DNA from: Chrysomallon squamiferum
Lineage: Eukaryota > Animalia > Mollusca
DNA: 64,000 nucleotides
NCBI GenBank assembly: GCA_012295275.1
Contig: CM022672.1
Span: 28,644,001 to 28,708,000, forward strand
Direction: 5' to 3'
The notes under the pieces are model-generated. The model did no database searches and was not told the origin of the DNA. It worked only from the letters and a program-made list of their open reading frames with translations. A program made the position numbers and the translations under genes. Below are positions 1-64,000 of the stretch, one piece after another; the first letter of the stretch is position 1; every line of letters starts with the position of its first letter.

Positions 1-1642
1 AACAATGGAGTGGAAATTAAATGTCACTTTGATAAGATTTAAGAAGTGACTTTAGAAACGATTTTTTTAAGGACATATTTGTATTTGGGAATGGACATTA
101 TGAAGCAAATGTCAAACCAAAGAGGAGACTGAATAAGGAAATTGGTACTGTGTGGCCTACTATGTTATTATTTATTATGTATGTAGTATATTTTGAAGCA
201 GATTTCAAAATTTTAAACAGATTTTTGAGCAGGGGGCCTCCTCCAAAGTCTGTAACTTACATTTTGCTGAGAAGTAATGTGACTAAATAATTTTGATGAT
301 TTATTAACCAAGGTAAAGGCACAGTAAGGTTCTGATATCATTTCAGCCCAGATTTCATCACTTAAATTGTAATTTATACTTAAATCAACATCTTAGGAAA
401 AGAATGATAATTTTGCTCACCACACAGAATTTAAGTTGAGGAAAATCAACGTAAGCAGATGGTTTCTCAGAGGTGAACCAGCTTCAGCAGCCAAGACTTA
501 TCCAGGTTGGAAGTATTGCTATATTTTGCCTCCATTTTGTTCATTGAACATGTAACATTTTATATCTGTTATATATAATTTTTATTGAAAGAGATCATGA
601 GACCATCTGTATGAATAGCTGCAAAAATGCATTGTTTTACTGTTGTGATTGACAATAAAAATAGTTCTTTTAAACTTGTATACAAATTAAATGAATTGAG
701 ATGGACACCATAAATGACAAAACCTCACTTCGCCCTCATATGTCACATATTTTTCTAGCCTAGCTTGAACCGTGCTTATTGCAGGGTTCAGCAGAAAACA
801 TCCTCTAGTTGGTGTAGTTAGTTGTTTTAAGCTTCAATTCCACTATCTTCTAAGAAATGAAATATTGCTTTCTGGTGATTATATTTGTAAAAGTGATCTG
901 TTGCTTGGAAATAGTCAAGAGTTCTTGCCAAAGTTTTTTTTCATCAAGGATTTCTACCACATTAGCAAAGCAGACACATTTGTATCAGATATAAGAATAA
1001 AGCTAAGAGATTGAACTTTAATTTTGTCAACTTTATTTGTAGTAAGAAATCTCATGGAGTTATCTTTGTAAGCGTAATAAGCAGTGTATGGACAATGTTT
1101 GCAGTACACAATTGTAGATTCATAACAAGATGACCACTATTTGTTACACGTTTAAGAGATAGAAACTGAAACACAGAGCAAATCAAGCATTCAGATGCCA
1201 GTAAAAATAGGTAAAAACAATTTTGTGGACCATCAGAAAGCTTTGGAGTACCTAACTAGCAGACATTTTTGACATGTTAATACTGTGTAATGCTAAAACC
1301 AATTTTAATAACAATCAAGATTAATTAATAAAACTACATAAAATAAATATCACATAAATTGATACTTGATCAGTCTTTGAATATAGAGTGGGTTTTTTTG
1401 GTTGGTTTGTTTGTTTGTTTTTGTTCCAGGTCAAACTTAACTGAACCAATAACTGTGAAGAAAATAAAGCATTTCATTGAAATGCCAAAAACATGTTATC
1501 CAGTTTCATGTTTATGCCATATTTTTCAGCTGATGACCATGTTAATTAGCAACAGAAATCTGTAAATGTACACTTCAAAACAAAACATATCAAATAGTAA
1601 ATTAGTTTTGTTTTCACTGTGGTTATTGATAATTATTAACTA

Positions 1643-2411
1643 CTGTATATACTTGTGTACAAGGCGACCTTATGTATAAGTCGATGTGTATTTTAAGACC
1701 AAAAATTGCATCATTTTAGGTATTACTTGTGTATAAGTTGACTGTAGATTCCAGGCACCGTCACTATTTTTAGACCAGTGTGACAGTGCCATGAAGGCCT
1801 ACATTGTACGCCTACTGTAACATAACTTGCACGAACATATCATAATAATGTAAATGCATGTATTACACAAGCTATAGCCTAAATGTATCATAAATAGTAT
1901 CTCTTTAATGTAATAGGTCTAACATGGAGACCTAACTTACCGTTATATTTAGTCGATTTGATGGTAGTGGATATTAATGACGATTGCAATATTATTTCAC
2001 CAAATTCTTTACAATTACACAAGTGAGTTTTGTTTATGAAATTAGGACCGATATTTAGTGCAGAGAAGTCTGCATTCCTAGATCATTGCAAGACGCCGCA
2101 AGGCATAATGCCGTACTGACGGTTTTCTCGCTTTAAAATGTATTTTTATGTCATTAAACGGAAGAATATCATGTTTTACATTCATATTTGGTTTCGTTAT
2201 TTAATTTTTCAAAATTTTTTATACGATAAAATTATATTTTTGAAAAGCTGAAAGACCGCGATTATTTTAGATGCATCCCGTAGCAAAAAATAGTCAAAAT
2301 GGCGACTCTTCAACAACAGCTACAAAAGCATTACCTATGTATAAGTCGACCCCCAAAATATTACCTTAATATAGTCTTCCAAAAATTCGACTTATAAACA
2401 AGTATATACGG
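1643..2411. mobile_element. Non-autonomous Tc1/mariner-superfamily element (Tc2/pogo-type MITE)
   Basis: Termini CTGTATATACTTGTGTACAAGGCGA and TCGACTTATAAACAAGTATATACGG are near reverse complements. TA lies on both sides (1641-1642, 2412-2413). The GTATAAGTCGAC-like motif recurs internally. No transposase ORF. Confidence 0.8.
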
Positions 2412-3481
2412 TATATTTCACTTTCATAAAATAAATAACAAACCTGGTTTAAGGCATACTCATGGCAAATAATATTGAGATATTGTACATATAGCACATT
2501 GTTGCTTAATATTAGTGTTTTTATTTGATAGATATTGGTGGATGCACCAAATATAGATTATGATAATGTACATATTTCAGGTGACTGTTTAATCTGTTTT
2601 GTGAATAATGTAGAAAATTAAAAATAATGTCGTTTGAACAAGACATAGATTTTATTTTGAAAATGTAAATTCAGTACAGTGTTACACCAAAGATTCTCCT
2701 ATTACACAATTCATAATTTAGTATTCACAAAACAATGTATTATTTGTTGTTGTTGTGGTTTGTTGGTTTAAAAAGAAAAGAAAAAAAAAAGAAGACTTTT
2801 ATACTCAGAATGTTTTTGTAATGACTACCAATGGTATTTACTTAATGATTTCATAACTAAAGTGACCTTATAAAATATCAAAGCAAATTTTGGATTTTTC
2901 ATTTTTTCTGACCATTGATATTCTTATTTTGAAGAGGTTTATAAAATTTTAAACAGATTTTTGCTAAAATTAACCTCTATTAACTGATGTAAAAAAATGT
3001 ATTAATGAGAATAGACAGTTACTTTTAATTTAAAAATATAGGGAAAAACAAATATAGAGGTAAATGAACTGTAGGCACATGTTTTTAATAAATCTTTGAA
3101 GTGTGTTGATGAATGATAGTGAAAGTAATCTGGATAGTGACTGTAATATAAGTGTCTGTTAACCTACAATCCTGTCTGTTGATGTTGATGTATATACCTG
3201 TTTCATTTAGCTGTAAAGCTACTAAATTGCTATTATTATAAACTTCCAGGAGATTTCTTTTTAAATTCTAATTTTCTAATTCATATCATACTTTCATTTA
3301 GATACTGTAATCTGATCTAGAGGTTCAGTTTACATTATTTATATTAAAGAACCAAAATTGTTGTAAATTTGGTGTTCATTGACTAGATTATATTAATACT
3401 TGTGTTGAAATCATCTTAGAGTTTGCTAGATCATACTTTTTTGTATTCTGGTGCATTGTTATTTATGAATGTTTACATCAG

Positions 3482-6443
3482 GTTGGTGAAGCCAGGGCTT
3501 TGTACAACTTGGGAAATGTTTATCATGCTAAAGGAAAACACATAGGAAGAACTGGCCATCAGGACCCAGGAGAGTTTCCTCCTGAAGTTAAAGAATGTCT
3601 GCAAAAAGCTGCTCAGTACTATGAGTAAGTAATGTCCAGTCAAATTTTAATGGCCTTTAACCATGCCTTTCATAATAAATTTAAAATGTATTTTAAATAT
3701 ATTTTGAGTATTTCAGTTGTTTTCTTTGCTAAAAATAGTGTTATGATAATAAATGTACAACAGGCACAAGATTGGACATTTTAGAATGTAGAAATATAAA
3801 ACAGTTCAAATATATATATGGAATGCTTGTCAGTTACAGTGATTCATTATCAATTATAAAGAGATAGGCATTATGATGTTTTCCTATATTATTAGCATCA
3901 ACTGGTCATTAGTATAATGAAATTTGTTAATAAAAACAGTATATATGTACTATCCAGGAGTTCCTATAAACATACTTTCTCAGCATTTGATAAACTATTT
4001 GTGGAATACCCAAGTAAGTAGTCCAGATGAAATATAACAGGAGCCTGTTACAAACCGTGTCTCCAGTGTGACAAACTCCAGTCCACTAATAAAACAACCC
4101 TCACAGGATTTGGCTTTCATGATTAAATAAACAAAGCCACTTTTTCACTTGATTACTTTTTAGTTGGTAAACTGAGATTACTAGTTAGTTTAATGGTATA
4201 ACATGAGAATTAAAGAATTCCAATTAGTTGTGTTATTTTACCCGCATTGATTTTGTTATAAAAATCAAATATTCAGACTAATTAATGAATTCACTATGAA
4301 CTATCAAAGTTGGATTAAATCAACTAATGTTATAGAATATAAAAAAACAAACAATCTGAAGAACAAAAACAACATAATAATTTTATCATTATTGAATTCT
4401 TTTGGAACATAAATATTATTTTATAATATCTAAGATTATGGTACCTGTTTTTAAATGCATTCATGGTTTAAAATTTTAAAATAACCATTTTAGAAATGTT
4501 TGTATTTTTTGTTAATAGAAATAGATAATGTTTACTGTCTGAATTTCTTTACTTAATCTAACACAGAAATACTATATATATACTATAACTTACAATAGAA
4601 TTATAATTATAATTTGGGTTTTTTTACAGAGAAAATTTGAAAATTGTTCGTAACCTTGGTGACCGTGCGGCCCAAGGTCGTGCTTGCGGCAATTTAGGCA
4701 ATACGCATTATCTTCTGGGTAATTTCAGCCATGCCATACTCTATCATGAAGAGGTTAGTGCTTTCAGATTCAAATATTAATTAGGTGTATATGTGCATGA
4801 ATGTGAATATTTTATTAATTAAATAAGATGTCGTGTTTGTGTTTGTTTGTGTGGTTTTTTTTTGTATGTGTGACAGTTTTGGTATATACTTGAATTCTAA
4901 TGAATTTAATAAAGAAATATTTTGAATACAATTTGCATGAAATTAAGAATATTTTTCATATTACAGAGATTAGCAATAGCAAAGGAGTTTGGTGACAAAG
5001 CAGCAGAGCGAAGAGCATACACTAATCTTGGCAATGCTCACATCTTCCTCGGCGAGTTTGAGGTGGCTGCTGAACAGTACAAGTGCGTTTAATTATTTGT
5101 ACTTTTTAAAAATTTATTTAGTTCTCTCTCTCTCTTTTTTTTTTTTTTTTTTTAATTTGCCAGCTGATATACTTTATTTTTGTATATATATAAGTGTGTT
5201 ATTTGATCACATCTTTTCAAAGTAGATTCTTTTTTTTTTTTTAATTTCTCAGTTTATTCCAAAGGGAAATTTAGCTTCATTCGTGGAATTTATATTGCTT
5301 GGTTTTCAACTGATATTATTTAATTTTAAGGATAAACATTTGGTGCTGAACTTGTTTAATAATACAAATATGTTTTCCAGTATATCAGTTCTAAAAGACA
5401 GATAATTGTTTTAGTTAGTTGTCATCTTTTAGAAAAGAACGTACATTTGTTTTTTCAAAAAATAATATTTTTTGTCTTGGGAAATTAAAATGGTCAATAG
5501 AATATATGTATTATATTTTTGTTCTAACATAGTACAGATATTACTGGGTTTTCGTTTTATTTTTAATATATACATATTGGTTTTTTAATTTGTTTTATCG
5601 AAAGTTAAATAATTTTATCTCCAGAAAAAGTTTACAGATAGCTAAACAGTTGGAAGACCAAGCATTGGAGGCTCAAGCATGTTACAGTTTGGGTAACACG
5701 TACACATTACTGCGAGATTATGACAAAGCCATCGAATACCATATGAGACATCTTAGAATAGCTCAGCAACTTCATGACAGGGTTGGAGAAGGTCGAGCAT
5801 GTTGGAGTCTTGGTAATGCTCATCTAGCTCTGGGAAACCATGAAACAGCTCTGCAGTTTGCTAAACTGCATCTGGAAATTTCTCAAGAAGTACGACATGA
5901 CTAAAAGTTTAAAATTATTTAAATAGTTCTCATACAGACAGATAATAATTATTTTTTAAACAGTGTAATTTCAGTATAGATAAAGATTAGAATGGTTTTC
6001 TGGATTTTTCATTTGTTTTCAGTAAAATCATTGAAATCAGTTATAAAATAAATTAAATGAACTGTTATTTTTTTTAGTGATTTAAAGGTCAATTTTAATT
6101 ATCTCTGGAAAACATTTTGAGACAGTTTCTTGTAACTAAAAGATAACATCATGAAAATATATCTGTAACTTAGAGTGTTACACTTGTTTTCAGATTGGGG
6201 ATGAAACGGGACAGCTTACAGCTCAGATGACACTAGCAGATATAAAAACGACTCTAGGAATGCCGGACAATGTTAAAGAAAGAGTAGATACAAGCAGGTT
6301 GGCATAATCAGAATTAAGAAAAATAATTTATGTTAAATTCTCATCTATAAATCTCTTTGATATATTAGATTTATTAATGTTTTAAAACTGATCATGTTTT
6401 TTTTAACATTTATTCAGAAGGAAAAGAGTATGAAGATTTGCAA

Positions 6444-6476
<33 letters not shown>

Positions 6477-9400
6477 AAACAAATTGGGTTTACACTTAGA
6501 TTCTTATGAAGGAAAAAAGAAATAAAAATTTTGAATAAAATTTGATTCAAATTAAAAATAATATGTATTCCGTTTTAATTCAGTACAACAGACCAGAAGG
6601 AAGTTGAAAAAGGCACAGATGTTGTAGATGTTGGTATCAGTAAGTAATAAATTTTTTACGTGTGTTTGTGTGTGTGTGTGTGTGTATGTGTGTCTGTGTT
6701 TTGTTGTTGTTTTTATGTCTTCATTTTTTTTCTTCACTATAATAACTGATTGAGATAACTTAGTGTTTTTGCAAAGATATCACCAATAGATTGGTTCTGT
6801 TACTAATTATTTTGTAAACCTTCACATTGCAGGTCGACCTAATAGAGGACGAAGATTAAGTATGGAAAATATGGAACTTATGAAATTAACACCAGATAAA
6901 CAAAAGGTAATTATTTTGATAACACTGATTCTTTCTTAACATCAAAAACACTTTATACACATTAAATATTTTAATCTCTAACAAATAAATTTAAATATAA
7001 TGTACTACTGACAAAAATAATTAGATTATAAAATTTGGTACTTCACGATTTTAATGTTTACATATTATGGAAACTTGAAGTTATATTTTTAGTGGGTTTT
7101 TTCTCTCTGTGACACGTTTTATAAAATATATATTAATTTACAGTCTTAAATTATTTGGTTAAATGCAGACCTGAGGCTTGATAAATACATTTTAATTCCT
7201 GTCAGTTTTCTTGGATTGTTATCAAAGTCCATGTGGTATATGTTTGTGGTTGTGTGTGTGTCTCAAATCTATGCAACGGTAAATAACTTCTTTCCTGTAT
7301 ATTATAGTCCAGTAGAATTATGAAAAACCGAGAACAAATTGCAATAGCATTTTCTTCTGACGGTTTCTATGACTATCCATACCAAATTTGGATAAAATCA
7401 GGCCACCTTCTAAATGGTCTGTCCTAGACCCTATGAATGTATTATTGGCAGAGAATAAAGTGACATCACGGAGCCACAATATATTTTCAGAATGTTTGTG
7501 TGATATCACAAACAACAGACATTACATAACTGACAAGAATTACATAATGTATGCAGACACAATATCATGGAGAGTATGAACTAAGATTAGTTTTTATTTT
7601 TCCTGTTCCTTATATCAGCCATTTACAGGCTATAACTCATGGCTTCAATACATTTGTACCATATGCAGTGCCAAACCATCTGAAGGGTAAAAGGGTTGTT
7701 TGTATATGGTTTTACTTCCCCAGATATCTTAAAACACTTGTTCCGATTCTCCATGGTCAGTGTACAGAGCAACATAAGCTTTGTTACTACAATGAACCTC
7801 TGCAACCTGTGCATGAATTGGAACTTTTAGTTCCATTTTTGTGGCATAGTATATAACAGACTCCCTTGCACTGGCATTATATACAGGCTGCAAATCCATC
7901 TTTCTGGATTGTTGATGACTGTCTGGCAACTGCCAGCCCCAGTCCCATGCATTCATAAATTCTGAACCCATCCAGACTGAAAAAACACATTTGTATCATA
8001 TCCTCCACTGGCAGGGGTTGCTTGCAATAGGCTCCACAACTCCTTTTCTAACTGCTGGCTGAGGTATACAGTCTACTTTTCAATTCCTGACAGATTTCCT
8101 TTCTTGTTGAAGGAACAGCCCTTTGCTATCATCATTCCAGAAGAAACAGAGTATCACAAATAGATCTGTATCTTTGCTTAGTAGGTGGCTGCAAACAGAA
8201 TACTTAACAGTGGTTTTTCACTATCAAGAAATCAGCATTTCTATCTGCACTTAAAGTTTCAGTATCTTTGACCTTCATCAAACAGATGAAACATTTCTTG
8301 TTTTCTCTATTTGCCAAAAACTATTCCTTTTTTGACTTCAGGGGCAATTTGGGTAAAAATGATTCTGATTTTGAAGGAACTCATAGACATAACCATCACA
8401 TTTTTTGGGTGTCATCCATGACACATTCAAATTTAAGTGTCCACATTAAGACCTGCTCGATTACAAGTCCGTGTGGTAACCCCAAAATTGTCAGTCATTC
8501 AAATGATCAATTTTCTAGACAAAAACTGTTTTTAAACATAATTGTTTGTCTTCTCCAAGCTGACTTTCTCTGTCACAAGAGACTTGGTATAGTGGGATTG
8601 TCCAGCAGAAAAGCAAGATTTGGAAATATCTTTTTCATATATGATGAGAAGGGTAGGTACACCAATTCTTCAGGGTCTTGCATTCTGCATAATACATTGA
8701 CCAGTTGTGGGAACTTAAAAAAGAAAGGAAAATTGCCAAGAAAAAAGGGATTCAGGCAATGTTTGACATGTCAAAGTCTTTAAAAATCAGATTTAGTCAG
8801 TTCAGCAGAGGTTGTAATGAGCCTATGATTTTCACCATTATCACAACACACAGTCTGCTTTCAAAACTGAATGGCACTCAATCTACCTCCACTAAACTTG
8901 TGACTGACGTATTGGACACCCCCGATTTAGAAGATAATTGTCTTCAGACTGCTCTCTAGTGGCCATTTTTTCTGAAATTGATATGGATGTTCAGAGTGAT
9001 CCTCTAAACCAGAAGCAACAATAAAAATGTTTTGGGTTAAGTCATTTTTTTTTACATATTTTTACTGGACTAATTAATATAAAAAAAAATTACTAATTGT
9101 GTATAGGAAACAGATGATGATATATTATTAAACATCATTCACTCATTATTTTTTTCCTGCAGAATAGCAAAAGCCAGAAAGGTGCTGGAGCTCGTCCAAA
9201 AGTCCAGAAGTCTGCAACCCTTACTACAGAAATGGAATACCCACGACATGAGGAGAATTCAACATCTTCTAGAATAACTCATGCCTCTAGTTCAGCAGGA
9301 AATCAAAAGGTCTGAATTCTAATGAAGATATTTGTAGGAAGTCATTGTTATCTTGAAAGAATGGTGGCTTTCGATTGCTTTATTTGATGTACATTTGTAA

Positions 9401-11038
9401 TGATTAAAATATGATTATTTTCAAAAAATATTGATTATGATCCTTCTTTAATTTCAGCTGTTCTGTAATTTAATTATATAATTAAAAGAAAAATTAAGAG
9501 GAAAAAATTATTATGGTTGTGTATTTTATATATAATTACTGTAGCTCCTAAATCTTTATTCACATTTAAACTCATATACATAGTTGTTTTTTCTACCAGA
9601 GTGATGAAGAAGATGACAGTTTCTTTGATTTGCTCAGTCGGTTTCAGAGTCGACGTATTGATGATCAGAGATGTTCTATCAGACTGGCAGAGAATGGCAG
9701 CCTCACCAAATTCCAGGAAAAATCTTCAAAACAGAATGTTGCTTCTCAAGGTAGATTATTCTTGTGCAGAAGAAAATTAAAATGTTACTTGGCTAAATTG
9801 AAATAGAATACAAGTGTATAAAATAATTTCATAAGTGATTACAAAATACATAGATTTAAAACAAAACAAAAAAAAAAAAAAAAAAAAAAAAAAAACATTT
9901 AAAATGAAACAAAGTAAAGGTAAAGATAAAATTCAAAAATTGAAATTATTTCAAAAACCTAATATTTCATGGTTGATGCTGTTTTTTAACCAAGATCTGT
10001 TATTAAGACAAATGAGCTGCAGTCAATGAAGATGTCTAATTTTATTCATTACATCCTCTACTCTGTATGTGTTGTGTGTGTGTATATTTTTCCAAAATAT
10101 ATGTATAAATTCCAAAAGCAGAAAAATTCAAAATTGGAGAAGCTAATAATAAGGTTAATTGCTATTGCTGCTATTTTATTATTATTATAACTGTTATTAA
10201 TTTGGTTGTTATTTTCAACTGCAGTTGCCTCCCCAGGTGCAGATGACTTTCTAGATATGGTTGCAGGAATTCAAGGGTCACGTATGAATGATCAGAGAGC
10301 AGAACTGGCCACATTTCCTGGTCTAAGTTCTCAGTCAGTGATCGGTCAGCTGCTGCAACAGAAAACAGATGAAAGCGTGCCAGACGATAGTTTTTTTGAA
10401 ATGTTAATGAGATGTCAGGTGATATAAATGGCATTTTCTTGTAAAACTATTTTCTAGGTGTATTCTTGTGAAATAAAATTCCTTTTCTTTACAACACGTA
10501 TAATTTCCGGCATAAAGCTATGTAGTGGTTACAAAAATAACTTAAATTTGAATAAACTCAGTAAAAAGAACTCCTAACAACATGATGATCTTTATAATTA
10601 ATATTTTAATATGTAGTGTAAGGGGAAAACTAATTGCTTTGCATGATTTGATTAATATGAATAAGAGTATATGTTATTTAAAATAATTATTCATTAAATT
10701 ATCAAAAACTGCCATTTTCACACCAAACAAAAAAGTAAATCACTTGGATTCAGTTCATAAGCATTGTTATTTATTTTAATTTCTCTCAGTATAAGAAGAA
10801 ATGACTAAATTTAAAAATGAATTTTTTTAAACAGGGAACAAGGTTAGAAGATCAGAGAAGTGCTTTGCCGCAAATACCACCAGCACCAACTGTCCCTGAT
10901 GAAGATTTTTTCAAACTGATCCAAAAAGTACAGTCAAGTAGATTAGAGGAACAAAGAACTACAATGCCTAAAGATCAGGTTTCAACAGGAAGCATCAAAA
11001 AATCTACAAATTCTTCAGGGAAAAAGAAAAAGAAATAA
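3482..11038 (+). CDS. GPSM2: G-protein-signalling modulator (Pins/LGN/AGS3 family), 3' part. Predicted exons 3482-3624, 4630-4753, 4967-5082, 5625-5889, 6194-6297, 6584-6639, 6833-6906, 9163-9309, 9600-9750, 10225-10418, 10835-11038. Earlier exons not identified here, presumably upstream of the window
   Basis: GT-AG exons join in frame. They give TPR repeats (VGEARALYNLGNVYHAKG, AQGRACGNLGNTHYLLGNF, AERRAYTNLGNAHIFLGEF, EAQACYSLGNTYTLLRDY), the linker RRLSMENMELMKLTP and four GoLoco motifs (FFDLLSRFQSRRIDDQR, FLDMVAGIQGSRMNDQR, FFEMLMRCQGTRLEDQR, FFKLIQKVQSSRLEEQR). Stop at 11036-11038. GPSM1 versus GPSM2 cannot be resolved in an invertebrate. Confidence 0.93.
6445..6474. repeat. (TG)n microsatellite
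   Basis: Direct reading. Confidence 0.95.
7305..9072 (-). mobile_element. Decayed, internally deleted Academ-like DNA transposon in a GPSM intron
   Basis: TIR TAGTCCAGTA...TACTGGACTA with ATTA duplicated on both flanks (7301-7304, 9073-9076). Broken minus-strand peptides KKE*FLANRENKKCFI, ADRNADFLIV, SKDTDLFVILCF and WDWGW resemble the nuclease-like region of Academ proteins. Confidence 0.7.
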
Positions 11039-14000
11039 AAAGTAAAAAGATACCATAGTTTTCAAGTGAGGGACATGTTAAAAGATTATTAAATATGTAG
11101 CAGAAGAAACCAATGAGAAGTTTGTGCCTGGGAAATAGATTTGCTCATTGAATTTTAACTTTAGTAGCTTGGTATCAAAAGCTTTAAGTACAGGGTAGCA
11201 GCAAGAGACAGAGAGAAAGCAAGAAATATTATATGCTGCTGCTGTGGTGACACAGTGGAGTCTTCTAGCCTAAGAAATGGAACTCTAATACAGACATCTT
11301 TCTGCTTTTGCAGTTTGATCAGAGACTGATAGTGTCATAAACATAACACTGTGCTCCTCCATCAGCTCTGATGAACTTCATTTGAAAATAAAACAATGTG
11401 CTGCATTTTAGAACAAGCATCCATTTCTTGAAATAACAAGTGATATTTTTATGTTGTCTTGATAAAATATTTTTACATCCTGATTGTTAAATAAATTAAT
11501 GCAGCTTATATCAGTAATCTACCAGATATTAAAAGCCATGTAAATAAAAATAAAAAATATCTTATTAGTAGATAATCAAAATAAAGTATTGTCAATATTA
11601 GAATTAATTCTACTATGAATGAATCAGATAATACTAGTAACTTAATGGAATGCTCAGGCCATACTTAGGCATATGTAACAAAATTTAGTACAATGTATAC
11701 AATAAACAAGAAAAGTATGTTGGTATATTTATTTAAGATGGTTGTACATAATGTCCCTTACAAAATTGATGCTGCCATTTTCTTCTCTTTTTTTTTCTTA
11801 CATATATTGTATATAGACTGCCACACATTTTGTCACATAGTGTAAAATGATCACAAGAGTAACAGAACCACTTCCAAGGAAGCTGTTGTTGGCTGTTTGT
11901 AAAAAGGACACCAGTGTCTGCTTGCATTGACAAAAATGGTCTTTAATAATTGCTACACAATGATTTCATCTTTCTGACATTGGTCTGAGCATTCCATTAA
12001 TGTGTTAATACAAAAAACTACAAAAAACCCACAAAGTCCTGTAGCAGGTGATATTTATTTATGATTCAAATAATGTGTCAGTATGAATAACAAATTAAAT
12101 ATTTCCATTCATATTCAACATAATAACTGGTGAGAAATCATGCATTTAAAATTTTTAGGAATTTTTGTTTTATAGGATGGTTGTTCTTTCTTTTTTACAT
12201 TTTATAAAATTCATTCAAATTTATTTTATTTTTTTCTTATTTTAATGCACTTCAAAATCCTTCATTCCGTCTATGGTTTATAAACATTACCTATTTTTTG
12301 TTTACAAAGTCCCATTAAATTATCTGAGTTGTAAGTTAATGATAAAAAGTAAACAACGACATGAGTTACATATTTAAAAATAAATTTCTTTTAAAATGTT
12401 CAGCAACTTGTAAAGAAAATTGTAAATTATTTCAATTCATTTTGATACTAACCTTTCTGTTTAAGCTCTAATAGGATATATTTTTCAATAAATAAATTGA
12501 AAAATATGCTTTTCTGAATAATATTATACCCATCTTCATCATTTATTTATTGTACTTCATAATCTTAAATTTTTTTATTTATTTTGGGGGGGGGTGTTTT
12601 TTTTTATTATTATCCATTTAAAATTTAAATTTTCTAACTGAATACTTTTTTCAAAGGTTCATTTGTATTAGCTTTTGTTTATGAAAAAAGAAAAAACAGA
12701 ATATCAATATTTAATATCAAGAGAAAAAAAAGTTTTTTTTTTTTTTTTTACCATATTCTAAATGATAAAGAATTTTGCTTTTATATTAACATTTCACCAA
12801 AATTCTTTAATCTTTACTGTATAGGTTTATCAGAAACATAGATTTATATGATTTAGTAAGCTGTCTGTGAGGCTCAGTGTAAATAGTTAGCAGTCTTGAT
12901 CAAGCAACAGATTAAACAATTTTAGTGGAAAACATTAAGACACCATTTGGAATATTCCTTCATATTGTATCATAATAAGTTTAAAGACAACATATGTAAT
13001 AACTGAAATATTCAGAATTTCACTGGTATCAGGTGTGTTACACTGGTGTTTAATGACAAAGGTTTTATCAATCATGATTCAAAATAATTCAGACTGGATG
13101 TTGTAGTTAAGTATATAAAATTTACATGCAACTTGAAGTTAACCGAGTTGGGGGAAAGCAGTGGAGTCTCATTATTTGTTAATGTGCATCAGATTTTGTG
13201 AACAGCAGAATCTATACATGTATCTCTTTCAGTTTTAATTTAAAAAACGTTTGTCAATCTCAGCTTATTTTTTCTATTTTGCTTGTTCTGATCATGAAGT
13301 ACATAATTATTGTTCTAGGTAAAAATGTTTGTTCAGAATAGGTACTACAAAATTTTGACTCGTACATTACAATTAGATTTTCATCCGAATTTTTTTTAAT
13401 TGGCATTGTGAAAATGAACTCTAAACCTTGCCGTTTACTAAGAATGCATTCTGTGATACGGTTTCACACATGTAATTTCATGTATGTATAGCTTCTATGA
13501 AATGACCGATTAGCAAAATTAGTTGAAATAATAAATGATTTTTTTCACCAATTATTATTATTATTATAATAATACTAAGTATTATGTACTTAATTTCTTT
13601 CCTGTATTAAAACAAATTGTTTTCATAACACTCCTTTACAATTCACTATCATTATTTCATATCTTATGGTTTTTTATCCTCACACTGTGGACTTGTAAAT
13701 ATATGTACATCTCAGATGAAGTCTTTTGCATGTAAAGCCACAAAGATAACATATGGGTCTTCACATGCCTTGGTCACCTTTCAGTCATATTCAAGTCTGC
13801 AGATAATCTGAAGTCATGGTATAGGTTAAGAAAAATTAATATGAAACTAGAAAAATGCCTTCTTTTTTTTTTTGATCCATTTGTACACACAAATTCACCA
13901 AATCTGATTCCTGAGTCAGTTTGGAAACATTGTTACATAATTATTTTAAATGTAAATGTTTTATTGAAAAAAAGTTTTAATAAAAATGAAATGGTATTTT

Positions 14001-16184
14001 CTGTATTTAATTGTATTCATTTAAGAAAAAAATTGTTTACTTATCTGTGTTATGTCACACATTTATGCATATGGCTTTACAGATAAATGTCTCTCAGACA
14101 AAAGCCTCTATGACATTAGTTCAGCAGCAGAGGTCATGGAACTCGGGCAAGATAAACCTCTCCAGATTGAACATTTCCAACAGAAGGTTCTGTATATTTA
14201 TTTTACCTGGTGTAATCATCTAAACATAAAAATTGTTACGGCATATTATTATTCCAGTGTTATCACCGGAATGAACAATAACTGCAGTTCAGGAACGTTA
14301 ATGTATAAAGTTGTATGTAGAGAAGTCTTTTTACAAAGGGCATATTTTTCTGATCTATACCGAAGAACCCACCTTGAGCAATAAGAAGGAAAATGGCTAT
14401 ATTGTCAACATGTTAAAAACAAAATCTAAACATCTTTACAGAGTCGCTAGTTGAAATAAAATATTTTTTATTTTACAGAAGTGCTGCAACTATGTTCAAT
14501 CAGACATCACTATGTAAGCATTTGTAATTGTTGTCAATTACATTAGTTTATTGTAGTTGGGAGTCTTTTCATGTTTTTTATTTTATCAAAACGTTTTTAA
14601 AATTTTAAATTTCATGTGGTTCCAAAGTACTTTGTAGGTAGCCTTTCAACTTTCTAGAAGGTAGCATTGCTGAATATAATTATTAGGTTAGGGCATATAT
14701 GCTACAGATTGAACATATAATGTTGTGTGTCTGACATTCTGGGTTTGCTATTTTAAAAAATAATAACAATAATGATGAATTGGTAATAAGGCTTGTGAAA
14801 GCATATTTTTGACTTATAAGTTGTAACTGCAATGACAATTGTTGCCACTATAAATTACAACTGAAATTTGGACTCCCGATTCTTTTTTTGTTGTTGTTGG
14901 TGGTGGTGTTGCTACTGCTGCTTTTTTTTCATTTTTGGTTTTCCCTCACAATTCACACACACTTTTCTCCATTAACTTCATTAAGCATGCTGAATGATTT
15001 TTATTTTATTTTCATTTTGAAATGAATCTCTTTTAATTAGTGTCTGTTTCTACACTAATTTGTAGATCAGCTCGATGATAGCAAACTTTGAAAACGAGAT
15101 TACATTTTCCTATGAAGTAATGATGTTGTTTTTGTTGTTTTTTTTTGTTTGTTTTTTTTTCTTTTTTATCAATAACCTTGGACCAACTGTGTATACTCTT
15201 CTTCTATAAACAAATATTTTGTTAATGACACAGATTACACTGCCTAATGATGACGGTACCAAAAAAACAAGGGAGAAGAGTATTTTACCATATCATGCTG
15301 CCAAATGGTTGTCAAAGCAAGACCAAGTGTTGTGTAACCACCTGCTTGTTACTACTTCTTCCCAGACTCGGATTAAAAGCAGGATGCCTGTGTATATTAA
15401 ATCCTGCAGACAACAGTGAAAACCTTGAAATCAAAGAGAAAAGTGATGCCATTTCATGCACAAATTTCAAAGCTGTTAGTTTGTCCACAAAACTCAGCTT
15501 ATCTTGGCTTCTAATTTACCTAACTTTAAATTTTAAAAGTCCATCATTGAATAATTTTCTCTAAAAGGGTTTTATTGATGGTCAAACAGAACTTTATTGA
15601 TGGCCTTAAATTAACTTCATACTTGGTTAACAGTGCCTGAAGTCCTAACTGTGTATTATTTTATGAGGGGGCCGTGTTTGATTACATTACCGACCTGGAA
15701 AAAAAAAAAGGCACCTGGAAGAAATGGCACTGTGCAAATTTGGAAAAATGGCATCACTCAGCAACTTGGTTTTGCTTAACAAAGTACAGTATTATATCAG
15801 AGTTTAATATCAAACACACACACACACACACACCCACACCCACCCATATGTATGTACGTTTGCATGCATACATAGATGGACGAGTACGTCCATAAACATG
15901 TACCTAATGTTAATATGCATACAACAGTTGAAATATCCTGCAGAATATTATTCCGTCAATTCAAAAAAGTTACATAGCATAACACATAGTGACATACGTG
16001 TAGTCTTTAGCAATTGTTGACAGTTCACAATTAAATGGTCAGTCAAAACAAATGTAAACCAAAAACAACAGCCCCCACCTCCAAATACATACAGGTATAA
16101 TATATATATATATAAGTGTGTGTGTGTGTGCAGGACTACCTACTACCGATAACAAAATGATAATAAGCAATTAAAAAAAAAATT

Positions 16185-16794
16185 CAGTTGCCATTTTTTC
16201 CCAAATTAAATTTAAGTTTTTTTTCCTATACACATAAGGTCATTTGCTTGTCTTTGCACAATCATCAGGTGAGTGGCGTCGACACACTAAAGGGCCGAGT
16301 TCACCTTTTCTTGCTGGATTCGACCTACTAGAACGTAGCATCAGGCCGAACACGCTCGACACGTTTACACTGCCATCTTTTATACAGGGTCGTCACTATT
16401 TCAGTATTTGTGGCGTGTGTCCCATTTCTACAACGCCATTTGACTTTAAAATTTCGCAGTTTTTGTGCATTGATCTATTGGTTTCCCCACAAAAGAAACC
16501 CAAAAAAAAGAACCACGACAACAAACAAACCAACCAATTTTTGACAGAAATTGTCTTACACTGTTAACAAATCATCTGCAATCTTTCAAAATGTAAACAA
16601 CGTCATTTACTCAAAAGTTTAGTGCCAGTGTTCAGCCAATGGAATCGCCATACGTGTGGAACTGCCGAATTTATCCGAAGTCTCACGAATGTTGCTGAGT
16701 CACGTGGTCACGCTAATAAAATGGAGGCCATGCTGGTGCATTAATGTGAGATATAGACGAAGAAATAACAATTTTCTCGTATCTTATTATTGAG
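16185..16794 (+). promoter_or_regulatory. CpG-enriched putative promoter and non-coding first exon of the cassette gene
   Basis: Local CpG enrichment in an otherwise CpG-poor window. CCAAT (~16636), E-box GTCACGTG (16699-16706) and YY1-like AAAATGGAGG (~16718). A donor GAG|GTATCA after 16794 could splice to the acceptor at 17811. A second consensus donor CAG|GTGAGT lies after 16268. Confidence 0.5.
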
Positions 16795-17842
16795 GTATCA
16801 GTATATTTATATAAATTTCTTATCAATGTTTAATTAAAATGGTTTTAAGATGATATCAGTCATTACAAATATAAACATTTGTTAATCATCGGCACAGTCC
16901 TCAAAAAATCTATTTGAATTTAGAGTATTTAGTGTAGTTTTTGTTATCCACTTGGAAAAATTAATTAATTAATTACTATAAATCACGAAGCTAGATAGAT
17001 ATATTTGATAACGCTGCTTTGTCAGAAACATTTTATTGATGCTACTGAAAATACAACAATAAAAAGGCAAAAAAACTTAAATTTACTTTGACCCCCGCCT
17101 GTAAAATCAGCGTTTCCATCGTTATCGTAACTCAGACTGGCACTTTTAATTTGCATTCAAAACCTGGTCTTGGTCTAAGTTTATCATTTTTTTTCATTCT
17201 TTCCGTCGTCGTCTTCTTTTTAAATCTTAATTAAGATTAAAACGTTGAAGGAACTTCAATATGATAAAATTACAACCAATAAAACTGGAATATTAAAATT
17301 AACACAAAATTAAATATAAATTAAAAAAAAAAAAAAATTAATTGATAAAGAACACCTTTTCTATCATAATGTATAATATGCATAATACAAGTAGTTCATT
17401 TCATCAATGTTAAGGAAGTAATAATATGAAGGAAAAAAAATACAAAAGCTTGTATCTCCAGCCAACACACAGTTCAGTTTACACACTGCAATCAGAGCAG
17501 GTTGCAGATATACCATGTACAAAAAGCACTGATGTTCATATGAATGTACAGAGTAGATCTAATGCACTTTTTAAATAGTAAGTAATCTGTTGTCTGCTGC
17601 AAATAGATGTTGATGCAGTCTGGATTTGATTTAAAGATGTATAGGAAGTATATAGTAATCTAGAGTATGCAGACTAATTTCCTTTGTATTAATAAAGGAT
17701 CATTTCATTTACATAATTTTTAATTTCTGTTCTACGGTTAGTTAATTTAACTTATAAAACAAATTATTTGATTGCACTGAAATATTTATCTTCATGTTTT
17801 TCTTATTCAGCTCATTTGAGAAATACAGAAAAGTGAGTCATA

Positions 17843-18623
17843 ATGGATAAACAGTATTCTGTGAAATTTTTCACATCATTTGTTGAAGCAATACAAAAAC
17901 TGTGCCGTGAATATTTAGACTTTGAGCAGGGTGTTGAATTGAGTGGTTACCTGGCTGTAGAAATAGACAATTTCAAAAAGGAAAGATATGTGCTTAGTGA
18001 ACTTGTTCAAAGTACTGGAAATGTTATTAGTGAGAGTTATTGCACAAAAGCTTTCAAAACACTGAGAAAAGAAATACCACCAAGAATATCAAGAGACAGT
18101 GAAAACATTACACCTAGAAAGAATAATTACAGTGTAATTCACAAACCACATAGACCACCAAAACCTGCAGAAGTTACTATTGATTTACGAGACAGCCCTG
18201 AAAGAGAGATGCCTTCTAGTTCTCCTCGTTACCAACACACTCCAAGAGGCCAATCAGTAGCAAGCCCTATGAGATGGCAAAATCGTACACCAACTACTCC
18301 AAGTCCAAATAGAATAAATAATAGATTTCCATCATCTTATGGAACCCCGCCCAGAATGAGAAGCATGGAAGTTGTAAGATCACCAAGAACCTCTCGATCA
18401 GTTAATACAGGACAGCCATCTAATCAAATCCAGCCAAGACGCATTGAACAGACATCTTTGCAGTCATGGACTCCACCACGTATTACATCTGTTAAGTCAC
18501 TTCGCAGTCCTCAGCATAATGCAGTTGTTCCGTCAAGTCCTAATCAGTCTGTAGCCGCTAGTGTTCCTAAAAAGAGAACCTCTGAATCCTCTGACTCTGT
18601 TTCATCACCTTCAGCCAAAAAAG
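17843..18623 (+). CDS. Cassette gene, constant coding exon 1: unnamed N-terminal domain plus S/P/R-rich region
   Basis: Acceptor ttattcag before 17811, ATG at 17843, 260 open codons, donor AAG|GTAATT in phase 1. Confidence 0.88.
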
Positions 18624-18782
18624 GTAATTTTTAGTATTCTTAGAATTTTGGAATACATTTTTAAATTTTAAATTATTTTTTTACCTCTTTCTTTTCATGG
18701 ATTTAATTTGTTTGATTTTTATAATCTCCTTAGATAATTGCAATTGAAATAAAGGAATACGCTTTTTTTCACATCCTTTCAG

Positions 18783-19213
18783 ATAAACTTGATGAGAATT
18801 TGGAGGCATTAATTGATCTAGCTAATATGGCCAAAGAAATTAGTAGTGAGGCACAAACAGAGACAAAAACAGATAATTCAGTAACAGAAACTTCAACAGT
18901 GACAACTGCAGCAGTTTCAGCATCTACTACAACAGCATCACAAAACCAACAAACATCTTCATCTGAAACTGTTGTCACACAAAACATCATTAGTGTGTCG
19001 TCATCTGAAGTGAAGAAAGAACAAGAAACAAATGATCCAGTTCTTGTTATTGACAATGCCAATGAAGGGGAGATCAGTTCTGGAAGTGATAGTACTTTTA
19101 ATATTAATCAGTGTCTTGAATCATTCACTCCATTGATTACAACAGACTCGGCTTCATTTTCTACAGAACAACAATCCACACCAAGTACATCATTTGAAGG
19201 GACAGCAGTACAG
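18783..19213 (+). CDS. Cassette gene, constant coding exon 2: S/T-rich linker ending in the shared phase-0 donor
   Basis: Acceptor cctttcag is phase 1 and in frame with exon 1 (..SAKK-D-KLDENLEALIDLANM..). Donor CAG|GTATGT falls after a complete codon (..EGTAVQ). Confidence 0.88.
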
Positions 19214-20319
19214 GTATGTGTTTTGTAATTACAAGTTCATATGTGAGGCTTTTAAAAAAAGGACATCGTAGTAATTACTAAAACAAAACAAATTTAAAAT
19301 TTAAATTTAAATTAATTTCCTTTTATTAGTATCCATACCATATAAAAATTAAAAACGGATTAATCATTTTTGATATGGTTTAAAATGGAGAAAAGTGTTT
19401 ACATAAACATGTAAAATTGCTAGTAGCCACTTAAAAATAATTGTCCTCTTTTTTTAAGAGCCTTATGTTTGTATTTTTAAAAAAATGAACTGTTTTGTAG
19501 TTAAATGTTTCCTTGATCAGACCATGCATTTCAGTCAGTTTTAGTGACAATAGCCAGGTAATGCCAAGCTTCCCAATTGTTTGTGACCAATCTTTAATGC
19601 TGGTATTATTACACCACATTACAAAAATAATTATTTCAGATCACTTTTCTTCATGTAAATAATCAATTATTGTACATTGCTTTTGGCCAGAACATTTTCA
19701 AAACTTGTGCATTGCATTGAAAAAAAAAGAAGAGAGAGGTCACTACTAGTTGTATGATATCTGCAGACAAACAATTTTGACAAAAAAGTTACTTTTAATA
19801 TTTACTTTATAACAAAATTTGCTATCAGTAATACATGTCTATATACTTACATTTATTTTGAAATAATTTAAATTAGATATCTGGGTTGATAAAATGCTGA
19901 AAAGATACGAATAACAGTAAGAGATAGAACCAGTATATTATATATTTTCTGAAAGGTGTAAAATTTTATTATAATTTAACTTATTTAATTGGAAGCATCA
20001 AATATCAGGAATAGAAATATCATGAATTATTACTTGATGTTATCAATTTATTAAATGTTTACTGATGCATATATGGATATACCTTTTTTTTTTTAATGAC
20101 TACTTCACATGTGACATAATGATTAATTTGATATTAAAATTGCTCAGGAAATATTATCGATTATGGAACAATAAAAATAACTGCTGATAAAAACCTATCA
20201 AAAATGAAATATATGTTGCTTACCTTATTATCAACATTCAGCTCTAGTTGTGGAGAAGTTCTTACAAAAACATGAGTTGACATCTAAATCCTGTTCGTTT
20301 CAGGGCAGATAGTAGCCCA

Positions 20320-21180
20320 AATATCTTTTGGTGGAGAACAGCTTAGATGGACATTTGAGTGGATATTGCTGGTTGTCTACCTGTATAATTGTTTTGGATG
20401 ATCTTTGCCAACAGTACAATTGGCAACAATTTTAGTTTGCTTTTCAGTCATTTTTGAGTTCAAGTAAAATGTACCGTGCAAATCATATAAATGCTCACTA
20501 CAAGAAGACACCTGAGACCCCTATCATAAAATCACCAACTGGGAAATCTTCGGACATGTTTGAATCCACATCAGTTGTGATGTATAATGGTCAGCTGATA
20601 ACGTGTCATCAGTGTGCCAGTACAAGGGATAGTTTCAATACATAGTACAGGAACAATGGTTATTGGACAGTACAGGATATCAGATACACATAAATTAATG
20701 GTATATTAACAGTTTGATTTCATTGCCTAAATTGCATGGAACAAATTAATTCATCTGCTGATTTTTTTCAAATAATTTTGCTTTGATCAAACAATTGCAT
20801 ATGCCTATCCTGTCTTTCTTTGTAATCATGAAGAGAAGTAGTACAGGCTGCTAAATTGTGTGCCCAGTACATGAAGGTTGAAACTTAAAAGAACAAGAAA
20901 ACTGAGATACGTGTGCATACGTATACATAGTATATATTTTCAGATATTTCTTTAGTGTTTAACTGCATGTGAAAGTACTTTCTGTGGTTTTAGCAAACTT
21001 GAAAATTACTGTCCTAAAGGAATGTAAAGCCAAAATTACTGTTAAATAATTTTAACAGGTAGGTTTATTGCCAACTGTGCAGTTGGCAAAGATTAGCCTA
21101 AAACAATAGACCTATCTCTGACCGACAATCTGCATTATCCATCCAAATGTCCTTCTGAGCTGTTTTCCACCAGAGAGGAT
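20320..21180. repeat. Diverged ~110-bp inverted-repeat pair, probably an old MITE; boundaries approximate
   Basis: ~20320-20430 (TGGTGGAGAACAGCTTAGATGGACATTTG...ATCTTTGCCAACAGTACAATTGGCAA) matches the reverse complement of ~21065-21180. Confidence 0.65.
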
Positions 21181-21712
21181 ACTCAGTTTAGACAGATAGC
21201 AGGCAATTAAACAGTTCCAGGTTACAAGGTAATGTTTGTATATTGTTTGAGCCAGTTAAAGTCCTTTCATTTTTATTTTATTTTATTTTATTTTTTTTGC
21301 TACCAGTGGAAAATTCCTGTCTGTAAATCCAAGTAGCAAGTTTTGAGATAAAACATTTGTTTCATATGAAAGCAAAACTCAACAATTAATATTTGTTTAA
21401 ATTTGCTGGCAATGTAGCTCACTTTTATTTATACCATTATGAAGATTTGATACAGATACTACAGATTTAAACACACACAGTGAGGTAGTAAATCTGAGCT
21501 AATAAAGTTAGATAAAATTGGTAAAGAACTACAAAAACAGGATAGCAAGAAAAACAAAAACAAAGTTAATTATTGGTTCTTTCATTCTTATAATAGAATT
21601 ATTATACACATAATCATTTCTTTTGACTAGATGCTTTGAAGTTGCTATAATTTTGTGACTTACAAGTTGCTTAATGTGAAATTTCACCAGCATTGACAAT
21701 AGAAATGATTAT

Positions 21713-22075
21713 GGGTCATTCCATGTCAAATCACCCCAAATAAAAATAAATTTAAACCCGACCGTCTCAGATTTTTATAAAACTTGGTATACTTGTTGAC
21801 TGGGATCCAGTCGGACCAGTGGTGTGGGAGATATGGCCCACCAAATTTTGATATTTTTGATAAAAATGGGTGTGACCACCAACCTTTGAACCCTCATATC
21901 TCAGGAACTACTGGGCCAATCTTCATAAAATTGGTACTGTTGAAAAGGCAATATGACAAGGATTGCAAATCTGCCATTTGGTGCTGTGGGATCCCAGTCA
22001 ACAAGTATACCAAGTTTGATAAAAATCTGAGATGGTCAGGTTTAACCCATTGGGTGATTTGACATGGAATGACCC
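21713..22075. mobile_element. Fold-back MITE with long inverted arms; a lone left end recurs at 26726
   Basis: Perfect terminal inverted repeat GGGTCATTCCATGTCAAATCACCC / GGGTGATTTGACATGGAATGACCC. A second inner inverted pair lies at ~21758-21809 and ~21988-22040. Confidence 0.85.
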
Positions 22076-24899
22076 GTATCCAAAATGAAATACCAACAGA
22101 AATTATTTGCAAAGACACCAATAATTTAATTGCTGATTTATTGTCTGTTGTTGTTTATTTATTTTTTAGCTATATAAAGCTGAAACCATGCATTTCTGTG
22201 TTTTCATTATTTGGCTCAAAAAATGTAAACCCTCCCCCCAACAAGATTCATACATGAAATTTTCAGTGAAAACTAGATTAATTTCAGTTTGTTGAAGATA
22301 TGTTTTATTCTGCTGAATAAGGATTGTAGAATAAAAAAAGTTACATTTTTATTATTAATATTTAATTGATTACCTAAAGTTTATATAATTCTTAGCAGTA
22401 TTCCAAAAGGATACCCAATCATTATCTGCAGGTAGTCCAATTCACTGAAAAATAAGTTTCTTTCACTTTCTGCTGCTGAAATGGATTATAATATCAACAT
22501 TTGTCTTTTCTTTTATTTAGGAACAAAAATATGCATTATACTTCTTGCTTCAGTTTTAGTGTTAAGGGGATATGTTTGTCAAAATCTTTATTTCTTATGT
22601 TACAGAATTGAAATTTGGAGATAATCCCCTTTTGTTAATGAGTACTATTTTATTTTTTATGACAAATGGATACTTTCTTTTTAGATTTAAAAAAACAACA
22701 TTATTGTACCCCATTTCATGAACCTGTCCAGTCCAAGCAGATATATATATCATATCATTCAAACTGCTGGTGTTCATCATACACTTGTATTTCTACAAAA
22801 TAACCGAAATTGGTCTTTGTTTACATACTTCAAAAGAAATTAATTAAAAAAAAAAAAAGATTTTCATTAATTTTTGGAAACAATAGAAAGTTGTGTAAAG
22901 TTTATATGAAAAGGAAAGTTAATTTTTCAAAAATTTTCTTTCCGTCATTTTGTAGTGTTTGTTTTTAAATATATATATTCCAAATTTGGAAACTCTAGCA
23001 CAAATAGTTAGGAAGGTAGAAAAAAGGATAGATGATAACAAAGACAAATCAAGTTTTATAAACCATATTTCCATTTGTTATGCTATAGGGGTGATGTTAC
23101 GCATCATTATTATGTAATTTACACCTGCTTTTGCAAAACACCTGAAACATTTTCTGAAAAAGTAAATTTTTTCCATTTAAACAATCTAAGTTACAAAAAG
23201 AAAGTCAAGAAATATATTTGGATATATTAACTGCACAATAAAACATAGATGTGTCTGGAATGTGATTCTGAAGTTGACAACAATTACTTAGCTAATGGGA
23301 GAAGAATTGTTTGAACTAGTATTAATTTTCTCCACAGAATAGTAGTAATAATAAAATGGACAATAACAAGTACATCTGACTGTTCACATTCCACTTATTT
23401 TCAGCTATTAGTAAGCACTTTGAAATTAATTCTTCACAACAGATTCTTGAATGCATACCTGAAAAGTTCAAAATCAAAATACAACTAACAAATTACAAAT
23501 GATAGTATATGTGTCTGATTTACTGTTAGATAATAACATTTCTGGATTGAAACTGTGCTTTAGTTCAACTGTCTGTTATTGTCTTTACTCACTAAAACTG
23601 TGAAGCAGATCCATATGATAGTTTTTACTATGTAGTGAGTTTTTGGTTATATCTACACAAGACATTTTTGGACCTGTCTCATATTTGGAGATTGTATCAT
23701 CAAGCAGATTATAGTGATCATTGGCAGAAATATTACAGGTCCTCCTTTTTTAATATTGCATCCTCAGCCTTCATGCAGTAGCAGTAAAAGACATCTCAGG
23801 ATACAGTCACAGTCATTTGTTAATTAATCAAGTTAAAGTTCATTATGAATGGCTAAAAATTACTCGTGTCATATTACTAAAAAGTAATTTTTTTTTGTTC
23901 TGTTCTGTTTAAAACAAATTTAAAAAATTGAAAAGTTTTAAATTTGGTTTTATATGGTTTTGGAAAGTGTTAAAATTTATTCTGTCAAAAAAATGTCCAT
24001 TTTTATTTGTTATTTTTTATTATTATTAAAAAACAAATTAAAGTATTAAGATAATATAACTTTTATCAAGCTAGACCATCCCTTAAGACATTCATCAATA
24101 GGTAACTAATACCTATATTAACACTAAGTAACTTTGAGGGAAATATGACAGAAACAGTATGGTTACTTATATTAGTAATGATATCATAACTTGAAAAGAT
24201 TTATCATACTGCAGTATATTTGATATCATTCTTAAAAAAACAGATACAAAAACAGGTAATTACAGGTGAGAAAAGGAAAAGATATTCAGTCAGATAATGA
24301 TTTGAATGAGAAAAAAACTTTAGCATTAGTACAAATACAGATGTATTTACAGGTAATAAATCCTTAACAAGATTGAACAGCTTTTGTGTGTGTGTCCATA
24401 TTACTGTTACTGACTTTATATATATTGAATATTTAGTGTTTGTTTTTCCTTGTTAACCAATGTATCGAGAAAAAGTTATCAAACATAGTTACATCTATAT
24501 GTCATGAAGTGAACAGGTTAGTCAATACACAGGTAAATACCTAGTTCACTTCCATTTGTATACTTTGGTATAGTCTTTGTCACAAGTCACTGTTGTCTTT
24601 ATTCTTTTGATTGGTGCTTCACGATGATTGTGTCGTAGTCCTTGTGTTTTTTCAGACATGTGACATACAATCGATTGTTGGCAAAGGATTATTTCCATCA
24701 AGACAAATCATGTTCAGCTTGTCTTATTGAATGCTTTTGTGTGTGATGGGTTGCCATTATTTGCTATGGTGACTTCCTTTTAAAACAATAACAAGTACCA
24801 TTATCATTTGTCTAACCTGCAGTTTACATTCTTCCAGTTGACTCCATTAATGAATTCTGCTGCCAAGTTACTTTAATTTTGTCAAGACTGGTGTGCTTT

Positions 24900-25375
24900 A
24901 TAGTGATTTCAAATTTATGTGTTTTTTATTTTGATTTGGCAAGATTATTGGAACAGTGCAATTGTGATTACACTTTATTGTATTAAGCCAGTCGTGGGAA
25001 AGTGGCAGTCTCCTAGAGGCAGTGCAGGAAGGATGAGATAGTCTTGTATCATGCTTGTTCATTTATCCTGAAGAAGATCATCCACCACAGTGTGAATATT
25101 GCCATATTATCTTCAGCAGTTTAAGAAAAATATATTTAGTCAAATAAAGTTGATGAAATCATTATGATTCCATCCTGAACATATTTTAAAAAATTTGATG
25201 GTGACAAAATTTACTATAAATTTTAATTTAATTAAAGTGTGTTACTTTTATTTTGATACAGCTGTTTTGTTGTGTGCTTTAATTAATTCATGAATTTTTC
25301 TAAATAAAATCATTACCATTTTTTTAATATTTTTTTTTTTTTATCTACCTTTGGTTTGACACCCAGTAGCCAATT
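24900..25375 (+). mobile_element. Degenerate 3' end of a non-LTR retrotransposon (I/Nimb-like); boundaries approximate
   Basis: Broken peptide IKPVVGKWQS..RQCRKDEIVL..ILKKDHPPQCEYC resembles the C-terminal CCHC region of RNase H-bearing LINEs. Confidence 0.55.
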
Positions 25376-25776
25376 TTGAGTTAGGTAATTTAATTATTAA
25401 TTTAAAAAAAAAAAAAATTCAAAGGCTGCAGTGAAGTTTTTACTTTATATATGATGCATTAATATTTTTAATTTTTAATAGATGTATAAACAAACATTGA
25501 TAAGTTACAGTATGTACTTAAATATTTACTTTTTATCATTTTTTTTTATTTGATGCATAACCCATCAGATTTATTATAAATAGTGCCTCATAGATCATAC
25601 CTGGAAGTTTTTAAAAGTTTCTTATTTGTAATTTAACCCTTTAAAGGAAAGGATGTTAGCCATTTAGTTTTGGATTTGTTATTTGAAATTAAAGCCATCG
25701 TTTTAAAACAGGTAATGGAAATCAAAGATTAGTGTTACAAGCTTAAATTCTAAGCTTTCCTGTTTAATCTTTGTAG

Positions 25777-26139
25777 ATGGATCAGTCACACACTGGAATT
25801 CAAAATGAATCACTGATATCCAAAGATGTCATCAAATGGTCTTTAGAGACTTTAAAGCCTGTGCAGAAGGAGCTGTTTTTATGTGATTCTTGTGGTCGGT
25901 CATTTATTAACAAGAGTGGCTTGAACAGTCACTGGCACTCAACACATGCAAACAAAGAGCGATATACTTGCCACATATGTTTATCAACATTCATTCAATA
26001 TGCAAGTTACCAAGATCATTTTAATCTCCACAAGAATATTCGACCCTATAAATGTTCAAAATGTGGTAAAGCTTTTTTCAACAAGGGACCTTTGACAGCT
26101 CATGTAAAAACCTGTGGTACAGCAATCAGTAGACCATAA
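25777..26139 (+). CDS. Alternative terminal exon A1: three zinc fingers (C2H2, C2H2, C2HC)
   Basis: Acceptor ctttgtag|ATG in phase 0. Encodes CDSC..HWHSTH, CHIC..HFNLH, CSKC..HVKTC, then stop. Confidence 0.85.
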   Translation: MDQSHTGIQNESLISKDVIKWSLETLKPVQKELFLCDSCGRSFINKSGLNSHWHSTHANKERYTCHICLSTFIQYASYQDHFNLHKNIRPYKCSKCGKAFFNKGPLTAHVKTCGTAISRP

Positions 26140-27957
26140 TTAAATTTTTATCCTGTAGTGTGCATTTTACTGAAATTTGTTAATTTCGGAGAGAGGATAT
26201 ACAATTATTTTTGCAGTTGAGATATAAATATGATTTTCATTTTCCCTAGCTGCTTATATTATTTGTGAACTTCTGATAGCAAACAATTTTTACAAAAGTT
26301 TCATATTGCCTAATCAGATGCAAAATTAGCAATAACTTTTTATGCAAGTAGATTTTGGAATCTATTTTATATTTATGCATGTTTTGCAGAAACACTCTGC
26401 TTCAAATTACATTATTTAAATGCAGATACTTTAATGCCTGAGGTTTTTTGGGGGGTGGGGATCAAATGTTTATAATATAATTTCCAGGAAGTCATTTGAA
26501 ATGAAATGAAAATTATTATAGTTTGGAGTTTTATAAATTTGTGCTGTTTACATACACAAAATATTATTTTTGGAATTTTTAATTTTTAAACATTCTTTAT
26601 ATATATATTGAACTTTTGTGATATTTATTTTTCAGTAAAATAACTTTTTTTCTATTTTTGACAACTGTGATCGAAACTTTTGGTAATTTTTAATGATTTG
26701 CTTTGATATGAACAGTTATGCATTAGGGTCATTCCATGTCAAATCACCCAGTAAAATAGATAAAGTTGTAATTATACAAATTCAGATTTTGATAATATCT
26801 ACCACCAGACCATTCTTAAAAATTTAGATGTTGCTGGAAAGAAAATTCCATAAGATATTTGTGATTTTGTTGGCCCATAGAAGGAAAAATGTGACTTCAA
26901 AATTTTGATAAAATTGAAATCAATCAGGATACAACCTTTGAATGAATTGACAAAGAAATACCCATTCATGTTATATGTGGGTAAATTATAAACCATGTTT
27001 TATTCATATATTTCAAAATAATCAAACCAGTAATAAAGACAAATCACATTTGACAACACTGACAGATGTTTTTTAATATGTGGCAAAACAATTGTTATGA
27101 TTTCTGGTCCACATGGTAAATTCCCATCATTTTCTGCAATTATGAAAAACACTGGATTTACCTGTTTATATGTATATGTTACTGTTGAATCCAATAAAAA
27201 TGTTAAATTTAATTTAAAAAAAAAAAAATAATAATAAAGAACATGAACCAAAAATATAAATATCTTTTCACATTTCAGTGAAGACTACTGGATTCTTTTT
27301 AATGAAAACATGTAAACATTTCAAATAAATTAATAAAAATGCATTTTATCATATTTATTTTTTAAAATTTGTCTTTGTTAATTTAATGAAAATGATATTA
27401 AGCTGATGCAAATTCCTTAAATTCTGTCATTCCCTGAGGTGTTTCAGGAGATCTATATCTGTATTAATATTTCTGGTGTCAATCCTTCTATATTTTACAA
27501 GTACTAATATATATTATTTTTATTAATTTCTGTGTGTTCATTTCATATATTAGTTGGTTTAAATAATTTAAATACTTGATGTTAATTTGTTGATTGAAAG
27601 ACATTGTTTACTTTAAACACACACACACAGGTACAGAGAGAGAGAAGAAAAACACAAGTTTTATCGGGAAAATACTGGCAGTTTTAATTTGGATAAAAAG
27701 ATCTGAAATTGAATAATTTTTTATACTTGTTTTTATTTATTTTATTTTTCTTGTATTTTTATTTATTTTATTTTATTTTTTATTTTTTATTTTTTTGTTG
27801 AATTGTGATAAACAAATACTTTTCATTTAAAAACAAATTATTGTCATCTTATTTTGTTATTCTTTTACTATTATTATTAATTTTTTTTTATTTTTTTTAA
27901 ATAAATAAAGCTTCATTAAAAACAAATAAAATTTAACCTTTGATTGGTCCATTTCAG

Positions 27958-28600
27958 ATGGGCACCAATCAGACCATGAAGCAGGCACCTATGTTATCTG
28001 CTTTAAGTGAGGACAGTGAGGCAGCCAGGCCAACAAGTAATATTTGTTACCTTTGTAAGAAATCATTTTCTACGCAGTTAGAACTAGAGAAACATTCTAC
28101 TTGAAATCACAGCTTACGCTGCCCCCATTGTCCTTTAATTTTTATATGAACATTAGATTTAGAAAATCATCTTGCTCAGGAGCCTCAGCACAACTGTCAT
28201 GTTGACAAAAAAATGTGGATTTGATTTTGTTAGTGATACAGATAAGAGAAAATGAAGTGAAGGTCCACAACATTTATAGCGTCATCTTGCCTAAAACAAA
28301 GAACAGGGGCCATGTACTAGAGAATATTAATAATGAAGATTTGTTAACTTGTTGTGATTGTAACATGATTTTCTTTTCTCAGAATGGTCTTTTACTTCAT
28401 GAACAAAAGTGTAGAAGTGCTTCTAATTACTTTATTTGTCCTACTTATGGTTTCTGCTGTGGTGACAAAAAGACATTATCTGATCATATTAAAATTATTC
28501 ACAAGAAAGTGGTGTACCTGTGTAATATATGTGGTGCAAAGTACAGCTGGAGCACTGGTCTTGCAAAACACAAAAAAACATCATTTCAAAACATAGTATT
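27958..28600 (+). pseudogene. Decayed multi-finger terminal exon A2
   Basis: Acceptor atttcag|ATG in phase 0. Reads CYLCKKSFSTQLELEKHST*NH and CPHCPLIFI*TLDLENH with two in-frame TGA. Later fingers (CCDC, CNICGAKYSWSTGLAKH) are in another frame. Confidence 0.75.
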
Positions 28601-29216
28601 AAGAATTTTGGCCTTTATTGATCTTTATAGCCCAAACAAAATACCACATTTATTACTGAGACAACCTACTTTATTAACATTTAAAGTTCTTAGTATATAA
28701 CGAATTATGAAAAACATTGTTATTCTTTTCATTTTGTTTTCTTCATTGCATTTGTGTTTTTGGTTTTTCATTTTTATAGACATTACATGTTTTTGTAATA
28801 AGAAACAAAAGTATTCTATTATGTCAACAATGTTAACCAGGAATTATATTTCTGAAACTGCTAAATTATCCGTAAAAAGTATTTTTATTATAATTTTTTT
28901 TATATAACCCTTCAGTCATGAATAATTTCAGATATTAAATAAATAGGTTATGTTGCTAATGTTATATTTATTAAAACAGAAACTAAGTTTAACAATTGTT
29001 GTTTATCATTTTATTGTGTTAACAGTTTTCAGGATGTGTTAAAAACTAATGTGTATAAACTTTAAAATGTATTTAAAATGTTGTTAAATAGCAGTAATAT
29101 TAAAAATCATTTGCACATGAATCAGCACCAGTCGGTGTTTAGTTTATTCCTAAATGACTAGATTAATTTATTAATCTGGCCAAACCCTGAACCAATTTTG
29201 TTAATTTGTGTTCTAG

Positions 29217-29528
29217 ATGGAGATGAGCCGCAATGATCAGGATAGATGGGGACTGAAGATGAAAACAAGAATTGGTACAGGAAAACATAATGTATATTTC
29301 ACAAGGCCAATTTTGCAATCAAAGACACCATGTGTGTGTAAAATATGTGGCAAGCGGTTTTCATTTGTGAGATACCTGAAGGATCATTTAAAAATGCGTC
29401 ATGCCTCAGATGATACACTTCCATACGCTTGTCAATGTGGGAGACAGTTTAGATACAGAGCTGCATTAGCCAAACATCGTACTAAGGAATGTCCAGTTAA
29501 TACACTAAATTCTTTTAAGATAAGATGA
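29217..29528 (+). CDS. Alternative terminal exon A3: two zinc fingers
   Basis: Acceptor gttctag|ATG in phase 0. Encodes CKICGKRFSFVRYLKDHLKMRH and CQCGRQFRYRAALAKHRTKEC. Confidence 0.85.
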   Translation: MEMSRNDQDRWGLKMKTRIGTGKHNVYFTRPILQSKTPCVCKICGKRFSFVRYLKDHLKMRHASDDTLPYACQCGRQFRYRAALAKHRTKECPVNTLNSFKIR

Positions 29529-29653
29529 AGAAAAAAAACAACTCAGTAACAAGTATAATATATAAACATTTTGTTAGAAAAGTGGCCAGTCCTATTAAAC
29601 AACACTTGCTGATACTGCTGGACATGCTCAACAGTTTTTATCTTTGATTTCAG

Positions 29654-29812
29654 CTTTGGCCAAGGCAAAGATACAAACAGTACACAGAGGATGATATCAG
29701 AAAGGCCATTCAGCTGGTTCAACAGAAAAAGTTGAGTGTTTTGAAAGCTAGCATTATCTGCAGAGTTCCACGTGAGACGCTGAGAATTAGACTTAAATCA
29801 TTGCAACAGTGA
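29654..29812 (+). CDS. Alternative terminal exon A4: Pipsqueak-type HTH (absent from the ORF track)
   Basis: Acceptor gatttcag in phase 0. Encodes LWPRQRYKQYTEDDIRKAIQLVQQKKLSVLKASIICRVPRETLRIRLKSLQQ*. AATAAA ~55 nt after the stop. Confidence 0.85.
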   Translation, partial: LWPRQRYKQYTEDDIRKAIQLVQQKKLSVLKASIICRVPRETLRIRLKSLQQ

Positions 29813-31065
29813 ATAACACTAGATATGAAATTAATGAAATAATGCTTTGTCTAAACTGTATGAAATAATAAAAAATAAAGGCTAAAACAATTTTTAATAA
29901 TATGTAACAGTTTTAAATTTCTACTCGAGTTTCAGTTCATTTACTATTTTGGGTAATATTATGGAGAATACTTTTATCCAGTCTCTGCTGTAAACTTCAA
30001 TCCATTATAATTCCGATGTAATTCTTGCTTACAAGAACAGACAATATAAAAATTCATACTTAATGTACATTTTGTTTATTTCCTAGTATTAAGTTTTGAT
30101 GATAATGAAAATAATACTATTTTATGAAGAATGCTGTGACACCAAATAATTATTAGTATTCTTAGAAATTAAGAAGAAAAAATAAAATGATGAACAGTTA
30201 CCTGATGACCCACATTCACATATTTAGTGTTCATTCTCAACTTGAATTATTATTATTATTAAAGAACAATAAAGGGATCGATTAGAAGTGTACAAGTGTT
30301 ATTGCATATAATTTACACTTGCAAATTAATGTATATCAGATTTAAGAAATTACTTTATAATGTCATGTTTTGACATTTTGCCTGTAAACGATTCTTCAGC
30401 TATCCTTTTATCAAAGGCTACTGTGATATGGTGAAAGCATTTCTATACAGGGGTCAAAACTTGTTTTCTAAACTGCCTTCAAGACATGGAAAACAGCATG
30501 TTTCTATACTTTCTGTTTGGGTAATTTTCAGACAGACCCTGACAAACTGGCATCATGGAAAGCTTAAAACAGTATCTTTTCATATGTCATGTTTAATATT
30601 TAGTACTGTAAACTGTTCTGATCATATGGTAGCAATGACAAGGTCGTGCCTCTAGTTGCTGATCTCATTGGATCAGTGATAGGTTATTTAATAAACCTCT
30701 TTGCATCACTTATCTCCATTTTGTAGCAGTTGATCTAGATAAAAGAAAAAGAAAGACAAATAGTGTTAAATTTTGATAGAATGTTCATTGTGATAAAGAA
30801 TCGTTGGCTATTTGATTGAAGAAGATTATTTTGAGGATTTGACAGTGAGACAGATGAAAACAATGACAGCTGATCAAACTACAAGACAGATAACAATGAC
30901 TGTTTCAGCTTAGGGAAAACAATGGAAGCAACATCAGAATATACCTGTTACAGCCCTACAGCAGGGTAGGAAAAAAGGCAGGACTCATCACCCTTCTGTA
31001 TCAAAAAACAAAATTAAACTAATAAATCAAATGCTTAGAAAAATGAAAACAGTGTTCAGCTATAT

Positions 31066-32968
31066 CAGGGGTGGCCAAACTTTTTTACCAGAGGGCCAAA
31101 TTTGCAACTTTCTTGCCACTGGAGGGCTGGATTAAATGAAATTTACGTAAAATTTGTCGTAACTGGTTGCCATCTTTATTAAAATATATATTATTGTAGT
31201 AGAATAACAATAAATAACACCATCTTGTTTACACTTGTATTTAATAAAAGGTTTATATATCAATGAGATAAATGCAACTGTCCACAATTTTGAACAAGCC
31301 TTTTAAAGTCTGGAGTAAAACTAGTTGTCGAAACTTTCATAATTGCTTGTAAATTTGCATCTGACAATACTGATCTGTTTTTTGACTTTGTTCGATTTAA
31401 GCATGAAAAAGTCTGTTCACAAATATAAGTTGATCCAAATATACACAGCATCCTAGCAGCAAAACCTCGTAGATTGATAAACTTTTCAGCAGGCAAATAT
31501 TTGAAAAATTCTGCCAACGGCATATTCCTAAACTTTATTTTCAGCTCATTATTAGCTTGTAGATCTATTAGTTCCAGCTGAAGAACATCAGGGGCTGTCT
31601 CAATTTCTGTACTGAAGGGTGAAACAAGTATATTAAATGATGAATCCATTACTCTGAAGTCTGAAAATCTTCTTTGGAATTCTTGTTTCAAGATGCAGAG
31701 TTGATTGCTGTATTTTTCAGCAAGTTTACTATCTACTGTTGCCTTCCTTAGCAAAGAAAAATGAATAAAATTACATTCTGATATCTGTTTGGCAAAAAGT
31801 GAGAGCTTTGCCTCAGAAGCTTTTACTTTGGTGTACATATCATGCACAAATAATCCTTTTCCTTGCAATTCCAAATTTAGAGAATTGAGCTTTTCAAACA
31901 TTTCAGTGGCAAACATAAAATCACAAAGCCAGTAATCATTTTTCATCTTCTCTATAAAATCACATTTCATTTGTTTGATATCAAGGAAAAGGAGAATTTC
32001 ATCTCTTAGTTCAAAGACTCTTCTTAGAACTTTCCCATGACTAAGCCACCGAACACTATTGTGATATAGCACATCTTTATATTCAGTCTCAATATCATCC
32101 AGTAATGTCTTGAATTGTCTGTGTGATAATGGTCTGGATCTGAATAGATTAACTACTTCAACTACAGGACGTATCACATGATTAAAATCCAGAGCTGACT
32201 TGCATAAACTTTCTTGATGAATGATACAATGAAATTTCCATATTTCATGCTGAGGACAGTTTTCTTTAATCTTCTTTTTTGTAGGAGGCTAATCATGCCT
32301 TTGTTTTTCCAGTTAGAGCAGGTGCACCGTCAGTAGTGATACTCACCAATTTATTCCACGGCAGGCCAGCCTCCTCCACACACTTTATTACACATTTACA
32401 CAGGTCTTCCCCCGTAGTTGTGCCTTTTAAAGGTTCAACTGATAACAACTCCTCTGAAATTGTAAAATCTGACTTGATACCACGTATAAATATCATGAGT
32501 TGTGCAATGTCCTGAACATCATTGCTTTCATCCAGAGCTAATGAAAACCACATGAAATCAGTGCAAGCAGTGTGAAGCTGTTGGGACAAATCTTTGCTGA
32601 TATCTTGTACCCTTCTCATAACTGTATTCCTTGATAGTGCAATATTCTCAAATTTATTCTGTGCTTCTGGACAAAGTATGCGTGCCGCATCCACAATGCA
32701 GTCTTTTACAAATTCTCAATCAGAAAAATGTTAGCTACTTACGTCATGGTTGGCAGACTGTTCTAAAAATAACGCTGCAAGGGCATTTATTCTAAAAATA
32801 ACAACGCTTGCCACAAGCTACTGCTAGTAGCAGCCAGCGCTGTTGCACTGCTTGTTCACAGTGGTAAATATGGTGCTTGGAAAAAAACAAGGCAAGGTGT
32901 TTGGCGGGCCGGATGAAACAGGACTGGGGGCCGGATGCGGCCCGCGGGCCGTAGTTTGGCCACCACTG
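31066..32968 (-). mobile_element. hAT (Charlie/SPIN/GTF2IRD2-like) transposon, 5'-deleted, transposase frameshifted
   Basis: TIR CAGGGGTGGCCAAACT / AGTTTGGCCACCACTG. 8-bp TSD AGCTATAT / ATCTATAT. ORFs 32293-32694 (FSLALDES, SITTDGAP) and 31260-32177 (VRWLS, FGSTYICEQTFS). Confidence 0.93.
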
Positions 32969-33097
32969 ATCTATATTATATTTACTGTCATTGTTTGGTG
33001 GTAAAACAGTGAATCATGGCCTTAAAAATGTGCATTCTTAGTCATGCTAATTTGACATTTGTTTTTCCTGTTTTTGTCAAGAATAATTAAGTGTGTG

Positions 33098-35194
33098 TGT
33101 GGTCAAAGCTGTCTATAATGGCCATCCGTGGGACTTCACTAGATTGACCATTACAGACAGGTAACCATTATAAATATGTCTTAGATTTAATATGAACAAT
33201 AATTTTTAATTTATTTTATTTTATAATTTTTTTTTTTAAGGCTATGTTAACATTTGCAGCTGAGAAATAAAATGCTTTTGTGAGAAATATCAATTTTATT
33301 TTATAACAGAATTTCCATGTTTGTAAATGTGATGCAATCTGGGAAAACCCTTCACATTAAAATTTATTTTGCTTTTCAAAACTTATCCGAAAACGAAAAT
33401 GGAAGAAAAATGTGTTTATAAAACTGCTTTATACTGACATAATACTTAAACCAGTTTGTGAAAAGTATCCATATTTATAAAAATGTAATCATAGTAAACT
33501 GACACCAAATAAAGATGTGCAAAATTTATTAAAAAGACGTTAAACATAAAACAGAAGATTTTACACGCACACACACACATTCAAACATAACATTCAAACA
33601 TTCACTGCTTTGTGGAACAGTCATGTTCACTGTAAGCCCATTTGTTTGATGGTGGAGTTGCACTTTCTTCACCTGTTTCACCCATAACATCTCATCTTAT
33701 TTGTTCTTTAGGAAGTGGACATGCAAAATCCTGTTTTAATACATGATACAAGTACCACTGGCGCTTAATACTGAGCCCATTTGTTTTGATCTCATCTGGA
33801 ATATTGTCCTGCAAGACATCAATATTCACTTTAAGCAGTTCCTGGTATGCAGATTCAGTGTCTAAATAAACATTTAATCTGATTTCTGTACTGTCTTTAT
33901 TAAAACAAAAAATAATGGAATGTTTTAATTTTTGTCACCTTCCTGAAGTACTAGCCAAGGAAAGCTGACCAGTTAGGCACAGGCACTAAAACTGTACCAC
34001 TTGAGCTGTGTCTTGCAGGCTGTCAATTTTAGATCGGCAGAACTTTCTTTTGACCAATCCAAAAGACCAATGAGAAGAAAATCTGGTATGATCTTTCAGC
34101 AGAAGACTCATTGTTACTGAGTCATGTCAGTCAGTGATAACTCCACAGCATGAACCACGTGACATATGAATTGTCATTTTGTCCTGCACAGTTGTCAGCA
34201 TGTAGGTGCATGTGTTTTTATCCCAAGACATAGTTTTCCAAGTAATAATGAAGAAAATTAATAACACTATTAGCTCCTTCCCCACTCTGTACTAATTCAT
34301 CCAATAAAAATGTTACCTGCTTTGGCAGTACTTTCACAGGATTCACCACATATTGCACATTTTCTGGCTTTTCTGAGTGTTTTTCCTTTTCTGCTTCTGA
34401 CTTTTTTGCTGCCTTTCTGATACTTGGCTTGGATCTCTGATCTAATCTAATTGTCTCAACCTTCTCCAATGAAAACATTAACAAACTTGGATCTGGAGAG
34501 TAGTAATGACAGTTATATTGAAATTTTTTCAGTTGTTATTGTTCTGTGTTTGTTAGCAGTGGTGGAAGAATCTCTGTGATATTGTTGAATACAGATGCAT
34601 CTTCAGCTGAAATAAATAATTAAAAGATCTACCAGTATACTGAAGAAATCACACTGCTAAGCAGAACAATCAGTTATAGCATTTAATTCAAGCTAACAAC
34701 ATTATTACCACATTTGGTAATTTTTAATTATTATATCATGTTTTAAAAGTATCAGTAAAAATAAATGAATAATTTGTATGTAATTTATATTATTTAAAAT
34801 TAATTAAAAATCAGTGTTGGTTGATGTTTATGTCTGACTTAAAACTTCAGAACACCTAACATAACACACTGTTTGGTTTTTCTCAACTAGCTAATGTAAT
34901 TACACAACATGGTCAAAGATGTGAACAACCAGTGATAGCTCAACTTTTAACTGCTTTGAGTGCAACAACTGAGATTCCATTGAATTGTGACCCTGATTCA
35001 TTGTAACATCGTGTCAGAGAAGTTACTGACTATATTCATGTTTTTCAATTATGATCGGTGGAATTTGCCAATTCTGAAGTGCTGTGACCGTCATAGCAGG
35101 TTCTGTTGACAATTTTCCATGAAAATATATAGGTTGTTTAAAGAAGGAAATGCTTTAAGGGGGATTTATGGTGACCATTTGACCAGTTTCGACT
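33098..35194. mobile_element. Possible old pogo-like MITE ends enclosing the Sola-like remnant
   Basis: GTCAAAGCTGTCTATAATGGCCA (~33102) and GACCATTTGACCAGTTTCGACTG (~35172-35194) are weak inverted counterparts, heavily diverged. Confidence 0.3.
33326..34600 (-). mobile_element. Decayed DNA-transposase remnant (Sola-like); boundaries approximate
   Basis: Minus-strand QVTFLLDE..GEGANSVINFLHYYLENY..G*KHMHLHADNCAGQNDN and a downstream GLSIKRQWYLY, with multiple stops. Confidence 0.55.
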
Positions 35195-35698
35195 GTTTGT
35201 GTCTATATGTATGTATGTATGTATATTTATTTGTATGTTTATTTATATGCTGTGTGTGTGTGTGTGTGTGTGTGCATGGCAGTTAATTAAGATAGATATC
35301 TTTAACCTTACTTCATCTGATCAGTGTTATAACATAAAAATGGAAAATTTGTTACAAAAAAACATTAATAAAACTTTTTTGTTGTATGTAATGTTTATAG
35401 GGTCATCCTAGTAAGTTATTATTCAAATAATATTTTTTTATTAAGTGTTGATAGTTGCATTCACATGCATGCACAAAAAACATATAAATACAAAAAAACA
35501 AAAAAAAAACAATCTTTATGTAAGTGAGAAAAGCAGCTGGTTCCATTTTTAATAAAGTTTCTTTGAGTTGGTTTGTTGATATTTATGAATTAGTATTATT
35601 TATAAATGTAAATTCAGAACAGGTTTTGAACAAAACTGAAAATAAAGGCTTTCTGTTGAATATTCATCAGTGTTTAGTTATTATTCCTGTCCTTTCAG

Positions 35699-35881
35699 TC
35701 TTGGCCATTGTCAAGGCGGCGGTCTTCTTACCTGCAGTACACAGCACAAGACCTGAGGAAGGCCATTCAGTTAGTGGAGCAGAGAAAGATGACTGTGTCT
35801 AATGCAGCCAAAAAATTCAGAATTCCATTGAGAACATTGTATTTCCGGATTCAGCAGTCAAAACAACAGTACTCTAGATAG
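35699..35881 (+). CDS. Alternative terminal exon A5: Pipsqueak-type HTH, paralogue of A4 (absent from the ORF track)
   Basis: Acceptor cctttcag in phase 0. Encodes SWPLSRRRSSYLQYTAQDLRKAIQLVEQRKMTVSNAAKKFRIPLRTLYFRIQQSKQQYSR*. Confidence 0.85.
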   Translation, partial: SWPLSRRRSSYLQYTAQDLRKAIQLVEQRKMTVSNAAKKFRIPLRTLYFRIQQSKQQYSR

Positions 35882-37013
35882 ACAAATCAAGAAAAATAAT
35901 AAGTACAAAACAGCTACAAATAAACAAAAAAGCAAAATAAATAAGAGAGAGAGAAAGAGAAAAATGAACCAGAAATGTTTTCAAAATGAATTGTTATTGA
36001 TGACATAATTTGCTTTGTTTTGTATATTAGTAATGTTCATGAGAAATGAATGTTAGTTACATACAATACAGTAATTTAGGAAGATAAAATCCTTCCTTTC
36101 AGAGTAAAAACATTTTATATATTTATTCATAACAGCAGGATTGGGCAAGTCCAGCAACCTGGTTACATACCTGTGTGTTACAGTTCTTCTCATTTGAAAT
36201 CTACTTCACAAGGATCTTGAAAGTGTTTAAAGATATTATGTGATAGGTTCCTGTTGTGTAATTTTTAATGAATGGTAACCATTCAAGCATAAAAAAAAAA
36301 AAATTTTAACATTAATGAATCATCTTTGAGTATTTATTCATTAACAAGACTGAAATAAATTTTAAATAATCAGAGTCAAAGAAAATAAAAATGTGGTTTG
36401 ATACAGTAATATGTGTTTTGTTTTTTTATCTTTCCATAATTTTAGTTTTATAAGCTGTTCTTTTCTTAGTTGAAGGATTAAAAATACTATGAGAAAGAGT
36501 CAAGATCAAATTTATCTACACTGTTTTGTTAGTGTAAATTTCAGATTAGAGTACACCTACATTTTCAGCAGATTATCACATCTGTTACGTCTAAAAATGA
36601 CAAATTTGGAAATAAAGTCAACATTAAAAAATGCATTTAAAAAAACAAATATTGTTGAAGCATACAAATGAATCATACAATTTCATAATAAATTGAAGCT
36701 ATATAAGCAGAGGCACTCACAAAATATTTTCCTTACAAATTTACATGGTACCAACAGTTGTTTTAAACAGGGAACATATTTAAAATTAAAATATTAATAT
36801 GTGTTCAGTGTTAATTTTTGGACATTTGTACATCAAACAAAATGACTTAAAAGGGTTAAGGAATTACATTCTACTCTTTATGATGTTAGGTTTGTAATAC
36901 AAGTATGTAATTTTGAAACCTGTTATAAAAGATAGTTGTTACATGTTTATCTTGGGAGACTGATTTCGGGATGACAGTGTTTCACATGACTTGTCTTTTT
37001 TCTAAATCTTCAG

Positions 37014-37454
37014 GTGTCTCAGTCTGATAGTAGGTATGATTTGGGGGCTCCAGATTTTCCACTGTCAGCTCAGGTTTTGGATACTTCTCTGCAAAACAGT
37101 AGAAAAGAAGAGACTGAGTCTGTCCAGCAGTTTGATACACATCCATCTAACTTGCAAAATACAAATCCAGAAACTGTTTTATTGACAAGAGGACGGACAG
37201 TTCTCAGTGTTGTAGAAGAAAGTCAGCTGGTGCAGTTAATCAAAGAACGAATAGAAAATGAAGGCAGGCTGAGTAGATCTGAAGTGCTACGATTAGCTTC
37301 AGAATTTGCAGTGAGTTTAAAGAGACGAGAAACAACACATGGATTTAGCAGACAGTGGTATTACAGTTTCTTAGAAAGATGGCCTGACCTACAGCAGATG
37401 CTTAATGTCACTAAATGGACAGGAGACCTAAGACTGCAGAGAGATGCAAAGTAA
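37014..37454 (+). CDS. Alternative terminal exon A6: CENP-B/Tc5-type HTH
   Basis: Acceptor atcttcag|GTG in phase 0. Encodes RGRTVLSVVEESQLVQLI..G.LSRSEVLRLASEFA..FSRQWYYSFLERWPDL. Confidence 0.85.
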   Translation: MSQSDSRYDLGAPDFPLSAQVLDTSLQNSRKEETESVQQFDTHPSNLQNTNPETVLLTRGRTVLSVVEESQLVQLIKERIENEGRLSRSEVLRLASEFAVSLKRRETTHGFSRQWYYSFLERWPDLQQMLNVTKWTGDLRLQRDAK

Positions 37455-38769
37455 AAACTGAAACTTGAAAATGTGTTTTTTTAATTTTTTAAAATTATTT
37501 TAGTTTTTCTGAGCTAAATAGTTTTGAAGCACATTTACATTAATTTTATTTTCTGATGTCATATCACAAAAATCTTCCAGACTTTTCAAGAATTTATCTC
37601 TATTTATTTAAATACCAGCATAACATATGAAAGTAATTACAGATAAAAAGTTACAAACACACCACAAAAATAAAAATGAAAATCTTCCAGCAACACATAT
37701 GTTACACTTAACTGATAATTTTTAAAGAAACTGTATAGCCAGGATTGTTATTTTTGTATGTCTGTCTGAGATGTGTTTATTTAAGCAACAACAAAGATTA
37801 GTTGCAGTTTTCTCTCTTTAAAAAAAAACTTAAATAAAGAACATCTAAAAAGATTATTTCTTTCAACAATTTATTTAAATTTTTTATCCAGTTTTGTATG
37901 ACTGGAAATTGTTTCATTATGACTCTGTTTACAGATGTTTTATTACTAATCAAAAAAAAAAAAAAAAATTGTGATTATTAATTTACAATATGCATAAATG
38001 TTAAAATTTTGTTTCAATCAAAATTATTTGTGAATTATTTCCTGTTGCTCTTTAATCAGGTCAAAAACTAAAATATTGGATTTTAATGGTCATATATTTA
38101 TACTACAGTTGAGTCTCAAAATTATAAAAGGTGTATGCAAAAAAAAGAAGGAATGACTGAAAACAAAATATAGCGAAAGTGAAGAATTTAAAAGAAAAAC
38201 AAATGACTCAGAATGCACTGAAAGAATTAGATAAATGATATTGATCAGTAATTAAACAAATTTGGTATGTTGACAACTTTAAACTGGGTTAAAATAGGAT
38301 AGCTTGAATACTGAGTGATGTATATAAATATACAACCATCTGTTACATCCATAAAGGAATGTCAAAACAAATTATTTTTGTATTTTCAGCATTGTTAAAA
38401 CCATTAGTAAGTTTGAGGGGTTTTTAATTTGCTTATTTCTAAAGTGTATATCTTGGCAACATCATCAAAATAATTTTATTGTGAATCAAATGAGATATAG
38501 TTATGATCCATGAAGAGACCCTCATTAATATTAGTTTGATTTCAAACAAACTATAAACAGTATCTTTTATGGCACACATTGCATCAACTAGTTTAAACTA
38601 CTTTAAATTAAAATTCATGCATGGGTGCATTGATATTGTGAATTTGCTTATTATAGGTTAAAAGCATGGTTTTAAAGTATTTTTTTAGATTGGTTTAAAG
38701 AACAAGCAATATATCTGATTATAGACAACAGAAAACCCCTGTAACACTATGTTTTTGTTGATTCTACAG

Positions 38770-39147
38770 ATGCCTCAGCTGACACCTGAATTGTCTAACA
38801 ATCATCCTGTCAAAGGATCTGGAACACAAAATAGCTTAGAAGAGAGTCATACTCCACCGGTCAGTCAGGATGGACAACAAAGTTTTAATCAGACATGGGC
38901 AACAGTGGCTGAACGTGGCCGACCACCAGTGTTAACCAGTCAACAGGAAGCTGAGCTTGTGGAAGTTTTCAAATCTCATGCAGCAAAAGGTCATTTGGTT
39001 TCACGGGTAGAAGTGTTACAAATTGCATCTGAGTTTGCTACCAGTGTTGGTAAACGTGATGGTGCCAAATGTTTGAGTGTACAGTGGTACTACAATTTCA
39101 TGAAACGTTGGCCAGAAGTAAAACAATTTTTTCAAAAACCCAATTAA
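38770..39147 (+). CDS. Alternative terminal exon A7: CENP-B/Tc5-type HTH, paralogue of A6
   Basis: Acceptor ttctacag|ATG in phase 0. Encodes RGRPPVLTSQQEAELVEVF..GHLVSRVEVLQIASEFA..LSVQWYYNFMKRWPEV. Confidence 0.85.
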   Translation: MPQLTPELSNNHPVKGSGTQNSLEESHTPPVSQDGQQSFNQTWATVAERGRPPVLTSQQEAELVEVFKSHAAKGHLVSRVEVLQIASEFATSVGKRDGAKCLSVQWYYNFMKRWPEVKQFFQKPN

Positions 39148-40268
39148 TAACAAAATAACGTGTTTAATAAGCAAGGATATTTTTCTCAAAAAAAGTGCCA
39201 GTGCACTCTTTTTTTTGTATAAAAATGAAAACTGTTAAAAAAAACAAAGCAAACAAAAACCATTTTTATTGCATACTTAACAGAATTCAGTGTATTTGTG
39301 CAGTGTAGTATTGTGTTTATGGCTTTTAAATTTATATAGCATTTCAGTTCTTCAAAAGTTCATTTATTTATCACAGAAAAGAATGTTTCAGATGTATTTA
39401 TTTTTTCTTCCATAAAATGGAAACATTTATTGTAATCTTTAATTTTTAATTTTCTGTACTTTCATATACTTTTGGATGTTTAAATTTCAAATTACACGTT
39501 TCTTTATTTTTTCTTTGTAATTGTTTTTGTAGAAATGTGATGCAATTTCAAAACTGAGGTGTATCATCATTATATATGTAGTGAATTATGAATTAGAAAT
39601 TTGGCATGTAAATCAGTTAATTAACAAAAGTGGTATCAGTGTTATATCAGTGATTTCAGTATTATATTTAAGCATTGTTTTACAAGTTCTTACTTTCAAA
39701 TATTTTTAGGCAGTATTTAATTATGTCAAATTAGACAATAAGACATATTCTTGTACTTAATAAATAACTGCTTGACAAACTCCCCAACAATTCATTACTT
39801 AATTTACATATTATATTCTCTAAATCAGTGAAGTTCATAAGATTACTGCAAAATGAAAATAGCTGAGTGATCTAATAACCATTGTCCAGATATATAAATA
39901 TTAAGGTATTTAATTCTCAGTTTTGGAATTTTAATTATGCAAAATTCAACAGTTTTCATGAGATTTTCAAAACGGTTGAATCTGTAAAAACTGATTGTGA
40001 ATTAACATGGTTTAAATGTTTCTCAAATTTACCCTTTTTATTTTATTTTATTTTCTGGTTTTTGTTATATAGACTTCCAGAAAAACGGCAGTTAAAAAGT
40101 TATTACTACAGGTAATTTGTAAACATAAAAAAGAGAAGGAATATCTTATTCTGTTTCTAGTTAAGTAAGCAGTAAATATTCTTCAAGAATGGAAATAATT
40201 TGTTATTTCACTTATCCTAGTTTTTAAAAAAAGATTGTTCTTTGGCATTTTACTTAAAAAGTCTAGAT

Positions 40269-41562
40269 CAGGGGTCACCAACTATTTTGAACATGACAGC
40301 TACTTCATAGGTACTGAGTCATATGAAGGGCTATTAGTTTGTTACTCTTCTGAAATAACAAATTTGTTCAGTTTATCTTTAGTTATATATTATTATTAAT
40401 GATTTCTCACTATAATTATCACCAGTGACTTAACAAGGTTGGATACACATAATATTCAACCTTTAATTCTACTGACCTCAATAATTGTTTAAATTTCAGA
40501 TGATCAGTTCTACAACATTTAATAAGAAAAATGTAGCATTTTTGCTAACTACTGACAACCCCTATTAATAAATCGTGAACTATGTTGCACCATCTTTGAA
40601 AAATGTACTCATTGTTTAATGTCCAAAAAAATCATTTTTCATATTTTTGAATAAATCTTACCACATTTTATACTTATGAACAAATCTGTGGCTTTTTTAA
40701 CAAAATTATGTCTGTTACATTTCATAACACATTTTTGAATTAAACACAATTTTTTAATTTTTTAATACTACTTTGTCATGGCACTGCCATATTTCCAGTG
40801 ACAACATCTGGTGTTTGTTTCTTTGTTAATGGGAAGATTGGCATTGCTTGCTGTTCACCATTGTATTGTACACCATTGTATTGTAATCTGGTATGTAACT
40901 TGATTCTGAGTGAGTCTTGTAGATGTATGTGCATTGATAAGGTGTATTCTGTGTTTGTTTTTGATGAAGTTCATGCCAGAAAATGCTGATTTACAGAGAT
41001 AGGTTGAACCAAAAAGGCTGGCAACCTTCATAGCTGCTGTGCACACACCACAGTACGTTTCTGTGTCAACAAGGCAGCAAAAGTTTGTGAGGCCTGGTAG
41101 GCTTTAAGGTGGAGGTCATTTTGCAGTGTTACAGTTTCAATCTCCACCTGTCCAGCATCCAAGTTAAATGTTGCACTCAGTTGCTTAGCAAGGTGTGTTA
41201 GGTGTTTTTTTAGGGGAGAAGCCACATTCAGCTCTCCATCTTCGTTTCATCTGCTTTTTTACTCACCATAAATGCTGTATTTTTGTCATGCTAACAATAG
41301 ACTTGAATAGGCCTGAGTTCACCTTAACTTAGTGAGACTTCATGTATAATATTAATATTTTTATTTATTTTATTTTAAAGATATTGTTGTTTTCAAATTT
41401 ATATAAATGCAACTGTGATTATTACAAAAGAATAAAAGCAGAATAAAATTAAATTTTAGATGCAACTCACTGTGTTGTGCTATTTTAATAACAGGCCTGC
41501 AGGTGACTCACGTGGTTCTTGGGGGCAACCTGTGCCCATGGTTACCGTGTTGGTGATCCCTA
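40269..41562 (-). mobile_element. Internally deleted hAT-Charlie element
   Basis: TIR CAGGGGTCACCAAC / GTTGGTGATCCCTA. TSD GTCTAGAT / TTCTAGGT. Remnant peptides LFGSTYLCKSAFSGMNFIKNKHR and EIETVTLQND. Confidence 0.88.
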
Positions 41563-43087
41563 TTCTAGGTCATCATAAAATCCTATAAAGAAATGTAACA
41601 GTGTTTTTAAATATGAGAGAGGTGGTTTCAGTATTTCATTATTATTTTATGAATAATAATTTTTAATAATACCTATTAAATTTATTGCCAAATAGCACTT
41701 TACTATTATTTCTTTTTAAGTTTGCACTAAGTTTCATGTGTTTAATATTCAATTTTTTTTTTTTTAAATCATTTGTTTATAATTTTTTTTCTGTCGAATG
41801 TCCTGCCATATCAGTCTGGAGAAACCATAAAAACCAAAAAGATCAATGAGTAAATGTTGCGAGTTAGCAAAAGAAGCCAAAAACATTATGTTTTCTCTAG
41901 ATTATATGTAATTTATTACTTATTATAAATTTAAAGTTAAAGGTATTGCCTAATTTGAAAGCATAAAACAAAAAAAAAAAAAAAAAAATTACTTGTAATT
42001 AAATGTTTTTGGATACGTTACTGTATGATGTATTAATGCAAATTTCAGTTAATGTGGCATAATTTTAGCAATATGAATGCTATAGGCATCTTTTTCCAGA
42101 ACTAATTAAAACTTTTTCTCAGAATCAGCGTATATGGCGAGTTCACAATATTTAGTAACTGAAAAAGAGAAGAACCCATCTTGAGAAATCATTTTGTAGT
42201 GTGGAGTTCATTACAAAATGTTTTTATAATTTCCTACTTAATATTCAGTTTAGTATGACAGATGACTAATTAACATAAAATGTATGTTTCATTTATTGTC
42301 TACTTTTCATAACCTAAACAAATAACCTACATACTTACATATATAATTATATACTTCCAAATGATTGATTACTTTTGTTCTTGTACCAGTTTTAAGGAGA
42401 TAGATGTTAAAATCCGTTATTACAGTAGCAGAAGTATTTGATTTAGATGAGGTTTTCTTGTATCAAAGACATGGACATTTATTTATCAAATAGTTTGTGT
42501 TTGTTTGATGTTTTTTAAAGCTTTGCAGCATTTATGATGGTTGTACTTGCTAATCTTTAAATTGGAATATTTTAGATACGTTATCTAGTAAATAAACAGT
42601 TTGCATAAAATAAATTAGTTAGAATTTCTTAATGTTTTATGTAGGACTTTTAAAATTATATTCCTCTGTACTGTACTTCATAAATAAAATGTGGCATATC
42701 CTACAGTGACAGTTCATTTCCTTATCAGGGATCAGATGATTCATAGATTGTCTGTAGTTAATATTATTATTATTAGGTCACTTTGATAGTTCTTATATCT
42801 TTGTAATTTTATGATGTAAATGATTATTAAATAACCAAAAAATTTCATAGTAATATCAGAATATGTTTTTTTCTGTTTATCAAACAATCAACTGAAACCT
42901 GGCCATGCTGATACTAGAAAGCTCAGATATTACCTTGAAAACAGAGAAAAGAGGCTGATTACTGTTTTCTACATGGAAACATCTGATACAGTTCACCTTG
43001 GAAGTGTTTAGTTTTTTTACTTGCAATACTCACTATACTGTTAACTAATGAATACCTTTACTTGCAGTGCTGAAACACCTATCCGAT

Positions 43088-43367
43088 AGGAGACCTAAGA
43101 CTGTAGAGAGATGCAAAGTAAAAACTGAAACTTGAAAATCTGGGGTTTTTTTTTAAATTTTAAATTATTTTTGTTTTTCTGTGTTAAATAGTTCTGAAGC
43201 ACATTTACATTAATTTTATTTTCTGATGTCATACCACAAAACTATTCCACTTTAGAAATAAGCAAATTAAAAACCCCTCAAACTGTATTACTGGTTTTAA
43301 CAATGCTGAAAATACAAAAATAATTGGTTTTGATTCTTCCTTTATGGATGTAACAGATGGTTGTATA
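43088..43367. repeat. Chimeric local duplication: direct copy of ~37421-37572 fused to an inverted copy of ~38329-38443
   Basis: AGGAGACCTAAGACTG.AGAGAGATGCAAAGTAAAAACTGAAACTTG is shared with the end of A6. AAATAAGCAAATTAAAAACCCCTCAAAC...GGATGTAACAGATGGTTGTATA is the reverse complement of the 38.3-kb region. Confidence 0.85.
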
Positions 43368-43839
43368 AATATTAGCAAAATAAGCTCTCCCGATTAGCAA
43401 ATACTGAGAATGCTGAAAAGTTACATATTTTGCCATATGTTTAGGTGGTTAAATAACTGCTGTAGAAATTCTGTTTTTATTGGAAACAAATTCATTTGAT
43501 GCAATTAAAGCTGTAACCTTTCAACTAGTGTGGTAGGCATTGAACTGGACTGAATATGTGATTCAGTATCTCAAAGATTTTGCTTGAATCATGTATGCTA
43601 AATAGATATTAAACAGTTTAATTATGTTAACTGTAATTATTTCTTTAATTAAAAATAATATGACATCTACAAATAACTGTATCATTGGTGGAACTTGGAT
43701 ATTACTTTTTATTGTTCTGTACTCAGATTTAGGTTCACACAAAAAAACCCACGTTATTACCATTTTAATATTACCATGTAGATAAATTCCTTGCAATATT
43801 TCATCCAACGAAAATTAATTTGGTCTCTCTTCATTTCAG

Positions 43840-44001
43840 TTTTTATGGCAGCATCAACTTCCATCCAAGTTTCCACAAAAATCAAGGGCACAAAAACAAA
43901 AAGAGTACAGAGAAAGACAAAAGTTAAAAGAGGGGTCTGACTTTCTATTAAGAGAAAGAATTAGAATCAGGAAATATGCAAAAAGAAGAAAAAACAATTA
44001 G
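43840..44001 (+). CDS. Alternative terminal exon A8: unnamed basic helical module (absent from the ORF track)
   Basis: Acceptor catttcag in phase 0. Encodes FLWQHQLPSKFPQKSRAQKQKEYRERQKLKEGSDFLLRERIRIRKYAKRRKNN*. Confidence 0.75.
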   Translation, partial: FLWQHQLPSKFPQKSRAQKQKEYRERQKLKEGSDFLLRERIRIRKYAKRRKNN

Positions 44002-45823
44002 CAGAACAGAATACCTAAGAGTCCATGTTGTTCAGTGGAACTGTCCTGCTCACCTGTGTATGGTACCTGACTGTTTCAAATGCTGCTATCTTTTTAATTT
44101 ACTTATTATTATTATTATTTTTTTTTTTTTTTTTTTTTAGTTTTTTTTTTTTTTTTTTTTATTTGTTTAATAAAAATGGAATATATATGTTCAGAAATGT
44201 ATCTGGATACTTAAAACATCCAAAATAACGAACATTTTTGGTGAATGACCGGAAAGGAAAGTGGCAAGATTATCTTTCTATCAAAAGCAGTTTAATTTTT
44301 TTACTTTAGAAAAATCTATAATAGAACAATATATTCCCTGCAATGACAAGTACTAAACCCTTTACTAAAAATAATTGTCATTCAGTTGTTATTTTGGAAG
44401 TGTCTTTGATTTACAATTTCAAGTGCAAATCTTTCATTATATTTCTGTGTATATTAACTGTTTTGTTGTGTCAAAAATAATATCACATTTGTTTTATTTT
44501 ATTTACTTTGATATTTACATGTAACAGGCTTTCCAAATTATTGTCTTAAAGGAGTTTTCTACATACATTTTATTGCTAAATATTTTATCTGTAAGTATTT
44601 ACAATACACTTTTTACAGTTGATCAGAGATGAGACTGAATTATCTTGTGTTTTGAGATATAGTCAGATTACTAATAAATCATTTGTATTTTCCATTCATT
44701 CACTTTTTGTTTTTAATAAATGTTTTCTTACAAATATTTGCAGAAATGTTCCTCCGCAGCAATATTGTTTTTGTTATCAATATTTCAGAAGATTCTGCTG
44801 GTGATATGTTGATATGAGTGTATTATTGATTTTCAAACTAGTTAACTTAATGTAAATTCATGTGTTAGTTATGGTAACTTTTCACTACAACATCCATGCA
44901 ATGTTTATTTCAGGGAGCATGTTTAATCATGATAACTTACCAAACATTTAAATGAAATTTGAGTACACAAAGTTTAAATTTTCAATTTGCTCTTTCCTTT
45001 GTATGACTGTATCTGTGTGTGTGTCTGTTACTAATTCAAGTGAGATCTATGCTATTGGATAAATATCTTATTTACCAATTTTAATAAATAATGTACTCAC
45101 TGTACTGTTAAATTAAAAAACAAAGTCAAAACAGACAGTGGTTTGGAAATCAGTTTTGATAACATGCTCACACAAATGCTATTTTTAGACATGTTGGGTA
45201 ATAACATCTCTCAACCATTAATAATGATAGTAAACATTCTCAGAGTCACATGATCAGAACAGAAAATGCAACATAATAAAATAGCCAGAAAGTATATTAA
45301 CGTGTTTGTCACTCTAAATACCTATTTGATACTGTACACTATTATAGTAACAAAATTTGTGAAGACAGCTGTCTAAACTAAACATTGACATTTCTCTTGT
45401 TTGGATTAAATTACTCATTTAATTAAATCATTGCACAAGTGTATTTGTGCAAATTTGTAAATAGTGAATCAAGTTTTTCCTGTTAAGTTACAGTGATTAT
45501 CAATATTTTTACATTTTGATACTGAAATGGCCCATACATTTTTGTCTTTGTGTGTGTTCTCTGAGAATAATAATAAGTATTGCCTGTGTAACTATGTAAT
45601 AATTATTTTTATCTAAAGACAACATTAATTCTGTTTTAAATAAAATTTTACTTCATACAGCAAAATCTAATGTTGTTTATATTGAAATAAATAAAGAGAA
45701 ACACGTTTTTAGCATTAAAATAAAGAGCTGAATGAAAAATAATAACATAATTGTACACTGATAAGTATTAATAGACTGTGGGCATATTATATAACTTAAG
45801 ATGATGACATGACTTCTTTTCAG

Positions 45824-46009
45824 CATTTCCTGTGGAAAATGCACAAGACAAAATCTCGAGCACAAGTGCAGAGAGAATATAGAGAAAGAAGAAAGAGACG
45901 TGAAGGAGAGAATTTCTTGTTCAAAGAAAGAATGAGAATTCAAGCCTATCGTCGCAAAGCAAAGGAAGACTTAAAAAAATTCAGAAATCAGATTCTGGAA
46001 ATGAACTAA
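45824..46009 (+). CDS. Alternative terminal exon A9: unnamed basic helical module, paralogue of A8
   Basis: Acceptor cttttcag in phase 0. Encodes HFLWKMHKTKSRAQVQREYRERRKRREGENFLFKERMRIQAYRRKAKEDLKKFRNQILEMN*. Confidence 0.78.
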   Translation, partial: HFLWKMHKTKSRAQVQREYRERRKRREGENFLFKERMRIQAYRRKAKEDLKKFRNQILEMN

Positions 46010-47046
46010 ATCTTTCAGAAGTGATTGTTTCCTAACACAGGAGAGCAAAATATGTAGATGAGTTTTTCTGATGAAAATTCTATTCACTTGCAACATTTCT
46101 AACTGCATCTAAACTTTAGCTGAACAAAAAATGTTTACAAAATGCATTACAAATGAACATTAATAACATGTAATTTATAAGATATTTTTAAAGTTATCTG
46201 TTGTGAAATCCTTTCTGTTATATTTTAAATTAATAGCAAAAGAATAATATATGTGTTTGTGTGTATTTTAGATTAAAATGGCAACAAAAATTACAGTGCC
46301 AGTGAATGAGTGAAGAATAAGAAGGAAAATTGAAAAGATGACAGAAACAAACACAAATTTGTGCTTGCAAACAGAAATAACTTGTTAATAATAAATTAGT
46401 GGAACATACATAATTCTGTGTTTTTTGTTTGTGTGTTTGTGTTTGGAAATTATTATTAATTCACATAATGTGGAGATTTTTACTTAGAAAAGAACAAAAT
46501 TTTATGTGATTATAGAAAATAGTTTTCCATTTTATTTATTTTATTTGTATTATACAAGATATTTTGATTTATATTATTACTGTTAAAGACAGGAGCATTG
46601 TTAAGAACTTGAGATAATTATGAAATTAAGTAACCACCAGTTATTACAAAATATTATAGATAAATACGTGATACAAGTTTAGATAATGTCAGTGCCAGGA
46701 CTATTAAATTACTAAAGTAACTGATGATATGTGACAACAACATAAATTTTTTATAATACTTTAATGTGGAGGTTCTCAGTTTTTGTGACCTCTGCTATAA
46801 AGTGGTACAAGCTTCTCAGATTATAAATTGTATTGAATGTTTTATAGACATCTATGGTTTTATTCATTAAAATATTTTGTAAAACAAATTTTATTTAATA
46901 TTTTACTTAGTTTGCATGGTGGAATGTTTTGATATTAATGGGTTGAGAAAAATTATTGATAACTGCTGATGGATGTATTGTATACAAAACACATTTATCA
47001 ACAATTACAAAAAATTCTATCTGACATTTTAATGATTAATTTTCAG

Positions 47047-47099
47047 AATCAGTCAGATGCAGAGACTCAGCATGAACTAAATGAGAAGACTAAAAATAA
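47047..47099 (+). CDS. Predicted 53-nt internal exon, phase 0 in and phase 2 out
   Basis: Acceptor aattttcag with upstream CTGAC. Open frame NQSDAETQHELNEKTKN+AA. Donor AA|GTAAGC. Joins in frame to the exon at 47667. Confidence 0.6.
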
Positions 47100-47666
47100 G
47101 TAAGCTGACATTTGTTTATAAACAAGCTCCTATGTTTTTGGTACTATAAAAACAGTGTTGATGGTGTTCTGTACAATTTTTCATTATTAGATAGTTGTAA
47201 ATAATAAAAGAATATTAATTATGAAAACAAAATAAAATAATACTAAATAAAAATCATACAAATTTATTTTATTATTACTTTTACAGATTTAAGTTATTTA
47301 TTATTGAAATTTAGTTAAAATTATTATTCTTTTAAAAAAAAGAAATGTATTTATGTATACATCCCAACAGTCACATATATATATGCTTGCACAGAACATG
47401 ATCAATTTGACATTTACCAGACACACTTTCAATTCTAAAAGATAATTTTGGGGGATCATTTTATAAATTTATAATGTATCCAAAACAGAAATATTTAATT
47501 TTGACTTTAAAATAATTTTCCTAATGTTAATGATATTAAACTCTTATTTAAAACAATCATAAATCCTTTACACAAATTTCACAAAATTAAATCTATTTGC
47601 TCAATTGATTTTCTGTTGACAGCAAAATAGAAAAGTAAGACATAATTTTTATTTCATTTTTTTCAG

Positions 47667-47880
47667 ATGTTCACAGAAGAACAAAGAAAACAGAGAGTTT
47701 TCTCAAGTTAAATACAAATGCTATATTTGTTCTAATCAATACAGCCAAAGTTCAGCCCTCTATCGACATTACATGCGGCAACACAAAGGGAGACAATTTG
47801 TGTGTAAAATATGTGGACAGAGCTACAGTAGAAAATATGGTCTTGACCAACATCTCAAAAGAACAGGCCATGTTAGTTAA
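47667..47880 (+). CDS. Alternative terminal exon A10: two C2H2 fingers, phase-2 acceptor (absent from the ORF track)
   Basis: Acceptor ttttttcag|A TGT. Encodes CYICSNQYSQSSALYRHYMRQH and CKICGQSYSRKYGLDQHLKRTGH, stop 47878-47880. Confidence 0.82.
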
Positions 47881-47969
47881 TATTTTATTGTGTGAGTGTT
47901 TATAAAGTTCTAACTCTACAAAGTATATAAATTAGAAATAATAATAACTGTTATTTTCAGAACTGGAAT

Positions 47970-48761
47970 TAAGTTTTAAAACTGGCCATTAAGCCACCAA
48001 TCAACATTCGTGAGGGTAACAGCAGATTCAGGTTAACCTGTGTGAAAGAAACTTCAACAGAAAACTTTGTCACTTCACTTTCATACCACAGTTCAATGAT
48101 AAAACATACACAGTTGTGATATGCATAGAAAAACCTTTTGATTCTAAAACAGTTGTCCCCTGGACAATTGCCCGCACCACATTTTTTTCTTCCAATAATT
48201 ATTTTCCAACACAACGACATATTATACATGTTTTTTAATACTTCAAAAAATAACAGAAATTCAGAGGAGTCTGTCCATAGTTCTCTAGCAAAGCTTTGTA
48301 TAAACAACAGCTCATTCACAAATTCTGTTTCAACTATAACCATGTATATTAAGGCACTTCTTACTAGAGTTCACTTTCAGTTGTCACAATTTTATGTTGT
48401 GTGCTATTCCAAGCAAAATAGTCCAGGACGTGTAGGTTTTCATGCTGTCTGACCTGTCTCAGCAAACACATTGAAGCTTCTTGGTATTTTCAATGAAGTG
48501 GTTGAGGTCCTCCCTTGCCAATCATCTGGTTTATTTCCACTTCATTCAATGCTTGTTCAAGTTTTAAAATGTCTATGAAAGCTACCATTACTTCATCCAT
48601 TGAAATGAATGCAGTTGCAGCTATCTGACATATCAGTAACACAAACTCTTCAGTATTATAATGAACTGCCAGATATTGAGTTTAACATGGTGCCAGCTGC
48701 ATTGGCTCAAATGAAAGAAGCATCCATCCTCAGTGCAGTTGGAGAAAACATTCAAATGCAT
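47970..48761 (-). mobile_element. Decayed Mutator-like (MULE) transposase fragment; boundaries approximate
   Basis: Minus-strand DGCFFHLSQCSW...IAATAFISMDEVMVAF...VLDYF matches the GCxFH / ALAF / LDYF pattern of MULE transposases. Confidence 0.6.
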
Positions 48762-49370
48762 TATTTTATTATAGCTGCTTAATAAATATATTATAATGTC
48801 TTTATTTTACACTTGTTTGTTTTGTTTTTTGTTTTTTTTTAAATTACATTATCTACATTATAAGGCAGAGCTGGACAATATAAATCACAATTTTTAAAGT
48901 TTTGTTTTTAACAAACTAAATTTGTCAAGGCTAATTTTAATCTGTCATCTGTGATCTTGATGGTGTCTCCTGACTGCAGATAATTCACAAAAAGAGAAAC
49001 AGTATTTCTCTCACAGCTGAACTGCAAGTGAACAAAACCAGTTTTTAATTTCATATACACCTTTGTGAGATCTGATTTCTTTTTTTTTCTCATATTTTAA
49101 AATATGTACAAAATTAAAAATGTTTTTTGCTTTCATGAGCTAATTGTCTCAAATTAATCTCCATTCAAAACAAAATATTTTCAAGAATTGTAGCAAAAAA
49201 GTGGACCACAAAAAAAAAGAAAATTAAATTTTGAGAATTTACTGAATCTTTTCATCTTTGAATCTGTGATAAGACAGGCTTTATTAAATCATGTTGGCAA
49301 CCGTTAATTTTTTCTCTATGTTAGGATAGAATTAATATTTTTCATCTGATTTCATTATAATTTATTTCTG

Positions 49371-49553
49371 TCACAAATAGTTATGTTTGTACTGCATGTG
49401 GATTTTCAAACTATCCTTTCTGTTGAAACTTCTGCTACAAATGACACAGGTGAAAGTCTTTGGAAAGTGAATACTGTCCTCATGACATTTCAGGTGATCT
49501 TTCCTTTCAAAGTGTTTGTTGAAAACAGCACAGAAAGCTTGTTTGTTTGACCT
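49371..49553 (-). pseudogene. Terminal finger exon B12, probably damaged
   Basis: Finger 1 has lost a Cys (CAVF). Finger 2 CVICSRSFNRKDSLKIHMQYKH is intact. It lacks the ACAG found after the acceptor in its twin at 53695, making it phase 0 instead of phase 2. Confidence 0.6.
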
Positions 49554-50376
49554 CTGAAATAAAAGATCACACACTATTAAGCAGGGTTTTTCAACAAGAA
49601 ACATAAACCTTTTGTTTCTTTTTAATATCTTCTCACAGCAGAAAGTAACATACTTTAAACATTAAGTAAAGATTTAAAAACAAATAAACACTCTTTTAGT
49701 GAATATATAAAATTATCTTTGTTAAAGTTGTTTAAAATAACTAATAACAAAGTTTTTCAGAGTAACATGTTCATGTAAGAACATGGTTACATTATCAATA
49801 TCACATAACAGGAAGCCTATTATGTGTGTCAAATAACTGTCATGATTAATTTGTTTCATAAAATATCACAAATGTCACTTATGTCAAATTGAATGTGTTA
49901 CAACTATGCATGTCAAATTTAGTGTAAAAAAAAAAGAGAATATTTGAAGACATTAAACAGAAGTATTCCTACATCATACATGTTAATTAAATGACACATG
50001 AAAGTTGCACATTCTCAACAATTTATAAATGCAAACTGAAGCAGAAATTTATGTGGTTTTCTAGAAATGCATTTTATCTCTTTAGTGCAGTAAATCTGCT
50101 TATATGTTTGTAAAAAAAAAAAAAAAGAAAAAAAAAAGTAGACAACATAATCAAACTTCAAATTTACACAGATGCTTGTAGACATGTATTCTTAATAGCC
50201 TAGTTTTGTTTGTTGTGTATGTGTATAATGTGTATATGGAGGGGTTGATGCATTCTTATGTGTTGGTGAATGAAACAGTTTCTTTGTATATTCATAAATC
50301 TGAATTTATCTGTGATTGTGTGTGTGTGTGTGTGTGTCTGGTGCAGGTTAGAATAAATCTACAAGTTACATGTTAG

Positions 50377-50593
50377 TTATTTATCATGACAGGTTTTCAT
50401 GTGTCTTGTCAAATTATCCTTTCTCATGAATGATCTTCCACAGATGCTGCACAAGAAGCTGCCATCCTTTATGTGCACAGTCTTCATGTGTCGAGTGAGA
50501 TCATAGACTCGTGTGAACTCTCTCTGACAGAGTGTACACTGATACTGAAAAGTGCCATCAACATTTGACCATGGTCCATCAGTCCTGAATGCT
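50377..50593 (-). CDS. Terminal exon B11: two fingers, phase 2
   Basis: Acceptor gtatttcag|A GCA. Encodes CTLCQREFTRVYDLTRHMKTVH and CSICGRSFMRKDNLTRHMKTCH. Confidence 0.85.
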
Positions 50594-51701
50594 CTGAAAT
50601 ACAAATTAGATACTGCATCTGATACTGTTTTACATCTGTTCAGTCAACTGTAAATGAGGTCAAGTGCGTATGACTGTTCTGTTGGATTAATGACAATGTG
50701 TATGTATAAATAATTCATTATCATGAAACATAGGTGACATCCTTTATGAATGCAGCAGTAATAAATTCTATTTACATGACAAATGTTGATACAACTGTAG
50801 ACAGAGAGATAACTAATCGATGGACATTGAACCAACAAACATTTGGCTGGACAGACAGAATGGACCTTCGGCATTTTAAAAACAAATTGTTATTTTCATC
50901 TTTCTTTATAAACATTTATTTTATTTTATAAAACTAAAAAAAAAAAAAATAGCATAACTGCAACATAAAAAATTCTTTATTGTACATAAGTTGCCTTAAA
51001 GATATTAATTGTAATATTTGAGGATTGTGCTATTTTTCCATAAGCTGATTTCAAATGCTAGTATTCACTGTATTCAATTTTGTACAACATTAATCCATGT
51101 TGTTAAACTTGCGAAGAAAAACAGTCTGCAATACAAAACTTGTAATCTTAAAAAACAAGTAAAACTATAACAAATGTTACCATTACTAACACAGAATTAA
51201 ACATGTAGGTGTTACAAGCAACCTGTGTGCATGTATAGTGTTAATTCTATTAATAACATTATAAAATAACAAATCCAACTCTAAATGTACCTTCACTTAT
51301 TTAAAATGATGTCATTTCATCCCTTATATGTTGAAAACATGAAACCCCACCTATAGTTACGTACTGCTGAAACACATGTAAACATGTACAGTAAGTTTAG
51401 AACTGTGATTGGTCTGAACTGTGGATCTGAAACCCTCATATAATTGGAGAAGCAGTTTTATCAAACAGCTAATCTTCATCCTGACACTGAGAATTAAGTG
51501 AATTGTTGAAAAACATGACTTCTCTTCTAAATACATGAAATAAATATTCCAACACAACTAAATCAAAACTTTGTTATTTATACAACTTTTCGTTAGTAAA
51601 GATGACAAAAATAGGCTCCTTGTTTCAGTCAAGATAGGTTTTGTTGCAATACAAATATTAGTTATATTTTTACATTTTGATACTGAAATGGCCCATGCTT
51701 T

Positions 51702-51705
<4 letters not shown>

Positions 51706-51750
<45 letters not shown>
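51706..51750. repeat. (TG)n microsatellite within a short repeat also present at ~45503-45577
   Basis: Flanks TTTTACATTTTGATACTGAAATGGCCCAT and TTCTCTGAGAATAATAAT occur at both sites. Confidence 0.85.
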
Positions 51751-51751
<1 letters not shown>

Positions 51752-51939
51752 CTCTGAGAATAATAATTAATTATATGAGGGTTGAACCAGCATGTATAAT
51801 TTGTGAAACAATCCAGTTTAGGCTTGAAATGTAATAAAACATTTAAAATACTCAATGGCCCTTGTTTGAATGATTTAGTTATAAGGGAAACATTAAAAAG
51901 TATTTCACAAGTGTAGCCCCACATCTGTCCTGTACGGTG

Positions 51940-52235
51940 CAAAACTGTCCTTCCTAACCGAAATGTGATCGCTGATTTTATTCTCTATGAAAGACCACAC
52001 TGGGGGTCTTTTAACATTTCTTTCCCAGAGTAGTTGTAATTTTTGCAGACAAAATGGGTCCACCAAAACAGTACTTCACCCATAGCTTATATAATTCTTA
52101 AGGAAATCATAGGGCTTTGAGCATCTGTTTACAGTGTAAAACTGATCCCCCTAACCAAAATGTGATCTCTGCTTTTATGCTCTACAAAAGACCAAATAGG
52201 GGGTATTTTGACTTTCCTTTTCCAGAGTGGTTGGA
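51940..52235. repeat. Two diverged direct repeats ~198 bp apart, probably inside an unidentified element
   Basis: AAAACTG..CCTAACC.AAATGTGATC.CTG.TTTTAT.CTCTA..AAAGACCA occurs at ~51941 and ~52138. Also ~51860-51919 resembles ~52842-52902. Confidence 0.7.
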
Positions 52236-53522
52236 ACTTTTAAAGAGGAGAATGTTGTCTCCATCACAATTCTGAATGGTATGTTGGAAGAAAACTGGGG
52301 GACAGTTGTCCTGCTTCTTACATTTCCTCTTAATATATCTGTTAATACAGCTGATGAGGATTTAATTTTCATGAATTTTACAGGGCATCTTTGCTGTTTG
52401 ATTATGATAAGGGGAGAGAAATGCCCAGAGACACACAATCAGTAATATATTAAGATTTGACTATAATTTAGTCAGTTGAAAATTTAAACTAAATTACTTT
52501 GAAATAGATATCTACATATGAAAGTAGGTAAAACCTTAACATTTCAAATAAATAAAAACTATTTCTGTTTTTATATTTTTATTTAAACAGTTGTAATATT
52601 ATTTCAAGGAGAAAAAAAATAACTTCTGTTGATCTGACTAACATATCACTATAAATAAAATAAATTACTTGGAACATTCTAATAGCAACTTTCACTACAA
52701 TTTAAATTAACAATGACACAAAAATTTAAAAAAATAAAAATGTGCCAATTTTTCTTTTCTGTTTTGATATTATTATATCACAAAATATTTTCTTTGAAAC
52801 AATCTTTCAAACAAGGACCAATGAGTCCTTACACCCACTGATCCTTGTTTGAAACATTTAGTTATGAGGGAAATGCTGAACAACTATTTCACAAGTGCAG
52901 CCATTTTTCATTTCATTGTTTGTATTGTTTAACTATACATTACACCGCAGACATATTTCCAAACACAGCAAAACATGATGTCAGTGTCTACATTTTCACA
53001 TATTTATTATAGCTGCTTAATAAATATATTATAATGTCTTTATTTTACACTTGTTTGTTTTGTTTTTTGTTTTTTTTTAAATTACATTATCTACATTATA
53101 AGGCAGAGCTGGACAATATAAATCACAATTTTTAAAGTTTTGTTTTTAACAAACTAAATTTGTCAAGGCTAATTTTAATCTGTCATCTGTGATCTTGATG
53201 GTGTCTCCTGACTGCAGATAATTCACAAAAAGAGAAACAGTATTTCTCTCACAGCTGAACTGCAAGTGAACAAAACCAGTTTTTAATTTCATATACACCT
53301 TTGTGAATAAATGAGGACTATTTTTGTGAGATCTGCTTTCATTTAATAATGCACTATTGTTTTGATGAACCAACAGAGATGGATTTGTTTAGCTTCAGCA
53401 TAAGTCTGGGGTATTTTTGGCAGTATTTATTTTATTATTTTGTTATTAATCAGTTGAAGCTTTTTCTCTGTATTAAAGTGGTATTAATATTATTCATGTG
53501 ATCTTATTATAATTTATTTCTG

Positions 53523-53695
53523 TCACAAATAGTTATGTTTGTACTGCATGTGGATCTTCAAATTATCCTTTCTATTGAAACTTCTGTTACAAATGACACA
53601 GGTGAAAGTCTTTGGAAAGAGAATACTGTCTTCATGACGTTTCAGGTGATCTTTCCTTGCAAATAGCACAGAAAGCTTGTTTGTTTGACCTCTGT
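53523..53695 (-). pseudogene. Terminal finger exon B10, frameshifted twin of B12
   Basis: Phase-2 acceptor ttatttcag|A CAG AGG. CAIC is followed by a 14-nt deletion relative to B12. Finger 2 CVICNRSFNRKDNLKIHMQYKH is therefore out of frame. Confidence 0.75.
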
Positions 53696-54537
53696 CTGAA
53701 ATAAAAGATCACACACTAGTAAACAGGGTTTTTCAACAAGAAACATAAACAGAGTAACTTTTGTTTTTTTTAATATCTTCTCACAGCAGAAAGTAACATA
53801 CTTTAAACATTAAGTAAAGATTTAAAAACAAATAAACAAACACTCTTTTAGTGAATATATAAAATTATCTTTGTTAAAGTTGTTTAAAATAACTAATGAT
53901 AAAGTTTTTAGAGTAGCATGTTCATGTACAAACATCGTTACATTAATGACATAACAAGCTTATTATATATGTCAAATAATGTGTCAGAAAATGTGTTAAA
54001 ACCACCTCAAACTTAGTGTCAAAAAAGTTAAATAAGAGAATATTTGAAGACATTAAACAGATGTATGCCTACATCATACATGTTAATTAGATGATACATG
54101 AAAGTTATACACATTTGCAACAATTTATAAATGCAAACTGAAGCAGGTATTTTCAAAATGGAAATTATCATTTTTAAATCTAATGTTACATGGTTTTCTA
54201 GAAATGTGTACTATTTCTTTCTTATGTAAATGTAACCAAAAAAGTAAGCAACATAATGAAACTTCAAATTTACACAGATGCTTGAACAAAAAGAACTAAA
54301 TAATTAATCCATAAAGTGTTTACATACTAAACAAATTGGTAGACATGGATTCTTAATACCTTAGTTTTGTGTGTTTGTGCATTCTTATGTGTCTACAGAA
54401 TGTTGGTAAATGAGACTTTTTTTGTATATTCATAACCCTGAATTTATCTCTGACTGTGTGTCCATTCTTATGTGTTCGTGGAATGTTGGTGAATGAAACA
54501 ATTTCTTTTTATATTCATAAATCTGAATTTATCTCTG

Positions 54538-54568
<31 letters not shown>

Positions 54569-54620
54569 TGGTGTGTCTGGTGCAGGTTAGAGTAATAAAT
54601 CTACAAGTGAGTTATGTTAG

Positions 54621-54837
54621 TTATTTATCATGACAGGTTTTCATGTGTCTTGATAAACTATCCTTTCTCATGAATGATCTTCCACAGATGCTGCACAAGA
54701 AGCTGCCATCCTTTATGTGCACAGTCTTCATGTGTCGAGTGAGATCATAGACTCGTGTGAACTCTCTCTGACAGAGTGTACACTGATACTGAAAAGTGCC
54801 ATCAACATTTGACCATGGTCCATCAGTCCTGAATGCT
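54621..54837 (-). CDS. Terminal exon B9: two fingers, phase 2, twin of B11
   Basis: Same acceptor and sequence as B11 except finger-2 helix RKDSLSRH. Confidence 0.85.
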
Positions 54838-55639
54838 CTGAAATACAAATTAGATACTGCATCTGATACTGTTTTACATCTGTTCAGTCAACTGTAAATG
54901 AGGTCAAGTGCGTATGACTGTTCTGTTGGATTAATGACAATGTGTATGTATAAATAATTCATTATCATGAAACATAGGTGACATCCTTTATGAATGCAGC
55001 AGTAATAAATTCTATTTACATGACAAATGTTGATACAACTGTAGACAGATAACTAACTAATCACTGGTCATTGAACCAAGATCTGGCTGAACAGATAATA
55101 GATTGGACAAATAGCAGAATGAACCTTTGGCATTTAAAAAAAAAAGTATTGTTAGTTTTATCTTTTCTTTCTAATTTGTTTTTGTTATTTTATAAAATAA
55201 AATAAAAAATGGCATTACTGCAAGATAAAAATAGCATAACTGCAAAAAAAAAATTCTTTATTGTACATAAGTTGCAATAAAAGATATTAATTGTAATATT
55301 TAAAGATAGTGCTATTTTTCCACAAACTGATTTCAAATGCTGGTATTCCTTGTGTTCATTGCTGTACATTGATCCATGTTGCTTCAAAATAACCAAGAAA
55401 AACAGATTATTCTTAAAGTTACAAAATGTGAATAACATATAATAGTAACAACAATAACATTTCAGTAGTTTCCTATTCAAAACATTAAATTTGTTCTCCT
55501 TTGCTTATTAGTTGTTACATCTGTAATTTGTAAGATTCATGCATTTCTGTTTCTGTAATGTATACAAGCGTAATATATCATGTCTACAGTTTTTATATCT
55601 GTCGCATAAATATAATAGATATCTGCAGTTGCAATATCT

Positions 55640-55819
55640 TTAATTATATGTAGGATCAACACTTGCGTTTCTGAAAAAATCTCTGCCACAGTTTGCACAG
55701 ACAATGGAAACAATTTCTGAAATGAATATTTCATTCATGGCAAAGTAAACTGTTGGAGAAATTCTGATCACAGATAAGTCTGAGACTGAGAATTGGTTGC
55801 CATAGTAACAGTTTCTCTT
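55640..55819 (-). pseudogene. Possible decayed finger exon B8
   Basis: Phase-2 acceptor ttattttcag|A AGA. Reads TYL*SEFLQQF (eroded finger), then CANCGRDF/SETQVLILHI with a frameshift in a T run. Confidence 0.45.
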
Positions 55820-56741
55820 CTGAAAATAAATTTACAATCCTGCGAATAATCCTACATTATTTGATGTATCTTTTATAATAATAAATATTGTAACTTTGTT
55901 AATGAAGTATATTTCATTTAGATGAAGTGTATTTAGCCGATATATCTCTAACAACATTTAGCCAATATATCTCTGTCTATAATAAAAGTGTATGTATCTT
56001 CACAGTAGAAAAACTGACACTGGTATAATTAAAATAGTAGTTTGAGTCAAGATAATTGTGGGAACAGATGAAACCTTTTCTTTTATTTATCCCAAATCAT
56101 CTTAATGTGTTTCTTGTTTAATTAAAAGATAATTCATAATAATTATAAAATTTATTATCAAAAACAAATGTATTTTTTCAACTCATGTTAGAAAACATAA
56201 TACTGATTCAAACTAAAAAATGATAATTAAAATTCATATAAAAAATCAATGAGTAAAACAAACGTGCATCCTTCACAACTGCCAAACACATGCACACACA
56301 TGAACATCCTACTGAAGGTTATATGTAATTTCCAGACCATCACAATCAGTGCTCAGGCTGAACAATGTAATGATTCGTAAATATATTTTAAAATTACATA
56401 TTTTATTAAGTGCATCTAAATGATCACAGACAAAAGATAATTATATTTTTTTTTTTTTGGTAGTTTTCCTTATTTAAACCCACAGAACAAAACAATTAGA
56501 AAACTGTATTAAAATGTTTTTACAAATAAAATGTATAGTTTAAGTCTGTGAAAAAATCATATTAAGTCTCTAAGGACGCAGTGGAATCAAGCTGATCAAG
56601 CTAACCAGGACTGCTTCTTCAATAACTTGTAGTAGAAAGAGTTTTTCTTGTGACAGTAGTAAAGAGTGAAGAATGGTGTTCTTCTGTTAACACTCTGTGA
56701 CATTCCAGTTGAAACGGGTTCTCTAGAGGATCAATTCTGTG

Positions 56742-56982
56742 TTAATTTGATGGTTTAACCATGTCAGTCTGACTGGTTTCAGATAAACCTTTCTTAATCA
56801 GATGGCGACACTTGTAAGCAATGTGTTGTGTAAGATTGTCTCGCCGGTTGAAGTTACTTCCACACACATTACAAGTGTATCTACGCACATTCTCGTGCAG
56901 ACTCTTCTTGTGGCGGTACAGGTTACTCTTGTGTGTGAAAGTTTTTCCACAATAATGACACTTCAGCTCACACAGCACTTTC
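56742..56982 (-). CDS. Terminal exon B7: two fingers, phase 2
   Basis: Acceptor cattacag|G AAA GTG. Encodes CHYCGKTFTHKSNLYRHKKSLH and CNVCGSNFNRRDNLTQHIAYKC. Confidence 0.87.
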
Positions 56983-57551
56983 CTGTAATGTAAACAAAGT
57001 ACCTTATACTTAAACCTTGATGTAAAGAGAAAGTATTAAAAGTCTGTTTAAAATTATAAGCATCATTTTACAAAAGTTAAAAAGACAATACAAATTCCAT
57101 TATTATAATCAATTTTAAAATTGTTTATTTTATACCAAATATCAGTTAATATATTTTTCATGCAATACATTTTACATACACACACACAGATACTTACACA
57201 TGCATATATACACACACAAAGAAAAAACACTACGTTCTGTAAGTAATATTAATAATGTGATGTTTCTTTGCCACAATTAAGAACATGAACTTGTAATATA
57301 CACAATTTTGCAGTGTGTGTACATGTTATTAACATTGTGAAGTGTTTTGATAACCATTTACTGATGTTTTCAGGTCTGCAGGAGAAGCTGTAAAGATTGC
57401 TGGTTTAATTAAACAGTGTAGATTCATGGCTTAAAAAGAAGTAACCAAACTAAAAAGATAAATGTTAACTGAAGAAATTTCAAATACAATTACAATTAAT
57501 TTTAAAGAATAAAATAATTATAACAATAATAATGGTGTGTTTGCATGTTGC

Positions 57552-57552
<1 letters not shown>

Positions 57553-57588
<36 letters not shown>
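57553..57588. repeat. (AC)n microsatellite
   Basis: Direct reading. Confidence 0.95.
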
Positions 57589-57589
<1 letters not shown>

Positions 57590-58256
57590 GCGACAAATAA
57601 AAGAAAGTTCATTCAAAGAGCTACTGCCACTAAAAATGACATGAAACCTCGAAGAATTAATATTAATATTCCTGAATAGTGTTTATCGTTACAGTCAAAG
57701 GACAGTTTCAAATTCCTAGACTAAACCTGAATCTGGTAATACAATGTTAGACATATTTGATTGTTTCAGTCACCTGTTAAAAATATATGTTGTGTGATTT
57801 TAGTTATGAATGTTAACAACAGTAAGAACGATCTTCTTTTAAAGTTTTGGTTTCTAATTTTTATTTATTTTTAAATCCTATTTTTAACATTTTTACCATT
57901 ATGAGAAAACGTAACAAGTTAGAGTTGATGTTTTATCTGAAATTCCTCTTTGAATTACTACTTTTGTTTTTTTAGATGTATTTAAAATTTCAGTAAATAA
58001 ACCATGGCACAAAACTGAAACTCTGAAGATGATAATTATAAAATAAAAAATATTAACCTTTTATTATTTTAAACACAAACATAATGTACAAATTCTCAAG
58101 ATGGAGAAATTTTATTTCTTCAAAGATTTTAATCAGAATGCCATTTGAAGTTAAGAGTTACATCTTTGCGCATTGTCTAGGAAAAAAAGTAAAAGTAAAA
58201 TGTCTGTAATTAAAATAAAAATTCTATAAACAGAGACAGTTTAACGTCATTGTCTT

Positions 58257-58467
58257 TCATTTGATATTTCTGTGTCCATGTTGAATGATGTGACGTCTCA
58301 GGTAATCGGATCTTTTAAAACATTTGCCACAGCTCTGACATGTGTATACTACTTTGTCATGTAAACTTTTCCTGTGTCTGTTTAAATTACTAGGGTCTGT
58401 GAACACTTGACCACACTTGTCACAGATGTGAATTAGAGGGTGTTTGGCACGTTGCAACCTGCTCGTC
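58257..58467 (-). CDS. Terminal exon B6: two fingers, phase 2
   Basis: Acceptor ttcttgcag|G ACG. Encodes CDKCGQVFTDPSNLNRHRKSLH and CQSCGKCFKRSDYLRRHIIQH. Confidence 0.87.
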
Positions 58468-59647
58468 CTGCAAGAAAAACGTAATTACATAAATACCTTT
58501 ATAAAATTTCAATCAAAGGGCATTCTCACCAATAGGCAGTTAATTCACTGAACTGTGCTGGGAGTACACCTGAACTGCAGTAACACAGTTCTCATTATCA
58601 TTCTACAAGTGGAGCCAGTGAGAACATCACTTGATTTTTTTTGTTACAAAATCAGGCTGTTAAATCTAGTTTCACAGAACATACAATATTCAGCTTAACT
58701 GTTTACAGCACTCAAATATTTTCATCACAAAACTGTTTATTTCCAGATATTAAAATGTTGTGTGTCTCTGTTTTAGTTGTGTATTTTATCAACAGTTGAT
58801 AAAATTTACTACTATTAATATAAAAGATCCATCAACAACCAAAGAAAATTACATTTAAATTTTTTTAAATATAACAAAATAATAATAATAATAATTTGCA
58901 ATCTTCACATAACAGTAAGATTGTACAGCACAGCTAATCATTTCAACTGTGGTGAATCTTTTCCCACAGAGAAAGCTGTTTTTATGTACCTCTCTGGGCC
59001 CCACAGGCAACTTAAGTCACCTGACTATAACACTGATGTTATGCATATTTATAGCTGTCATAATTTCTTTATTCATTCCATTTTTTACAAGAACAGAAAA
59101 TATGAAAGCAGTCGAATATAAAATTATTTTTCTTGAAACAGACTAGGTTTAAGAATAAGTTGAGTAACATTTTAACTGATGTACAGTGTTTCATAAAAAG
59201 AATACATGGCACTGTAAAAGATACAATAACTAACATAACTGTATAAAAAGTGATTCAGTCACAACTTTTAAAAATCAATCAATTTTGCAAATAACTTTCA
59301 GTTATATACATAATCAGGTATTTGAACAATATTGCATTTTAAAATACAACATATTAACACTAACAATATCTTACACAAAACAAAAGAGTATAATTAAATA
59401 AAATCAATGTCACATTTAATTTATTCAGTTTTCAAAGTCCTGTTGATCATGAAACTTACAAAATGGAAAATGTTATCTTTGCTTAATCAGTCTTTTCAAA
59501 TATTGATTTGATTAAAGGCCCACTTTAACTATCACAGCAGAATCTGTTATATTTTACACAGACCATTTTAACAGCAACAGAATGGTAAAATATTGCTTTC
59601 AGTGATTGTCCTGTCAACTTTCACTTTCATTCTTGAATATCCTATTT

Positions 59648-59891
59648 CTACTTTCGTCTTTCTACACATATCCTGCTATTTAAATGTGCCAGCAGATGAC
59701 CTTTCTGAGCAAACTGTCTGTTACACAGAGAACATGAGTACTTGCGCACTCTCTGGTGAACAAATCGGTGATGACGTCTCAGGTTGTTTTTGTCAGTGTA
59801 ACTCTTGTTACACAGAGTACATGTAAAGTTGGTTCCACTAACAAGACTTGCTACTCCACTTAACTTCCTCAGTCTCACTTTGCCAAAATAC
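59648..59891 (-). CDS. Terminal exon B5: two fingers, phase 2
   Basis: Acceptor atctttcag|G TAT. Encodes CTLCNKSYTDKNNLRRHHRFVH and CSLCNRQFAQKGHLLAHLNSRIC. Confidence 0.87.
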
Positions 59892-60046
59892 CTGAAAGAT
59901 ACAAATGTTCAAAAAAAGTCTTAAAATTCAATTTCAGTGATCCAGATAGTTGAACAACCTTTGCAATTTGAGTTAAAATATACAGCAGAAGAATCCTTGG
60001 AAAGTTATGAATTCTACATATAAACAGCAAAATCTTTAGTGACATT

Positions 60047-60308
60047 TTAAACAGCAGAACTGCGTTTTGAGCATTTTGAGAAAATGGCATTCTGATGACC
60101 TTGGAGATGAGCTTTACGGCTGAATCTTCTACCACAATCCTGACACTGAAACTTTTTTATTTGTTTGTGCACAGCTTCAATGTGCCGGCTAAGATTGTGC
60201 CACTCTGTGAATGTTTTGTTACAGATGTTACATATACAAGGTCTGTCCATTGTATTAGTTTTTACAATTTTAGCTTGCTTTTCAGCCTGACTTAATGCCA
60301 TGAAATAT
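60047..60308 (-). CDS. Terminal exon B4: two fingers, phase 2
   Basis: Acceptor gtgttttcag|A TAT TTC ATG. Encodes CNICNKTFTEWHNLSRHIEAVH and CQDCGRRFSRKAHLQGH. Confidence 0.87.
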
Positions 60309-61497
60309 CTGAAAACACAAAAACATTCTATTAGAAAATTTTATTAACTTTTTTATTTTTTTTAAACTGAAGTGCTGTTAACATATTAACTGTTTTCAGT
60401 TCCAGTGATTCACATTTCTTTTTATCATCCTGGTTCAACTATAGTTTGATTTCAGACTGTATGTGAAATGAAATCACCACAAAAGGCAAAAGCTGTGATT
60501 AGAACTATTGTTTCCTTTATAAATTACAGTGAAGACAACAGACTCTGTTCTTTGTGTTACACCAAGACAGAATAAGAGAACAGAGCAGGTAAATATGAGA
60601 TAATTTTTTCTATAGAACTGTAACTTTGTCGGTACGATTAATACAACTTTATTTGTGCTTAAACTTAATTTACAAAATATGCCTAACTGTTATTAGAGAT
60701 CAAACAACTAAAAATGTTTATTTTAAAAAATGTTTCTCAAAATTACTGCCTCTGTAACACAATCCCTGGATGAGATTTTAATTTTTAAAGAACCAGAGAT
60801 TATAGACTGAGTATCAAGAGTTAAAACCTCTGATTTGCTGTCATTGAACATGATCATTTGCATACAGATTTTAATTATCAGGCATATATTATAATATATT
60901 AGCTTTCATAAAAAAGCCACTTTCATTTAAATTTCTGTGTCAAAGACGACAACAAAAAAAACAAAAATGAACTCTGAATGCATGAAAAGTATCCATTATT
61001 ACAATGAAGATTTTTAATTTAAAAACAAAATAGGTTTCTTTATGGTAATAAAAAATGGTTAAATACATACAGACAGATAATTAATGTAGATCACATGATT
61101 ATAAATTTATTAATAAGATATACAAACTAAATTTTTACTGCTTATTTAAATTATTTCAAGGTCAATGAAAAAAACTAACAAAACATTACTAAATGATTAA
61201 TGATACATTTGACACCAAAAATGTCTCTTTGATTGTATAAACATATGCAAACCTACTGACACTATTAATGTACTTTTTATTGATTAGAAGCAAACATAAA
61301 TTTGCTAAAAATCAGAATTAAATATATCAATCATTATTTTGTTCAACTTTATATTAATTAAAAGAGTTGTGTGTTGAGAATTAAATCACCCTTCATCTAA
61401 TGAGAAAATTAAAAAAAGATAAAAAGAAATGTTTTCCTTCATTTTCTCGGTTAAAAACAAATTTCAGAAAGAACCATACAAGAAATCTCAGAGTGAA

Positions 61498-61762
61498 TCA
61501 CATATTAGAGTAATAACCACAGGTATCTTTCTTTCTTTTCTTGTGTCTCAGTAGATGACCTTTCTGAGTAAACTTCATCCCACAAACATTACAAATATAT
61601 TTGCGAATCTGCTCATGAATAAAGCGGTGATGACGTATCAAGTTACTCCTATCTGTGTATCGTTTCTGACAGAGAGAACACTCAAATGGTGGCTGAATTA
61701 CATTAGCTGTCAAGCTTGAAACTGAAGTAGTACTTGTCAAAGAAGGGAATCTGTTAACATAC
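61498..61762 (-). CDS. Terminal exon B3: two fingers, phase 2, paralogue of B5
   Basis: Acceptor gtctttcag|G TAT. Encodes CSLCQKRYTDRSNLIRHHRFIH and CNVCGMKFTQKGHLLRH. Confidence 0.87.
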
Positions 61763-62533
61763 CTGAAAGACAAAAGTTATAACAGATTCGTAAACAGTTT
61801 TTGGACATGAAGTGGAATCAGTGAAGAGGTTAATGTTAAAACAGTTTAGTGAGTTCACATTAACTAAGAACAACACTTGTTGCAGGAAAACATTGCAAAA
61901 ACAAAGAACAGAACTCCCAAACATGCTGAAAATATTTTAATTATAACTGATGTTTCATTAAAAATAATGGAATTTTCATTGGATAGATCTTATGTAGACT
62001 AACAGTAATCATAACATTGTGATGCTTTATTTATTTTTGTCATAATTTTAAAAGAATTGTATCATTGGATATGCAAACACTGGTAAACATGTGTTATCTA
62101 CTTTCAAACAAAAACCTGTATTAAACAGATTTATAAGTTAACTGTTATTTCAGTATGTCCTTGGAAAAATTACTGCAACTACTTAAATGCAGACATATAA
62201 TCAGCAAGTGTAAAAAATGTCAAAACTTAAAAATCAACTCAAATGATTCACTATAGTGCATTTAATGATACAACATAATTCAACCATTTTTCTTTTATTT
62301 GTTTAATTGACATAAATTTAGTTTAGATATGAGAAAGTAACTGATTTTTTCACTTTTTTCTGAAGACTGGCACAAACATTCTGGTTTCTGTTAACTATAA
62401 ACATTCTATCTCTAGTAATCCAGTCAGCAGAACAAGTATCCATTTAAAGATGAATTTTATGTGGAAAATTCTTAAGGAACTATATCCATTACTACTGCGT
62501 GCCTTCTCACACTCAGTCCACAACAAACATTCC

Positions 62534-62780
62534 TCAGTGTAGCGTTTTACTGAGGGCATGAAGTCGCATGTGTGCATGTAAGTTGTCCTTTCTGTTAAAC
62601 ATACTGCCACATATGGAACACATGTGCTTAACAACCTTTTGATGCAAGCTTTTCTTGTGCCTGGACAAATTATTTGGTAGTGAAAACCGTTGACTGCATA
62701 TATCACAGACAAAAGCACGCTTCAATTGTCCTATATGAGAATTGATGGGTTTTCCCCTTGCTTTCTTAAGAATGATCCCT
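62534..62780 (-). CDS. Terminal exon B2: two fingers, phase 2
   Basis: Acceptor ctttttcag|A GGG. Encodes CDICSQRFSLPNNLSRHKKSLH and CSICGSMFNRKDNLHAHMRLH. Confidence 0.87.
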
Positions 62781-63344
62781 CTGAAAAAGAAATGATGGAT
62801 TTTGTAACAAACTGAATGTTATTCATGTAAAATAACAACAACTCATATTCCTTACCCGTAGTAAAAAATCCTTTACAATTTTAACAAAAATTACTTTCCA
62901 GCATGATGAAAACTGATGACATTTTTTGTTAACACCTTACAAGAAACAGCAATCATCAAATATATGATGTAAAAAATAAAATGTAAATCAACTTTATTTT
63001 TAATAAAACTGTGAGATGTATGTTTTTAAAATAATGGTTGTCTGCATTCTAATATGTTCTGTTTTGTTACTCTGTAGTATATTTTACATGCTTCCAAAAA
63101 ACAATCACGTTAATTATTGACAATGAAGTGGAAATACAGTATATAAAAAATCAATTTTATTTCTAAACACATGGCAATTTATTGCCTTTCATATCATTTA
63201 GACTACAAGATTAACTGCAGCACAGTTAATAAAAGACAATCTTTTAAAAATAAAATATTGATTATTTGGAACATTTTGAATAACTTAAAACCATCCTCAT
63301 CACAGTTGGAGCCACCCAAAACCAAATATTACCAACATGGGTAT

Positions 63345-63579
63345 CTACTGCTTTAAATGAATGTCAAAGTGTTTTTTTAAATTGTCTTTTCTGTTGTAGT
63401 GTTTACCACAGACTGCACAAGTGAACTTCACCACTGACTCATGTACTGTCATTTTATGTCTGTGGAGGTTTTTTGAGTAAGAAAATTCTTTATGACAAAT
63501 TTCACAAAAGAAAGTTCTTTTAGGTCTCAGTGAATTGAAGTCTTCAGTTGTAAGTCCCAAATTCCTTAATCCACTTAAT
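63345..63579 (-). CDS. Terminal exon B1: two fingers, phase 2
   Basis: Acceptor ttctttcag|A TTA. Encodes CEICHKEFSYSKNLHRHKMTVH and CAVCGKHYNRKDNLKKHFDIH. Confidence 0.87.
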
Positions 63580-64000
63580 CTGAAAGAAGAAATAATGGGA
63601 TCAGTTAGAAGTAATTGGGTCAGATGATTAGGAATGGAATGGTTTTCAAACAAGAAAAGTGTATTTCATGTACAGACTGAGTACAGTTTGTCAGTCAATG
63701 AAGTTTTAACAAACAGCTTAATTTAACTTTATAGTCTGAACTGCAGTTGTCAGTGTATAAATAGAATGCACTGGTAACGTGTCATCATAAAAGTGAGTGT
63801 GGGTTAATTTAACACAGGTTCTATTTTTTGCCACCTCAGCACTGAAGTCTGTACAGTGCATCCATGTGATCAGAGAAAACTAATATCTTTCATTCTTAAA
63901 CCACCAATATACATTTCTTACTATATCTAAGTTATTTACAACAAATACATACTGAATTTACCTCCATAAAAGTGAAATTTCTAGAAATCAATAAATCAAT

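Follow-up and report, generated by a model that had tools for sequence, protein, structure and literature searches.

The window, a 64,000-nucleotide stretch of Chrysomallon squamiferum DNA, very probably carries one gene of a gastropod family, in which a constant two-exon head is spliced through a donor at 19213 to alternative last exons, the likely DNA-binding tips of its products. A diversification system analogous to Drosophila lola and mod(mdg4) had been proposed in a first-pass annotation, and the analogy is supported by an RNA branch at the donor, by a head other than BTB and by the isoform series of relatives.

Table 1. Coordinates of the features in the window
Feature	Position	Strand	Description
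Constant exon 1	17811..18623	+	ATG 17843; head domain aa 1-76 (~17843-18070), then Ser/Pro/Arg-rich linker
Constant exon 2	18783..19213	+	Ser/Thr-rich; VKKE SUMO-type motif 19010-19021; terminates at shared phase-0 donor
End exon 25777	25777..26139	+	120 aa; three C2H2-type fingers (zf-C2H2); covered by RNA contigs
End exon 27958	27958..28104	+	48 aa; broken finger exon, stop within finger 1; RNA join to 19213
End exon 29217	29217..29528	+	103 aa; two C2H2-type fingers (zf-C2H2)
End exon 29654	29654..29812	+	52 aa; Psq helix-turn-helix (HTH_psq 27.5 bits, cut-off 20.4)
hAT transposon insertion	31066..32968	-	16-nt terminal inverted repeats, 8-bp target duplication (7/8 matching), broken transposase
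End exon 35699	35699..35881	+	60 aa; Psq helix-turn-helix (HTH_psq)
End exon 37014	37014..37454	+	146 aa; CENP-B/Tc5 helix-turn-helix (HTH_Tnp_Tc5 22.9 bits, cut-off 22.2)
End exon 38770	38770..39147	+	125 aa; CENP-B/Tc5 helix-turn-helix (HTH_Tnp_Tc5 26.6 bits)
End exon 43840	43840..44001	+	53 aa; basic Arg/Lys/Glu-rich segment, no family match
End exon 45824	45824..46009	+	61 aa; basic segment, no family match
Candidate adaptor exon	47047..47099	+	53 nt, phase 0 to phase 2; from sequence only
End exon 47667	47667..47880	+	two C2H2 fingers in phase 2
Second array	49371..63579	-	11 two-finger exons, of which 9 are in phase 2 and two are decayed duplicates
Minus-array acceptors	63579, 62780, 61762, 60308, 59891, 58467, 56982, 54837, 53695, 50593, 49553	-	two-finger exons

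The constant head and the branch at its donor

As had been annotated, an open frame reaches up to a phase-0 donor, with all coordinates in agreement: 17843-18623 joined to 18783-19213 translates into 404 codons free of stops, both introns have GT/AG borders, and the last donor (CAG/GTATGT) is in phase 0. The head intron (18623/18783) was spliced in the contigs of all four RNA runs. Exon 2 alone as a query matched none of 1751 candidates, and no Rfam family was found within the 64-kb window.

The head is about 75 residues long, and its predicted model (pLDDT 83.8) consists of a helix (residues 5-24) and strands at 30-41, 45-56 and 61-68. The BTB fold is mostly helical, from which the head, modeled as one helix packed against a sheet of 3-4 strands, would differ. 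No BTB match was given by Pfam at E<=1 in any of 15 family heads, nor in either constant exon; this null and the predicted fold bear out the earlier claim of a constant domain other than BTB. The N-terminal domains known in C2H2 factors include ZAD, SCAN and KRAB; no Pfam family was common to more than two of the 15 heads. The head matched no PDB sequence at E<=10 and its model nothing in Foldseek at E<=0.001, absence of a match being no proof of a new fold, while its best structural match (VIA), a pseudopilin (Z 5.1, rmsd 3.1, 69 aligned), falls within the range of chance arrangements. The ESM Atlas returned bacterial clusters only for the head (<=0.83) and nothing for a divergent family member, which is uninformative either way. 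A psi-K-x-E motif was found in 23 of 24 family linkers, against 1.55 in shuffles.

The RNA comprised contigs of four runs (X1-X4), all from one study, compared with 17700-37600; such contigs drop rare forms and can neither phase alleles nor tell cis from trans. A join of 19213 to 27958 at GT..AG was observed in two of the four runs (X2 and X3), the one join displayed, 18 further joints falling outside the display, with a short side of 23 letters at 92% likeness that was graded weak by the alignment tool. No join was displayed for 25777, 29654, 35699 or 37014, which, given the hidden joints, is no sign that those ends go unused. In the same two runs the constant contig halts three letters past 19213, as expected where transcripts branch. 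It continues in X1 and X4 for 403 and 407 letters beyond 19213; since this continuation is found nowhere in 17700-37600, it runs into another end, for which 38770 may be a candidate. Furthermore, an X3 contig has 24 unplaced letters ahead of 29215, a geometry that would fit a join, and two contigs begin exactly at 29217 and not at 29215, the merge point for a G-ending donor and the intron, which hints at another donor. Contig cover of an exon proves nothing, because introns are covered too (for most bins at a mean depth of about 1-10); depth is low over 35699 and 37014. Splices from donor 19213 to each acceptor had been anticipated, and this was upheld in part, the RNA displaying one join, with its weak short side, and indicating two further ends.

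End exons and their domains

Nine acceptors (25777, 27958, 29217, 29654, 35699, 37014, 38770, 43840 and 45824) lie directly after YAG and open in phase 0, in agreement with the nine in-phase exons annotated earlier. An acceptor with an open frame is non-diagnostic alone: 12 of 82 acceptor-like sites in 19214-48000 open a phase-0 frame of at least 45 aa. In a phase test, the best-scoring acceptor of the open stretch was in phase 0 in all eight ends tested, and the chance of such agreement for the six Pfam-defined ends among them is about (1/3)^6 = 0.001. The acceptor of 27958 was scored separately (6.4).

The three families expected from the first reading were all found by HMM search, and the curated Pfam cut-off was passed by seven of the ten ends, namely 25777, 29217 and 47667 with zf-C2H2, 29654 and 35699 with HTH_psq, and 37014 and 38770 with HTH_Tnp_Tc5; 38770 had no PDB match. 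The other three ends do not fit the claim of ten DNA-binding ends, nine of them each a compact module with a stop, of which one join is displayed: 27958 falls below the cut-off (18.4 vs 25.2) and is broken, while 43840 and 45824 have no Pfam match at E<=1. The STPR domain is known from FMBP-1; for the basic ends none was found in Pfam (E<=1) or among the six weak PDB matches of 45824, and short low-complexity helices may escape such searches. The ends had been sorted into four unrelated classes, but Psq and CENP-B HTH both derive from pogo-type transposases, as stated in a part of PMC10027918.

The exon at 27958 is the start of a decayed multi-finger exon and holds no intact module: a TGA at 28102 precedes the second zinc-binding His, and more stops and frameshifted finger remnants extend to about 28700. 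An assembly error as the source of the stop was ruled out by an RNA contig that is identical to the window over 27955-28633. The end best supported by RNA is this broken one. The exon at 29654 falls within what appears to be the 3' UTR of the form ending in 29217, and contigs cross it unbroken in all four runs.

Paired ends are 45% (29654/35699), 34% (37014/38770) and 47-52% (43840/45824) identical, and 45824 also weakly resembles the ends of two Gigantopelta paralogs. Turnover of the array by birth and death is likely, because the Psq, Tc5 and basic ends are each present as a pair of duplicates, and one end is decaying. Splicing of 35699 onto 37014, which would rebuild a two-part pogo domain, was rejected, as 35699 has no donor scoring >=6. 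The hAT element was excluded as an end exon, being a transposon insertion within the array.

The minus-strand array and competing readings

The minus-strand array and the gene family had both been missed by the first-pass annotation. Two of the minus exons (49553 and 53695) are decayed duplicates and out of phase. As an internal control, a single Gigantopelta paralog has Q or H at the first variable position in all its ends (14 Q and 1 H of 15), the pattern demanded by a phase-2 donor, and it is the ends of this paralog that match the phase-2 minus exons of the window, in six reciprocal best hits at 44-74% identity, besides one duplicated pair at 56%. The minus array likely supplies the ends for a paralog that faces the window gene and would have its head beyond 64000. 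As trans-spliced ends of the window gene the minus exons were rejected; nine of the 11 have the wrong phase, and they match another paralog's ends.

Read in phase 0 from its acceptor, 47667 encodes only 14 aa, and its two fingers sit in the +1 frame, so that its phase is that of the opposite-strand array, unlike its own. Seven of 15 ends of the facing paralog's ortholog have the same finger spacing (HX4H, 6-residue link), and 47667 scores best, at 50.0 bits, on the profile of that ortholog vs 48.5, 46.0 and 44.2 on others, while true members reach 68-75. The small adaptor through which 47667 had been thought reachable has a candidate by sequence in 47047-47099 (acceptor score 5.5, donor GTAAGC), and a second cis route to the fingers, a phase-0 acceptor at 47623 (score 7.2), had been overlooked.

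Trans-splicing of some or all joins, as in mod(mdg4) and lola, is quite unlikely. It would concern above all 47667 and the phase-2 head of the facing paralog, to which phase, finger spacing and best profile score point, and it would also suit the contig starts at 29217, with their hint of another donor, and the ATG found directly after the acceptor in five of the ten ends. The profile margin is small, however, two cis routes reach 47667, cis suffices for the other nine ends because they are collinear and on the head's strand, and the contigs are blind to the distinction. Use of only two or three ends, the others being dead or dying duplicates or transposon scraps that keep an acceptor, is likewise improbable: paired ends are just 34-47% identical, yet open frames, phase and domain scores are kept, minus-array exons are conserved one-to-one in another species, and the Psq and Tc5 ends each stop with no in-frame transposase core after them. 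Such decay is nevertheless seen in 27958, spliced though broken, and in 49553 and 53695, decayed and out of phase; 37014 is barely above the cut-off, a hAT element lies within the array, and most ends have no displayed join, 35699 and 37014 having low contig depth.

It is highly improbable that the exons downstream represent independent small genes or ORFs with their own starts and that the constant ORF runs into one fixed last exon. Five ends opening with ATG and two contigs starting exactly at 29217 would agree with own starts, but the constant contig has at least two different continuations, which argues against a donor spliced to one fixed exon only; moreover, in five ends the acceptor is not followed by an ATG, a common phase would be needless, and relatives are annotated as isoform series. 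A wider reading is unlikely as a whole, in which about 20 gastropod lola-like genes, heads mixing on a new oligomerisation fold, transposase capture and trans-splicing between facing neighbours, with 47667 as the visible case, are combined. It would entail that these chromosome-clustered genes arose independently and that their mixing heads give a combinatorial code with clearly more than a hundred tips for DNA binding.

Under the preferred reading of one gene with a constant head and alternative last exons, the product is likely a set of transcription regulators with a common predicted partner-binding head and SUMO site and with differing tips. An ordinary cis choice of the 3' acceptor, coupled to 3'-end formation, would operate, and the end exons beyond the displayed join would be used too. 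By analogy with BTB in lola, the head may oligomerise, while the linker may be sumoylated at K338 in its SUMO-type motif and the ends, judged from their sequences, would bind DNA, the two basic ends being without domain support for binding. Any fragment coding for DNA binding, whether or not it stems from a transposase, would be turned into a new tip once it inserted downstream of an acceptor in the right phase.

A gastropod family and the arthropod systems

The window gene belongs to a gastropod family defined by an N-terminal head, a psi-K-x-E linker and alternative ends. A search of 1.84 billion representatives gave 259 proteins with the head domain at E<=0.001; the domain occurs in vetigastropods, limpets, caenogastropods and heterobranchs, and begins at residue 35 or earlier in 308 of the 312 proteins fetched. 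About 20 family genes lie on one Gigantopelta chromosome (in each case a contig of 91.67 Mb). Among the RefSeq isoforms fetched for this genus, which are predictions from automatic gene models, 16 genes had several isoforms, and together these showed 145 distinct ends, the folds often being mixed. Other end domains in the family are DUF3504, FLYWCH (in a Pomacea member), CENP-B_N, zf-Tnp_2, zf-C17orf113 and BEN. The fold diversity once thought unusual for this array is not special to it: mixed-fold ends recur in several paralogs, and in one Gigantopelta paralog Psq and CENP-B kinds occur together within single end exons.

The head of the window gene is 97% identical to that of LOC121382587 over 77 columns; its closest relative, P0075, a first-exon gene call, is 73% identical over 198 aa. 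No annotated ortholog with isoforms was found, and the tree of heads (bootstrap unsettled, long branches) placed the gene in no supported group. The same head domain and one-head-many-ends isoforms were seen in RefSeq models of Gigantopelta aegis (LOC121382870, LOC121382587, LOC121383300 and LOC121384041) and in Pomacea canaliculata LOC112564035 (with isoforms numbered as high as X26). These models are named for unrelated genes ('zinc finger and BTB domain-containing ... -like', 'uncharacterized') with no family name, and none is a full-length ortholog of the window gene. In the literature, subscription papers and supplements aside, no description of the head-domain family was found.

Drosophila lola is described in parts of PMC11426971 and PMC13490949 as a TTK-type BTB gene with 20 isoforms, 17 of them with different C-terminal C2H2 fingers. 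The window gene resembles it in joining constant N-terminal exons to one of many last exons, in ends of one to three fingers, and in a compact N-terminal domain followed by a long low-complexity linker; unlike lola, it is without BTB, and C2H2, Psq, CENP-B/Tc5 and basic segments all occur among its ends. Trans-splicing was shown for lola, whereas the window gene is known from contigs, which do not separate cis from trans. According to parts of the same two papers, mod(mdg4) has 31 alternative last exons, all of them trans-spliced; most encode FLYWCH, and some lie on the opposite strand. At both loci one head serves many ends of more than one fold, and the region has end exons on either strand, but the opposite-strand exons of the window differ in phase and match a separate paralog, and trans-splicing is therefore unneeded; the window gene also lacks BTB and belongs to a family of about 20 genes rather than a single locus. 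As in the lola/mod(mdg4)/TTK group, one constant donor leads to alternative last exons, with one join displayed, and the ends appear to encode DNA-binding domains, seven of ten by Pfam. Judged by sequence and model, the window gene seems to work like lola and mod(mdg4) but is no member of the group, as it has no TTK-type BTB; this domain is not found in Mollusca according to a part of PMC11426971. HTH-Psq, CENPB and FLYWCH transposon-derived transcription factors are expanded and lineage-specific in gastropods, as described in a part of PMC10027918, and belong to the same DNA-binding classes as the ends of the window gene; they are treated as separate genes there, with 'isoform' absent from the main text, whereas in the window such domains form the alternative ends of a single gene.

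In a part of PMC11426971, the one-head-many-ends design is regarded as peculiar to the TTK-type BTB genes of arthropods, and the same architecture on an unrelated, unnamed gastropod domain points to convergent evolution. Gene counts of mollusc zinc-finger and transposon-derived factors may take isoform ends for genes, or miss them. In conclusion, the family offers a concrete route from transposase DNA-binding domains to host regulators, and a tractable test of trans-splicing alongside such arrays outside insects.

Constant reading frame and its alternative ends

The gene joins two constant exons, whose conserved N-terminal domain (aa 1-76) is here called the head, to alternative last exons, called ends and named by their acceptors. 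The constant ORF was recovered as the first-pass annotation had described it, with 404 codons, no stop and a phase-0 GT donor at its end (19213), and all nine direct acceptors lie where they had been placed, each opening in phase 0. Under an untrained scoring rule, the best acceptor was in phase 0 in 8 of 8 ends tested; for the six Pfam-defined ends, such agreement would arise by chance about once in 700. An acceptor followed by an open frame is common (12 of 82 sites), so that the domain content bears the argument. Ten DNA-binding ends had been proposed, and a Pfam search placed seven above cut-off: three C2H2, two Psq and two CENP-B/Tc5. End 27958, supposed to encode a compact module, is instead what remains of a multi-finger exon: a stop interrupts finger 1, and an RNA contig identical to the window backs this. 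Ends 43840 and 45824 represent two copies of one basic segment and match no family.

Features of the locus (window positions)
Feature	Position	Strand	Description
GPSM/Pins-like gene	~5500-11040	+	upstream; TPR repeats by Pfam, repeats taken to be GoLoco-like; stop ~11039
CpG-richer stretch	16690-16800	+	CACGTG box and AAAATGGAGG, a motif of start sites; candidate for the gene's promoter and its untranslated first exon
Constant ORF	17843-18623, 18783-19213	+	two exons
Direct acceptors	25777, 27958, 29217, 29654, 35699, 37014, 38770, 43840, 45824	+	
hAT element	31066-32968	-	terminal inverted repeats and target duplication
Candidate adaptor exon	47047-47099	+	possible cis route to 47667
Alternative acceptor	47623	+	other possible cis route to 47667
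304-bp repeat	48765-49068, 53003-53306		100% identical, much more so than other parts of the duplication
Tandem duplication	49309-51124, 53461-55405		in second array; period ~4.2 kb, 78-87% identical
Second array	49371-63579	-	11 two-finger exons: 9 phase 2, 2 decayed duplicates

Choice among ends and its RNA support

The probable mechanism is conventional alternative use of 3' acceptors by a single donor: 19213 would pick among the acceptors and the chosen end would supply the stop. By their predicted roles, complexes would assemble through the head, and DNA sites would be selected by the ends. It is very improbable that the downstream exons are separate small genes. Trans-splicing is unlikely, though end 47667 has the same phase as the neighbour's array; in a profile comparison this end scored best on the neighbour's type of gene by a small margin (50.0 bits against 48.5, 46.0 and 44.2), and true members of that gene score 68-75. 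The suggestion that 47667 is reached through an adaptor stood insofar as it opens in phase 2 and a candidate adaptor was found, but a second cis route exists. That the ends are mostly dead is judged equally doubtful. Birth and death of ends is suggested by several features: paired ends are 34-47% identical, one end is broken, a hAT element has inserted and the neighbouring array holds a tandem duplication. The hAT element must have other copies or alleles, since RNA contigs over it do not agree with the window at several sites and carry indels.

RNA contigs of four runs from one study were aligned to 17700-37600, and contig cover was not counted as evidence of use, since introns are covered too. 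The head intron was spliced out in all four runs. The expected joins from donor 19213 were seen in part: the 19213-27958 join was displayed in two of the four runs, exactly at the predicted GT..AG, with 23 letters on its short side (weak by the tool's note). In these two runs the constant contig breaks off 3 letters past the donor, which is what a branch would give. The remaining two have it running on for 403 and 407 letters without a match in 17700-37600, and therefore into a different end. Should this be an end within the window, 38770 would fit best, because it has ATG in common with 27958 and differs at the fourth letter. One contig carries 24 unplaced letters ahead of 29215, the geometry expected for a join to 29217. 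Contigs in two runs start exactly at 29217, not 29215, as could be expected if another donor upstream, one without a final G, were in use. End 29654 was spanned by unbroken contigs in all four runs, which therefore give no sign of its use as an end. At 17872-17893, contigs of all four runs carried three other letters. One of these turns Ile17 into Met, which several paralogs also have, so the RNA includes paralog heads.

The head and its gastropod family

AlphaFold2 (104 sequences) confidently predicted the head as a helix (5-24) on a sheet (30-41, 45-56, 61-68), with pLDDT 83.8. It has no Pfam family, no sequence match in the PDB and no clear match in fold searches, and it is not a BTB domain. 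The linker is of low complexity (18% Ser, 11% Thr, 9% Pro). A psi-K-x-E motif, presumably a SUMO site by its consensus, is kept in the linkers of 23 of 24 family representatives versus 1.55 in shuffles; it reads VKKE at aa 337 of the window gene, and in most Gigantopelta genes an acidic patch and a hydrophobic one come after it. The exon 1-2 junction carries a short basic motif that may act as a nuclear signal and occurs in 5 of 11 paralogs checked.

The first 90 residues matched 74 of 134 candidates, 61 being Gigantopelta aegis RefSeq proteins and 13 from Haliotis, and a profile search gave 259 representatives at E<=0.001. Of 30 proteins whose source was checked, every one with a named source came from a gastropod (Gigantopelta, Haliotis, Patella, Pomacea, Batillaria, Littorina, Nucella, Aplysia, Physella). 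When Gigantopelta isoforms were assigned to genes by common prefix among the fetched proteins, at least 16 genes had two or more isoforms, with at least 145 distinct ends, beside four single models. Ends per gene were 19, 16, 15, 14, 13, 12, 11, 9, 9, 8, 7, 3, 3, 2, 2 and 2, all lower bounds (for one gene 15 of 25 listed isoforms), and some ends have internal pieces in common. RefSeq isoform models are predictions that rest partly on RNA alignments. All these Gigantopelta genes sit on a sequence of 91,665,651 bases, three Pomacea genes have one common sequence size (34,494,602 bases), and five heads, among them P0075, the closest relative, and P0082, of the neighbour type, have another (668,156); by these equal sizes, the genes of each set would be clustered.

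Single genes often combine ends of different folds (C2H2 + Psq; BEN + Psq + C2H2; C2H2 + Tc5; C2H2 + DUF3504). Haliotis and Pomacea proteins P0061-P0074 and P0221 end in DUF3504 (ZMYM2/QRICH1-type) domains, 13 of 13 Haliotis matches to the first 90 residues included; this could be the family's oldest end. LOC121383032 (P0092, P0251-P0257) has a nested design, in which the first half of a BEN-like domain is constant and the second half an alternative exon. The two mutually related ends of LOC121384041 (P0011, P0012), ~125-140 aa without a Pfam family, are a further unnamed end domain.

A probable facing paralog, and known systems

Of the eleven larger Gigantopelta genes, only LOC121382870 has a first variable residue that is always Q or H, which marks a phase-2 donor. 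Reciprocal best hits link its ends to minus-strand exons 63579, 61762, 60308, 59891, 58467 and 49553, and one end matches the duplicated pair 54837/50593; exons 62780 and 56982 match another paralog best. All nine intact minus-strand exons score highest on the LOC121382870 profile, and single exons are conserved with Gigantopelta ends at up to 74% identity. From these matches, the array likely belongs to a LOC121382870-type paralog facing the gene from beyond the window, single ends being conserved between species; just one head copy is present in the 64-kb window. The array serves as independent confirmation of the architecture. Within its tandem duplication, ends 50593 and 54837 are 97% identical in protein, and 49553 and 53695 have decayed, with frameshifts; the 304-bp repeat may reflect recent conversion or an assembly effect.

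The window gene works like Drosophila lola and mod(mdg4) as treated in the available parts of PMC11426971 and PMC13490949; those are BTB genes, however, and with its non-BTB head it is not a member. According to the same part of PMC11426971, TTK-type BTB was not found in Mollusca; that of PMC10027918 counts mollusc Psq, CENPB and FLYWCH factors as genes, and that of PMC7895826 does not mention the family. No description of it was found in the literature, subscription journals and supplements aside, and the pattern is already visible, without a family name, in RefSeq isoform lists. Overall, this is a real and apparently so far undescribed gastropod family of regulators, in which one head on an unnamed domain is combined with many ends.
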